From Ostrea edulis (Eukaryota): a stretch of 64,000 nucleotides of DNA. The translations under genes and the position numbers were made by a program. Within the stretch, counting starts at the first letter, position 1. Each line of letters opens with the position of its first letter. Of this stretch, positions 1 through 64,000 are shown one piece after another. The stretch is from positions 60,760,001 through 60,824,000 of the forward strand of contig NC_079172.1 in assembly GCF_947568905.1 (NCBI RefSeq), in the 5' to 3' direction. The notes below the pieces were generated by a model. It was not told where the DNA came from and made no database searches. It saw only the letters and a list, made by a program, of their open reading frames with translations.

Positions 1-2
1 TT

Positions 3-501
3 CACAGTTGTAGAATATATATGTATATATACAAATTATACTAATACTTTTATTGTCCCTGTTGCATTCTTAAAGGATGGTGCAACATAGTGTAATCTAC
101 CATAATTTGCAGCTTCAGCATTGTCATGTTTATTTATAGATTTACAGACGCCCAACTTTGACCTATATAAAGTTGAATATTGCAAACTGGGCTTCACAAC
201 CTAACCCCAAAAATTCATAAAAATTGACTTGATACTTTTAATTTATTTACAAGATATTACGCTTGTCTAAATCTATTTCAGGTTTGTTTACTGCTGCGTC
301 CACACCAAGGAAGCCTGCATGATACTTGTATCAACAAGCAAGCCTGGCCCTAGGCATATCAGTCGAGCCAAATACCCCGAAATCAAAAACAGATCAATTA
401 CAAGCAATTTAACATTCATATAAATATAATTGTTACCAAAGTAAAACAGTAAAAATAAACGCAAATCGAGTTACCTTATAATATTCTAGAGTAAGTGACA
501 T
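3..501 (-). CDS. Putative divergent neighbour gene, partial: exon 501-475 (MSLTLEYYK) + exon from 200 (VVKPSLQYSTLYRSKLGVCKSINKHDNAEAANY...)
   Basis: ATG at 501, donor AAG|GTAACT at 474, phase-0 acceptor at 201/202, frame open from 200 to the window edge. No recognisable family. Confidence 0.3.
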
Positions 502-942
502 TTCACAAACATTGCAAACGTCCGGTTCACAAAATCTACTTTCAATTTTCAAAGAAATCCGGAAGGTTCCGAATGACATAAAAACTGGACTGATCGGTGA
601 ACCTTTGTCTATATGTTACAAGAGGCAGGGGCATATAAAGCCTATATTATTATTTTATAATTTACAATATACCTTGCGGATAGTCTATTATTTTCTGCAA
701 AAGCTGGTTACTCGTGACAGACGTCTACTTTCGCTTTCCGTTTTGAAACGGAAACGCATTTCAAGCCTGTTTTGTTACTAACGACAACAAAGCGGATTTC
801 CACTCTGACCCACGTGTTCATTGAAGCGCACTGGACGGTTTCATGGGCAAGTTTGCAATCGGAAGTTCCGATGAATAGTTTTTAGGAGTTTGCATTCAAC
901 AAACAATTATTTTAGTTGACAAATGTACACTTTTACAAAGAA

Positions 943-1102
943 ATGGAGACTATAACATTTAGAAGGCAAATGAACGGGTTAACACGCGTGGACATGGAGG
1001 AATATTTTGATGATGTCGAATTAGAAAATTTATACCAATGGATTGATAGAATTCCGTTATCGAGGCCGAAAAAGAACGTTGGAAAAGATTTTTCAGATGG
1101 AG
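943..1102 (+). CDS. SPEF1: SPEF1-A exon 1 (METITF...FSDG, phase-1 donor GTAAAT)
   Basis: In-frame TAG at 913-915, first ATG at 943, WIDRIPLSRPKKN motif. Confidence 0.9.
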
Positions 1103-4100
1103 GTAAATGAAACTGTGCATATTTAGTGAGCTTTCAATTTCGGCAAGGAATTAAATTTAATTTAAGCATGGAATCTTGCCAGGTAAATAGGTATGGACCT
1201 GGTGCAAACAGTATTTGATCCACTGCCAATGCAATGTTAGTCAATACAGATAAAAATTTATTTATTTATTATCATATCATAACAAAATACAGTTGTAATT
1301 AACTCAAAGTAATTTACAAATTATTTTAAAAATATATTATTAATGCTCATGGATTTGAATTACATAAACTGTTATCACTGGTTATAGATTATAATAATTG
1401 GTGAGGAAACTTGATATCATTAAAAAAGTAATAGTTGTAACTTCAACTCATTAATTAGGCTCCACTTCAAAATCGAATTTACTTTTCTTCATTTTTATCT
1501 ATCTATTGATATATTTTTTATTTTTGTTGACAACATTTTGTCATTTTCTTCATGAAAGTTTATCCTGTAATTTATCCATTACTTCATTAACATTTCTGAA
1601 ATGATCATTTCTTGAAAGTTACAGTTGGCTAGTTATATCATCAGGACCATTGATTTATTTCAATTCCTTTTCTGCTATATTTTGGATAATATTCAGTCAC
1701 TAATCCTAATCCCAGGAATGAATTAAGCTCTAAATCTTTGCAATTTGGCAAGGCCATTTACCAAGAAAAATCTGGTAGACTCTAACTATACACCTGAAAA
1801 GGAAAAGTCTCCTTTCAAACTTTTTGATTTTTAATATGTCTAAAGAACTGGCAGTGTATCATAATTTTTTGGCCCTTAGACATGACAGAGTGTTAGAATA
1901 AAATGATAGATATAGTGCATTTTCTGGAAGTAAGCATTCCAAGTAAAATCAGTGTACATTTCAGCATTATTTATTTAGTGAAACATTCTAAATCCAATTT
2001 TCATCGGCAGTCACTGGTTTTAAAACTACCGAGATGCATAAAACATGATAATCAATGGGACTATGTTACAGTGACTGTTAAGTAATAAAACATATAATCA
2101 ATGGGACTATGTTACAGTGACTGTTAAGTAAATAATGGAGGCACTTCTCAGTTTATGACATACTGAAAGTCATAAAAAAAATCTGTATGTAATATATTTT
2201 GGAAGTGGTTGTATCATAAGATCATCGATGAAGTTCATGGAACAATATTTTTCAAATTAATTTATTGACATACAGTGATAAATGGTAGACTTGAGAGTAG
2301 TTTAGGTGGCTTTGCCTAATCCCTATTCAATATTACATTGTTCTCCTATCACCACTCTGGGTATGGAGAAAGTTCTGTGCAAATACCGGTCCTCGATTAT
2401 CCATATTTATAATTAGGTTTGGAAGTCGACAAACTGTGATCAATATATATTAGAGTAATGCACTGGATTTAAAAAAGTTCAGGTGTAGACCAAGGTTTTT
2501 CAATGAAATTTAGTTAATGAAGCTATATGTTTATGTATAATATGGTGAAACAAAATTGTTAATAAATTGGGAGTTATGATAAAGTTTGTTGAATTTCTGT
2601 TCCTAGACTTATCTCTCAGAGAGTTCAATCTGCCTCTAGATTGTTTGATTGGTGATTGATCACTTTTACTGCTTGGTTATCTCCCTTGGTCTCTAACAAC
2701 TCCCATTAGTTATCCTATGCTTTTGTATGATACTGTAGTTTTTATGAATTTTAGACCAAAGACGCTTAACATCTATAGCAGTTATTATCAAAAATTTGCA
2801 TTGTTCAGCTTGAGGCAAGGTAAATTACAGAATTTACCAGATGACCTCTATTTATTTATGTAACAAATTACCAGGAGCTTAATAAAATCCCAACATTGAA
2901 CAAAACCAGAATTCAATGTTGATAATCTGTAAAACAATTTTAAAGAATATGATTATTTCAGAAAATTCTCATGTTGAATAATTTTCAATGTTGATGTCCT
3001 TAATCTATGGTATTGTGATGTTAAAATATCCATGAATGAAAACTGGGGGTTGGGGTGGGGGGGTGGTTGGGGAAGGGATGGTAATAATGGTAATAATTAT
3101 AGATATATTAATGATACATCACTTACTTAACCTCACAAGAATCAGTTATCTCCCTTGCATAGTTTGGGAGTAAACTATCTTTATAGAGTCAAATTCTAAC
3201 TACTTGTCCAAGGCATCGAGGCAGAGGATGTCGCGACAAAGAGAAATGACTACGAGTCACCTCCTGAATTAAAAATGATTATGTGTAATATTACAAGAAA
3301 ACGCCATGACTTAGCGTAGGACTGCAGTCAATGGTTTAACTAACTACCCCGGTACCCGTAAACCTTGTTACAGCTACAGGTTCTACACCTTGATTCCTAA
3401 TTCCATCTAACTCCTCTCTTGGAATCTTAGAGAAACTTTAATTATAATTAGATAAAACTGAGGAGAAATCTAATTATCATTAAAACTGTAGAGAAATTTT
3501 ATGGTCTTTTTGCATTCATAAGTTGTTCATGTTTCTATAGGATTTCCGTATTAAAGGTTACATGAAATATTATGAAATGTGTAATTATTCAACAATGTAT
3601 ACTTTGAGGACCTTGGAATGGTGGAACCTCCCCCTCCCCTCCCTCTCTCTCTCCTGTCTTTGGAATGGTGGACCCCCCTCCCTCCTGTATATTCTGATGT
3701 GTTTCCATGTAACCACTTAAACTTTCCACACATGTAGGATCCCCATAACCCCTCATACCTCTTTAACACTAAAGATATGTGCATGTACACCAGTTTTTCC
3801 CTTCTGATCTAAAGACAGTTTTCCTAGTCAAGAGTTTTTGATCCACCCTGCTCCACATTTGAATTATATGTAGCCGAGCAGATCAGAAACCCATGACTTG
3901 AGAAAATGTCTACAGACATAATATTGTTTAAGGGATGACGCCGGGATATATCCAATAAACTAAATTGTTTTCTATTTATGGTTGGCCTATAGATATGCGC
4001 TTAAAGTTAAATATTAATATTCATGAATGGCATTTACGACATGGTAGTTACTGCGTTGCATATCTATAAAGTTGAGTTGAAATTCATGGGAATTCTTTTA

Positions 4101-7100
4101 TTAATAAGCTGTTATGGGGGGTTGGGGGGGGGGGGGGGGGGGTTAAGCCAAAAAATTAGAATTGAACATTTTCACTTAGAAAATCAGTGAAAAGTTGCCC
4201 AAGTTAGATTATGTTGCCTTCTCGTGCCCACTTTTTCTGCTTCCTGTACACTTAAATGATGAACTCTTTTTACAAAGTTTTTGGGTTGTGATTTCCCAAG
4301 TCAAGTAATTAATAGCAGTGTGTTTCACAATTGGCATTAAAGTATCAAGTTTTTCTTATCTCATTTCAAATATTTATCTTCAAGGTTTCAAGTTTCCCAG
4401 TCTTTTTTTCACTCTCCTTCCAGTCATGATATACAGAAGGCCAAATTCTCCTGATACACCACAGACAGTATTGAAAGGAAAATATTTGAACAGGTCATAT
4501 TTGCATTTCAGACCTAGTCATCAAACCTGCACTACCTAATTTCACTTAGATTGCCTACAGTTTAAATAGAGGCCTTCCCACATTAAGCACTTGTCTTTTA
4601 GACCCAGGGAAGTATTTGGTAGAAAAGTTGTTCTGTAAACAGAGAGTTAAATGTCTTAGTTACAATGTTTGAGATAATGAGACAGCCTAATTGTTTGAAT
4701 TTCTGATTATGTCTATAAAGTTTGGAATACTTAGTTGTTAAGGACACATGAATGCAAGTCAACGAGACCCTGAGACTGGGCTTGTTCCCGTAAAACAGCA
4801 CAGTATGTTATATATAAAATTATAAGCATCGATTCGACATCACCCGACACATCATTCCTCAGTTTGAGAAAGATACAACACGATTTATATTGTTGATTCA
4901 AAGATCAGGATATAGAGCTTGTGGCAGGTTTGACTGGTCAACAGGGGATGCTTACTCCTAGGCACCAGACCCCACCTTTGGTGTTTCCAGGGGTCCGTGT
5001 TTGCCCAACTATCTATTTTGCATTCTTTATAGGAGTTATGAGATTGATCACTGAACATTATCTTCACTTGTTCTGCCAATGTAAACTGTCTGTAAATCTG
5101 TAGCTCTCTGGAAAAATACTGAGTCAGAGCAAAAATAGTTTCCTCAGAGAGCTGCAGTTCTTCTGAATCAGCTAAACCTTAACCCAAAGTGAATAATGGC
5201 TAAGGTTTAGGAGAATGGCAGTGATTATCATGCCCAAGGCCACTGAACCAATCTATACAGTGTTATACATCAGTTTCTAAACTCAGGATTTTCTTTAAAA
5301 TTTGTCCACGGAAAATGTAACTAAATTTCTATCACACAAAACAATTAACAAAAAAGGGGCTTTTTATTTGTGGACGTATGTTGGTAAAAATCCTCCCAGT
5401 ATGAAAGCTGTACTTGATAGTACATGCTTTGTGAAGATCTTCTTTTCTCAGACGGGTCATCTGATTATGAACGATAATGAAATGTCATTTTAATCAATAA
5501 AACATGATAATGAGGCTATTGATTGAAACATTTTCATCAAAGCAGTAGCAGAAACTGGTAGAATATTAATCAATAGTGTTTAGTCCAAGTGTCATTGTTC
5601 TTATCAGTGGAAGCAGTTTTTTGTCCTGCAGGCTTCCCTACTTTTCAACATGTTCTTTTTTCCAAACACCAAACATACCTTCAAAAGTTATATATATTAA
5701 AAATGTAATGAATGGGTTTTTTGGGGGGTTGGGGATTGAAAATACTGAATTAAAAAAACTCAATCCTTTAATTAATAGAGTAAATTTACAGCACTTGATG
5801 AAATTAAGTCATATTTCATCTAAGTAAGATCATAATATTTCATAATCTGGGACCCCTGTAATTCCATGCATCTGCCTCCTCCCCCCTCTGAAACATCTTT
5901 GCCTCTTGCCCTTTTAGACAACCAAGCTGTTCCTAGGCAAAGTCCCGTGGGGATCCGGGTTAGAATAGATCCTCAGTACCCCTTGCTTGTTGTAAGAGGT
6001 GACTAAATGGGGCGGTCCTTTGGATGAGACTGCAAAAACCGAGGTCCCATGTCACAGCAGGTGTGGCACGGTAAAGATCCTTCCCTGCTCAAAGGCCGTA
6101 AGCGCCGAGCATAGGCCGAAATTTTGCAGCCCTTCACCGGCAATAGTGACATCTCCATATGAGTGAAAAATTCTCAAGTGGGGCATTAAACAATATACAA
6201 TCAATCAATCAATCCCTAGGCAAGTATTTCACCTGTCAATTCTAGAAGCAGGTCACAAAAGGTATGAACCTACAAGCCTTGAAACTCCAGTTAATTATAT
6301 GGACTTGAAAGCATTAATGCACGTACCGTCTGGCAGTGTAGATATCTGCAGTAGCAGCAGTACATGTATGTAGCTCTATAATTTGAACAATCACATCACA
6401 ACATAGCACTCTAAAGTGGGGCATTTTTTTATGCTATTAAAACATGGTGTTTTTTTTCACAATTATAAAGGACTTATTTTGATGCTAGCTAATGAAAAGA
6501 TTAGAATACATGTACTTAAATGAAGTTGTTGCAAATATTTCCTTTCCTGTATAAATTGATAGGAGCGATCTCAAAAATAAAGTTTCACAAAAATGTCTTG
6601 ATCTACAAGTTGCATGCAGGCTACGCAAATGATTATTTTCTTTCCTGTATAGATTAGCAGGGGTGATATCACACATGGATTTTTATGAAAGTGTTCCAAT
6701 CTGTAAATTGCAGTCTTTAGATATAATGGTAAGAATGAACTCGAGAAAGCATTTCATTCTTTGTACCTGTATTTACTTTCTCTTTCAGTGCTGATAGCAG
6801 AAATCATCAACCATTACTTCCCTAAATTAGTGGAGCTCCATAATTACTCACCTGCTGCTGCCACGAAACAGAAGATGGAGAACTGGTACCTGCTCAATAG
6901 GTAAATGTGGCTGGCTTGGATTTTAATCCTGCTCTCAACAGTTTAAGAACATGGGATTGACAAGTACTGTAAATAAACTTTTATTCATTTGTGGGAAAAT
7001 TTCACAAGAACCTCATCATCGCGAATATTTCTCGCCGCAAATCAGTCCTTTAATGTCCCTCATATGTTTATGATTATGTTGGTCATGAAAATTAGTCGCC

Positions 7101-10100
7101 ATGGACCTAGTGAGTTCATCACTGGTAAACTGTGAAATAAAGTTGTCGCAAATAAAAGTTGGTTTTACAGTAGTCACCTATTTATGAATGTGAGTGTTTT
7201 AGTTGGATCACCATTCTATTTGCAAGATGGAAGTCACAATTTTTTAACACGCTTGCAGGAATGCTATCTTGCATAATGGTCTAACTTCATAGAAATTTCA
7301 AGGTCATTGGGCAGAAAAATTCTGAAATGTGTACAAAATTCAAGCAACACATATTCCTTAACCAATCGTTATCAAACTGATGTCCCTAAGATATGAAATG
7401 CTGTTCACAAGATATTGAGTATATTTTGAATCTGATTTTACTTGTTGATGCTGTCTTATCATTCTTTTGCAAAAATCTTGGTTTTCATTTGAATTTTAGA
7501 ATTTGATATCAGAGTCAAGGTCACCAGAGTGAAATTGCAGAATTCTTGAATGTTTTTGTCTATAACTGATGATTGCAAATGATGATGCTTTCTTGGACCA
7601 GTTTTCTTCTGAAAGAACCAGGGTCCCTATTGACTGTCAAGGTCAAATGACAAGGTCCTAATGATTGAAAGTAAAATCTGAATTTCCGGCCACCAGTGTG
7701 ACACAAGAATTAAGCCATGTTCTTTTCTGGTTTTTATCATGCTGCTACATATAAAGGATAGGGATGCTGCATTGCATGAAGATCTGAGTTCCTTTTTATT
7801 TGTGAATTCAAATATGAAAGGTCAAGGTTACAGGTGATAAAATTCTAAATGTTCACAATCCAATTATAGATGACCCATTTCCTGGAGCCCAGATTGAGGA
7901 AAGGCAGTAATTGTGAAGAAAGTGTTATTTTCATAAATTGTTCAATAAATCTGATTAAATCCTTTTATACATGTACCGGTATCTAAAATTATCCTGCAAC
8001 ACATGTTGTCTTGGACATTTTAGCAAGCAGAATATTTCTATTTGTAATGACAGTATTTAAGCAGTGAAGAACAAACATCCTCCCAGGCAGCTGACAGCTA
8101 TGTAACATGTTGCGTCTTTTGGATTTGGATGTTTTAATGATACACCATCACATAGATACAGTGGAATGGCATCAGAGGGAATTAAGAAATGTGACATTAA
8201 TTTTTTTGTAGGCGAGTGTTACGGAAGCTTGATCTTGACCTGTCTGATGAAGTCATTCGAGCTCTGGCAAACTGCAAGCCTAAGGTGGTCGAGAAGGTTC
8301 TGATGCTCCTCCGTCTGCAAATCGACAGGAACCTACAGAGACAAGGTAGGAGCCGATTGGAGATTGATGCCGGCTTCGCCCAGAGTATGGAACAGAGTAA
8401 AGAACAAAAAAAATCACATTCTGCCCCTGCTGATGAAAACAGTCGTAAGTCTTGTGTATCCATGTGTGCTTCCTGTCCTGGCACTTGTACACAGGCATCA
8501 GGTGAAAAGGTCAAATCCTCTGCCGATCTCTCCATTTTCGAAGAAAATCATAATAAAAAAAGTTACCTTTAATGATAGGGTTTGCAAACAGGAAATCAAT
8601 AACAAAAAAGTTTATGATCATAGTAAAGTTTACTGTATCTAGAAGTATTAAACTTCACAATTTTAGTACTACTTCTAGTAGTTAACATCCATAAATGTTT
8701 TTGTGAGGATGACCCTGATGTCTGCTGGCATATCCTCTCACTGTGGGCCTTCACTTTCACATTCTCTGTTGTCTGTTTATATACCAGAGCTTGGTCTTTT
8801 CACTGCATCTCACTCCACTTGCGAGGAAATAGTTCCTGGACCCGTCTCCTTTACATTGAGGGATTTGGTGTAGAGGACCAAGGCTTGATCTCTGTTTCTG
8901 ATATACATGTAATTTTCAAATTTACAACTGAACTCTTTTTTTAACAATTTCATATTAAACAGGGACTTTTTCTTATCTTTATTTGTTCTTTCATCTTATA
9001 CATGTAATTTTTGTGCACGAAAGTAATCATTTTGTATACCAGAAAATAGACAATTACAATGTAATTATATTTAGAATCTACTAATTGAGGAATTATCATC
9101 AACTTGGATTATATAATATGTATAATACATCTAAAAATTTACGTAATCTGAGACCTGACAAGGAAAATATATGGCTGAAACTCTGACAGGAGTGGACCTG
9201 CACACGCCATTTATTTATAACTCTGACAGGGGTGGACCTGCACATGCTATTTATTTATAACTCTGACAGGGGTGGACCTGCACACACCATTTATTTATAA
9301 CTCTGACAGGGGTGGACGTGCACACACCATTTATTTATAACTCTGACAGGGGTGGACCTGCACACGCTATTTATTTATAACTCTGACAGGGGTGGACCTG
9401 CACACACCATTTATTTATAACTCTGACAGGGGTGGACGTGCACACACCATTTATTTATAACTCTGACAGGGGTGGACCTGCACTCGCTATTTATTTATAA
9501 CTCTGACAGGGGTGGACGTGCACACACCATTTATTTATAACTCTGACAGGGGTGGACGTGCACACACCATTTATTTATTACTCTGACAGGGGTGGACCTG
9601 CACACGCTATTTATTTATAACTCTGACAGGGGTGGACCTGCACACACCATTTATTTATAACTCTGACAGGGGTGGACGTGCACACACCATTTATTTATAA
9701 CTCTGACAGGGGTGGACCTGCACACGCTATTTATTTATAACTCTGACAGGGGTGGACCTGCACACGCTATTTATTTATAACTCTGACAGGGGTGGACCTG
9801 CACACGCCATTTATTTATAGTGGTGTTGTTACTAAAACTTCGGAGATTTTCAGAAATAATCACCATTAGAATGACCAAGTAAAGTCTTTTTTGTTGACCC
9901 TTCATATTCAGGCTTCATTAGATTGGCACAACTTTATGGTAAACTGATTTACAGTGTATAAAACTGGACTATTGATTGATTGATTGATTGAATATTGTTT
10001 AGCGTCCCTCTCGAGAATATTTCACTTATATGGAGACGTCACCACTGCCGGTGAAGGGCTGCAAAATTTAGGCCTATGCTCAGCGCTTATGGCCTTTGAG

Positions 10101-13100
10101 CAGGGAGGGATCTTTATTGTGCCACACCTGCTGTGACTCGGGGCCTCAGTTTTTGCAGTCTCATCTGAAGGACTGCTCCATTTAGTCACCTCTTACAACA
10201 AGCAAGGGGGTACTGAGGACCTATTCTAACCCGGATCCCCACAGGAGATATTGATGAATGCAAATAAAAAAAAAAAAAACCCACATTTTATACAATGTGA
10301 TACAGACGACTTTTATTTATATGAGGAAACTTTATTCATATGATTCTCGTGAAAGTGCATTAAATTCACACACAGTACTACGCCGTTAAAAAAATGAATT
10401 TTACAACTGGAATGAAATTATTGAAGCTATTGTGTGTTTTTACTATAACGTGAGCAAAAGCAAAATGATGTTAATAATGATTAATTATAGGAATGACAAA
10501 TTAAGAGAAGATCACTGTAGGTGGTATGATGCAGAGCAGGGAGTGTAAAAATATTCCATTACTTAAATCGGTGATTATAGCGGGTTAAATTTCTGAAGTA
10601 TCGTTCGTGTGAATAATGTTGTAGCCGGATAATTCCTCCATTATTTGACAAGATGTGTTAGAGAGAATAGATTTTACCGATAACAGACTATTACGAAAAA
10701 TAAATAAGATTTTTTTAAAAAAAAAAGGAAGATCCTGTTTGAACCCATTACTGTAGATCAATGGGTTTAGTTATTAGTGATATTGAGTTCATCAGAGCTT
10801 GGGATATAAATGAAGGATTTTAATGTTGAATCAGGATTTAATGTCGCTGGAGGATTTTGTAAGTGTTGCCATTGATTATGATTTTTTTTTAAAAAAAGAG
10901 GTATATTGATTTAGATTCTGAAATACATAATGCAGATGTACTCTCTCGTATACATAATCTTACACTTTCTCCATTGTGTATTTTTAAATCTACAACTTTT
11001 TTGTTTGAAAAAAGATTTTTTGAAAGAACATGAAAAAGACATTTTTGCCAAATTTAACGATTTTGAAAACATTTCTGTGGAGTTTTCTAAAAAGTGTGGA
11101 TTAATTATTAGTTATTAGACATGGAAGAAAAATTAGATATAAAATTCCACAACCCCCTTTTTATCAAGTGACCTTAACCTTTATGTAAATGACCTTGAAC
11201 ATCAAAAGACCGTGTATCTCATTTAACCAAATATATGAAGTTTCCTTATAAAAGTCATGTTATACAGCATATCTGTAAGTTTTTGGTCATTTAATGATGG
11301 CTAAGAGGGACACGTCTTAACAAAGCAAATAAAGATGTTTAGAAATTATCTAATTTTGATACTACTATATTGAAATGCAGGAATATATATGATTTGATTC
11401 CATAAAAATTTAATGAATCATTATAACATACAGAAAAATATGAAATAAGATTTCTTAAAGTACACCTTAAATTGTTCACTTCCTATCTTCAATTCAAAAC
11501 CTTTCGTGATACATCAGTGACCTTGTTAGGACAATTTTATAAGGCTGATTACAAGGAAGAGAAGAACAGTGAAGTAAATGTATCAGTTTCACAGTAGTTT
11601 GGTGAGATTAAGCTCATTTAATACCGGCAGCTAGCTTCTACAGTATGTAAAGGATTAATATGAATTATTTGGAGAGATTATTTTAATCCTGGAATGGAAA
11701 TACAATAAGTGTAAGTAGGCAAAGCAATGGACTTTAAAGTGTGGGTAGATTAATAGTGTAAGACCCAGGACAATCCACGGAAAATAGTTAAATATAGTCT
11801 CACTGCTTAGGGGCTTTTGATGTAAATTCTTCATCTTCAATCAAGTGTTATTTCATGTTTACCCAAAGAATATAAATGTCAAATGATTGGTACATACTCT
11901 CTAACGTGTAAGGAGATCTTCACTATATAAATGTCAAATGATTGGTACATACTCTCTAACTTTATTAGTAAGGAGATCTTCACTATATAAATGTCAAATG
12001 ATTGATACATACTCTCTAACGTGTAAGGAGATCTTCACTATATAAATTTCCCATGATTACTAGTAATTGTGATACCTATTCAAAAGTCCTATTCAAGTTG
12101 ATATTGGATAATGGCTAAATTTCACAAAGCTAATTTAAGTTAACTTAAATCTTTAAACTTTACACAAGTGATAGGAGTATAGTCATGATTTGAGTATAGG
12201 TACAGAAGAAATCATTATTACATTAAAAAAAATCTTGTGACTCCCACTGTCACTCAGGTGAGCAGAATGTCCCATGGTTGTGACTCCCACTGTCACTCAG
12301 GTGAGCAGAATGTCCCATGGTTGTGACTCCCACTGTCTCTCAGGTGAGCAGAATGTCCCATGGTTGTCACTCCCACTGTCACTCAGGTGAGCAGAATGTC
12401 CCATGGTTGTCACTCCCACTGTCTCTCAGGTGAGCAGAATGACTCATGGGTCTCTAGGTATTTTGTGTATCTCTTGACCTTAACTTGTTACTGATGGTCA
12501 GTTTGCCATTTAATTTATTTAATCCTGCTAAGATTTGCTGCTCTATCAAGGGTAACATTGTGCAGATTAACAGGCCATCGTCATTCATGGCTTTTTGACA
12601 ATGGCAGTAAGCGTGGATAAGTTGGGACTGTTTTTCTGATTGGAAACCAATGCTAACAATGGAGGCTATGTTTCCAATGACATGTAGCAGGAATGCTTTT
12701 GGTTTTACGATACTGTGAATTTTTTCAGACCAATTAACTTCAAAATTCCTTTCATATCCGTGACACTAGTAATTTGGAACTTTTCAAATTTTCATTTGAT
12801 GGATTTAAAATACATATAATTGGAAAATAACTATGGATTACAGTGAAAGATTTAAGAGATATTCACGGACTGACTCGAAAGATAGTCGTAGTAAACTTAG
12901 GTCCAAAGAAAGTCGCAATGGGTCTTTAACTATGAAACCCAGCTCTAACGAGAGTAACGACGAAGCTGTAATTTACGGAGGTCAAACCTCGCGCAGGGTG
13001 AGCGGGGAGTTGAAAGGAAGACTAAGAGAATATAATAAAAAAGAGAGTGGAGAAGTGAACGGCAGACAGAGGGGCAGTAGTGAATTCAATCGTAAAAGTG

Positions 13101-16100
13101 CAGAGATTTATCATAGCAATAAATCCAGTAGGGAGGGTGGAGAATTGAACAGCAGGGGGAAAGCAAGTGCAGAAAATAACAGTGGTAAACACACATCGAA
13201 AACCAAAGATCGCAGAAGACAAACGAAAGAACCACAATCTCAAATGGGTAGGCTCTATGTACAGATATGATTGTATGTGAATCTCTCGATTTAGCTGATG
13301 GAAAATGCATCCACCTTTGTAATTATAGTAGTAAATGCCTACATGTAATATGTTTTGAGAGATTTTCTGGGAAACAAATTGGGTGTTTGAAAGGAAGGTT
13401 TGGTATTTCAATCTTCTCGGCCTTAATATAATCAAAGGAGCCAAATACAACCTTCTGTATATACAGACGCCTGGTATTGAATATATGTGTAGAGTGGGAA
13501 ATAATATTAACATAAAGAAAGTTGACTTTGCACTAGACTTGTTTCAAAATGAAATTGATAAATCACTGGGAACTCTCGATGATTGACAGAGCAGACCAGA
13601 GGGTGATTAATTCTTCATTCTTTACAGTGTATCAAAGTGCTCTATGTTAAATAATATTCAGTAAAATTGAAACTTTTGAACAATAATGATCAGTTTTTGG
13701 AGGTTGATAATGAGGCATGCTGTTGTACTGTGCACGAGATAGCAAGGTTTAACACGGTAGCTCCGACATGCAAACAGGTGCTAATAGTGCAACACAGCAG
13801 ATATTTTATGTCCAGTTCCATCGATTTTTAGTTTTCAATACTGATTAAAGTCCAAGATGTATGGTCTACTGAAATTAGCTCTTCCTATTGATTGATTAGT
13901 TAGAGGGTTGATGGTGTCAGTGTTGCTAGGAAAGGGGCCTGTCAACACTCGAAACCCACATCTGTTACAAAGTTTCTTTTACCTAAAATATACTCGGAAT
14001 GAATGTTAGGTTATAATGATCTTAAATGTTTACACACTGAAGTGAAACTTCTTTTGATAGTCGGAAGTTTAAAGTTCTTCAATGAAGACCACCAATTGAT
14101 ACTATAAGCATCTACTATAGAGCTTAAAACAAGTTTAAATCCTTTATATTTAGGTTTTGATTAAACAATGAGAAATGTACTTGCCAAATAATTTTCTCAC
14201 ATGGTTATTTAAAGATAATATCCGTACATGAGGAGAAATTATGGAATTTTCCCAAAACGGATATCATGATATTGTATTTAAAATTGTGAGAGAAAGAAAC
14301 ATGATAAAAAATCATATAGTCTAAGAGCAGACACAGACGAAATCGAGGTCTTTTCGTAGTCACATGTCTGTGCTGTTCGTTTTATCTGTCAGAATTTGTG
14401 TAGACTGTGAACGACTTTAATACGTAAATACTAACTCCTGTTTCTATGATGATTGTCTCTGTTTATACAATCACGAGAAAAGGAAATCGCGGCTCCGTTC
14501 CGTTGGGACACATTCAGTAGAGATTATGATGCTAGCAAGATTTGTGAAATTTACAATGATGGGTGGAGTTTTCTGATCCTAAAGCTAAATTACATGCAAA
14601 ATTAATGGACTTCTCACAATAGATAAGGAATCTTCAGAGCTAGATGGGAATGGACATTTTCTGTATGCCACAGCAGATGATTGTAATCAATTTTTGAATA
14701 AAAATATTATTTGAAAGAAAAATTCAGTGCCACAAATTTAATCTCAATGATAACATTAAATTCTTATTTTCTGCTTTCATTAAATTATACATGTAATAAT
14801 GCTCTCTATTTCTATTAATCTTCTGAATTCATTAATTAAATATTTGACATGTCTTGTTTAATGTCTGAGTATATTAGTATTCTGTTTGAATAGCAACAAT
14901 AGTGTTTCTTTTTATGAATATATGCCTCATTGATTATTGATTAAGTTCTTGCATTCTTCATAAAGCACCCAGAAACTTTTTTGGCTATTGCAAACAATTT
15001 ATTTACTTCTGTAATTGTAAAACATGAATTAATTATGCATTATTTATGAAGCTCATTTTCAATTCTGTTAACCTACACAAATTGTTTGATAAGAAACTGA
15101 GAAACGTTGGCAAATGTTTAATGAAATGCAACTTTTTGTTTCAGAGGCGCTAGTTCCTGTAAAAACAGGAAGGTCCTCTCCGGGAAAACTGGCATCTCCA
15201 CGGAAACTAGGAAAGGGAGAAATTCCCCACAACCACCCAGACCGATCGTAAGTATAATGGCCTGCTCTTTAGACAAGTGGGTCAGGGAGGGAGAAAATGT
15301 GACCAGCCAGGTACTGATTTGAACTAAGGACCTTTGTATTGTAGTACAGACTATACCACTTGAAGAGTTTTGGTCACTGGTTCGAAACCGTTTCACTGCA
15401 ATGTTTTCTTAAAGTTGTTGCTGATCTACACGTTATATTGTCGTCAACTATCTCTGCAGTCGTGTAATCTTTGTTATTTTTCTGCAGAAGAAAGTTGAAC
15501 AACAGATTTGATGTGTACAATCATTACCGACGGGATCTGAGTTCCAACACTTAAAATACATGTACCTATAATAAAACAGGAATGTATTTCGAAAACATGC
15601 ATATTGCATGATCATCATGTTCTATATGGTCTCCAAAATTTGGGCATTTGCTCCGAAATTATATTGTACTTGAGCAAGGATCTTGATGTATATTATTTCT
15701 TGCCTATTCATTAACCAAAATGATCTAAATTCAGAAAATTGACATAATAAAAATAACATTTCCCCTTCATTTTTACATAAAATTAATTTTTTCATGCAGT
15801 TTTCCTTTCAGAAAAATATCTATGAGTGCAGACTTGGACAAATGATGTTTATGCAATATATTCAAGTGACAGAAAAATTATATTAGATATTGCATTTCTA
15901 AATAACTGTTAATCTTATAGACAAAATAATGAGAAACTGTGTTGGACATGATTTCTTTTATTGAATGACATAAAAGTTTAATATCTTCCTTAAAATTTTT
16001 AGGGTGTCTGAGTATCGTAGTGAGTTAATGCACTTGTATCTCACCGCTGCGACCCGAGTTCGATCTTTAGGATCGGCAGTGGGTGTATGTGAGAAGTTAA

Positions 16101-19100
16101 TGTGGTCACCCGCTTGGAGACGTGGGTTTTCTCCCATATCAATAACCTCTTCGTGCAAAAATCCCAGCTGTTGTAGAACGTGTTTGTTAATCATCATAAA
16201 ATAAATATTAAGTTTAAACTTTTCAGTTTTAGGGGGGGGGGGGCTGAAAATAGCTGTTATCATTTTATATATGTATTTTATTCTTATCGCTGCAATAACC
16301 CAGATTCAACTTTTACTCCTTTTGCATACATTAGCACAAAGATATTAAAATTCATGTTGCTAGTTTTGTATAATTATTTGGCCTCTGAATTGTATAGGGA
16401 AAAGAAAAACCAACTCCTTAGGTAAATTATGACAGTGTTTCTACAATCTCACACATATATCCGTAGTCCTCCCCACAATTTACAGGGTTTTTTTTCTGCA
16501 CAGCTTTTTACGACTGATGCTTTAATTTTTTCCATTAATATACCTAAGTGAAGAGTTCAAAATTTCCTGTTGAAATATTTGTAATTGTCTATGTACACAC
16601 TTCACTGGTGTGAATGTGTTTTCTGCTTTTTGAACAGAAATCCTTGATGTAGTGATATTATTCTAGATTTGCTTATGTTTCAAAATTTTGAAGCAGAGGA
16701 AAAAAAAATAACTTCACCCTTATTTGTAGCATATAGCACCCTGTATTCCTATTAAATAATATATCTCACCCTTACTAAAAGAAATAGAGTGTATTGATAT
16801 TTTATCGTATAAGTACAAAATGTGTGTTAAGAAATAAATTTCAAAATACACGAGGGTATGAACTGTTATGCTGCCTGCTGAAATGCTTCAGGAAGTATGT
16901 TAGTATGCTGGTGTGAAGCATCACAGTTCATACCCTCGTGTATTTTTCAAAGATGAAATTCATTTTTTCATATTTACATTTTACTTTTTACATTTCTGTT
17001 GGAATTCCCAGGCGTACTATATTCATCAAGATTCATACGCACATTGTTCACATTCATGAGGAAATGACTATCATTTCAATTGGTAAAGATTTCAACGATA
17101 AAAACATTGGAAATGTAAATATTAAGAAGCAAATTTCAAAATACATGAGGGTATTAACTGTTCCGCTTTACGCTGGCATACTTCATGCAGAGTACGTGTT
17201 AGCGAAAAGTTTGTCAGCATGAAGCACTGCAGTTCATACTCTCAGGTATTTTCAAAATGAAATTAATTTTTTTATATTTATACTCTACTTTCATTTCTGT
17301 CAGAATTTCCAGCCATTGAAATAGACGTACTATATCTGTTATCTGTATTCATACATCGGTAATATTCACAACTGCAGTGCATTCATGGCTATATCATTAC
17401 AATATGTGAAAATATCAAAAGCAATTGGAAATGTAGATATTTTTTAATATTATTACAAACATGGAAATGTCATTAATTATCATTTTTTATTTTTATGCAT
17501 TGTTTTCAGTATTCTGTATGATGATGAATTTTATCCAGACGTTTTGAGGTGAAATTTCGAGGAACTACTTTTTAAGTGTCGCATTGAAGTGATGTCACAT
17601 ATTGCGACTTTCCGTGTTTAATCATTGGTTTGATTTGTTTTCTTTTTTAACAACTGTGTTTAGAAAAACTGTTAAACAGTAATCCAAATATTTCAGAATT
17701 ACAGAAATAAGAATGCAATCAAATGCCCTTAGGAAATTTGATATATGGCAACGCCCAAGGTATATATGTTTGATGGAGCTATCATCTGGCTGGGGGATTG
17801 CAGCACATGATTACATATGACATGTTTCGGTCACATCACTATGGCAACAACATTCATTAATGCATTGGATTTTTTTTTCTTTTACCAGAATATTAATATT
17901 AATAGTCTCAATACATTATAGACAGGCACTGCTTTATTATATATATATATACTGTCAATGTTTAGGGATGTGGTGTGATTTTAGGATAAGGTGAATTTTG
18001 AGTGTTTCCATGGTTACAGTGCATTGATGTAAGTTTTTTTCCTGTGTGGTATTAATTGGCATGTTGGTGACTGACTACACAAAATTTAATGATCCTGTAT
18101 TGAACTTAGAAAATTCTGCGCATGAATGAAAAAAATCAGTGCATGAAATAGTGTATAACTGAAGTTTACTTTAAAACTCTGCATGAGCTACTTTTTTATT
18201 TACAGATTCTAGTTGATGTATTTCCCTTTCAATTTACTTAGGCTAGTTCCCCTTGTTCTGATGTTTTAGACCACTAGAGTTCTTCCAATCACCAACAATA
18301 TAGATATTTAGATTTTATAGATCTTGCAGTGTCTGCAAGAGTTATGTCCCGTGCTATACACTAAGAAGGTTGGCTGTTAAGGTGTCCTATAGATGTGAAA
18401 GCTACTGTGATCATAAGGAAATTTTCATCCATATGTGCATAAATGTAATGTGACCAACTTAGAACATTAGAGTGATATGAACTGAACTGTGTACATAATA
18501 TTAGTGATACTTACTGCAATATTTTTAATGGCCGGGATTTACATACATAGTTACTGGGATCATTCTGTGTGGGATTTACAGTTTCAGTGGGGCAATTTTT
18601 TGTGAGATTTGATGATCAAGTTAATGGAAAATTTTGTATGGGATTTACATAGTTACTGGGACAATTTTATGATGGGATTTACAATTACTGGGACAATTTT
18701 ATGATGAAATGTATACATACTAGTTATTAATTTAGTACAATTTTATGATGGCTAGGATATTTGCATTTACTGGGACAGTTTTATGATGGGATTTACGTTG
18801 TTACTGGGACAATTTTATGATGGGATTTACGTAGTTACTGGGTAATTTTATGATGGGATTTACGTAGTTACTGGGATAATTTTATGATGGGAATTACATA
18901 ATTATTGGAACAATTCTATGATTACATAGTTACTGGGGAAATTTTTTGATGGGATTTACATAGTTACTGGGACAATTTTTTTTTTGATTTATGTATAGTT
19001 ATACTGGGTTAGTTACTGGGACAGTTTTATGATGGGATTTATGTATAGTTATACTGGGTTAGTTACTGGGACAGTTTTATGATGGGATTTATGTATAGTT

Positions 19101-22100
19101 ATACTGGGTTAGCACTATGTAGGATTGAGTATATGACACTAGGACTGATCTGTCTTGGATCTATATACACTGTAGTTACTGCCCTACAGACAGCTCTATG
19201 AGGGATTAACATAAATACCATTCTGTATCGTGGACATCAATATTTGGACAACTCACTGCCTGAGTCGGACAAGATCTACGAAATAGTTTTCAAACTTCAG
19301 CTTAGCTTAATCCTAAGTCGTTAACCTTACATGCTTAATATTTAAATGCTGTGTGGTGCATTTTAACATTTTTAAAAAAGATAAAAAGTACAAAGGCTTG
19401 TAATTGTAGAGTAATTCATTTTTGAATTAAACTTTTTGAGAACTATAATTCAATTTTTAGATAACGGTGCAAACATGATAAAGTGTTGACTTTACATATT
19501 CTTATAAAAACAAACAGTAAATTGGTTTAATTTAAAATTATTTATTTTGTATTCATATTTTTATTTGAAATGTTTACATCATGTTTTGAAGTATTGGTGT
19601 AAAAATCAAGGGCGGATCCGATGATTTTGGGTATGTAAAAAAACCCACTTACTGCCCAGTTCTTAGTAGTACACTGCATTTAGTCAGACCCATACGCAGA
19701 TCACGTCACTGGCTTATCTCCCCTTAACATATAATCAGAGTATTCTATGATTTGCTGATAGTGAAATTAATTCTAGTACTTTTAATTAATATTGGAATTC
19801 TTGTTGAATGGAGAATTACAAATCAGCGATACTGTATGTGTATTATAATAATTAAAAATGTCAGTTTATTCAAAATTTAACACAATGGTAGATTATGATC
19901 AGGACTGTTTTGTTTATTTCGGCATGCAGTAAATAAGTTTGGTCACCTCATCCTCCAAAATATAACACTGATAAGAGCTCACATACGGTACCGCTTTATA
20001 AAATCATACTATGAAGTACTGCTTTATAAAATACTATGAAGTACTGCTTTATAAAGTACTATGAAGTACTGCTTATAAAGTACTATGAAGTACTGAGAAG
20101 ATGTACAGTTCTTTTAATCACACACTGAGTAGCTAGTATATAAACAATTATATGTACCTTTACATTCATAATGAAATCAAACTTGTGTACAATTTTATCG
20201 ATAAGTGGTTTGGAATTTGTATATTGTATTGAATAGGACAGCAGATATGTAACATTTGTTTATTTATGAGAATTTCTTCCCTGATCATAGTACACTTGTA
20301 GAAACTTGTTTACATCGGGTGCTTGTATACACAATATAGCAGTACAGTGTATCATTCATACACCACTGTAAGGAGTGTAACCATGAGCATGAAATAGTAC
20401 AGGGACATACAGACTCTTTGTTTGTCAGTCCTCACCTTAAGTCTTGATCATAACTTTTGGGCCATTCAAGAAAGACTAATAAAGCGACTTCATGTTAGTC
20501 AAATGAAAGGCTAAGGTCAAAGGTTAAGGTCAAATTTTATTTTTGGCCAAAACATATGAAATTATAAAAATTCATTTATGTAAAGAGCCAAAGTCAAAAC
20601 TTTTTTGGTTCAAGGTCATCTGTGAAGGTCAGTCTTTCTTCTTCCTATAAAAGGATTTAAGAAAAATTCAGATATAATTATGTCACAAACACACATTTTT
20701 CTTGTAATACTGTCATTCTGTTCATTAAGAAAACCACTCCAACAAATCATATTGAAAAAACTACTTTAATTAGAATTATATTTCATGAATGATGCAGTCA
20801 TTGTAGGTGATTGTGTCATTTCAGTTCCTACCATTTTGAGAGTCGTGGATTTTACGACCCATCCATCTACTTATATCCAACAACTGACAATGTACCCCGC
20901 AGTTACCTAGAGGAGAAGGAAATGGAATGCCTGGCTAAGGACGAGACTATTAGGGTGAGTTGTGATACATCAGACAATGGAGCGCGGGACTGAATTATTT
21001 ATTACAGAATAATCCTGCTCCGTGTCTCTGAGACTTTGTCAGGACTGGGTGAACTACTAGCCTGCTTTGGCAGCCATCCTTACTAGGAAGTCCTTTGAGC
21101 TTTGTCCTTAATAATAAAGTCGTAACAATTTCCACTTACAGGATTTGATGTCAGTCTTAGATTGTCAGTCAGCCTCCAACAGAAATCACTTAAAGCTGAG
21201 CTGAGAGCATTGAATGTTTATAAATTGTATTAACCAGCTACACAGAGTGCAACATCATGTGACCGAGATCTGAACGAGCAGGCCTCAGATTAAAAGTTTC
21301 TTCCATTTTTTTTTGGTCTGGTACATTGAAATACTCATTGATTTTAAAAGTCACAGACTTGTATCAATTCCACTAGATTTACCCAGCAGCCTGACATGGC
21401 TTCAGACTCCGGTAAAGAAGACTCAATTCACCAGCAATATGTATACCATAATAGTGAAGCAGCACTGCACTCTATTGATGGTCAAAGCCTGGGCTTTAAC
21501 AGTCCTAATGGCCCGGACTATGGCAGTCCTGATGGCCTGGGCTGTGACAGTACTGATGACCTGCGCTGTGACAGTCCTAATGGCCCGGACTATGGCAATC
21601 CTGATGGCCTGGGCTGTGGCAGTCATGATGGTCTGGGATTTAGCAGTCCTGATGGCCCAAGCTGTGGCAGTCCTGATGGCCTGGGCTATGGCAGTCCTTG
21701 TGGTTTGGGCTATAGCAGTCCTTATGATCTGGGCTTTAGCAGTCCTAATGATCTGAGCTATGGCAGTCCTGATGGTCTGGGCTGTGACAGTCCTGATGGT
21801 CCGGACTGTGGCAGTCCTGATGGTTTGGGCTGTGACAGTCCTAATGGCCCAGGCTGTGACAGTCATGATGTTCTGGGCTGTTGCAGTCCTGAGAGCCCAT
21901 GCTATGACAATCCTGATAGTGCAGGTTGTGGCAGTCCAGACGGCATTAAGGCTTTGACAGTTTGATAGCCCGGGCTACGGCATTCCTGATGTAGAAACAT
22001 GTACTGTAAATCACTTATATATGTCACGATACTAGTTCCGCGATTTGACTTGTTTTGTAGATGTTAAATACGAAAGTGAACAGATTAGAACAACTAAACA

Positions 22101-22970
22101 GGATTAAAGAAGAGAGACTCACAGACATGAAATACCAGCTTGTCAATGACTTTAGAATACTTCGCTTTACCAACAAAAGACATTTCCTACGATAATCTAA
22201 TTTTTGGCACATCACAATCCCTGATTTGTCCCACTGAATTTTTTCTTGACTAGCAGCAATATTCACTATACCCTCTACTAATGGATACTGTAGTTCCCAT
22301 CAGGAGTTCATGAATTGATGTTTTCAAATGTAGAGGGGTTCTTATTTTCAATTTTCAGTCTATAACGACAAAAATTCTTTTGTCTAAATCACATTCAACA
22401 GAAAAAAAACCTCCCCAAATAAACAGAATATTCTTCTTCTGAGAACGAAATCATTTATGAACTCAGGAATTTTACTTTTTTGTAGATACTGAATTCCAAA
22501 ATCAGGAGATTAGAACATCTCATACAGCTTAAAGATACGCGGCTCCTTGAGCTCCAGGGACAATACAGTCGTGAGCAGAGACTGTATTACATGGCCGCTA
22601 GAAATAATATTTTACGATAACACAACATTAATATCGTATTCTTCTCATTTCATTAACATCACCTCAATGTTTATTTCAGTGTACCCTCTTGCTTTGCTCA
22701 CTATTTTTATGTTATAGTCTTGACTTAACTTTAAGTTTTTTCCGTGAATTGAATGCTACTCACTCTTACTTTACGTCGACTGGACTTGGGGAAACCTATT
22801 GCATGTTCACCATTTTTTCATGTCATATTTTGTAGATGCTCAATTCAAAAATTCGACGACTTGAACACCTCTTACAGTTAAAAGAAACCAGAATGTTAGA
22901 TCTACAAGGGCAATTAGCAAGAGAGCAAGGCCTGTACTACGTAACCAGCAGGAAAAATGTTGTCAAATAA
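943..22970 (+). CDS. SPEF1: Sperm flagellar protein 1-like, copy A (multi-exon; exons 943-1102, 6789-6900, 8212-8444, [unresolved middle], 20825-20954, alternative last exons 22061-22195 / 22486-22620 / 22836-22970)
   Basis: LYQWIDRIPLSRPKKNVGKDFSDG / VLIAEIINHYFPKLVELHNY...NWYLLNR / RVLRKLDLDLSDEVIRALANCKPKVVEKVLMLLR and C-terminal EEKE..L.KDETI / LNSKIRRLEHLLQLK are characteristic SPEF1 motifs. GT-AG boundaries have consistent phases. Confidence 0.88.
5944..6214 (+). mobile_element. SINE-like family A (about 270 bp, (CAAT)n tail)
   Basis: Homologous to copies at 9971, 47453 and 48738. Confidence 0.8.
6789..6900 (+). CDS. SPEF1: SPEF1-A exon 2 (112 nt, phase 1 to 2)
   Basis: tttcag|...|gtaaat; VLIAEIINHYFPKLVELHNYSPAAATKQKMENWYLLNR. 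Confidence 0.92.
6967..7170. mobile_element. MITE with TA TSD
   Basis: TA|CTGTAAA..AACTTTTATT ... AATAAAAGTT..TTTACAG|TA. Confidence 0.55.
8212..8444 (+). CDS. SPEF1: SPEF1-A exon 3 (phase 2 to 1; frame also reads through to a stop at 8572)
   Basis: ttttgtag acceptor; RVLRKLDLDLSDEVIRALANCKPKVVEKVLMLLRLQID; GTAAGT at 8445. Confidence 0.85.
9181..9819. repeat. 40-bp minisatellite x16
   Basis: ctctgacaggggtggacctgcacacgccatttatttataa. Confidence 0.95.
9971..10245 (-). mobile_element. SINE-like family A
   Basis: (ATTG)n tail and body collinear with 5944-6214. Confidence 0.8.
11870..12047. repeat. About 53-bp tandem repeat x3
   Basis: tataaatgtcaaatgattggtacatactctctaac... Confidence 0.85.
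12235..12449. repeat. 43-bp minisatellite x5 (each unit carries CAGGTGAGC)
   Basis: ttgtgactcccactgtcactcaggtgagcagaatgtcccatgg. Confidence 0.9.
12833..13247 (+). CDS. Candidate alternative first exon (or nested gene) in SPEF1-A intron; S/R/K/E/G-rich
   Basis: 145-aa ORF with good Kozak context (aactATGg), richer in GC than its flanks, degenerate SGELNxR repeats, phase-1 donor ATGG|GTAGGC. Confidence 0.5.
16002..16140 (+). mobile_element. Degenerate tRNA-derived SINE
   Basis: B-box-like GAGTTCGATC at 16056 followed by a GGGTTTTCTCC core. Confidence 0.5.
16840..17300. repeat. Two diverged copies of a hairpin-forming unit (22-bp perfect arms at 16844-16865 and 16924-16945)
   Basis: aaatacacgagggtatgaactg ... 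cagttcataccctcgtgtattt. Confidence 0.65.
18530..19110. repeat. Degenerate about 33-bp minisatellite
   Basis: ttactgggacaattttatgatgggatttacatag. Confidence 0.85.
20825..20954 (+). CDS. SPEF1: SPEF1-A penultimate exon (130 nt, phase 2 to 0)
   Basis: NVPRSYLEEKEMECLAKDETIR|gtgagt; same length and phases as the copy B exon at 52145-52274. Confidence 0.88.
21396..21965 (+). CDS. 189-aa ORF with 19 octapeptide repeats (GSPDGLGC consensus; 24-bp tandem repeat); possible alternative last exon
   Basis: No indel across 19 diverged units; in-frame phase-0 CAGCAG acceptor at 21384-21389; own ATG in good context. Two other frames are also largely open. Confidence 0.4.
   Translation: MASDSGKEDSIHQQYVYHNSEAALHSIDGQSLGFNSPNGPDYGSPDGLGCDSTDDLRCDSPNGPDYGNPDGLGCGSHDGLGFSSPDGPSCGSPDGLGYGSPCGLGYSSPYDLGFSSPNDLSYGSPDGLGCDSPDGPDCGSPDGLGCDSPNGPGCDSHDVLGCCSPESPCYDNPDSAGCGSPDGIKALTV
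22061..22195 (+). CDS. SPEF1: SPEF1-A alternative last exon T1 (MLNTKVNRLEQLNRIKEERL...FLR*)
   Basis: ttttgtag|ATG, 44 codons + TAA, coiled-coil homology; AATAAA near 22418. Confidence 0.72.
   Translation: MLNTKVNRLEQLNRIKEERLTDMKYQLVNDFRILRFTNKRHFLR
22486..22620 (+). CDS. SPEF1: SPEF1-A alternative last exon T2 (ILNSKIRRLEHLIQLKDTRL...ILR*)
   Basis: tttttgtag|ATA, 44 codons + TAA. Confidence 0.82.
   Translation: MLNSKIRRLEHLIQLKDTRLLELQGQYSREQRLYYMAARNNILR
22836..22970 (+). CDS. SPEF1: SPEF1-A alternative last exon T3 (MLNSKIRRLEHLLQLKETRM...VVK*)
   Basis: ttttgtag|ATG, 44 codons + TAA; ATTAAA near 22999. Confidence 0.82.
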   Translation: MLNSKIRRLEHLLQLKETRMLDLQGQLAREQGLYYVTSRKNVVK

Positions 22971-24830
22971 AAACACACCTCTCCGCCTTGAGCAGAGAGA
23001 TTAAACCATGTGATCCAATGCATATTGCAGCGCGACAACAGTATTGTGAAACATTTTCTCGAGACCATCCTCTCTTGCTTGTGTCTTTGTGTGTATTGTC
23101 TCATCATGTATATCAAATGACCAATCACAAGTTCTCTAACAAGTGGTGTGTGGGAATCTCCTACTAACTTATGTAACAAGCATGATCACTGGGTCTGGAT
23201 TGTGCTGAATTGACTGTGATATTTTTCTGTGATAATTCAGATTATCAGTGTATATATACATTCACATCTCCAATATTTTATTGAGTTATAGTCAATATAT
23301 TTGGTGTTAATCACCTCCATTGTAATTGAGGTCACTGATTGCTCAGACTAGTTTTTTCTTTCATTATATAAAATTAACACAGAATTTCTTTTGCTTGCTT
23401 CTAAAAAAGACTCGTAGTGTGAGGATGTAATGCTTTCATAGTGTTTGCCTTGGATCAGTTGAAGCAACTCTAAATTCGTGTATCATACGAATGACTTATT
23501 ATCTAAGTAAAGATTTATCAGTGTTGCCCATCAACTCAAGCTTGCTTTATTTTGAGAGTTCAAAGCTTAGGAAATTTTATGGCACCTTTCGTGAGACACC
23601 AGAGGGCAGCACCTGGCTGTAGATCCTCCTACCCCCTTTTTTTATCTCCCTTTATTTTAAAAGGGTTTTTTTTATCAAATTTTCAAACAATTTATCTGTG
23701 GGGTGTAGGGGTGTGTTAATTACTGTTGGGGAATGAAGCCTCTTTGGAGAAATTCTAGAATTCACATTGTAAATAGTGTACATAAGTCAAAATAACTCTA
23801 GACTCCTAATGAAGGCTTATAACCCTGAGTGTGAAGAATTCCGTGTTTGCCAAAGTGTTGTACATAAGAAAAGGGCAACTAATACTCTTAACAGTTATAC
23901 ATCCTAAATTTGTCATCAAAACTAAAATCACTATCTAAAGAAAATATTTGTATGGAAAGGGGTTTTCCTTGTTAGTAATATTTCTCAACAATTATAGTAC
24001 AATTATAGTACATAGTAAATAGTCATTTTTGTTTGGACTCTTTTAACTTGTGTTCTCAAGCTTCTTTGTTCTGTCTGGCTTATTTTATGAGGTCTAGATA
24101 TTTTTTTTTTTTTAAAATCTGTCTTTTTATACTTTCTTTTGTGTTTTTACAAATCTGAACATGCATGAATATGTCAAAATTTGGAATTCTGTGTAGAATG
24201 AATATTTCTAGTCTTATCTTATATAATTGTGCTGTGCATTTATATGTTTGAAATACAGGGAACTGTCATCCATCATTAATTCAAAAAGTGTATAATTAAA
24301 TTATATGTCAATTTTTGTTAAAAAGACAAGATTCGTCGTCGATTTTTTATGTATGGACAATCAATACCGGTTCCTGTTTTGTATTCATGTATGAAAGCAA
24401 TGTCAATTGTTTTTACGTTTTCATTGGGAAAAAAATCTTTTTGCTCCTTAAATGATGGTGTTTTTGATTTGTTCACAGAATGTTTGAAATTTATATACAA
24501 ATTTTGTGTTATGCAACATGTTTGGGCTTTGTGTTCAATCTAATTGAGGAAAGAATTACAGTGATTTGGCTACAATCATTACAAGCTGTATATCACACTG
24601 ACTCTTCACACAGAGAGTTGGGAGGAAATGTCTGAATGCCTTCTTTTGTGTTGATGTATACAAAAGTTACCATTATTTATGTAAAAGAGATATATTTATT
24701 TACAAGTTCAATTAAACTCTTTCTACCAGACCATGTCCTTTTTCTTATTAAATTGAAGATATTTTATTGTCAATATATGAAAGACGAAAGGAATGGGCAC
24801 AATTTCTTAAAACTTAGAGCACCCTTTCCT

Positions 24831-25860
24831 TTTTAGGTCACCTGAGTAAACTCAGGTGACCTATTGCAATTGGTTGTCGTCCGACATCGTGCGACGTGCG
24901 TCGTCCATTAACAACTTCTTTCCAGAAACTACTGGGCAGCCAATCTTGACCAAATTTGGTATGTAGCATCTGTAGGTGAAGGAGAATATCTATTCTCCAT
25001 GTGACCTAATGACAGTATATAGAATCCATATCCACCCTCCATGTGACCTAATGACAGTATATAGAATCCATATCCACCCTCCATGTGACCTAATGATATG
25101 GAATCCATATCCACCCTCCATGTGACCTAATGACATGGAATCCATATCCACCCTCCATGTGACCTAATGATATGGAATCCATATCCACCCTCCATGTGAC
25201 CTAATGACAGTATATAGAATCCATATCCACCCTCCATGTGACCTAATGACATGGAATCCATATCCACCCTCCATGTGACCTAATGACATGGAATCCATAT
25301 CCACCCTCCATGTGACCTAATGACAGTATATTGAATCCATATCCACCCTCCATGTGACCTAATGACAGTATATAGAATCCATATCCACCCTCCATGTGAC
25401 CTAATGACATGGAATCCATATCCACCCTCCATGTGACCTAATGACATGGAATCCATATCCACCCTCCATGTGACCTAATGATATGGAATCCATATCCACC
25501 CTCCATTTGACCTAATGACAGTATATAGAATCCATATCCACCCTCCATGTGACCTAATGACATGGAATCCATATCCACACTGTATCAGTTTTCTGTGAAA
25601 ACCAAAGAAGCATCCTCACGTATTATAGAATCAGGTTTACCCCACAATCCCTGAGGCCACAATAGAGGTTCCAAGTTTTCCATAGATACATAGAAACATT
25701 CTTTAAGAATTCCCATCTGGAAAACAACATTTGATAGATTGAAGTGTATGTAGTCTTAAAGTAAATTCAAGTTAGTTTACACCATAACCCATGGTCAGGG
25801 TAAGCTTGAAGTTTTAAACAAGAATCTCTCCAACAAAAATTCATTAATAATTTTCTTTAA
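24831..25860 (+). mobile_element. Helentron/HINE-like non-autonomous element with internal tandem array
   Basis: T-run followed by perfect palindrome AGGTCACCTGAG-TAAA-CTCAGGTGACCT (24835-24862), then a 37/47-bp tandem array; class assignment is from recalled architecture. Confidence 0.5.
24995..25578. repeat. 37/47-bp tandem array
   Basis: ctccatgtgacctaatgac(agtatata)..gaatccatatccacc. Confidence 0.93.
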
Positions 25861-26009
25861 AAGAGCTTGTGGGGGGGGGGGGGGGGGTTACTTTAAAATC
25901 TTTCCAATAGCATATTTGATGATTACAGTTTGTAAAAGTGATATGCCAGCATGTACTACAGTCCCTAGGATGTGCAGCGTATATAGTTCAGACAAATACT
26001 GTGCATTGT

Positions 26010-26735
26010 TGAGCAGAAGGGAGAAAATGCAACGGATCAGACCGGATTTGTCTTCAGACCCTATGAATCTGTAGCGGTCGGACAGATTCGATCGCCGGTG
26101 GCCAGATAGCTGAGTTGGTAGAGCACCTGACCAGAGATTCAGGGAACCCGGGTTCAAACCCCGGTCTGGTCCGTTGCATTTTCTCCCTTCCTGTTACATT
26201 TGGTGCCTTAGACCAGCTCCTAGAACTGACAGGTGAAAATGCCTGACAGGGGATTAAGATCCTGGGTTGATGTCTTCAAGTGTGAAGACATTTAAGGAGG
26301 GAGGAATGTACTGGTCAGCTGGATTTGATCGCCAATGGCCAGATAGCTCAGTTGGTAGAGCACCTGACTATAGAATATAGGGGGACCAGGTTCGAATCCC
26401 AGTCTGGTCCGTTGCATTTTCTCCCTTCCTGTAACAAATCTCTAGTCAAGGGCTCTATCAACTGAGCTATCTAGCCACTGAACTCGTATGATTGCTATAT
26501 TCCTCCCTCTTTGAATTGTGTTCAACCTCAAAGACACACAATTCAGATTATTTTTGCCCAGGCAGAACTTTCACCTGGAAGTCCAGGAGTGGTCAATGGC
26601 ACCAAATGTAACAGGAAGGGAGAAATTTCAACAGACCAGACCAGGATTTGTACCAAGGCCCCCTGAATCTCCAGTCAGGTGCTCTACCAACTGAGTTATC
26701 TGGCCACCTGTGATCAAACGCGTATGACTGCTACA
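26010..26735. repeat. Tandem and inverted array of tRNA-derived units (about 237 bp)
   Basis: A box TAGCTCAGTTGG and B box GGTTCGAATCCC; heads at 26097 and 26334 on +, with units on - between 26440 and 26735. Confidence 0.7.
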
Positions 26736-27165
26736 TTAACAAGGTGACTAGGGTGAGCATTGTTTATACAATTGATTGATGTTAAACAAGTAACAATGGA
26801 TATGTAGACATGCTTTAGAAATTGAATACCATATATTGGGTATTTTTGCAGAATTTGCAAAAAGGAAAAATCTGCAAAAATTACAATCACAAAATATACA
26901 TACATGCTCAGAGGTGCAGAAAGGTATAATGCAACTGCAGAAATTAGAAATGCAGAATATAAATTGCTACCCTTTACGGATTAAATTGCAAACATTTCCA
27001 ACCATAGAAAATACCTGTTTTACGGTAATTCAAAAAGAAAGGATTACACACTTTCAGAGCCCTAGCTCTTCATTCTAAAATTGTAAGCAATATCAAACTT
27101 TACAATTTGTAAATCACACATTTATGTCAAAAGTTTATCACACCAGAATCATTGGGAATGTCTTC

Positions 27166-27636
27166 TCACACCAATCCCACCCTCACCATAGTCACACCAA
27201 TCCCACCCTCATCACAGTCACACCAATCCCACCCTCATCACAGTCACACCAATCCCACCCTCATCACAGTCACACCAATCCCACCCTCATCACAGTCACA
27301 CCAATCCCACCCTCATCACAGTCACACCAATCACACCCTCATCACAGTCACACCAATCACACCCTCACCATAGTCACACCAATCCCACCCTCATCACAGT
27401 CGCACAAATCACACCCTCATCATAGTCACACCAATCACACCCTCATCACAGTCACACCAATCACACCCTCACCATAGTCACACCAATCCCACCCTCACCA
27501 TAGTCACACCAATCCCACCCTCATCACAGTCACACCAATCACACCCTCACCATAGTCACACCAATCCCACCCTCACCATAGTCACACCAATCCCACCCTC
27601 ATCACAGTCGCACAAATCACACCCTCATCATAGTCA
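27166..27636. repeat. 26-bp minisatellite
   Basis: cacaccaatcccaccctcatcacagt. Confidence 0.93.
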
Positions 27637-28001
27637 GACAGATTAAGAATAGTATGTCCCCGAATCTTTGATTCCTACGGCACAAAGTTTACCTTTTTAA
27701 TAGAACACACCATAATATATAATCAAGTAACTTGGATGTGAAAGTATAGGCCACATAGACATTCTGTTAACTGTTTCATTTTATCACCAATTAATTTAAG
27801 TATTTTTCAGTTTTCTATAGATGAAAATTACTGATGGATTGTTTCTTTGGACAGTGACAATCAATAAGTTTAACAGTGCTATATATAATTATTACCTCCC
27901 TTTAATGATTCCCGAGTTGATCATTTCATTCAATCATTCAAGCTTACTAAAGAATAATTTTACAAGAGTACTTCATGACTTGTAATGACCAAAATGAAAA
28001 T

Positions 28002-28259
28002 NNNNNNNNNNNNNNNNNNNNNNNNNNNNNNNNNNNNNNNNNNNNNNNNNNNNNNNNNNNNNNNNNNNNNNNNNNNNNNNNNNNNNNNNNNNNNNNNNNN
28101 NNNNNNNNNNNNNNNNNNNNNNNNNNNNNNNNNNNNNNNNNNNNNNNNNNNNNNNNNNNNNNNNNNNNNNNNNNNNNNNNNNNNNNNNNNNNNNNNNNNN
28201 NNNNNNNNNNNNNNNNNNNNNNNNNNNNNNNNNNNNNNNNNNNNNNNNNNNNNNNNNNN
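28002..28259. other. Assembly gap (258 N)
   Basis: Run of N. Confidence 1.
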
Positions 28260-30429
28260 AATTGTGAAAAAAAAAAGGTTTTGAATATTTGTGAGAACAT
28301 GTCCCCACACCACTTGTCCTCACTAATCTAATATTTCGTATCTACACATGCTGTGGATCACGTTTATGGGGACGTAATTATGAGGACAGAACTTTTTCCT
28401 CATTACTTCTATCAATTGGTTGAAATTTGTCCTCACTATACACGTTTTATCATCTCTCTCTCTCTCCTAACTCTCCTGTTTTTAACTCCCAGCTCTTTCT
28501 CCAGCTCTCCCAACTCCCTCTCTTTTCTAACTTACAACTCTCTCTTAATTAACTGTTTTCTTCTTTCTCTCTCTCTCTTAACTCGTTTTCCTTCCTCTTA
28601 AGTGTCTTCTTTCTCTATTAACCCCCCCCCCCGCCCCGCCCCCCCCCCCCCCACCCCCGTTTACTGTTAAACAGACCCCATGGGTATTTTCTTCTTGCTT
28701 TAAATATTCAATTCTTAGATATTATATGGCCCTACCCTGGTCCGAAATGTCATGACTGGTTTAGAGAAATGAAACAGTTCTGCATGCAGTATTTCTATAA
28801 ATCCGAATTTTCCCCTCTAGTCTGTTTTTATTTTCATATTACGTAAAATCCCTCGCAGAGGGGGACTTTCCAAAATCTTTTTTTCGTTACGGATACTCCG
28901 CCTTGCGGATGATATTAAGGACCGTTCGTGTGTGAGTGCTTTTATAGTCCTCCACATAGTGAGCCTTTACATAATTGTTACAGTAGATAAAAGTGTTTAA
29001 ATAATAATTTACAAATGTTGTCTAATGGAAGAAATATTTTTTAAAGCTTTGATAAAAATGCACAGTAAAACTTTACTTTAAAACTTCTTGTTTAATTTTC
29101 TTTTCTAAATGATTATAGTACAATGGAGTATTTTTATAGTTTGCTTCCTAATACGCTTATAACGGGAGGTAACTTTGAGCAACCGCACGATTTATCATTA
29201 CCTTGCAGTCTATTGTAGTACCTTGCAGTGCTTCGAGATCTCCTATTGTTTTATTTTTCATTGTACCAAAATGTAATATCTTCATGGTTTACCTCTTTCG
29301 AAATAGGTTAACTTTGAACAACAAGTCAACATCTGATTCCGTCTTACCCTTCTTAATCCAATCATTTCTTAACTCTTCTTTTGTACCAATTTATAGATCC
29401 CCGTGTGGGGACATCAAAATTTAAATTTTTTCGTTGCGACTAATACTCAGATGTACCGTTAAGCAACTAATTGCGATCCGTGCCCGTTCGTCGTGTAAGG
29501 CTAGATTTGAAATCACGAGCGCCCATTTCAATCCTAAATACAATTTTTGAAAGTTTGTGAACAAGTAATTTTATAAGTATAAAAAATAAAACACTGTAAT
29601 CCTTATTAAATACAAAATTTACGTTTTGTTATTTATTTTACTAGTTCTAGTATTTGTTTAAGAGGTAATTTATATGTAGATGAATAAATATTTGTCTTGT
29701 TTTTAATGTTTAATGCAAACAAAGGGAGCTAATTTCAGAGCACACAACAACGCAAGTCATTTGCTTAGTAGTTAATCGTTGAAGGTCTTACGAAATAATT
29801 TCTAAAAGACCTTTTCGGATTAAAGGGTAAATCTGTGAGTCTTTCACAATATTGTGATCTTTTAGGCTCAGATGTGGAGCAATGCGATGCGCAGTGAATC
29901 TCTGAATAATCTGCTGTTACAGTGAAAATGGTAATAAAGGGTATATTTTTTGCCCCGTTTTAAATTAAAATCGCGATTCATCTACTCAAGTGTATTTACT
30001 ATATGAATCGAATTACAGTAATCCATAGCCGCGGACGGTATACATGTACTAAAATTGCGTCACATTGAAGGGGGGGGGGGCATAAATTGATAAAATTTTC
30101 TCCCATCATCGCAGATTATTTTATGATTTCATTGACATGTTATGACGCTCCTGCTCTGGAATGATTCTGACTATTTTCTACAAGCTTCCAACTTTACCCT
30201 TGTATATCTATAGGGCGTTTATATTGTTTCATTTTGAAGGAAAAAAATATACGGTAACGTGCTAATGTCCCAGCGGAATAAGACAGGTGTTATATGTAGG
30301 CCTACAGTTTATTCACAAATATACACATATATTTACACACAACATTTATGGTGAACAACTTCAAATATCTGCTTACTACGGAAGCCCATTTGTGCAAACT
30401 AAAACTAAATAAAAAACAAAATTATTACC

Positions 30430-30690
30430 GTATGTAAAATACGAAATTATTAAATAAAAAATGGAGATATTAAATGAAAAACGAAAATATTAAATAAAAA
30501 ACCAAGATTAAATAAAAAACGAAATTACTAAATAAAAAAAACACCGAAATTAGTCAATAAAAAACGAAATAACTAAATAAAAACCAAAACTAAATAAAAA
30601 ACGAAATTATTATATAAAAACGAAATTATTATAAAAAAAACCGAAATTATTATATAAATAACGAAATTATTAAATAAACAACGAAATTAA
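30430..30690. repeat. A-rich about 20-bp degenerate tandem repeat
   Basis: aaataaaaaacgaaattatt. Confidence 0.8.
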
Positions 30691-30885
30691 TGAATAAAGA
30701 AAGGAATGTATTGTACTGATGTGAACTGATAAGTCATTATTTCTACATGACACAGCAAAGTATTCAGTGCTTGGCATAAACAAAGGCCACCAGTTTTAGC
30801 AGCCACGTACACTGGTACACACGTATCACACCGAGTGTAAAGTCAAGTGGTTGTTGAGGTACCTAACTGATGGGAGCCATATATT

Positions 30886-31797
30886 TTCTCAGTTTCAGTT
30901 CACTTTATTCACTCACACCATATTATGGTATATGAGGTACAATATATACAATATTTACAAATAGAATATATTATATACATGTACAAGGTACACGTGAAAA
31001 AAGCAGGGAGTTGTTTTATATACATAAAATGAGTTAAGGAGGACAGAATTGGTCATATATTTTAGATATAAAACTACACAATTTGATAAGTACATTAGGG
31101 TATGAAGTTGACATTAACTCTGAAAATTTGAAAAAGTTAGGTCTGTGACAATATTTTCTACACAGATACTTTCTTCTATAACATTAAAAAAAAACTTACA
31201 TTCAAGGATAAAATGGTATTCGTCAGCTATCTGACCCGTATTACAGATATGGCAAGTTCTTTCGTCTTTAGGAGTGCCACACCATCTTCCAGTCTCTACT
31301 GGGAGTTGGTGATTTGAAGTTCTAAATTTAATAAATATTGTTCGAAATTTTTTAGGTAAAGTATTTAAGTATTTTTCAAACCCAAATTCACTTTTGAAAA
31401 TGCCATACGTTTCACCCTTAGATGACTCCCGTATATCACTTTGCCATTTATGTATATACTGATCTTTAAGACGTCGTTCAACAGTAATTTTTAACCAGTT
31501 TGTATTAAAAAATGCTTGTTCATTCCATATATTGGAGTGTCCACAAAGATCAAAAATATTTTTAATACAAGATAACCAAGAATTCTTATAACTTTCTCTA
31601 CAGAATAGATCATGTACATACTTATACAAATTACACACAATCTTACTATCTGGATTTAAAAATAACCCTCCCCAGTAAGAAATCATTCTTGTATACACCG
31701 TTGCATATAAAGGAAAACGGCCAGTTTCTCCAAAGACCATATAATTTGGAGTACTACTTTTTAAGTTGAAAATATATTTTAAAAATTTTAAGTGCAT
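30886..31797 (-). mobile_element. CR1/L2-group LINE 3' fragment
   Basis: GETGRFPL ... KFRTSNHQLPVETGRW ... C..C...DEYHFILEC; short (GAAACT)n-like tail near 30890. Confidence 0.8.
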
Positions 31798-31799
31798 TC

Positions 31800-32500
31800 G
31801 CTCAATAATGTCAAGATTTTCTTACTTATACGCCGTCAGCTAGCCTATGATACCACATCACTCTATACACACGTGCAATTTGATGAGGCAGTAGATACAT
31901 ACTACGGTAAATCGGACAAATCTGTCTATGCAATAAATACATCATTCACTGGCGATCTGAGCCTTCTCTTCAGATTAATTTTGGAAAATAATACTTTTAA
32001 ATTTAATTCAAATAATTGGATGTGTTATAAGGGTCTAAATGCTCCCCATCTGTATGCGATATACGACTACATCAGATAACCAAGGAAATTATATACAAAC
32101 AAATTTCCGGGTAAACATCGCATAACGTACCATGTGCGTTATCATGACGATGGCTTTATTTTATTATGTTTCATGGTGAAGAAAATGAAATCCATGATTT
32201 AAATTCTACTCATCAACTGCTTAAATTCACATGTGAAATATCTGTGAATAAAATGGTGTATAAAAGAAAGGAATTTAAGGCAAAAATTTTAGATTTGAAA
32301 ACGTACATCAAACCTACAAATTGGAACGAAAAAGTGCACATAATCCTTCAGTTTATAAGGGGTTTATAAAAGGTGAAACTATTTGCCAATGAGAAACACA
32401 AGTGATGAAGATGTACTTGAAGATAGTAATTGCTAGAAATTACTGGTAAATTAGCCGACGCTTACCACCTTATCTTTAAAAAAGTAAATTACTATCCACT
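31800..32500 (+). mobile_element. Degenerate Penelope-like RT fragment
   Basis: YDTTSLYT, ILENNTFKFN, RYHDDGF, LKFTCEIS and TYIKPTN motifs across broken frames. Confidence 0.6.
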
Positions 32501-33163
32501 CTACGGGGAAAAAAATTGGGCTCCTAGACATTGTCATGTAGAGAGTTAATGACAACATAACATATCAGAAATGGATGCACAATATGCCTATTGGTGAAAA
32601 CACAGTAAGCTTGAAATTGGGAATTCAATATATTGAATACTCTTTTAAAAGTTTGTGAATTCACACTGCATTTAGTATGCATATCCAATTTTACAGACCT
32701 ATTTAATTAATTACTGATAACATTTAGATTATCTTTTAAGAAAATTTTGAGGAATTATCATTTAATTCTAGATCACCTTAATTACATATGTATCATTAAA
32801 TCTGTTTTAAAAATCAAATTCATCAAAATTATCGATTGCAGTCATAGTAAAATCTAAGAGAATTCAACTATTTTTCACCGATCTATGCTATGTATTCTGT
32901 CTGCTTGGACAATTTCTGCATTTTCAGATAAAGCTTCATCTCAAAAGATGCGCAAGGCTCAAATTAGCAATGGAGAATGCTATGGTCAGTTTTCTCTGAT
33001 CAACAGCAACAAAATCTTCATCCTCTGGGTCAGATGAATCTTCACTAGAATCTTCTTGATTTGTAAAATCTTCGCTCAACATTTAAATCAAACCAATCAT
33101 CATTTTCTCCTAACACTTGGATTTCATTTGACTCTGAGACCTTGATACTAATTTCAATAACGA

Positions 33164-36100
33164 CATGACCGGGATCGGGATCATCGAACTGATACAAATT
33201 GTTTACATGTGTTTGTGTTATTATGTGAGTGTTAGTGTGTGTGAATGGGTAAACGATGGACGGGTAAGTTACTTGCTGAAAATGCCTAGATGTTTAGTTG
33301 TTTTACTTATTTTTCTGCGATGTCGTTGTCTGAAAATATTTCAATAGCCACAGTGAACTGTCAGGGGCTGGCATCTAAACGTAAAGATGTTATTAATTAC
33401 TTGAAACAAAAGCGTTTTTCTATTATATGTCTACAAGATACTCATTTTATTTCTGAATGTGAACCATATATTGAATCACAGTGGGGATACAAATGTATTT
33501 TTAATTCTTATATGTCAAACTCAAGGGGTGTGTGCATCTTGTTCAACAATAACTTTGAGTTTAAAATTCATGGTGTAAAAAGGGATTGTGAAGGTAATTT
33601 ACTTGCACTTGATATGACAATTGAAGAGAACAAAGTAACTCTTATTAATATATACGGGCCTAATACTGATAACCCTCAATTTTACGAAAATGTACGAAAT
33701 ATTTTCTTGGAATATGACAATGAATATTTTATTCTATGTGGTGACTTTAACCTCACATTAAACCCTTCACTGGATACTTATAACTATTGTGGAATCAATA
33801 ATCCCAAAACACGTGCTAAAGTTTTAGAAATCATGGACGATCTACAACTTTTAGATTACTACAGAGTGCTAAATCCAGATAAAAAAGCTTATACATGGCG
33901 GAAAAAAAATCCCTTAAAACAAAGTCGCCTTGACTACTTTCTTGTATCTGATAGTTTGTCAAATTTGGTTGAAAACTGTACCATAAAGCCAGGATATAGA
34001 TCTGATCATTCTGTTGTTATTCTTGAATTAAAATTTAATCCCTTTACAAGAGGGCGTGGCCTTTGGAAATTTAATAACAATTTATTAACAGACAAAAAAT
34101 ATGTTATGAAGGTCAAAGAAACTATTCAATCTGTTACTAGCCAATATTTGGATAACATAGATAATATAAATTTTCAGTGCAAAAACGATATTGATGAAAG
34201 TTTATTTCTGGAGGTTTTAATGATGGAAATTAGGGGAATTACTATATCATACTCAGCATTTAAGAAAAGAGAAAAAGACATCAAAGAAAAGAAACTTTTA
34301 GATGAAATTGAAATTTTAGAGTCTGACTCTCCTATTGATTTTGATATTCTAGATGAGAAGAGAGCAGCTCTTGAAAACATTAGAAAAGAAAAGCTACAAG
34401 GTCACATGATAAGGTCTCGTGCACGTTGGATAGAGGAAGGGGGAAAACCTTCAAAATACTTTTGTAATTTAGAATCCCGAAATTATTTAAATAAAACTAT
34501 CAAAATAATTCAGTTGGATACTGGTACAATTTACAAACAGTCAGATATATTAGAAGGTGTCAAGAAATATTATGAAGCCTTATATACTAATAATGATTTT
34601 AACTTAATTAATGTCGACCTGGAAAGCATCATCTCAGATTACAATTCTCCTGAGTTAGATACACATGCAACCAAAAAACTGGAGGATGATATTGGAGAAG
34701 CAGAGGTTCTTAAAGTATTAAAAAATATGAAAAACAACAAATCCCCGGGTAGCGATGGTTATACAACTGAATTCTTTAAATTTTTTTGGAATGACATTAA
34801 ATATTATGTTGTTAGAGCTATTAATTGTATATATCATAAGAGGGAACTTCCTATTTCGCAAAGACTAGGAATCATTTCATGCTTACCTAAAGGGGATAAA
34901 CCAAGACAGTTTTTAAAAAACTGGCGACCAATTACACTTTTAAATGTATTATACAAAATTATATCTGGTTGTCTCAGCTTTAGAATTAAACAAGTTTTGG
35001 ATTATATAATATCCGATACACAGTCTGGTTTTTTAAAAGGGGAGAATACTCGATTTATATATGATATTATGTCATACACTGAAAGAAATAATATTCCAGA
35101 CCTTCTAGTTCTCATTGATTCGAAAAGGCCTTCGACTCAATGTCATGGTCATTCATATATAAAGTTTTAAAGTATTTTGGTTTTGGGGAAAACTTTATTC
35201 AATGGATAAAAATCTTAAACAGAAATTTCAGAGCCTCAGTTTTACAGAGTGGCTTTTTATCTGAACAGTTTGATATACAAAGGGGATGTAGGCAGGGTGA
35301 TCCCATTGCACCTTATTTATTCATCCTATGTGCAGAAATTCTTGCAATATTAATTAAACAAAACAAAAGTATAAAAGGCATATGTATAGAAAACACAGAA
35401 CACAAAATATCACAATATGCAGATGATTCTTCACTAGCCCTTGACGGATCACCTGAATCGCTTTTTGCAGCTCTAGATACGATAGAATTTTTTTCCAGTT
35501 TTTCTGGTCTAAGGATTAATTCTTCTAAAACAAAAATTGTTTGGATTGGTTCAAAGAAATTTTCAGATCAAGTTTTTCACCATACAAGATGGAAATTAGA
35601 TTGGGGATCAACAACTTTTAATTTATTGGGTATTAATTTTTCAGTTGACCTTACAGAAATTGAAGATATAAATTTCGGAATTCAAATACCAAAAATCGTT
35701 GCTCTTACTGAACAGTGGAAAAGAAGGATTCTTACTCCCATTGGGCGGGCTACTGTCATTAAAACCTTGCTTATTCCAAAATTGAATCATTTGTTTATAT
35801 CACTTCCTACTCCAAAGAAAGAAACAATCTCTTATTTATACAAAATTATTTTTGAATTCCTATGGAAATCTAGTGTAGATAAAGTTAAGAGGTCTGTGAT
35901 AACACAAGACTGTCTATCGGGTGGTATCAAGATGGTTGATATAAGCAATTTTATTACATCATTGAAATGCTCTTGGATTAAAAGGCTTACTAGGTCCAAC
36001 TGTCAGAAACCATGGATGAATATTTTTTTTGCCATGTATGGAAATTATATTTTAAAGAAATTATATGACTTTGGAGATAGTTTTATTGTGGAACAATTAT

Positions 36101-37332
36101 GTGTTAAAAGCAATGTTTTTTGGAAGGGTGTTTTTAATGCTTGGTTTTTTTATTTGAAGACTAGTCAAAATCTTCCAAATATTAAAAATAATTTTCATAA
36201 TATTCCAGTGTGGTACAATTCTAATATTAGAATTGCGGGAAAACCTGTGTTTTATGAGAAATAGTATGAAAAGGGGATTAAAGCTGTTCAAGATTTTTTG
36301 GATACTGATTGTAACTTCCATACCATAGAAAATTTTCAGTGTTTATACAATCTTCAAGAAGTATGTGTAATGAAATACAATAGCATTATTACTGCAATTT
36401 CAAAATATTTTAAACGTCTGTCAATTGATAGACACTCAACCAAACAAAATGTTAATCCATGTATGCCTATATTTTTTGAACCAGTTTTATTACATGAACG
36501 ATGTTCTAATATTATTTACAATATTTTAAATGCAAAAGAAGATATCCCAACTTCTATGGGCAAGTGGAAAACTGAACTATCTTCATATGGAGTAGATGAT
36601 ATTTCAGTGCAAGATGTGTTTCAAAACATCTAGTGATTCTTCTGTTCAGTGGCTACAGTTTAGAATTTTACATAGAATTCTTCCTGTTGGTTATTATTTG
36701 AAAAACATTAGTGTTAAAACAGATGATCTCTGTAGATTTTGTACAAGTAATATTGAAACAATAACACATATTTTTACTTCGTGTAATAAGACCCAAACAT
36801 TGTGGAGTGAGTTAAGTCTTCATATATATAGAAAAATTTCCGAAAGAATTGGTTTTAATGTGTCAAATATAATATTTGGTGAAATTCCACTGTCTTTAAA
36901 TAATAAAGCTATAAACTTTATAATTCTATATGCTAAACAATACATATTTATCTGTTTAATGCAGAATAAAGAACCAAACATTGTTGGATTACTATGTCAC
37001 TTAAAGTTTAAATATCATGTAGAGAAATATGCTGCAATTCAAGCATTTAAAATACATAACTTTGATAAAATATGGATGAAGTGGGAAAATATTTTTGCAA
37101 TTGATTAATTATTACTACATGTACTTGTCATTTTTTTTAGTACATGTATTATTGTTATTATTATTATTTTCACTATTGTACAGCAAGTAACCTAAACCAC
37201 AGGGAGATTGAAGCATGTATGCATGTATGAAAGGTATGTTTGTGTAAGTGTTTGATGTATTGTATGTAACCAAAAAAATAAATAAATTATAAAAAAAAAT
37301 AAAAATAAAAAAAATAAATAAAAAAATAAAAA
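33164..37332 (+). mobile_element. L1/Tx1-clade LINE, 5'-truncated (ORF2 only: APE endonuclease, RT, zf-RVT), disrupted
   Basis: ATG 33320 (NCQGL, LQDTH, GDFN, SDH); RT motifs (NWRPITLLN, GCRQGDP, QYADD); zinc finger CRFC...HIFTSC; A-rich tail; TSD AATTTCAATAACGA at 33150-33163 and 37333-37346. Confidence 0.93.
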
Positions 37333-37377
37333 AATTTCAATAACGAGGCTCCTGGACACATTTGTTACGTAGCACAT

Positions 37378-37995
37378 TCCACAGTGCGACAGCGTGCTGT
37401 GTGATAGCGTGATAGTGCGACGACGTGTTGTGTGATAGCGCGACAGTATGTTGTGTGATAGCGTGATAGTACGACGGCGTGTTGTGTGACAGCGTGGTTG
37501 CGCGACGGCGTGTTGTGATAGCGCGATGGCGTGTTGTGTGACAGCGTGATAGCGCGACGGCGTGTGGTGTGACAGCATGGTTGCGCGACGGCGTGTTGTG
37601 ATAGCGTGATGGCGTGTTGCGTGATAGCGCGACGGCGTGTTGTGTGTTAGCGTGATAGCGCGTTGTGTATCAGCATGACAGCGCGATGGCGTTTTGTGTG
37701 ATAGGGCGACGGCGTGTTGTGATAGCGTGATAGCGCGATGGCGTGTTGCGTGACAGCGCGACGGCGTGTGGTGTGATAGCGTGACGGCGTGTTGTGTGTT
37801 AGCGTGATAGCGCGACGGCGTGTTGTCTGACAGCGTGTTAGCGTGACAGCGCGTTGTGTATCAGCATGACAGCGCGATGGCGTTTTGTGTGATAGGGCGA
37901 CGGCGTGTTGTGTGATAGCGTGATAGCGCGATGGCGTGTTGTGTGATAGGGCGATGGCGTGTTGTGTATCAGCGCGACGGCGTGATTAGCGTGAT
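37378..37995. repeat. CpG-rich degenerate satellite
   Basis: gcgcgacggcgtgttgtgtgatagcgtgata variants. Confidence 0.9.
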
Positions 37996-38509
37996 AGCTT
38001 TTGCACATAACCCTGTCCGGACACCATACACAACTGATGAGCGACCTTTTCCTGATTTAATTCTCGTGCTTTTCCGTGAGCATACTATAAAACATGGCCT
38101 TGTCCCTATTAGGCTGTCCTGGCCCCGGCTGTAGCCTCTAATTATGATCCATACCAAATTTTGGCCTGGCCTCAAAAGTTAACCTGGCTTCAAATTCGGA
38201 TTCTGAAACTTTTTTTGGCCTCAACCCCAATAAAAATTATTAAAAATTTGGAGTGATTTGTTTGATTTATTATTGGTTTTAGGTTTCAAAGTCCATCGAC
38301 TTGGATCATAGTCACTTTTACATACATGAATAGTCTGTGTACATTGATTGTCTTTCGGACATGTACAATGTAATTGACATGTGGTTTGTTTTCCCACCGA
38401 TATTTTTCTGAAGCTTTTAAATCATTACCCCCCCCCCCCTTTTTTTCCCCAAATACAAAATCTCAACTAAATTTGACCTCAGCTGATAAGAACACAATCT
38501 GAGCAAACT

Positions 38510-38690
38510 GGTATATTTAGTATATAGTGAGAGGGGAGCTAACAAAGCAGCCATACAAACTGTTATATATAGTATGTAGTGAGAAGGGAGCTAGCAAAGC
38601 CGCCATACAAACTGTTGTATATAGTGAGAAGGGAGCTAACAAAGCAGCCATTCAAACTGTTATATATAGTATATAGTGAGAAGGGAGCTA
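38510..38690. repeat. About 50-bp tandem repeat
   Basis: tatatagtgagaagggagctaacaaagcagccatacaaactgt. Confidence 0.8.
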
Positions 38691-39932
38691 AAAAAAAGAA
38701 GAAAAAAAGCCGCCATTAATTATCGGTTGCTCGCTTCAAACTCTCAAAACTTCGGTATTAATCGTGATAATGCATAAAAAAAAATCCCAGTTGAAAGCCA
38801 GAATATTGTTCTGTTTTATAATACAAAACTCGTTTACCTGACTTCACAGGAACTTTGAAAAAATAAGTCTAACTTCTGAGAATTAGGTCGCCGTTGTTAA
38901 CCCTACACCATTTTCTCCATGCAATTTTCCTTCATTACGTTGGATTTTATGCATCCGTCATCCGTTGCAGTCCAACTTGGAATTATCGTTTAAAATATAG
39001 CTACTTGTGGTCACCCTTAATATTTGAATGAATGTTGATCGTCCGTTTCGGCAGATCAGATTCGTTTTCACCAGTTATTAGCCTCTGAGTTCAAACGAGT
39101 CAACCATATTGTAATTGTTCAGCACTGAATGACTGAAGTCAAAAGGTGTAAAATGATTGGGCAATATTAGTACTTTTGCTGCGGATCTTCACCGTATAAT
39201 GTTCGTCTGTTCCGGTTTTGATGAGATTCTACGATCATCAAAGATGTGCATGTGGTAGATTTAACGAATAAATAACTTGATGCCTTCCCAATGCGATGAG
39301 GAGATGTGACACCCCCCCCCCCAATTCCTGACCTAACCAAGTAAGACTATGTTAACTGTGGATCCATCATTTGCGTAGTGACAAGTTGAGGTTCAAGACA
39401 TTTGTATGGAGAATCGTGTACCGTCTGCCTTGCCTGTGACTCGACTGAACGTCTTTTCTAAATTTCTTCTTGCGAAAGAACGGGTTCAAATATATACAGC
39501 TCCAAATTTAACTGTTCATGACTTGTCATGTCTACAGTGCTGCTTATGAAATAAACCGGAAACGACGGTGTGACGTCATAAATTAAACTTCAATGGCCGC
39601 TCTCGTAGCGGCGGGTAATTTAAAAAATATATGATAGATTGATATTGATTTAATCGGTAAGCAAGGATTGTGGTTGTTATTTAAAGATTGTCATTTACGA
39701 TATCAGTAAGTAATACTTCATAAAAGCAAATATGTGGTTAGGATTGCCTTCCCCTTTAACCAACAGTATCGTCGCCTTTTCACTGCTTTTATACATTTCC
39801 TTTTGGTATCTTTTTTAGATCCAACTCTTTAAGAAAGTATGGTTTTGTTGGGGTTTCGTGCAGATAGATACAAATAGAATGTTCTGTCGTTAAAGTGATG
39901 GCCTGTCCCGAGACACAGTTAGACTATTCTAA

Positions 39933-39983
<51 letters not shown>

Positions 39984-40818
39984 AAAGTACACTCCACGCA
40001 AACCCTTGCCCAATATATGTACAGTGTACAAGACAAAAATATACTGGAAATGTAAATTTATATATGTACATGTATTTTACACACCAACACTGTAAATCGA
40101 AATAAATTAAGCTCCAGGGCGATAAAAGTAAGAAAGCTCAGTTTTGACCTTAAGTTTCACTTCTTTTTAAATATTCCTTTCGAAAATATGCTCGTCTAAT
40201 CTTGAAGACCGACAGATAACAGTTATGAAGATAAAAATGTAGAAATATTTTTCATAACTCATATTATCATTCAATATTCATGAACAGGTGCCGAATTCAC
40301 CAAGTGCATATAACATTGATATTAAACCTTGCAACTGGGTACAACAGTATCCCCTAACAACGGATTTCTTGCTCTCTCTACATTCTATCTGTTATTTTGT
40401 AGAAGGCCAAGAATTATTAGGTTAAATCATAAAACCTTCTAATATGAAAAGGTGAAGATCAATCTGATAACTCCTATAAGAAACACAAAATTAAGATTTG
40501 GACAAACACGGATCAGGTGCCTATAGAAGGACTAAGTATCTCCTGTTGATCGGTCACACCCGCCGTGAGCCCCACACTGTATATCTTGATCAGGTAAACG
40601 GAGTAATCCGTAGTAAAAATCAGTGTACAAAGAACGGCCTGACAAAACTAAAAGAAGAAAAGCGTTTTTATTATTCCATTTCAAGCATCAACAATACATT
40701 AATTCAAATTAAAAGTAGTCCAAGAGCAACGCATACCAAACAAGACTTTTGTTACAGTACATATACGTGTAGGTATACATGATATACATTGACCTCCAAG
40801 GTGAGGTAGTTTATACGG

Positions 40819-42680
40819 TGTCAATCCCAGATCTGAGATAGTTTATACGCTGTCAATCCCAGACCTGAGATAGTTTTCACGCTGTCAATCCCAGATCTGA
40901 GATAGTTTTCACGCTGTCAATCCCAGATCTGAGATAGTTTTCACAATGTCGACCCCAGAAATGAAGTAGTTTTTACATATGTACAATGTCAATCCCAGAT
41001 CTGAGATAATTTCACGCTGTCAATCCCAGATCTGAGATAGTTTTCACGGTAACGGGACGTTTCGACTCGGAAGACGTTTCAACCTAGGACGTTTCGACCA
41101 AGGACGTTTCGACCCAATTTTGGGTCGAAGCGTCCCACTTATTTTTTTATATATAACTAAGACGTTTCGACCTCAAAGACATTTCGACCTTAGACGTTTC
41201 GACCCAATAAGATATTTTTTTCCCATAACTGAGACATTTCGACCCTAAAGTCAATTTTTTGTTTTAATTGATAATTGTGAAGTTTCTATCCTAAAGACTT
41301 TTTTACCAAAAATGTGTGATCTTGTGTAAATATATATATCAGCGGCGTAGCTTGGGGAAGATAAATATGGAAGCAGAAAGGGCAGGGGGTTTGATTTAAT
41401 TAAAACTGCTAAAATTCGATGTATGTAAAATGAAAGAAGATATAATCGAATTTTAGTAGTTTTAAGTAAAGTTTTGACAGAATTCAGAAACACATTAGTT
41501 GTTATAACTAGAGTAAATAACGTCTCAAAAAAAAAAAATTACAGATCCAGTCTCGTATATTACAATATTTGTCTCGAAGATTACTAGAACTTGCGTATTG
41601 GACACCGAGTTTATTTAATTTATTGCACTATGATAAATTCAATGAATCAGTTTATTTCTTTCTAAAAGAGGTTTTTTAGCTAATTTCATTATTTTATTAA
41701 TTATTCCACATATAGTTATATACTTCATTTATTCGGACAAATCCACATATAGTTATATACTTCATTTATACGGACAAAATGTACATGTATGTGTCAAAGA
41801 CTCGTAAATTACATTGGGTTTGAATTCAAAACAAGAGTATTTTTAAAGCAATGCTGCAGAAAACTTGGGAATATATTCCCTAGATATGTATCCATCCAAT
41901 AGATGATAATTGTGTTGCTTTTCGTCTGACGGTTTTAGCCTATTTTTAATGAGGAAATCTCACGCTTATGTGAAAACAAGTGTTTAGTAGAATAGTATGA
42001 ATTCAACTTACCAGACATCTCGAATCGTCAAACACTATGGGTGTAACGAAGGTTGTTTGGGGTGACTTTCATATGTATGTGGATGTGTATACATTGATCT
42101 CATCATTATCGTCTCCACGCCAAACACCGCCTCTTAATTATTTTTTAAAGGCTTCGCTTTCGAGTCCACCAATTAGCGCCAACTTTTTCACGTTTGATCA
42201 CAGTTATCCCGCACGCGGCTCTTTGTAGTCACAGCGACAATTAATTATTATAATAATGAATTCCAATGAAGAAATAAGCATTTGTTTTCAAACTTTACAA
42301 AAATCATTATGTAAATCAAAATCCCCATAACTAACAACGCAAGTGGCAAACATTGAAATATATTTATTTAACATCATAGATACATAATACTGACATTCCA
42401 AAATCAATTCATAAATACACATAAAACAATCCCAGTTATATCAATTTAAAAAATTAGGTGAGACGTTTCGACCAATATATTATTGGGTCGAAACGTCTTG
42501 AGGTCGAAACGTCTTGTGGTCGAAACGTCTTAGGTCGAAACGTCTTGGGTCGAAACGTCCCTGAGGTCGAAACGTCCGAAGTCGAAACGTCCCTTGGGTC
42601 GAAACGTCCCGCATTCGTTTTCACAATGTCAATCCCAGATATGAGGTAACTTTCACTATGTTAATCCCAGATATGAGGTG
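40819..42680. repeat. 32-bp minisatellite (40819-41046 and 42618-42680) split by the TIR element
   Basis: tgtcaatcccagatctgagatagttttcacgc. Confidence 0.85.
41047..42617. mobile_element. Non-autonomous TIR element with inverted arrays of GACGTTTCGAC and 6-bp TSD (TTTTCA)
   Basis: About 8 motif copies at each end in opposite orientation; TTTTCA at 41041-41046 and 42618-42623; the flanking 32-bp minisatellite resumes after it. Confidence 0.8.
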
Positions 42681-42695
42681 TTTGGACACAGGAAG

Positions 42696-43340
42696 TTAAA
42701 TAATGTGCGGATAATCCTTCAGGTAGCTCTTGAGGGGCCTAGGGATTGGTAACTTATCCATGCTGTTCAATACCTTTGTCCTGTTCTGGGTTTTCGGTAG
42801 ATTTCTGTTTATTGACAACCGACACAGATGTTTCAGATCCGAGACGCAATTCAGTTTGGGTTTCTGCAATACTATCGGCAAGTCCCTTTTCCCCGAGCTT
42901 TCTAGCCATCTACCTGCTTTACTTTTCCCCATCTGTGTCATACGAGCGTAGAAGTCCACCAAACCCACTGCACTGTCGAATGTCGGCATCTTTACACGAC
43001 TACTTTCGTCACAGTCCATTCGAAACTTGCCCTTGCGATAAAGAATTCTCACACTGGTAGCATCCCTACCTGTTTTGACACTTAGCGAATATAAATACCT
43101 AGAATCGGAGCTGTCCCTGATTAGAAAAGTCCCTTCTGTTTCCTTCTGTAGTAGACATTTTGCGTCCTTACGTGTGAAATGTTCGTAATACCACCCTGTC
43201 TGTGCTAACGACTCTGCCGTTCTAATCTGGATAGTCATGTCTTTTGCACAATAATAGGCTGGGTCTCTTACAGTCTTACTTTGTTTTGACTCACACGGGT
43301 CATCCTGAGGCCTGCCGTTCATAACAATATTATTCATCAT
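42696..43340 (-). CDS. SOCS2: Suppressor of cytokine signalling, SOCS2/CISH-like (single coding exon, 214 aa)
   Basis: SH2 domain (GWYY...GTFLIRDSSDSRYLYSLSVKT) and C-terminal SOCS box (LKHLCRLSINR...LPIPRPLKSYLKDYP); short N-terminus; in-frame stop just upstream of ATG 43340. Family is secure; the subfamily symbol is tentative. Confidence 0.85.
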   Translation of the reverse strand: MMNNIVMNGRPQDDPCESKQSKTVRDPAYYCAKDMTIQIRTAESLAQTGWYYEHFTRKDAKCLLQKETEGTFLIRDSSDSRYLYSLSVKTGRDATSVRILYRKGKFRMDCDESSRVKMPTFDSAVGLVDFYARMTQMGKSKAGRWLESSGKRDLPIVLQKPKLNCVSDLKHLCRLSINRNLPKTQNRTKVLNSMDKLPIPRPLKSYLKDYPHII

Positions 43341-45604
43341 CAACAACTTTTACGTCCCCTTGTCTGAATCTGACTGTGAATGGATTTACAGAGCATATGT
43401 CTCGCAAATGGCTCTTGGGGCAATATCTAATTTTTTGGTTAACGCCCACAAAATCCATTTCTCCTGCGATTGGTCGTATGACACCTGCCAATCAATCAGA
43501 AGACAATAGCCCCTAATTATATGATATGAGTGTCCAAGCGCTACCTGCCAACCACGGGATCTGTGTTTTTAATCACCCATACCGACGCCATAACCTTTCA
43601 AGTGCCGCTAGGTATTACTCCAAATTAAAATAATTATTGAGAACTTAATTCTGTATCGTAGTAAATAACAATCAATACCAAATAGAGAAAACTTAAGAAT
43701 AACGACATTTATGAAATTGTAATAAAGCATTTTATTGTTCACCTTATAATTCAATTTGGAACATCGGGAATGTGTAGACATTTGATTATGATTTTAAGTA
43801 ATCGTTCATGAAATCCAAACTGAGTATTTCTAAAGGTCATGTACACTGTATCAAATCTTCATCCTCAAGACCATACCAGAATTTCCACAATTTTTTTTTT
43901 ATTTTGAATTACACTATAGGATCAAAACGTAAACTACTGAATATTGAAGTAATCGCTAATTTTCATAACAATGTTAAGAGAATATATAACCAGAACAAAC
44001 CTTGTGTTCGTATGAAGTTTTAAAACCTAAAGTTGGAGTTAAACAAGGCGATAATCTAAGTCCTAACTTATTTTAGATATTTATCAATGACATTTCTAAC
44101 TCACTGGTTTTAAAACTATCACATGCAGGTGGTATTTCTTTTCTCTGCGACAGCAAAAGGAATTCATATCAAAACTTGGTAAATTAAACACCTGCTGTAA
44201 GGATTAGTGTTTGAAAGTTAATCCGACAAAGAAAAAAGTTCTAATATTTTAGAAATGCATATATTTTTTCCTGATAAAACAAATCTAAAAAAAAAATATG
44301 ATGTAAATATTGCACTTCAGCACGAAATTGAGTGATTTTGATGCTAGGTCTTAATCGTTTACCCAAAACAAATTATATAACAAGGCTCTCATAACATACC
44401 ACAAATTATGCTAAATAAATTTCCGCTAAGTACAAAAATTGCATGTATGCTTTTCAGTCTATTTTGTTGTATTTTTCAGATACATGGGCCATTATGGGGA
44501 GTCTTTAGCCAACTCATAGAGCAGCTGGAGATCCTCTATCAGAAACACACTCTAATGTGTGGATTCCTAGTGAAAAATTATTGTCCTGTTCTTATAATAT
44601 GGGACGAAATATAAAATTATAGGAGATCATTTGCTAAAGTTTCTACAGAAAGAATAAACGCTGACATTACGATAACTTTTAATAGAAGACCAACAACTAA
44701 ATCAACAAATATGTTAAAAATTCACAAAAATTCAATTCCCCAGTATTCAAAAGAAATTTGCCCAGATATCCGCAGAAATATATCAGCATATAATACCCAC
44801 GATTCTATCGATTTTGCCTTGAAGTATATAAAAATTCATTTATTTTCGATAGTTAGAAAATGGATTTTTTTTTGGGCTCAGAAATAAGGGATAAAACTTC
44901 AATTGATAGATAAAAAAATCGCATTGAAAAAAACTCCCTCGAAACCACTTTTTATTTATTTAATCAGCGATATCTTAATATTATTCATACCAAACATTCT
45001 TGGATTTGAAATAATGACCTTTATTGTGACAACATTTATTGCCTCTCCAAACAGTATATTATGTGGTCATCTTGATTTTTACATGTATAATTAAATAATA
45101 ACTTCTTCCAGATTAGTACTGTATAATGAAATAGGATAGGATACTCTATTACACTGAGAAGTTTGCAGTATATAATTTTACAAAGTAGCGTTAACATATT
45201 CAGTTAAACAATAATTATTCAGTAATTTGATGGGATTGAGCAGTAGGGTTAGCATATATGAGCCCTCTCCCTTAACATATTGACATTGCTTCACGACATC
45301 TTTATGAGATTCTGAAATAATTTTTTGGGGGTTACATCTTGCATAGTCCAGGAAGACACTCCATGGAAGAGAAGGACAATGTGAGGCGTCACCCTGGTGT
45401 TTCTTTTTGCAATGTTTGTTTTCAGTAATCGTTCAATTGGCTTAAAATCGTTCACTAATATTTCACATTTAGCCGTTTCAAAAATCTGTGATTGATTAAA
45501 ATGCTTATCAAATGCAAACCACGATTTGTGGCATAATTATAATCAAAGTTTACAGTCTGATAATCAGATTAAATACAAAATGTCGGTAGGGTGTTACTCC
45601 TCAC

Positions 45605-45755
45605 CTGCTTATCGGGTAATTTAGTCGTTGACACGACTCCGTAAGTGCTAATTACATCATTATATGGTTTAGATCAAGGTAACACTTATTCGGATCTGGC
45701 CACGCCTACTTCTCAGATGCTCAATTCCAGGAACTGCGCGCGCTGTTTTCAGAAA
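45605..45755 (-). promoter_or_regulatory. Candidate SOCS promoter and non-coding first exon with STAT (GAS) site
   Basis: TTCCAGGAA at 45725-45733, flanked by TTCTCAGAT (45710) and TTTCAGAAA (45747); TATA-like element near 45660; strong minus-strand donor CAG|GTGAGG at 45604. Confidence 0.45.
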
Positions 45756-47452
45756 TCTAGAGTAAATTCCCTACAATGAGCGATCTGGCTTTAAAGTAAC
45801 ATTAGCTCTAAATCTGAAAATTTAATTTTGTGAGTTTAAACATATTTTATTGAGAAACTCAATAAGATCGGGCAACAGGCATAACCTTTATAGGCCCTCT
45901 CCCAAATATAAAGGTCAAGTACAAAGATAAGATTGACAACAGGATTATTTGAAGATATGACAATATTGTAATGAGGTTCACATGAAAATAGTTGATACCA
46001 GTTTTGCTGAATTTTACTATGGAATGATTTTTATAGATCAACATGTTCTACACATGCACACATACACCTACAAAATCCTCCACCTACAGTCACACACATA
46101 CATATAACATAGATCAATATAAGTTTTATTTTGTTGTAAAATGTGCTATTATGATTGTTTTGTACGTAACTTTAACCACAGTAATTGATAAAATTAAAAC
46201 TAAGTTTAAGATTTGATTTCTGTTCTATTGAATATAAATAGCATTATATAGAAATCCAGTTTTGTACGGGAGCCTCTGGATAGGTACTCGAGAAAGTTTA
46301 CCAACATATACTAAGACCCATATCACGACCGTGCGATTACTGAAAAAGTAGATGGAGCTTAATCCAAACAAATTTTATTTACCATATACCTGGAGTGCCC
46401 AGGGCCTACCTAGGTGTTCATATTGCTATATACAAAGAAATACACAGGCAATATCATGTGTTAGAATCTGCCTGTCCATGGTTGAGGAATAAGATCAAAT
46501 CTATCTTTGAATCATGAATTTGATCAAAAAGTATTAGATACCAGATCAGGATCAGAGGTTATTTACATTTAAAAAAAAATATACTTCCTATTATTTTTAG
46601 TATACACGTATATAAATGCCTTATTTAATATCAAAGTACTGAAAGTACTGATGGGAGTTGATTTTATGTAGATTTGCACCAGGGGCTTCAGGGATTGAGA
46701 GTTATTTCAAAATGAAAAAAAAAAAGATAGAGAAGTATCCTCAAAAGTCTTAGACTTAACGTATAAACGTATGTTATGTTTCTGTAACAATTAAAGTGCA
46801 GTTATTTATGTTACATACAAATAGACACTGGTAAGTTAACACCTTGTCTGGCTTGTACTTTCCAACATATCATATACTTTTAGAATGGCTCATTTTTGTC
46901 AAAATATGTCACTACATTGATATTCTAGCACAAGAACATGTTTGGAAAACTCGACACAAAACTTAATCATTCTTGGGTTTTTGCAAATTAATTCTTAAAT
47001 TTTTTCTCTACAACTCATCTTAAAGATTTACATGACTTACACAACTAAACAATTCCTCATTGCATAAAGTGTAAGAATTTGTACTTAAACCTCAGGCATT
47101 ACATATCCTTTATCTTTAAAATTGTCTATGATCTTACTAAAGATTTGCAATTCATTTCCTATAAAGCTCTGTGCAAACATCTAAGAAAATCCACACTACG
47201 CACATATAACAAATGACAGTGAAATATTCAATCAGCAAAAATAGCCATATGGTCTTAATTTTGCGCATGTGAAAAGGTGAAGAGAACGAACAGTGATCAA
47301 TCTCATAACTCCTATAGGAGTTTTACGAAGAGGCTTACTTTTACAATCGACGGCTGACTTTTACAATTTAAAGGGGACAACTCCAAATATGAAAAATTTG
47401 GGAGTGGTATTTGCAAAATTCAAAGACTTTATGGCATTCAGTTGTTGTATAT

Positions 47453-47693
47453 TATTTAATGCCCCACTCGATAATTTCTCACTCATATGGAGATTGCCGG
47501 TGAAGGGCTGCAAAAGTTAGGCCTATGCTCGGTGCTTATGGCCTTTGTGCAGGGAGGGACCTTTATCGTGCCACACCTATTATGTCATAGGGCCTCAGTT
47601 TTCGGGTATCATCCAAAGGACCGCCCCATTTAGTCGCCTCTTACAACAAGCAAGGGATACTGAGGACCTATTCTAACTCGGATCCCTACAGGG
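47453..47693 (-). mobile_element. SINE-like family A (plus a + strand 3' fragment at 47742-47814)
   Basis: Collinear with other copies. Confidence 0.75.
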
Positions 47694-48737
47694 TACTGCA
47701 TTTCCGACAAGCATATGTCAAAAGCTTGTATAGATAATGAACGGCAATAGTGACATCTCCATATATGAGTAAAAATTCTCAAGAGGGACGTTAAACAATA
47801 TTCAATCAATCAATGTGTGTTGTGTTGTGGGGGTGGGGGCGATTTTCATGTTTCGAGTGATTTAAACCTATATTTGTACATCTACTAATTTAAGTAATTT
47901 ATGCGTTTACCCGATCAAGACATAGGGCTCACAGCAGGTGTGCCCGGTCGACAAGGAAGGCTTACTCCTTCTAGGCACCTGTCCCACTTTTAGTATGTCC
48001 AGGGGTCAATGTATGCCCAACTCTTTATTTTGTATTCCTTGTGGGAATTGTGAGATTGATCTCTGTTCGTTATCTTCACATTTCATGTGTATGTGTAATT
48101 CAAACTTGGGTGTCATGAATTTGTGGTAAAAAGGGGAAACAATAAATCAAGTAAAACTGAGTTACCACAAATATGATTGATTCTACAGTGTATATTGATA
48201 TACATGTATATACAATTTACACATGACTTATTGTCTTCACATTTAAACCTAGTGCTTCAACAAGAAAGAGAGGGGTACTAGGACGTAGCATTGTATTTTT
48301 AAAATTAGGGGAAGCTATGAAAAAATATATCTCGACAAGCCTACCCCCCCCCAACTTTTGGGTCTGGTACAGAGCTGGCGTCAAAAGTGTGTGCGTGGGA
48401 GGGGGTTGCTCGATCTGTTCCTGGGGAAGCCAGGAACCCAATATGTAATACAGTGTATATAGAGAACTTTTACCGTTTCAGGTCTGATGACACATTATTT
48501 AGAAATGTCAGGATAACTTGAGTTACACTGAACGCACTGTGGTATACTTATATGATGTACTGTAAAGTTCAAACACTCTTTCTTGTTATGACATTTTCTG
48601 AGTCCCTTTATGCATTTCTCAGCTCGTCATTCGCAGTTAACAAAATTACATATGAAAATCGATAAATTTAACTTAATTAAAAATTGAAACGAGTAATGCA
48701 TTGCGAAAGTGTCGAACAAATGTAGAAGGAATAAGGC

Positions 48738-48992
48738 TGGTTGTATATTGTTTAACGTCCTCAAGAATACTTCACTCATATGGAGACGTCACCGTTGCCG
48801 GTGAAGATCGAGCTGCAAATGTAGACTTATGCTTGGCATTTATGACCTTTGAACAGGAAGGGATCTTTATCGTGCCACACCTGCTGTGACACGGGACCTC
48901 GATTATTGCAGTCTCATCCAAAGGACCACCCTATTTAGTGGCCTCTTATGACAAGCAAGGGTATTGAGGACCTATTCTAACCCGGATCCCCA
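48738..48992 (-). mobile_element. SINE-like family A
   Basis: Collinear with other copies. Confidence 0.75.
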
Positions 48993-49736
48993 AGAGTTGC
49001 CAAAGAGTTTATAATACTATATCAATAAACATAATTGTCGGTTTTGGTGCTTTTACTAAAGCAGTCTGTATATTTATTTCGGTCCAATTTCTTTAGTTGG
49101 GGTTGATCCCTTTGAATTGTAAAAGTCAGCCGTCGATTGTAAAAGTAAGCCTCTTCGTAAAACTCCATTATGAATATAAAATTAAGAGTTGGAAAACCAT
49201 GGAGCTCTGTACATATCAGAGGTTGGATCAGGTGCCAGGGAGGAGTAAGCATCACCTGTTGACCGGTCACACTCGCCATGAGCCGTATATCTTGATCAAA
49301 TAAACGCACAGGTGCTTTAAGTACAGGACTTCAGGCTCTCTTTCCCTTCTTTTATTTTTTGAATGATATTTCGGGTGTTTTTTCGACAAAAATAGTTTAA
49401 ACTTGAGTGTTTTTATTTAAATGGAATACACAAATCTCGCATAGAAACCTTTTTTCTATAATATTGTAAGAGAGAGGAAATTTAATTTCAAGTTGAAAAA
49501 AAAAATTGTGTGATGATGGGATTGGAACAGGGGACCTCTTGATTTGGTGTCGAGGTCGTTACCTATTGACCATTTCATTTTAAGTGTTGACATATTGGGT
49601 GAAATTATGTAACATGAAATGATAAGCTTATGAGGTTTGGAAATATAGGATTTATTTGTAATCATTTCTTATTTTCATTATTTGTTGAAAATTATTTCGG
49701 GTTATGTTATATAAAGAAAACTTTTAACATAAAACT

Positions 49737-50712
49737 AATTGTGCTATCTTTGGGTTACCTCATTGTGTTGTTTTTGTGCTACCTCATTGTGCTGTCTTTG
49801 TGTACCTCATTGTGCTGTCTGTGTTACCTCATTGTGCTGTCTTTGTGTACCTCATTGTGCTGTCTTTGTGTTACCTCATTGTGCTGTCTTTGTATTACCT
49901 CATTGTGTTGTTTTTATGCTACCTCAATGTGCTGTCTTTGTATTACCTCAATGTGCTGTCATTGTGTTACCTCAATGTGCTGTCTTTGTATTACCTCAAT
50001 GTGCTGTCTTTGTATTACCTCAATGTGCTGTCTGTGTTACCTCAATGTGCTGTCTTTGTATTACCTCAATGTGCTGTCTTTGTATTACCTCAATGTGCTG
50101 TCTGTGTTACCTCAATGTGCTGTCTGTGTTACCTCAATGTGCTGTCTTTGTATTACCTCAATGTGCTGTCTGTGTTACCTCAATGTGCTGTTGTTGTGTT
50201 ACCTCAATGTGCTGTCTTTGTATTACCTCAATGTGCTGTCTTTGTGCGACCTCAATTTGCTGTCTGTGTTGCCTTAATGTGCTGTCGTTGTGTTACCTCA
50301 TTGTGCTGTCTGTGTTACCTCAATGTGCTGTCTTTGTATTACCTCAATGTGCTGTCTGTGTTACCTCAATGTGCTGTCTGTGTTACCTCAATGTGCTGTC
50401 TGTGTTACCTCAATGTGCTGTCTTTGTATTACCTCAATGTGCTGTCTGTGTTACCTCAATGTGCTGTCTGTGTTACCTCAATGTGCTGTTGTTGTGTTAC
50501 CTCAATGTGCTGTCTTTGTATTACCTCAATGTGCTGTCTTTGTGCGACCTCAATTTGCTGTCTGTGTTACCTTAATGTGCTGTCGTTGTGTTACCTCAAT
50601 GTGCTGTCTGTGTTACCTCAATGTGCTGTCTGTGTTACCTCAATGTGCTGTCTGTGTTACCTCAATGTGCTGTCTTTGTATTACCTATATGTGCTGTCTT
50701 TGTGTTACCTCA
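49737..50712. repeat. 22/24-bp minisatellite (source of the spurious Cys/Leu-rich ORFs)
   Basis: gtgctgtctttgtgttacctcaat. Confidence 0.95.
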
Positions 50713-50894
50713 ATATTTTGTCTTTATTAGGGCACCTGTCATATAGCAGGGCCCTAATAAAATGATCTAAAGAGTGTAGTTCATCATCATCACCATTAGA
50801 CATAATAATAATCCTCTCGTGGATAAAAAATATTTCAATCTATTAAAGTATAAAATAGATTTTTCTGATGATTTTAAATTCTACATCATATATG

Positions 50895-50948
<54 letters not shown>

Positions 50949-51709
50949 AACAATAAAACTGTCAAGAGGAATAGATAGTGTACAAAGTGATTTATTTTCC
51001 ATGGAGCTATATACATAGTGAATAATGGATGTACATGTATTCTCTGTGATTGGTTAAAAAATTCCCTGACACCAGCAGTGAATACGCAACACTACAGTAC
51101 AAATCAAATCTTTGGTCTAAAACATTACAGCTCTCTATTATGACCGTCCCTAAGTTTTCAGCCCTGTTTGAGCATTTGCATGACATGCTTCTGTGTGTGT
51201 TCATAAGTCTATATAGAAATTTACTACAGCTTAGACTTCATAGTAATCTTCCACAAAAGACAGGTTTAATGACTGGCAACAGGTGATCGACCAGTGGAAG
51301 TCGTTGGCGGATGAGATCTACAATTCTTCAGTCATTGTGCAGAGAGATAGCTGAAGGATAAGGTTCTGATGATCTTACAATTAGATTTAGGGAACCTTGA
51401 GAAAGGTTTATGGTCTCTCAGGGCTTTTGTATAAATCATACAATTCCACATGTTCAGAAATTTCCTCAGGAAAGTTATAGATGGTAAATCAGCGGAGCAT
51501 TGGCAGTAAAGATGATGTTGACAACAATGAAGGTAGGCCTTGTGAATGAACTATTTTCTACGAATTTGATCCAGAGACAATATAAACACTGGACATCTTG
51601 ATCCAACAGCTCAAGTTTACAGAGAGCACCTATGTTATCTGATATAGTTTGGGAGTTTGAATCAGGTCAGCCTATAAATAACATTGGGGTTTTCCGCAGT
51701 CCTAAGGCT

Positions 51710-54700
51710 TCATCGCCTTACTAAACTGCCTGTAGGACGCATGGTTTCCACTCGGTTCTGTAGGTCATCAATTCGCACATCCTTCAGGTGAATCAGATGT
51801 TCCATTCGACTGATCTTGGCTTGTAAAATCTGAAATGTTGAAAATTGTTTTAATATTTAAATGATAAATGATGTGTCTTTGTTAATCATGCACTAGTAAC
51901 AGTAAGATGAATGTGTAGGAATGATATTGAGTCACTACACATGTATAACATGTACATCTATATTACTGCAGAATGTAGCAGTTCTCTTGGGCTACCTCAG
52001 GAAATGTTTGTAATGTAACATCAATAACAGCCCTTAATTTAGTGTGTGGAAAATGTGGTGATCTTTGACCTTATAGAGTTCAATAAAGGTCATTTAGTAG
52101 TCATGCCTAACCTACTAAAGCAGTTTGGTACTACATCTATTTACCTTTATTGTTTCATCCTTGGACAAACTTTCCTGCATTTTTTCCTCAAACAGAAGGC
52201 GGGGAATGTAATTGGAGTCATACTTGCTGGGTCCCTGCTGTTTGTGCTGTTGCTGATCAGGGTAATAATCAGGCCTGAAATGGAACAGTCCCATTGATGA
52301 GAACGGCAACTCAATCTGAGTGAAGAAATGGGTGTCTATTATCACCAATGGACTCTTTTTATTAATTTTTTTGCTTACTTTACTGCTGTTAAATATATTC
52401 ATTGGTGAATAAAATAGAGTATATACAATGAATACCCATAAATGACATTCAGTTTTTAGCACAAAATAAGCAGAACTGTCCATATATATCATAAAGACTG
52501 AAAACTGTGACTCTCTGAAAGTCTTAGGGAATTCAAATCTAGGACATTCTGGAGTATATTCTTTGCTGATGTACATTTTTACAGATATCTATGATGTCCC
52601 TGTATACAAATATATACACACAAATATGATATCCCTGTACATGTATTACATCAATATCTGATATCCTTATATACATACAGATATCTATGATATACCTATA
52701 CATATATTACATCAGTATCTGATATCCTTAAACAATACATACAGTTATCAATGATATCCTTGTACATATATAAATACAAAATTTTGAATTGTTAGTGCTA
52801 CCTGACTCCATGAAACCACAGATATCAAATCACCAGATAAAATAAACACAAAAAGATCCCAACACCACTTATATATACTGTTAAATCATAGTATCTTGTT
52901 GCTTTAGAAATATGTTTTTGTGAATACACATTAGGTAATTAATATTTACTGTTGTATATTGTTAACTAAAATAAATTTTGCATCAATATGCTTGTTATAA
53001 TTATGAATAAGAAAGTATAAAATGTACTAAATAATTTATAAAACGATGCATGCATGTGCATTAATCTTTAAAGTTTGCAATATTTGTTAATAAATATGTT
53101 TGATTTTTTTATCTGCATGGTCCTTTTATTTCATTACTCATGACTTATCTGATGAATGTAATATGTATGACAGTCTAGGCTCATAAAAACCAAGCTCTCC
53201 TTTCTGTATCAAACTCTCAATTACAGAAAAAGAAAAAAATATATCATAATATGACAGAGAAAAGACTGAAAGTTCTAGAAAATTGTGGGAAAAGTGCTAA
53301 CATGGCAGATGAAAAATATATAGTAAAAAGGCAGTGACACAGTAAATCTCCCTGTCTGATACCTGGACTGTAATGAATCTAGTGTTATCACTTCATTGGT
53401 AGCAGCATGTGGCATTACATTCCTGAAAATCACCAGACTTTGTCAATATACAGAGTACCATAGTGTTCTTCCATTGACCTTGATGTTTCCATATTATAAG
53501 GAATACAAGAACTGTCATAAATACATATTGGTTTGCACACACTCAGGTTTTTTTTTTTGGGGGGGGGGGGATTAAATTTGCTTTGAAGACTGATCTGATT
53601 GTGTGGAATGATAAGAATATATCCTACTCATAAAATACCAGTTTTACATGAAGCAAATTCTTCACCCTGTGAAAGGTGAAGATAACAAATAGTGATCAAT
53701 CTCATAACTTCTAAAAGGAATACAAAATATAGAGTTGGGCAAACATGGACCCCTGGATATATCAGAGGTGGGATCAGGTGCCTAGGAGGAGTAAGCATCT
53801 CCTGTCGACCGGTCACACCCGCCGTGAGCCCTATGTATTGATGATCAGGTAAACAGAGTAATCCGTAGTCAAATCAGTATGCCAAGAATGGCCTAACAAT
53901 CACTATGGAACACATCAGACAGCATTTTACCCAATAATAGGTTGTATTGGCAAACTATTAATATAATTATGATCCTAAAAAGTGAAGAAAAAACTTTAAT
54001 ATTACATGTATTTCAACCTTGGAATAAATCCTAAAATGTCAGAAAACTTCCACAATAGATATACAATGTACACATAATACATCCTGGGAAATATCTAGAT
54101 AATGTCCTGTAATGTGAGAAATATTTCTATCATTACGGAATAAAAATGTCATACTGCAAACATTTTACACCTTAAAATATATTCTGAAATGTGACCATTC
54201 TTTTATATATCACACATATTTTAAACTTTGGAATATATCAAGTGCTTGATGGTTGTGGTGCGACATTCAACACAATTACCATGGCAGGTTAACACCATAT
54301 ATCCTGACCCAATTAATGATATATTGGAGGTCGACCACGCACATCCAGACCAATTGACTAATACATTACAGGTCCACCAAGCGCATCCAGACCAATTGAC
54401 TAATACATTACAGGTCCACCAAGCGCATCCAGACCAATTGACTAATACATTACAGGTCGACCATGAGTTAACATTTTGAAGTTATATAAATAATGCAGTT
54501 TGATTGAGTAAAAAGTTAATTTGTTTTATATAATTAGTCTATGTTTTTTTTTTTTAAATACTTCTACATTGCAGATTATTTGTTAAGTGTAAGCAGACAT
54601 GCACTTTACTTATGAATGTAGTACACTTGACCATTGAGTGAACTGGTGGGTGTCATACAGTCCACGGTCATAATGCGACATTCTCTGAATCCTGGTATAA

Positions 54701-57700
54701 AAAAAAAGGGTAAAATTTACTTGCAGAAAGTAAATCTGGTAAATTGAGAACTTCAAAGAATTTAACTGACTTTGACATGAATTGGTTATTTATTTCCGTA
54801 TACAGTTGACCTTCTATATCTCAAACACCGATATCTCCAATACCATGGATATGTCGAAGTGATTAAGTCCTAACCACTTATACCGTAAGTATATATTTTA
54901 CCCTCAATATCTTGAATCCTCAGATACTCAAAGTTTTTATCTTGGTCCCATCGAGTTCAAGATAACAATGTTTGACTGTATAACAATATAATGACTGGAG
55001 TTCGAAGTCATGTGATGCTGGTGTAACATGAGAGAGCTCCCAGGAACGCGTTTCATTTGTCATCATAAATTACGATATAAATACATGAGGAATACACAGG
55101 CTAAATATCAAAGTCGAAATAGTGACAAAGTTTTAAGATGTAATAGATGGATAGACAGACATGCAGACAATAAAACAAAGTAATTCCTAAATATTGCTAC
55201 GCTAAATTTGCAGGCAATGTATCATTATAATCTTGACTCACTGAAAATAGGAAATTGATCTTATGAAGACTTAATTGTATGTGTTTATTTTGATAAGATA
55301 ACCCATATTAGTGTGTAGGATCAACATGAAATCCAAGTGATGCACTTACCCTCCTCGTGTAGGGCTCTGAGATTTCTTTCCTACTCCTCGACCGGTTGTT
55401 GCTACAAAATAAAAATTAAAAGTACTGAATTAAAAACTGTGTAACTTCAATATCCTCTACAGCAAAATACGGTTGATCCCTTATTTTACGCGAGTACTTA
55501 ATATCGCGAAATGACTCATACATGTCAAATTGCGATAACATAAATTCATGAATGCTCTGTTAATTAGAGTTTTTCCATGTGTTTTAGCAAGATAACAATA
55601 AAAGCGAATAATTTATTTCGTGAATGATTCTTCTCGCTAAATTACGCTATAATAAATTCCTCGGGTATAATTATGAATTTACGGTATTCTTGTTGAATGT
55701 CCAGTTTCAATATAATACACATGCTTGTTGAATGTATGCAATTCAAATATAATCTACAGTCTTGTGAATGTCGACTCTTCTTAAATGTTCAATTGATCAG
55801 CCTCAATATCCAACACACCTACCCATATACATATGTACTGACCATTTGTCTCAATCCTCAATACACCTACCCATATACATGTACTGACCATTTGTCTCAG
55901 TCCTCAATACACCTACCCATATACATGTACTGACCATTTGTCTCAATCCTCAATACACCTACCCATGTACTGATCAGCCTCAGGCTTATCGCTCTCTGTA
56001 CGTCGTCCTCCTTTAGCTTTGTATTTAGGAGGGAGTTGTTGTTTTGTCAGCTCCCACTCTGCTCGTTCAAGTTTCAGCCTGAGCATTATCAACACTTTCT
56101 CGATAACTCCAGGTTTGGCCATGACAACATCGCGGATGACATCTTCACCCAGTGTGAAATTCAACTTGCTCAGCACTTTTCTGAATAAAGTAAGAATTTC
56201 TTACCATTTCAAAAAGTTGATTTATGCATATGGTACTTCAAGTATTTACTCTCGGGTGCATGTTATAGTATTTCATTTATTCATTGTTTCACAGTACACT
56301 AAAATTAAATTAGACACATTTTAATTCAAATTGAAAGAAAATATTTATTTCAAGGTTATTAGCTGTCCTTTATCGTGGAATCTTTAAATTTGTGAGGCCA
56401 GTTTTTGTGGGTTACTAAAATTTTTACAATTTTGTTGGAAAGTATAATTTTGTGGATATAGTCTTTGTACACATCAACTGTTATAAATCAAAATAGTGCA
56501 TGTATTTCACAGAAGTTTTTATTCAAACAATTGAAAGTGTTCTAACATATACTCCGCCAAAATTCTGGACCCATGAAATAAAAGACTCCACAACAGTAAC
56601 AATACTAAATACTGCAGCTATATACAGAGTAGACCAGCTAGAACGAGGTATGATTGGGAAACACAGATGACCCAGTAAATGGAAATCAACATCCTGTTAC
56701 ATATGTACCACAAATTCGAATTAGGTCGATCTTAATGTCACAAAGATAATATGCATCTACCAAATATAACAGCAGCTTTCTTTTGTAATGTATGGAATGT
56801 TGAATTTTTCAGTTTGTTCAAAAGATTTAACCACAGAGTGCCCAAGTTTTCCGGCTGGATTAAAACATTTAACCTGCAGTTAAAAGTTTTTGGATACAGA
56901 CGGTTAGATGGACAGACAGGACAAAAATTAATATTTGACCCTTGGATTTTTAATCTAGAGGTAGAAAAAATTTCATTTTTCAAGATCAATGGGATTAAGG
57001 TATATAGCATTGTCTCCCTTGAATGTTAGAATAAGGAGCTAGACGACAATAAAATTCCAATTCTAGTATTGCTCTGTAATAACTAATGACATACCAATTA
57101 TGATAGCAAAAATCATTCTGTTTAATCTGTTACCTCTAAATTATTGACTGAATATTGCTCATTTGAGGTAAAATTGTTGGCCAAAAATGCAGACCAAACT
57201 TCAGTCAAGAGCAGATGCACTAGCTATTTGGTATTATTATACATGCAATTTAGTGTTTCTTTTATGTATGAGAATATGGATATGAATAGAGAATTTCATA
57301 TTTTAGCACAATTAACTCACTGCTTAACGCTGAAGTCGCTCAAATTTGAATCCCGATAAAATAAGTACATGTATAATGAAGTTAACTTGGATTTCCATAC
57401 ATAAGAATTCTGCTCTTATGAAAAAAAAACAAATGGTAGTAGTTTCCAAAATTTCACTTATTATACAAAGTGCTTATATTCAAAATGTCTGAAATTTGGT
57501 TTTATGATAAAAACTCTGCAGCAATGAAAAACTTGCATTAATTGCCAAGATTATATTTTGGGAAATATATCAATGTCATGATAAAAAAAATATATATGTT
57601 GACCTTTTATGAAAGATAATCATTACAATGATATAATTTATGGTATCTCAAATAACATAGATAAAATGCGGATTTGTGAAGTCCGAGTAATTAATACAAT

Positions 57701-60700
57701 GTACATCAAAGAAAATTGTTGTGCTTGTATAATTTTAATAATGTGGACATTCTGTAACACACAGGAAGTTCTTTGGTGATATAAAACTGAGAGAGAATTG
57801 AAAAAGTAGAGTAATATTGTGTATCATAATAGAAGGATCATAAGCATGATGAATTTAAAGATCATGTAGATCTAAAATTTCAAAACATATTTTAAGCAAA
57901 AAGATGCATTTTCAGGAACACTAATTAAGAGAACAGCAAGAAATTATTGGAATGGAATGATGGCGTGCTGGGAATGTCCAAATTTTGAGCTTTCACTGAA
58001 CATATTACTCTGAAATGGTAGAAAATAGGGGCATGTAACTTGCTGTACAGAAAGTATTCGCAATGTTCACTTTGGGCATTAACACTGCGGACGTTACCTG
58101 TTAAGAACTTTCCAGTTGAGTAATTTTTTGTCCGTAGCACTGGCTGTAGAATAGTTGTGAAGCTCCACCAGTGTGGGGAATTTATTTTGAACGATCTCAG
58201 CTATCAGGACTGAAATTCAATCAACAGTTTTACTAAACTCGGCAGAATGTCAGAGGGTGTGCTCTAATTAAGAACAGATGACAGAGGGAGGGGTATACCA
58301 ATGTAACAGAGATGTTCAAAATGTATATACATGTACATGTAATCACATGTCAGTTGTTTAAAACAAATGAAATGATTGACCACAACATTTTATAATTTCA
58401 TTGATAGTCAAATATGGATATACTGTATACAGGTCATTAATTTATCTTGTTTTTTTCACCTACATTTAATTTAGCCAGGCAACGCAGTTGAGATAAAAGA
58501 GAGAAATTAAAGAGAGAAAACGGTTTCACCCAGTCTTAAATTTGCCCAATGATGATCAGGGCAAAAGGGGGCAGAAATAAAATGAGGAGAATATTTTCCT
58601 GTATACAGTTACATGTAAGTAGGAATCAGTAATTTGTGAAGCTGAGTCTGGAAGCATCATTTTCTATTTATAATTCACATAAGTATGCTGACTTCCAGTC
58701 TGTCTTTAAATTTGAACATCTCTGCAAGGAGTATATTACTAGCACAACAGACACACTCTGTATGACACAGCAATAAGGAACATTCATCATCTGGGGACCC
58801 CCTTTCAAGATCACAAAATAAACGATCAATGAACATGTGTACAAGATACATGTAGGGTTGTCCATCGAGTTTGGAACAGTTCCTAAAGATGAACCTTTAA
58901 CATTTTGAACAGTTTCTGTTGGTGAACCCAGATGATGAATGTATAAGAATGATCAAGATGCTATTGATCTAACTGACACAAACAAAGCTGACGGTGGAGA
59001 ACGTGCCCTGTACCTGTTAAGGACTGTCCAATTGTCCTTCTTAATACTGACCGCACTTGCCGCAGTGTAGTTGTGCATTTGAATCAACTTTGGTCTGAAA
59101 TGCTGGACAATCTCAGCTACCAACACTACAGCAACAATATTAATATCTCAACCATTAAGAGAAGCAGACATTTGTGTTTTAACATGAACATGAAGGACTC
59201 AAAATGGCGCAAGCAAGGTGTTAATGCATGCAAACAGTGCTTCAATCACGCTGCTATCCACCAGCAGACAACACTACATACATCTGCATCCATTTACAAT
59301 TTCCAGTGCTTCTTGGTGGAAGTTTAAACATATATTGTTGATACTAATTCAGACACCAACCATAATACCTTGACATTTAATCTAACAGTAAATTATAATA
59401 CCGTTTTATGGTAAAAGTTATTGTCATACTTATACATCAGTAGACGTAGCTTGAATATTCCAGAACGTGTGCATTCTGGGTTTTCCTAAGAATGTTTTAA
59501 ATGTTAAATAAAAAGGGTAAAGGTCAATGAAAAAAAATTATGGTAGGGGTGTGACAACTTTTGGAAGGTAGTGACATTATAATTTTTTCACACATTGGTG
59601 AACATCAAAACTTTTTAATTAACAGTATGAAATATCAATTTAACACTTGATTGTCAGATTTTACAGACGAAATAAATATTACATCAATTTACATGTATTT
59701 TGAAATAGACCTTCCCAAACATTACTGAGATGTAAATATGTATATTGTTAGGACATGATAGCTTTTTTTTAGTACATGTTTATTTACTCCAATCCAAGAT
59801 ACGTAAAATTGGTTTTGGAGCATTCCCTATAAAAACAAATATGGTCATATTCACTACTCCACCAATTGTGTCGTTAACATTCTAGACAACCTAGCGATAT
59901 CCTCAAAGCCCTAGGACGTGTTTTCACTTTGCCGACATGTGACTGTTTCATTTTTCATGTGAAAGAGGAACACCGTGTATCATCACCCTTGGCTAGCGAA
60001 GATGCTTTATCGGGTGATCAAGATAGTACACCTATATCTGGAATACCAACAATTTTCTTATCAATGAAAGTTTTCTAAACCAACTGAATTTTGCATCATA
60101 CATTTTACACCTAATCTTATATCATGTAATTATCATGTACTTTGATCTCTACACATATATACACCAAGTTTGTTAAAATTACAATAGAGAATCCATGATC
60201 AACACTACGCATGGAAATTTATACAGTGCATCTGTTAAGTTATACAGATGCCCTGCATGTAAATTTAGTGCAACACCCCCGTTAAATGTGGAGCAACCTT
60301 TTAATCTAAAAGTACATTATAATATATAGGCCTATAAAATATCAAAGCCGAATGAATATACTCGACTAGTTTCTTTTTCTTCCTCAGGAGTATACTATCA
60401 TATATTATACTCCATAAGAAGTCAAGAAACTAGTCGAGTATACTCGGTTGGCTTTGTCAGTTGTGATACTGTAGAACGTTTTATTATGCTACATGTATCT
60501 AACATACTTGTAATAGTTGTGATAGAACTTTTAAATATTTTATGTACTGTACAGTTTAATAATATAATTTTTAAATGTACTTATTTCTGGATTTTATACA
60601 TATATATGTATTCATATATATATATATGATTTTAAAAAATACAAATAGATCTAACCTCCATCGGAGAAGTCTCTGCCGATATTTTTCTTCGGTCTACTCA

Positions 60701-60767
60701 GCGGAATACTGTCCACCCAGTTGTACAATTCCTCCAACTCCGCGTCCTCATAATCCGCCAAAGGCAT
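51710..60767 (-). CDS. SPEF1: Sperm flagellar protein 1-like, copy B: 60767-60656, [59125-59014 or 58209-58098], 56180-55963, 55401-55350, (53422-53363), 52274-52145, 51829-51710; 247 aa (267 aa with the 60-nt cassette)
   Basis: All junctions are GT-AG and in phase (112+112+218+52+130+120 = 744 nt). MPLADYEDAELEELYNWVDSIPLSRPKKNIGRDFSDG ... ILQAKISRMEHLIHLKDVRIDDL. Confidence 0.92.
53670..53950 (+). repeat. Dispersed repeat family B (other copies: 4912-5069 -, 40447-40650 +, 47915-48085 -, split copy 47270-47316/49167-49300 +)
   Basis: Shared core GGTGAAGATAAC..GTGATCAATCTCATAACTCCTA...CAGGTGCCTAGGAGGAGTAAGCATC..GACCGGTCACAC. Confidence 0.75.
54330..54460. repeat. 42-bp tandem repeat x3
   Basis: gaccaattgactaatacattacaggtccaccaagcgcatcca. 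Confidence 0.85.
54803..54978. mobile_element. Tc1/mariner-pogo-type MITE
   Basis: TA|CAGT...ACTG|TA termini with imperfect TIRs. Confidence 0.65.
55800..55975. repeat. 46-48-bp tandem repeat containing the SPEF1-B exon 3 donor
   Basis: cacctaccc at 55816, 55864, 55910 and 55956. Confidence 0.85.
58098..58209 (-). CDS. SPEF1: SPEF1-B exon 2b (VLIAEIVQNKFPTLVELHNYSTASATDKKLLNWKVLNR)
   Basis: tttcag|TC...AACAG|gtaacg, 112 nt, no stop. Confidence 0.85.
59014..59125 (-). CDS. SPEF1: SPEF1-B exon 2a (VLVAEIVQHFRPKLIQMHNYTAASAVSIKKDNWTVLNR)
   Basis: ctgtag|TG...AACAG|gtacag, 112 nt, no stop. Confidence 0.85.
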
Positions 60768-61317
60768 TCCACCTGATTTGTAATTGTTCATGTTTGTTAG
60801 ATGATAAATTTACGGATCGGTATCTTTTTGGTAAAAACTCAGCATTTAGGGTTACAGGGCCTTGTTAACAGACAAATTATTTACAATATCACTAAATACA
60901 CAAAATCATAATAAAGCGTCCGTCGCAACGAAATACCCACAATTCCTTCACACCGGAAAAGCAGTGCTTTCCAGTATATCATTCATGAATACTTCTATAA
61001 TGTGTATATCAGTCTAATATTGCATTAATTTTAGTATAACTATTTAACAAAATCAACTTTGTACAATCTCTATATATTCTCTATGGGTTTTCAATGGTTC
61101 GTTTTGCCTATTTCCAGCTACAACACCCTACGATTTTTTGAACTACTTAACAAATGATCAAACTTCCGGAATACCGAGGTGCATGACGGGAAATTCGTTG
61201 ACAACAACAACTATGGACGCTTTTGTGTACATAATGATAAAGGAATCGTTTTATTCTGTCAAATTAACACTTTTTGTTGGATCATAAAGTTTTAGGCCGA
61301 ATTCAACTAGCTGAAAA
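60768..61317. promoter_or_regulatory. Putative bidirectional promoter shared by SPEF1-B and SPEF1-C
   Basis: 550 bp between divergent ATGs; ETS-type ACTTCCGG at 61162-61169; imperfect X-box-like GTTGACAACAAC at 61197-61208. Confidence 0.6.
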
Positions 61318-63441
61318 ATGTCATTAGATAAACTTCAGTCGAGCGGTTCCGGTTTAGATGATTTCGATGATGCGGAATTAGAAGAACTTTACACATGGAT
61401 TGACACCATCCCTCTGTCCAGACCAAAGAAAAACATATCCAGAGATTTTTCTGATGGAGGTAAAATTACTTTTATGAATAAAAAGTAAAGATGTTATGAA
61501 CTAACCATGTATCATGACATTGATCTGAGCGAGATTCGACTGCCGGCTGTGGTTTTGACTGACACCCCAGACCACACCCGAAATATTTTAGACCGGTTAG
61601 CATAGTGGTTAACGGCACGCACTCGCTTCAAAATTTTCAGTGAACAAATGTAGAGATTATCTTTATTCATTTGCTGATTTTCTCATTTTTTTCTTTACAT
61701 ATGTGTTACCTTTAGAACCTTGCTTTGTGGACGGGCCTTCTGCTTGTCCGAGCTTTGCTCGGTATTAGGATTAAACTGTTGAATCTAATTTGCTTTATAT
61801 TTTTGAAACGTTTTCTGAAGAATGGCTGTTATAGACTAGTTCTATATGAATTGATATGATTTGCACAAAATCTGATAGAAAAACCTTTTCAGACTCAAAG
61901 TATATGGATAAAATGCAAACTCAATATTTGATGCCGTGGTAGATCAAGAAATTCCAAAAGGTGGGGGAGGGGGGGGGGGAGGGATAGGAAGCCCTGGTCA
62001 GGGGCCAGGGGAAAAGCTCCCTTGTTGTTAAAAAATTAATCTTCCAAATAAGACATATATATATTTAGGACTCCAAAGTGCGATGGGACTCTAAAGTGTG
62101 ATGGTCTCGCCAAAGTGCGATGGTCTGCACCAGACTCTGATGCGATGGTTCACACTCATGCGTCGAAGTGCGACGGTGTGACATGCCAAAGTGCGATGGT
62201 GTGAGACGAATGTGCCAAAGTGCGATGGTACTCATTAATGTGCCAATGTGTGATGGAGATGGAGTGATACGCCAAGGTCCGATGGTTTGTAAAACTGAAT
62301 ACACACAGTGTTTTGGTACAGACTTACCAACCGTGAGTTATTTCACCAAAATATCAATGCAAAATAGTTATAATGATAAAATCTTCATTCATTACCATTT
62401 AGTTGTCGTGTTAATGAACATAAAATTTTCCAACGTGAAATCGCATAGAATGCTTTGCATTATAGCATAACCCCCCCCAGGAATTTATTACATGTACATC
62501 ACAAATAATAAAATTTGATGATCATGTCAGCATGTTTGGTCAAAGTACTTTGCCATTCTCACAATACCTTGCCCTTGCTATCGTCCATGTAAATCTTAAT
62601 CACCCGTGCCTTTCTCCGATATCCTGAAAACATTGGTGCCAGCAGAAAGAACCTTCGTTGGTGCAAACTGACGTTGGATTTTGAAAGACATTACGAATGA
62701 TGTTATAATAACATGACGTCACAAACGTTACTCTACCCCACAACCATCGGACTTTGGAGTGTCAGACCATCGCACTTTAATGTGGTGCACCTACAAATCA
62801 TGGGCCATCACACTTTGGCTTGCCAGACCATCGCACTTTGGTGTAGCGTGCCTATAGGAGAGGGACCATCGTACTTTGGCGTGACCATTGCACTTTGGAG
62901 CGACCATCACACTTTAGAGTCTTACATATATAATTATATATATTAATTTCTATAATAAATGGATCATATTAATTTCTGAGGCGTGTGGAGGTGTGCACAG
63001 TACTGGATCTGCCACTGCAGTGCTTCATGCAGTATGTAGAGAAGGGTATCCATCAATATATTAAAACAACATTTGTTGATATTATTATATAAATCAAGTT
63101 CTTGCATTAAAGTAGTACGGTGAGTAATGCTTTAATGTGAGTATAACACTCTTAATAAAATGCGACATGATATACTATGATGTAACATACTACAGATCTA
63201 TGCTTCGCAATAAATCCACCTCTTGTACTGGGAGATATTGTCCCAGAGCTCAATATCAAGAGGACTTTTATCATTTCAACAGCACATAAAAGTTAAGATA
63301 AATTTCATTGGCAATTAATTGTACTGTAGTGTTGGTGGCAGAGATTGTCCGACATTATATACCACAACTGGTTCAAACACACAACTACACCGCTGCCAAT
63401 TCTAGCAGTCAAAAGAGGGAGAACTGGCTTCTCCTGAACAG
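61318..63441 (+). CDS. SPEF1: Sperm flagellar protein 1-like, copy C (5' part: exons 61318-61459 and 63330-63441; continues beyond the window)
   Basis: MSLDKLQ...ELEELYTWIDTIPLSRPKKNISRDFSDG|gt and VLVAEIVRHYIPQLVQTHNYTAANSSSQKRENWLLLNR|gt. Confidence 0.9.
62068..62922. mobile_element. Foldback-type MITE with TA TSD and inverted arrays of CCAAAGTGCGATGGT, in SPEF1-C intron 1
   Basis: About 9 motif copies on the left and 7 inverted on the right; termini GGACTC.../...GAGTCT flanked by TA. Confidence 0.75.
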
Positions 63442-64000
63442 GTACAGAAAGGTCACATGCTGTCTGAATACATCTCTGGTTTTTGGTGTTGTATAGCTAA
63501 CGTTAATTAACTTCACGTCTCCTGGAAAACACTGTTCACTGGGCAATCAGAGTGAATTTTTTTTTTATTTGGCATTTAAATTAATAATTGTTCAGTTTTT
63601 TTTTCTTGACTAACATTTCAAACTCTGAAGAAGATTCTTTATTGTTTTCCATGTCATCTTTCAGTACATTTTTAGATTTGTTATCCAGGTGATTTGATTC
63701 CTGTAGCATTTTGTATAGCTATGCAATATTAGCTGGTTGTATGTGTAATTTCCCAATATTATCTTTATCTATCATAACTATTTCATTCTAAATTATATTT
63801 AACAAAACAAAATATAGTGCATCAATTTTTACTTCAAATAAATTTTCAGTTCTGTTGACTTTTCTTTTCTAATTAGAATTCTGTTTAGCATTCATTGTTC
63901 TTTTGTTGCTCTATCGATACCACACAATTCAGAAAATGCACCCATAAAGCAACAGCAAATTATTTAATGATTTCTGCAGAGTAAAATAATGTTATTTTCT

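What the first reader, a model, noticed from the sequence alone, without database searches (positions are those of the whole stretch)
943..63441. Three-paralogue SPEF1 cluster diversified by modular exon duplication
Seen: three diverged SPEF1-family genes with a shared exon grid (phase-1 intron after FSDG, 112-nt exon 2, 130-nt penultimate exon in A and B). There are duplicated frame-compatible exons at the CH domain (B) and at the coiled coil (A). Established: SPEF1/CLAMP binds and bundles ciliary central-apparatus microtubules through its CH domain and dimerises through its C-terminal coiled coil; it is usually described as a single gene. Inference: the locus could build a combinatorial set of binding heads, linkers and dimerisation tails for different cilia types (sperm, gill, larval), a small-scale Dscam-like system in a cytoskeletal protein. 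I do not know of this being described, but I cannot search.
Basis: partly seen in the sequence, partly recalled or inferred. Interest (0 to 1): 0.82.

Follow-up and report, generated by a model that had tools for sequence, protein, structure and literature searches.

The report
Oyster SPEF1 gene cluster, alternatively spliced
The window holds three real flat-oyster genes for the cilia microtubule protein SPEF1, and duplicated exons let them swap part of the microtubule-binding head or the dimerising tail; public annotation already predicts these forms, so it is an undescribed but ordinary case of exon-duplication splicing, not a Dscam-like system.

Summary
The window is Ostrea edulis: RefSeq isoforms match it at 100%.

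- **Genes.** Gene A is on the + strand at 943-22970. Gene B is on the - strand at 60982-51713. Gene C starts at 61318 on the + strand and is cut by the window end. All three are SPEF1-family genes with the stated exon grid.
- **Gene B.** It has two 112-nt copies of exon 2. Including both or neither breaks the reading frame. RNA-like contigs show E1-2a-E3 and E1-2b-E3 but no 2a-2b joint. RefSeq already models both forms.
- **Gene A.** It has three tandem terminal coiled-coil exons, not two. Each has the same acceptor, the same phase and its own stop codon. T2 and T3 are used in O. edulis models. T1 is used in Crassostrea and Saccostrea models.
- **Conservation.** All duplicated exons are conserved across oyster genera under purifying selection (omega 0.03-0.36).
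- **Assembly gap.** The gap at 28002-28259 is intergenic. In Magallana gigas, A and B lie 7.6 kb apart with no gap.
- **Phylogeny.** Gene B belongs to the canonical lophotrochozoan SPEF1 type. Gene A is an old mollusc-wide paralogue.

The "Dscam-like" label is overstated, because there are only 2 and 3 variants and tissue-specific use is untested. I found no paper describing this. The only earlier scan notes are on this same window.

The parts
943..1102 (+). Gene A (LOC125657494) exon 1: ATG to FSDG plus 1 base, 160 nt. Encodes the start of the CH_2 domain, including the RPKKN..K basic residues that contact beta-tubulin.
6789..6900 (+). Gene A exon 2, 112 nt, single copy.
8212..8444 (+). Gene A exon 3 with two donors. 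The short form ends at 8345 and the long form at 8444, adding 33 aa. Both are phase 1.
12833..13247 (+). Gene A internal alternative first exon (MDYSERF..., Ser/Arg/Lys-rich, no Pfam hit). It gives CH-less isoforms X7 and X16 and is conserved in Crassostrea.
15145..15247 (+). Gene A exon 4 (linker), 103 nt.
16398..16421 (+). Gene A 24-nt micro-exon cassette (EKKNQLL).
17697..17759 (+). Gene A 63-nt cassette exon.
19592..19630 (+). Gene A 39-nt cassette exon.
20825..20954 (+). Gene A penultimate exon, 130 nt. Encodes the acidic N-terminal half of the coiled coil.
22061..22195 (+). Gene A terminal exon T1, with its own stop. It has Asn at the core position equivalent to mouse L212. It is absent from the 16 O. 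edulis models retrieved but is used in Crassostrea and Saccostrea.
22486..22620 (+). Gene A terminal exon T2, with its own stop. Used in most O. edulis isoforms.
22836..22970 (+). Gene A terminal exon T3, with its own stop. Used in isoforms X2, X6, X13 and X15. It lies inside the 3'UTR of T2 transcripts.
28002..28259 (.). Assembly gap. It is intergenic, flanked by tandem repeats, and lies outside all three genes.
51713..51829 (-). Gene B terminal exon (single copy), with the canonical ...RPTG..RR tail.
52145..52274 (-). Gene B penultimate exon, 130 nt.
53363..53422 (-). Gene B 60-nt cassette exon.
55350..55401 (-). Gene B exon 4 (linker), 52 nt.
55963..56180 (-). Gene B exon 3, 218 nt.
58098..58209 (-). 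Gene B exon 2b, 112 nt, mutually exclusive with 2a.
58780..58942 (-). Conserved intronic stem between 2a and 2b. The arms at 58942-58930 and 58792-58780 form 13 perfect base pairs (15-16 when folded) around a loop of about 137 nt.
59014..59125 (-). Gene B exon 2a, 112 nt, mutually exclusive with 2b.
60656..60791 (-). Gene B exon 1, with an internal acceptor at 60772 that the upstream 5' exon splices to.
60937..60982 (-). Gene B alternative upstream 5' coding exon (MIYWKALL...).
61318..61459 (+). Gene C exon 1, head-to-head with B. The two ATGs are 527 bp apart.
63330..63441 (+). Gene C exon 2, 112 nt. The rest of C lies beyond the window.

Best explanation
This is the SPEF1 gene cluster of the flat oyster Ostrea edulis. 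Gene A is a mollusc-wide paralogue. It lies tail-to-tail with gene B, the canonical type, and B lies head-to-head with its inverted duplicate, gene C.

**Shown.** Protein diversity comes from ordinary alternative splicing of tandemly duplicated or phase-compatible exons.
1. In B, exons 2a and 2b are mutually exclusive. Each is 112 nt, so including both or neither shifts the frame and gives an early stop.
2. In A, three nested terminal exons (T1, T2, T3) share one acceptor motif (TTGTAG|AT) and phase 0, and each ends in its own stop. The tail is set by which 3' splice site joins the 130-nt penultimate exon. The downstream copies stay in the 3'UTR up to a shared poly(A) region.
3. The disordered linker of A varies through an alternative donor and three cassettes that all keep phase 2.
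4. An internal first exon gives isoforms without the CH domain.

**Inferred.**
- The exon-2 swap retunes helices 2-4 of the CH domain. This includes one residue at the alpha-tubulin seam contact (Tetrahymena Y68, which is Asp in 2a and Leu in 2b).
- The tail swap replaces 6 of the 10 core positions and the basic half of the parallel dimeric coiled coil. This could change dimer partner choice, stability or phase separation.
- T1 carries a conserved Asn at the position of mouse L212. That should favour T1-T1 pairing over mixed dimers.
For: - **Species and gene models.** RefSeq O. edulis isoforms match the window at 100% and are rebuilt exactly from window exons.
- **Mutual exclusivity.** Equal length, equal phase and frame breakage are shown. 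Two RNA-like runs carry E1-2a-E3 and E1-2b-E3 as 163-nt alternative unitigs with GT..AG joints and no 2a-2b joint. Their 2b:2a depths are 40.6:15.4 and 28:36.5. RefSeq B X7 uses 2a, while X2, X5, X6 and X8 use 2b. C. virginica X5 uses 2a, while X1 and X3 use 2b.
- **Tails.** T2 and T3 appear in O. edulis isoforms that are otherwise identical: X1/X2, X3/X6, X12/X13 and X11/X15. T1 tails appear in C. gigas, C. virginica X1-X5, S. cucullata X1-X3 and one Logan transcript. A Crassostrea T2 transcript runs on through T3 in its 3'UTR.
- **Selection.** Omega is 0.36 for 2a, 0.11 for 2b, 0.09 for T1, 0.03 for T2 and 0.10 for T3. Synonymous sites between paralogous exons are saturated.
- **Synteny.** The B/C head-to-head pair occurs in Saccostrea. 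A and B lie tail-to-tail in M. gigas, with T1-T2-T3 in the same order.
- **Structure mapping.** Alignments to PDB 9NW3, 2EE7 and 9IJX were read against the contact and core residues given in 10.1101/2024.12.02.626492 and 10.1101/2025.07.31.667833.
Against: - The functional consequences are entirely inferred. No binding, dimerisation or localisation data exist for any isoform.
- T1 use in O. edulis itself was not seen among the 16 of at least 17 RefSeq A isoforms retrieved.
- RefSeq isoform combinations are model-built, so free combination of head, linker and tail is not shown by full-length molecules.
- The runs laid are assembled contigs of a coded organism, 95-99% identical to the window and only guessed to be RNA. 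They cannot prove that double inclusion is absent, and they give no tissue.
- Only one of the four exon-2 tubulin-contact positions differs between 2a and 2b.
Confidence: 0.8

Rival explanations
1. One reading: a Dscam-like combinatorial code. Heads, linkers and tails are freely combined to give each cilium type (sperm, gill, larva) its own SPEF1 identity.
For: - The exon architecture is modular and preserves phase.
- RefSeq lists tails T2 and T3 on several linker backgrounds.
- The 2a:2b ratio differs between two runs.
Against: - There are only 2 mutually exclusive variants and 3 tails, against tens per cluster in Dscam1.
- The head and tail variants sit in different genes: 2a/2b in B, T1-T3 in A. 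No single transcript combines them.
- No docking/selector layout was found. There is only one conserved intronic stem.
- No tissue data exist, and the RefSeq combinations are computational.
Confidence: 0.1
2. The extra exons are splicing noise or decaying duplicates. One isoform per gene does the work, and the others are annotation-pipeline by-products or NMD substrates.
For: - No T1 isoform was retrieved for O. edulis.
- Isoform X17 is an aberrant T2-into-T3 out-of-frame splice.
- Gnomon models can over-call isoforms.
Against: - All five duplicated exons keep open frames, splice sites and the same order in Ostrea, Magallana/Crassostrea and Saccostrea. Omega is 0.03-0.36 while synonymous sites are near saturation.
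- Both 2a and 2b unitigs have comparable depth in two runs.
- Assembled transcripts carry T1, T2, T3 and 2a.
Confidence: 0.07
3. The gene cluster is an assembly artefact: A and B/C were joined wrongly across the N gap.
For: A 258-N gap at 28002-28259, flanked by tandem repeats, lies between A and B.
Against: - In M. gigas, A and B lie tail-to-tail 7.6 kb apart in a locus without any N.
- The A and B products map to the same chromosome-scale record in O. edulis, C. virginica and S. echinata.
Confidence: 0.02

Closest known systems
Vertebrate SPEF1/CLAMP (human Q9Y4P9; PDB 2EE7, 9NTM; mouse Spef1-CC, PDB 9IJX)
   Same: - N-terminal CH_2 domain: 131-133 bits to 2EE7 for both A and B.
- A disordered linker.
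- A C-terminal parallel-dimer coiled coil with the same a/d core pattern and basic residues.
   Different: - Oysters have three genes.
- Oysters have alternative versions of CH helices 2-4 (B, and C in Saccostrea) and of the C-terminal two thirds of the coiled coil (A).
- Oysters have CH-less isoforms.
- A has Lys at the position of R31/R32.
Tetrahymena SPEF1A/SPEF1B paralogues (PDB 9NW3)
   Same: More than one SPEF1 gene per genome, with partly distinct localisation and partial redundancy. The CH domain binds the central-pair seam.
   Different: In the ciliate the diversity comes from whole-gene duplication only. The oysters add exon-level substitution inside the genes.
Tandem-duplicated exon substitution / mutually exclusive exons (surveyed in PMC5740500, PMC8373072, PMC9741552, PMC9013439)
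   Same: - Adjacent homologous exons of equal length and phase.
- Exactly one is included.
- The frame breaks otherwise.
- The duplication is old and both copies are under purifying selection.
   Different: I found no paper listing SPEF1 among such genes. A's tails are nested alternative terminal exons, where a stop codon decides the tail, rather than internal mutually exclusive exons.
Drosophila Dscam1
   Same: Variation arises from tandemly duplicated alternative exons.
   Different: - Dscam1 has 12, 48, 33 and 2 variants in one gene, with docking/selector RNA pairing and isoform-specific homophilic binding.
- Here there are 2 variants in B and 3 in A, in different genes.
- Exclusivity here is explained by frame and stop codons.

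Membership tests
SPEF1/CLAMP | N-terminal CH_2 (PF06294) calponin-homology domain | tested here: met
   The exon pieces of A, B and C hit PF06294 in order. Full-length A and B proteins carry PF06294 and PF11971. Both score 131-133 bits to the human SPEF1 CH domain, 2EE7.
SPEF1/CLAMP | Conserved tubulin-contact residues (Tetrahymena R25, K28, R32, H55, S62, Y68, T72, R76, K80) | tested here: inconclusive
   By alignment to 9NW3, R25, K28, H55, R76 and K80 are kept in A and B. R32 is Arg in B and C but Lys in A. S62 is Ala. Y68 and T72 vary. The residue list comes from 10.1101/2024.12.02.626492.
SPEF1/CLAMP | C-terminal dimerising coiled coil homologous to Spef1-CC | tested here: met
   Matches to 9IJX: B tail 45.7 bits, A with T2 34.5 bits, and the T1 tail (C. 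gigas) 28.2 bits. The heptad core is kept except Asn for L212 in T1.
SPEF1/CLAMP | Binds and bundles microtubules; localises to the central pair or ciliary tip | not testable with these tools
   Needs protein biochemistry or imaging.
Mutually exclusive exons from tandem exon duplication (B exon 2a/2b) | Adjacent homologous exons with the same length and phase | tested here: met
   Both are 112 nt with AG/GT sites, run from phase 1 to phase 2, and are 58% identical at the amino-acid level.
Mutually exclusive exons from tandem exon duplication (B exon 2a/2b) | Transcripts carry exactly one of the two | tested here: met
   E1-2a-E3 and E1-2b-E3 joints occur in two runs, with no 2a-2b joint. RefSeq X7 carries 2a and X6 carries 2b. 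Contigs cannot prove that rare double inclusion is absent.
Mutually exclusive exons from tandem exon duplication (B exon 2a/2b) | Both copies conserved and under purifying selection | tested here: met
   Both copies are present in Saccostrea echinata and used in C. virginica. Omega is 0.36 for 2a and 0.11 for 2b.
Alternative terminal exons (A T1/T2/T3) | Each alternative carries its own stop and is joined to the same upstream donor | tested here: met
   Searches show the shared acceptor motif, phase and stops. T2 transcripts retain T3 in the 3'UTR.
Dscam-like hypervariable exon arrays | Large arrays of alternative exons giving hundreds or more isoforms | tested here: not met
   There are 2 variants in B and 3 in A. 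About 17 A models and 8 B models exist in RefSeq.
Dscam-like hypervariable exon arrays | Docking-site/selector RNA pairing that enforces the choice | tested here: inconclusive
   One conserved 13-16 bp stem lies inside the 2a-2b intron. It is not in a docking/selector layout, and the fold z-scores are only -1.4 and -1.6.
Dscam-like hypervariable exon arrays | Isoform-specific homophilic recognition | not testable with these tools
   The Asn-for-Leu core change in T1 hints at partner selectivity, but this is inference only.

The most novel reading that the evidence does not exclude
The three A tails are orthogonal dimerisation modules. T1 pairs only with itself through its conserved core Asn at the mouse-L212 position, and T2 and T3 have their own preferences. 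The 2a and 2b heads of B (and C) differ in seam affinity. CH-less A isoforms would then make one-headed dimers. Together these would let one oyster cell build distinct SPEF1 cross-linkers for different microtubule arrays or cilium types. That would be a natural allelic series for the seam-binding and phase-separation functions now under study in SPEF1.
Probability: 0.2. Interest if true: 0.6.

Novelty: new member of a known kind. Interest (0 to 1): 0.4.

Why it matters
SPEF1 is under active study as the protein that binds the microtubule seam and holds the ciliary central pair together through a dimerising, phase-separating coiled coil. Oysters, and apparently other bivalves, keep alternative versions of exactly these two modules and have conserved them across genera. 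These versions are ready-made natural variants for testing which residues set seam binding and dimer specificity. Bivalves also carry several very different cilium types. The practical limit is that the isoforms are already in RefSeq and the splicing mechanism is ordinary. The value therefore lies in the biological lead, not in a new kind of system.

Tried and rejected
- **Exact-product look-ups failed.** P0123, P0129 and P0013 returned nothing, because only the longest product of a gene is on record. I used S. echinata P0128 and M. gigas P0014 instead.
- **Orthology of the exon-2 copies is unresolved.** Identities between the B and C copies are 50-71% with no clear pairing. I cannot say whether the exon duplication came before the B/C gene duplication. 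The second exon-2 copy of C in O. edulis, if present, lies outside the window.
- **No docking/selector pairing found.** The search turned up only one conserved intronic stem. Whole-region fold z-scores are not significant.
- **No X-box found.** Strict RFX/X-box patterns are absent from the B/C bidirectional promoter and from the sequence upstream of A.
- **No extra SPEF1 fragments.** tblastn with 131 homologues found none between 23.5 and 51.7 kb.
- **Rooting is weak.** It rests on a midpoint root, the shared "RPTG" tail and a poorly resolved basal region. That A and B/C split before the bivalve-gastropod split is probable, not proven.

Full report
**Identity of the window.** The window has 35% G+C and a single run of 258 N at 28002-28259. 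Six-frame searches for the FSDG motif and for CH-domain motifs found three exon-1-like and four exon-2-like pieces. Pfam CH_2 (PF06294) is hit piecewise and in order by exon 1 (profile 1-24), exon 2 (23-62) and exon 3 (59-94). A word search with the exon-3 reading frame returned near-identical proteins, including a 207-aa spliced product from a Logan transcript. Searching with that product returned many bivalve and gastropod "sperm flagellar protein 1-like" proteins. The Ostrea edulis RefSeq isoforms match the window at 100%, so the window is O. edulis.

**Gene A (LOC125657494, + strand).** Joining window exons at AG/GT sites reproduces RefSeq isoform X1 exactly. The exons are:
- E1 943-1102
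- E2 6789-6900 (112 nt)
- E3 8212-8345 or 8212-8444 (alternative donor)
- an internal alternative first exon, 12833-13247, which gives CH-less isoforms
- E4 15145-15247
- three cassettes that all keep phase 2: 16398-16421, 17697-17759 and 19592-19630
- E7 20825-20954 (130 nt)
- three tandem terminal exons: T1 22061-22195, T2 22486-22620 and T3 22836-22970

The terminal exons share the acceptor TTGTAG|AT and phase 0, and each has its own stop.

Of the 16 O. edulis A isoforms retrieved, 12 use T2 (one of them, X17, through an aberrant T2-into-T3 splice) and 4 use T3. Several pairs differ only in the tail. None uses T1. T1-type tails are used in C. gigas X3, C. virginica X1-X5, S. cucullata X1-X3 and a Logan transcript.

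A Crassostrea T2 transcript (L001) runs collinearly through T3 in its 3'UTR. The tail is therefore chosen by 3' splice-site selection inside one terminal transcription unit. The first stop codon reached then defines the protein.

**Gene B (- strand).** The exons reproduce RefSeq X5 exactly:
- E1 60791-60656, plus an upstream 5' exon 60982-60937 that splices to an acceptor at 60772
- exon 2a 59125-59014 and exon 2b 58209-58098
- E3 56180-55963
- E4 55401-55350
- cassette 53422-53363
- penultimate exon 52274-52145 (130 nt)
- terminal exon 51829-51713

Exons 2a and 2b are both 112 nt. Including both gives a stop at codon 87, and skipping both gives a stop at codon 49.

I laid public runs on 55900-60900. 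Two runs cover only the exons. They hold two alternative 163-nt unitigs, E1-2a-E3 and E1-2b-E3, with GT..AG joints and no 2a-2b joint. The 2b:2a depths are 40.6:15.4 and 28:36.5. A DNA-like run is collinear with the genome. These are contigs from a coded organism that is 95-99% identical to the window, so they show presence, not absence. RefSeq already models both forms: X7 carries 2a, while X2, X5, X6 and X8 carry 2b. The same holds in C. virginica.

**Gene C (+ strand).** E1 61318-61459 and E2 63330-63441 lie head-to-head with B, and the two ATGs are 527 bp apart. The rest of C is beyond the window. In Saccostrea echinata the same head-to-head pair exists. The B orthologue there has both 2a and 2b, and the C orthologue (272 aa, CH_2) also has two exon-2 copies.

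**The assembly gap.** The N run lies in intergenic DNA rich in tandem repeats (arrays at 24995-25578 and 27166-27636). It is 5 kb beyond the last coding exon of A and 23 kb from the end of B. No SPEF1 exon or intron spans it. In Magallana gigas, A and B lie tail-to-tail 7.6 kb apart in a locus without any N, with T1-T2-T3 in the same order. The cluster is therefore real.

**Conservation and selection.**

| Exon | Compared with | Omega |
|---|---|---|
| 2a | S. echinata | 0.36 |
| 2b | S. echinata | 0.11 |
| T1 | M. gigas | 0.09 |
| T2 | M. gigas | 0.03 |
| T3 | M. gigas | 0.10 |

Synonymous sites between the paralogous exons are saturated, so the duplications are old. Mytilus edulis isoforms of one gene also show two tail types. 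A second Mya arenaria SPEF1 gene has two quite different tails. Alternative coiled-coil tails therefore recur in bivalve SPEF1 genes.

**Phylogeny.** B and C form a clade with 100/99 support. A belongs to a clade holding both bivalve and gastropod sequences, with 99-100% support. An exhaustive profile-free search with B found second, non-A SPEF1 genes in Aplysia, Haliotis, Gigantopelta, Pecten, Mya and Ruditapes, and also a nemertean gene. These share B's "...RPTG..RR" tail. B and C are therefore the canonical lophotrochozoan SPEF1 type. A is an old mollusc paralogue with a characteristic N-terminal extension. Both A and B are equally close to the human SPEF1 CH domain, at 133 and 131 bits. 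The rooting is only by midpoint and by the shared tail.

**Where the variable exons fall in the protein.** Alignment to Tetrahymena SPEF1A (9NW3) places exon 2 at residues 38-75, that is helices 2-4. According to 10.1101/2024.12.02.626492, the contacts are as follows:
- beta-tubulin contacts R25, K28 and R32 are in exon 1
- H55, S62, Y68 and T72 are in exon 2
- R76 and K80 are in exon 3

Exons 2a and 2b differ at 16 of 38 residues. One of these is the Y68 position (Asp in 2a, Leu in 2b), and its neighbours on helix 4 also differ.

According to 10.1101/2025.07.31.667833, mouse Spef1-CC is a parallel dimer with core residues I184 to L226, an acidic N-terminal half and a basic C-terminal half. 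The L208A/L212A mutant is monomeric and inactive. The constant 130-nt exon encodes the acidic half. The alternative terminal exon encodes core positions 201-226 and the basic residues. T1 aligns without gaps to 9IJX and has Asn at the L212 position. This Asn is conserved in Ostrea, Magallana, Crassostrea and Saccostrea. From general coiled-coil principles, a buried Asn favours Asn-Asn pairing. T1 may therefore be a self-selective tail. This is inference only.

**A conserved intronic element.** Between 2a and 2b, two blocks are conserved between Ostrea and Saccostrea (59014-58930 and 58793-58699). They end and begin with perfectly complementary 13-mers at 58942-58930 and 58792-58780. These 13-mers occur only once each in the window. 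They form a 15-16 bp stem in both the minimum-energy and centroid folds of the Ostrea region, and an 11-14 bp stem in the Saccostrea folds. Whole-region z-scores are weak (-1.4 and -1.6). The role of the stem in exon choice is unknown.

**Comparison with what is known, and verdict.** The genes are members of SPEF1/CLAMP. The splicing devices are the well-known tandem-exon-duplication types: mutually exclusive exons enforced by frame, and nested alternative terminal exons. The Dscam comparison fails on scale, on architecture, and because the head and tail variants are in different genes. RefSeq already contains the isoforms. Full-text searches found no paper describing SPEF1 paralogues or isoforms in bivalves. 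The finding is real, is correctly read at the sequence level and is over-interpreted at the systems level. It is of moderate interest as a natural variant series for SPEF1 seam binding and dimerisation.

Noticed in passing
window 58780-58792 and 58930-58942 (- strand RNA): Perfectly complementary 13-mers sit at the facing ends of two intronic blocks conserved between Ostrea and Saccostrea, inside the intron between B exons 2a and 2b. They are unique in the window and fold into a 15-16 bp stem. They may regulate splicing.
   Followed up: partly
window 33290-37108 (+), fragment 31114-31797 (-): A non-LTR (LINE-type) retrotransposon carrying Exo_endo_phos, RVT_1 and zf-RVT domains. The RT domain is split over two reading frames near 35140-35170. 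It lies between gene A and the SOCS gene, and M. gigas has no such gene called between A and B.
   Followed up: partly
window 42699-43349 (-): A single-exon open reading frame of 216 aa with SH2 and SOCS_box domains (a SOCS-family gene). It lies between A and B in O. edulis. tblastn with it found no match in the M. gigas A-B interval.
   Followed up: partly
window 22486-22970 (+): RefSeq isoform X17 joins a donor inside T2 (after ...GQYS) to the T3 acceptor out of frame, which gives a truncated coiled coil. T3 and about 290 nt downstream are unusually conserved with M. gigas (82% identity; T3 dS is only 0.30). This hints at RNA-level constraint in the shared 3'UTR.
   Followed up: partly
L002 2644-2757 and 5710-5823 (- strand): In Saccostrea echinata the gene C orthologue also carries two 112-nt exon-2 copies. 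Exon-2 duplication is therefore not limited to gene B. The second copy in O. edulis C would lie beyond the window end.
   Followed up: partly
window 9159-9879, 12189-12491, 21396-21965, 24995-25578, 27166-27636, 49630-50765: Several tandem-repeat arrays produce long spurious ORFs. Three of them lie inside introns of gene A. Interspersed repeat fragments are also shared between A introns (4897-6173, 10003-10287) and the 47.5-49.3 kb and 53.6-53.9 kb regions.
   Followed up: no
proteins P0135, P0139, P0281-P0283: Heterodont clams have a second, B-type SPEF1 gene with very many RefSeq isoforms: up to X22 in Ruditapes and at least X13 in Mya. In Mya this gene has two unrelated C-terminal tails.
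   Followed up: partly

What the first reader, a model, noticed from the sequence alone, without database searches (positions are those of the whole stretch)
22061..22970. Triplicated terminal coiled-coil exon in SPEF1-A
Seen: three tandem exons (22061, 22486, 22836), each exactly 135 nt, each behind tttgtag at phase 0 and ending in TAA. T2 and T3 share 29/44 residues and differ at many silent positions (TCC/TCA, ATC/ATT, AGG/CGA, AGA/CGA, TTA/CTT, CAT/CAC), which suggests purifying selection. T1 is more diverged (15/44 vs T3) yet keeps the length and hydrophobic pattern. Inference: alternative last exons that give three dimerisation tails and distinct 3'UTRs, possibly controlling homo- vs heterodimer specificity.
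Basis: partly seen in the sequence, partly recalled or inferred. Interest (0 to 1): 0.8.

Follow-up and report, generated by a model that had tools for sequence, protein, structure and literature searches.

The report
Three swappable tails on oyster SPEF1
A flat-oyster gene for a cilia and sperm-tail microtubule protein carries three old duplicates of its last coding segment, and choosing one of three splice acceptors swaps the back half of the protein's pairing helix; the isoforms are already in automated annotation, but I found no paper describing them.

Summary
Three 135-nt units start at 22061, 22486 and 22836. Each follows tttgtag, is in phase 0 with the donor at 20954, and ends in TAA.

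The gene is Ostrea edulis LOC125657494, "sperm flagellar protein 1-like". The same three units lie in the same order in Magallana gigas, Crassostrea virginica and Saccostrea echinata. Pinctada imbricata has two. All three are under purifying selection: omega is 0.115, 0.059 and 0.093, and omega=1 is rejected at p≤1e-6.

In O. edulis, spliced contigs join 20954 to T3 in four runs and to T2 in one run. RefSeq isoforms use T2 or T3. T1 use is shown only in Crassostrea and Saccostrea, by RefSeq isoforms and three spliced Logan contigs, so it is inferred here.

The 3'UTRs are nested, not separate. T1- and T2-type transcripts run on through the downstream units. These are three alternative acceptors in one composite terminal exon.

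The swapped part matches mouse Spef1 from residue 200. It is the C-terminal, dimer-critical half of the solved coiled coil (PDB 9IJX). T1 has a conserved Asn at a core a-position where T2 has Ile and T3 has Leu. Dimer specificity is plausible but untested.

This scan also noted exon duplication in SPEF1-B on this same window. Verdict: new member of a known kind, moderate interest.

The parts
20825..20954 (+). Constitutive penultimate coding exon of SPEF1-A. It encodes ...YLEEKEMECLAKDETIR, the N-terminal acidic half of the coiled coil. It is the common donor (20954|GT, phase 0).
   Evidence: The joint 19629/30->20824/25 and the joints from 20954 are GT..AG. tblastn of RefSeq isoforms maps here. 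It aligns to mouse Spef1 184-199.
20955..22060 (+). Intron upstream of T1. It holds a 24-nt minisatellite (21487-21944).
22061..22195 (+). T1: the first alternative acceptor plus 44 codons and TAA. It is the most diverged tail and has Asn at core a-position 13.
   Evidence: Sequence. Orthologues in three other ostreid genomes. Omega 0.115, omega=1 rejected at p=3.5e-10. Used in spliced M. gigas contigs L009-L011 and in RefSeq isoforms of four other oysters. No junction was seen in O. edulis.
22280..22316 (+). Conserved block in the T1-T2 spacer (AATGGATA...GAGTTCATGAAT). It is complementary to the block just upstream of the T2 acceptor.
   Evidence: Alignment of four species. The M. gigas inverted repeat I3 lies at the homologous place. 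There is no covariation: Saccostrea has 3 mismatches.
22450..22485 (+). Conserved T2 acceptor region (..ATTTATGAACTCAGGAATTTTAC-TTTTTTGTAG).
   Evidence: 88% of the last 25 columns are invariant in four species, against 18% in the spacer.
22486..22620 (+). T2: the second alternative acceptor plus 44 codons and TAA. Core a-position 13 is Ile.
   Evidence: Joint 20954->22486 in run X1. RefSeq isoforms X1, X3, X4, X7, X8, X11, X12, X14 and X16. Omega 0.059.
22571..22835 (+). Optional intron from a donor inside T2 (22570|GTGAGC) to the T3 acceptor. It gives the frameshifted short tail ...GQYS-HAQFKNSTT* of isoforms X5, X9 and X17. The donor is specific to O. edulis.
   Evidence: Protein tails. The other three oysters read GCGAGC at this site. 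The joint was not seen in the four runs laid.
22776..22835 (+). About 60 nt, nearly invariant, upstream of the T3 acceptor. It includes TGCATG at 22800-22805, 35 nt before the acceptor.
   Evidence: It is the only GCATG between the donor and T3 in O. edulis, M. gigas and C. virginica, and it sits at the same place in all four ostreids.
22836..22970 (+). T3: the third acceptor plus 44 codons and TAA. It is the major tail. Core a-position 13 is Leu.
   Evidence: Joint 20954->22836 in all four runs, from three studies. RefSeq isoforms X2, X6, X13 and X15. Omega 0.093.
22971..24730 (+). Common 3'UTR, shared by all tail types.
   Evidence: An 1880-nt contig of X1 covers 22869-24730. M. gigas L009 runs from T1 through T2 and T3 and about 1 kb further.

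Best explanation
SPEF1-A of the flat oyster ends in one composite terminal exon that holds three old tandem duplicates of its last 135 coding bases.

The single donor at 20954 can be joined to any of three acceptors (22061, 22486, 22836). The first unit spliced in is translated to its own TAA. Any units further downstream are carried along as untranslated 3'UTR, up to a shared 3' end near 24.7 kb.

The choice replaces the C-terminal half of the parallel dimeric coiled coil, which corresponds to mouse Spef1 residues 200 to about 228, plus a 15-residue end piece. The N-terminal CH domain, the linker and the acidic first half of the coil stay the same.

Shown:
- the anatomy of the three units;
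- their conservation across four ostreid genera;
- protein-level purifying selection on each unit;
- use of T2 and T3 in O. edulis, and of T1, T2 and T3 in Crassostrea/Magallana/Saccostrea;
- nested 3'UTRs.

Inferred:
- T1 is used in O. edulis.
- The three tails give dimers with different partner preference, different surface charge, or both. This would alter microtubule bundling or condensate behaviour in different ciliated cell types.
- T1 is set apart by a buried Asn at a core a-position.
- Acceptor choice is regulated through the conserved blocks upstream of T2 and T3, possibly by an RBFOX-type factor at the UGCAUG.
For: Anatomy.

Gene identity: RefSeq names XP_048744028.2 and others, 'sperm flagellar protein 1-like [Ostrea edulis]', with precomputed PF06294 and PF11971 hits. 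Exon map.

Junctions in O. edulis-like RNA contigs: 20954->22836 in X1-X4; 20954->22486 in X1. X1 record 4 runs from the T2 acceptor through the spacer into T3.

Orthologous triplets with identical length, stop codon and acceptor lie in M. gigas, C. virginica and S. echinata. Annotated isoforms carry each tail in five other oyster species.

Spliced Logan contigs:
- L009-L011 carry T1. L009 is colinear with the genome for 1975 nt, through T2 and T3.
- L013 and L014 carry T2 and are colinear through T3.

The spacers have no AATAAA or ATTAAA in three of the four species.

Selection: omega is 0.115, 0.059 and 0.093, with likelihood-ratio p of 3.5e-10, 2.3e-11 and 1.2e-6.

Exons and acceptors are conservation islands: 67-89% of columns are invariant, against 10-26% in the spacers.

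Coiled coil:
- PDB 9IJX (Spef1 coiled coil) aligns at E=6e-9.
- In mouse, the dimer-critical residues V205, L208 and L212 and the basic surface K204, R207, K215 and R218 all fall in the swapped half (bioRxiv 10.1101/2025.07.31.667833).
- Type-specific core residues are conserved across genera.
- The T1-type coil of M. gigas is predicted as a parallel, in-register homodimer. Score 0.65 against a best control of 0.39; runs agree in at least 94% of contacts; partner pLDDT at least 78. The mark was reached by 21 of 30 proteins solved as pairs of one chain and 0 of 23 solved as single chains. The pass may come from memory of related structures.
Against: - No 20954->22061 junction was seen in the four runs laid. 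Those were contigs, which drop rare forms.
- No O. edulis protein with a T1 tail was found. Only cluster representatives are searched, and isoform X10 was never seen.
- The one contig over T1 in run X3 extends 16 nt into the intron, so it is unspliced there.
- All transcript evidence comes from de Bruijn contigs, which can merge pre-mRNA and mRNA paths. The nested-UTR reading needs long reads or 3'-end sequencing.
- No data here bear on tissue specificity, dimer specificity or condensate behaviour.
Confidence: 0.8

Rival explanations
1. Classical alternative last exons. Each unit is a separate terminal exon with its own poly(A) site and its own 3'UTR.
For: O. edulis has one AATAAA at 22418, in the T1-T2 spacer. 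Contigs L010 and L011 end 25-36 nt after the T1 stop.
Against: L009 (T1 type) continues through T2, T3 and about 1 kb more. L013 and L014 (T2 type) and X1 record 4 continue through T3. There is no AATAAA or ATTAAA in either spacer of M. gigas, C. virginica or S. echinata. Contig ends are not RNA ends.
Confidence: 0.1
2. In O. edulis only T2 and T3 are functional. T1 is an intact but no longer used relic in this species.
For: No T1 junction in four runs. No T1-tailed O. edulis isoform was found. T1 evolves fastest.
Against: The T1 frame, length, TAA and acceptor are all intact. Omega is 0.115 on a tree that includes O. edulis. O. edulis-specific changes number only 2 synonymous and 2 conservative replacements, K7N and R39K. 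The core pattern, including Asn13, is kept. T1 is also the rarest form in Crassostrea, where the same 289-aa backbone is seen on 3, 7 and 46 contigs with T1, T2 and T3. It would therefore be easy to miss.
Confidence: 0.12
3. Only T3 matters for the protein. Use of T1 and T2 is splicing noise, and their conservation reflects RNA-level roles inside the 3'UTR or intron.
For: T3 is the dominant junction. T1 and T2 do lie in non-coding context in T3-type pre-mRNA.
Against: The constraint follows the codons. dN/dS is 0.02-0.3 while dS is 0.3-1.9. The exact 135-nt length, frame and stop are kept in four genera. An RNA-level constraint would not spare synonymous sites.
Confidence: 0.04

Closest known systems
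Mouse/human SPEF1 (CLAMP), coiled-coil domain, PDB 9IJX
   Same: It has an N-terminal CH_2 domain and a C-terminal parallel dimeric coiled coil. The oyster tail aligns residue for residue: RLEHLLQLK is identical in T3. The a/d core positions are kept.
   Different: I know of no report that vertebrate SPEF1 has alternative C-terminal halves; this rests on my own knowledge and two paper searches. The oyster gene offers three, and they fall exactly on the half that holds the dimer-critical and basic residues.
Tropomyosin (TPM1) alternative terminal exons 9a/9b/9d
   Same: Alternative terminal exons hold both coding sequence and 3'UTR and give different C-terminal ends to a parallel dimeric coiled coil (PMC8419188). 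That the tropomyosin exons are related by duplication is my own knowledge, not checked here.
   Different: The tropomyosin exons give transcripts with distinct 3' ends (PMC8419188). Here the three units sit in one terminal exon with nested 3'UTRs. The units keep identical length.
Mutually exclusive exon clusters born by tandem exon duplication (own knowledge: Kondrashov and Koonin 2001; Letunic, Copley and Bork 2002)
   Same: The copies are tandem and homologous, with the same length and the same phase, and only one is translated per mRNA.
   Different: Classical clusters are internal, and exactly one copy is spliced between common flanking exons. Here exclusivity comes from the stop codon of the first unit spliced in. 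The downstream copies stay in the mRNA.
Duplicated exon 2 of SPEF1-B in the same window (scan note s1-268701)
   Same: Same gene family, same locus, same theme: exon duplication feeding alternative splicing.
   Different: That case affects the CH (microtubule-binding) domain of the neighbouring paralogue through internal mutually exclusive exons. This case affects the dimerisation end of SPEF1-A.

Membership tests
SPEF1/CLAMP protein family | N-terminal CH_2 calponin-homology domain (PF06294) | tested here: met
   Precomputed Pfam hits PF06294 and PF11971 on the O. edulis isoforms that map to window exons 943-1101, 6788-6901 and 8210-8344.
SPEF1/CLAMP protein family | C-terminal coiled coil homologous to the Spef1 coiled-coil domain | tested here: met
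   phmmer against PDB: 9IJX 'Sperm flagellar protein 1', E=6e-9, query residues 13-57 on chain residues 19-63.
SPEF1/CLAMP protein family | The coiled coil forms a parallel dimer | tested here: inconclusive
   Prediction only. T1-type coil of M. gigas x2: score 0.65 against a best control of 0.39, with in-register same-residue contacts. The mark was reached by 21 of 30 solved homomeric pairs and 0 of 23 single chains. The pass may be from memory.
SPEF1/CLAMP protein family | Binds and bundles microtubules; localises to the central pair | not testable with these tools
   Needs biochemistry or imaging.
Alternative last exons with separate poly(A) sites | Each terminal exon ends at its own cleavage/poly(A) site | tested here: not met
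   T1- and T2-type contigs run on through the downstream units. There is no conserved poly(A) hexamer in the spacers. The evidence comes from contigs, not from 3'-end reads.
Alternative 3' splice sites within a terminal exon | One donor, several acceptors, and sequence downstream of the chosen acceptor retained colinearly | tested here: met
   Joints 20954->22486 and 20954->22836. M. gigas donor->T1 acceptor followed by 1975 colinear nt. Crassostrea sp. donor->T2 acceptor followed by about 790 colinear nt.
Tandem-duplication mutually exclusive exons | Tandem homologous exons of equal length and phase | tested here: met
   3 x 135 nt, phase 0.
Tandem-duplication mutually exclusive exons | Exactly one copy is present in the mature mRNA, joined to a common downstream exon | tested here: not met
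   The units are terminal, and downstream copies remain in the mRNA as 3'UTR.

The most novel reading that the evidence does not exclude
The three tails define separate pairing classes of a central-pair microtubule bundler. T1, with a conserved buried Asn at core a-position 13 (equivalent to mouse L212), would pair mainly with itself. T2 (Ile) and T3 (Leu) would form other dimers. One gene would then supply orthogonal SPEF1 dimers, or condensates with different properties, to different cilia: gill, larval velum, sperm.

Acceptor choice would be set by the conserved elements upstream of T2 and T3, for instance an RBFOX-type protein on the UGCAUG 35 nt before T3. CH-less isoforms from the internal promoter carry the same tails and would act as class-specific caps or inhibitors.
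Probability: 0.2. Interest if true: 0.6.

Novelty: new member of a known kind. Interest (0 to 1): 0.4.

Why it matters
Mouse work shows that Spef1 acts as a dimer. It also shows that the C-terminal half of its coiled coil controls dimerisation, phase separation and stable binding to the central pair (bioRxiv 10.1101/2025.07.31.667833).

Oysters have kept three natural versions of exactly that half, under purifying selection, across four genera. That amounts to a ready-made set of variants. They could be used to ask which coil features set partner choice, condensate behaviour and ciliary beat in an animal that depends on several kinds of motile cilia.

It also adds a clean example of how tandem exon duplication can create mutually exclusive protein ends through stop codons and acceptor choice alone, without separate poly(A) sites.

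For annotation, it explains a good part of why this locus carries 17 or more predicted isoforms.

Tried and rejected
- The look-up of encoding contigs returned nothing for non-longest isoforms. The longest isoforms were used instead.
- A protein-level tree of the tails supports a T1 clade (100/100). It cannot say whether the two Pinctada copies are orthologues of T2/T3 or an independent duplication, because 44 columns are too few.
- Tail-region searches with the O. edulis and Pinctada proteins found no relatives outside Ostreidae and Pinctada. This is a word-based search, so it is no proof of absence in other bivalves.
- The search for an O. edulis T1-tailed protein was blank. Only cluster representatives are searched.
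- I looked for docking/selector-type RNA pairing. One conserved complementary pair exists: GAGTTCATGAAT in the T1-T2 spacer against ATTTATGAACTC before the T2 acceptor. Saccostrea breaks it at three positions without compensation, so I do not claim a structure.
- Paper searches for the run accessions of the T1 contigs gave nothing. The tissue of origin is unknown.
- Paralogue dN/dS is not usable, because dS is saturated.
- The first dN/dS script timed out.
Full report
**1. The observation**

Each is 44 codons plus TAA. Each directly follows tttgtag.

The upstream exon is 20825-20954, as set by the spliced joint 19629/30->20824/25 and by tblastn of the annotated proteins. It ends ...ATT AGG|gtgagt in phase 0. 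All three acceptors are therefore in frame with it.

The resemblance is not chance:
- The repeat finder places the three starts in one family.
- A six-frame search of the whole 895-Mb assembly with T3 finds T2 at E=2e-13 and T1 at E=0.14. It finds only two other weak matches.
- Those two weak matches are the single terminal exons of the neighbouring paralogues: SPEF1-B (window 51826-51710, minus strand) and SPEF1-C (14 kb beyond the window).
- A profile built from the tails finds exactly three copies in SPEF1-A.

**2. What the gene is**

A search of the representative library with T3 led to three proteins. One of them is XP_048744037.2 of Ostrea edulis.

The word search then returned many RefSeq isoforms named "sperm flagellar protein 1-like [Ostrea edulis]", gene LOC125657494, with precomputed CH_2 and CAMSAP_CH domains. 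They map exactly to window exons at 943, 6788, 8210, 15144, 17698, 19590, 20825 and the tails.

Of the isoforms numbered X1-X17, I saw all except X10:
- X1, X3, X4, X7, X8, X11, X12, X14 and X16 end in T2.
- X2, X6, X13 and X15 end in T3.
- X5, X9 and X17 use a donor inside T2 (22570|GTGAGC), joined to the T3 acceptor. This reads T3 out of frame and gives ...GQYS-HAQFKNSTT*.

That internal donor is specific to O. edulis. The other oysters read GCGAGC there.

I found no O. edulis isoform with a T1 tail. X10 was never seen, and only cluster representatives are searched.

**3. Transcript evidence in this species**

Four runs guessed to be RNA, from three studies, were laid on 19500-25000. They are kept as Logan contigs.

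- The GT..AG joint 20954->22836 (T3) is present in all four runs.
- The joint 20954->22486 (T2) is present in X1.
- No joint to 22061 (T1) was seen.
- The X1 contig that carries the T2 joint continues without a break through the T2 stop and the 215-nt spacer into T3.
- A further X1 contig covers 22869-24730, which is the 3'UTR after T3.
- The one contig that covers T1, in X3, extends 16 nt upstream of the acceptor. It is unspliced there and says nothing about T1 use.

Contigs drop rare forms, so the absence of a T1 joint is weak evidence.

**4. Other oysters**

The genomic loci of M. gigas (L006), C. virginica (L012) and S. echinata (L008) each hold T1, T2 and T3. In every case:
- the order is the same;
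- each unit is exactly 135 nt and ends in TAA;
- each unit follows tttgtag;
- the spacing is 453-474 nt and 344-372 nt.

Pinctada imbricata (L007) has two copies. The downstream one (21443-21577) lies beyond the annotated gene end.

RefSeq isoforms carry each of the three tails in M. gigas/C. angulata, C. virginica, S. echinata and S. cucullata.

Three Logan contigs (L009-L011, from SRR5830791, SRR18748339 and SRR18748340) hold a complete intron-free 289-codon reading frame ending in T1. They are therefore spliced transcripts.

L009 is spliced at every upstream intron. After the T1 acceptor it is colinear with the M. gigas genome for 1975 nt: through T1, the spacer, T2, the spacer, T3 and about 1 kb more.

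Two contigs from another Crassostrea-like species (L013, L014) splice into T2. They are then colinear through T3.

The spacers hold no AATAAA or ATTAAA in three of the four ostreids.

Together with the X1 contig in O. edulis, this shows that the units are three alternative acceptors inside one composite terminal exon. Downstream units ride along as 3'UTR, and exclusivity at the protein level comes from the stop codon of the first unit spliced in.

The same 289-residue backbone is recorded on 46 contigs with T3, 7 with T2 and 3 with T1. This is a rough indication that T3 is the major form and T1 the rarest.

**5. Selection**

Pairwise Nei-Gojobori values between orthologues:

| Unit | dN/dS | dS |
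|---|---|---|
| T1 | 0.09-0.30 | 0.43-1.9 |
| T2 | 0.02-0.10 | 0.31-0.89 |
| T3 | 0-0.20 | 0.16-0.39 |

A Goldman-Yang codon model on the four ostreids:

| Unit | omega | p against omega=1 (best fixed kappa) |
|---|---|---|
| T1 | 0.115 | 3.5e-10 |
| T2 | 0.059 | 2.3e-11 |
| T3 | 0.093 | 1.2e-6 |

In a four-species alignment, the exons and the 25 nt before each acceptor are 52-89% invariant. The spacers and the upstream intron are 10-26% invariant.

The would-refute condition of the finding was "dN/dS near 1 or disrupted". It is not met for any unit across species. Variation within the O. edulis population could not be tested.

**6. What the swapped piece does**

The C-terminal 72 residues of the T3 isoform match PDB 9IJX, the mouse Spef1 coiled coil, at E=6e-9. 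Counting from the paper's residue numbers, the oyster exon junction falls between mouse Q199 and V200.

The paper behind that structure (bioRxiv 10.1101/2025.07.31.667833) reports:
- a parallel dimer with core residues I184, L191, V198, L201, V205, L208, L212, I219, L222 and L226;
- an acidic N-terminal half and a basic C-terminal half (K204, R207, K215, R218);
- loss of dimerisation, of phase separation and of ciliary function in V205A/L208A and L208A/L212A mutants;
- weaker phase separation when the surface charge is changed.

The constant penultimate exon therefore supplies the acidic half. The alternative unit supplies the whole basic half, including the residues needed for dimerisation.

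On this register the core positions are type-specific and conserved across genera:

| Tail | a-positions 6, 13, 20, 27 | d-position 23 |
|---|---|---|
| T1 | V-N-L-L/I | Met |
| T2 | I-I-L/I-Y | Leu |
| T3 | I-L-M/I-L/I | Leu |

The last 15 residues also differ by type.

An Asn at a core a-position is a classical partner-specifying feature of parallel dimeric coiled coils. This rests on my own knowledge of GCN4-type zippers and was not tested here. It makes a T1-with-T1 preference plausible.

The T1-type coil of M. gigas (P0082:262-336, two copies) is predicted as a parallel, in-register homodimer:
- Score 0.65 against a best control of 0.39.
- The runs agree in at least 94% of contacts, and partner pLDDT is at least 78.
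- The mark was reached by 21 of 30 proteins solved as pairs of one chain and by 0 of 23 solved as single chains.
- On eukaryotes the pass may come from memory of related structures.

The predicted interface runs through residues 294, 298, 301, 305 (the Asn), 308, 312, 315, 319 and 322. That is the a/d pattern expected from the mouse structure. This supports T1 still being a dimerising coil. It says nothing about specificity.

**7. Regulation (leads only)**

The 25-60 nt upstream of the T2 and T3 acceptors are almost invariant in four genera.

The T3 block contains TGCATG 35-37 nt before the acceptor in all four species (AGCATG in Saccostrea). In three of the four it is the only GCATG between the donor and T3. 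(U)GCAUG is the RBFOX motif (PMC8419188). A factor bound there could block T3 and favour the upstream acceptors. This is inference.

A 12-nt element in the T1-T2 spacer is complementary to the T2 acceptor block in three species. It is broken without compensation in Saccostrea, so I claim no RNA structure.

**8. Comparison and novelty**

The protein is a member of the SPEF1/CLAMP family: both the CH_2 domain and the coiled-coil match were tested and met.

The gene architecture works like tropomyosin's alternative terminal exons 9a/9b/9d, which give alternative C-terminal ends to a coiled coil (PMC8419188). It differs in that the units share one terminal exon and one 3' end.

It also resembles duplication-born mutually exclusive exons, but the copies are terminal and stay in the mRNA.

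All tail types are already present in automated RefSeq models of six oyster species. Four paper searches found no description of them.

Note s1-268700 covers the three-gene cluster.

I rate this a new member of a known kind, of moderate interest. The main value is as a natural variant series for the dimerisation and phase-separation half of Spef1.

Noticed in passing
window 12833-13255 (+): Alternative first coding exon (MDYSERFKRYSR..., 141 aa, Ser/Arg/Lys-rich) that splices to exon 15144. It gives isoforms without the CH domain (O. edulis X7 and X16, 'uncharacterized protein LOC125657494'). The same CH-less form exists in M. gigas, C. angulata and C. virginica, and there it is combined with T1, T2 or T3. 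These could be dimerising but non-microtubule-binding partners.
   Followed up: partly
window 22570/22571 to 22836: An O. edulis-specific GT donor lies inside T2; the other oysters read GC there. Joined to the T3 acceptor it gives a fourth, frameshifted tail, ...GQYS-HAQFKNSTT* (isoforms X5, X9, X17). It was not seen in the four runs laid. In T1-type mRNAs such a splice would lie downstream of the stop codon.
   Followed up: partly
window 21487-21944: A 24-nt minisatellite (about 17-19 copies, 76-78% matches) lies in the intron between the penultimate exon and T1. It is open in several frames (ORFs of 147-189 aa). It is probably not coding.
   Followed up: partly
window 22800-22805, and the homologous places L006:29587, L012:21858, L008:26673: A (U)GCAUG lies 35-37 nt upstream of the T3 acceptor, inside a block of about 60 nt that is invariant in four oyster genera. 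It is the only GCATG between the donor and T3 in three of the four species. It is a possible RBFOX-type site.
   Followed up: partly
window 22304-22315 and 22456-22467: GAGTTCATGAAT in the T1-T2 spacer is complementary to ATTTATGAACTC just before the T2 acceptor. Both blocks are conserved in Ostrea, Magallana and Crassostrea. Saccostrea breaks the pairing at three positions, so there is no covariation.
   Followed up: partly
L007:21443-21577 (Pinctada imbricata): A second, intact 135-nt tail unit with acceptor and TAA lies 330 nt beyond the annotated end of the Pinctada gene. It is not in the deposited gene model.
   Followed up: partly
window 51710-51826 (-) and L004:1498-1614 (+): Paralogues SPEF1-B and SPEF1-C each have a single terminal exon (ILQAKISR(M/L)EHLIHLKDVRIDDLQNR...). 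It is closer to the vertebrate Spef1 coil than any SPEF1-A tail.
   Followed up: partly
window 24830-25000: Contig depth jumps to several hundred or several thousand in all four runs, with many loose ends at 24829-24844. This looks like the edge of a highly repeated element just after the SPEF1-A 3'UTR.
   Followed up: no
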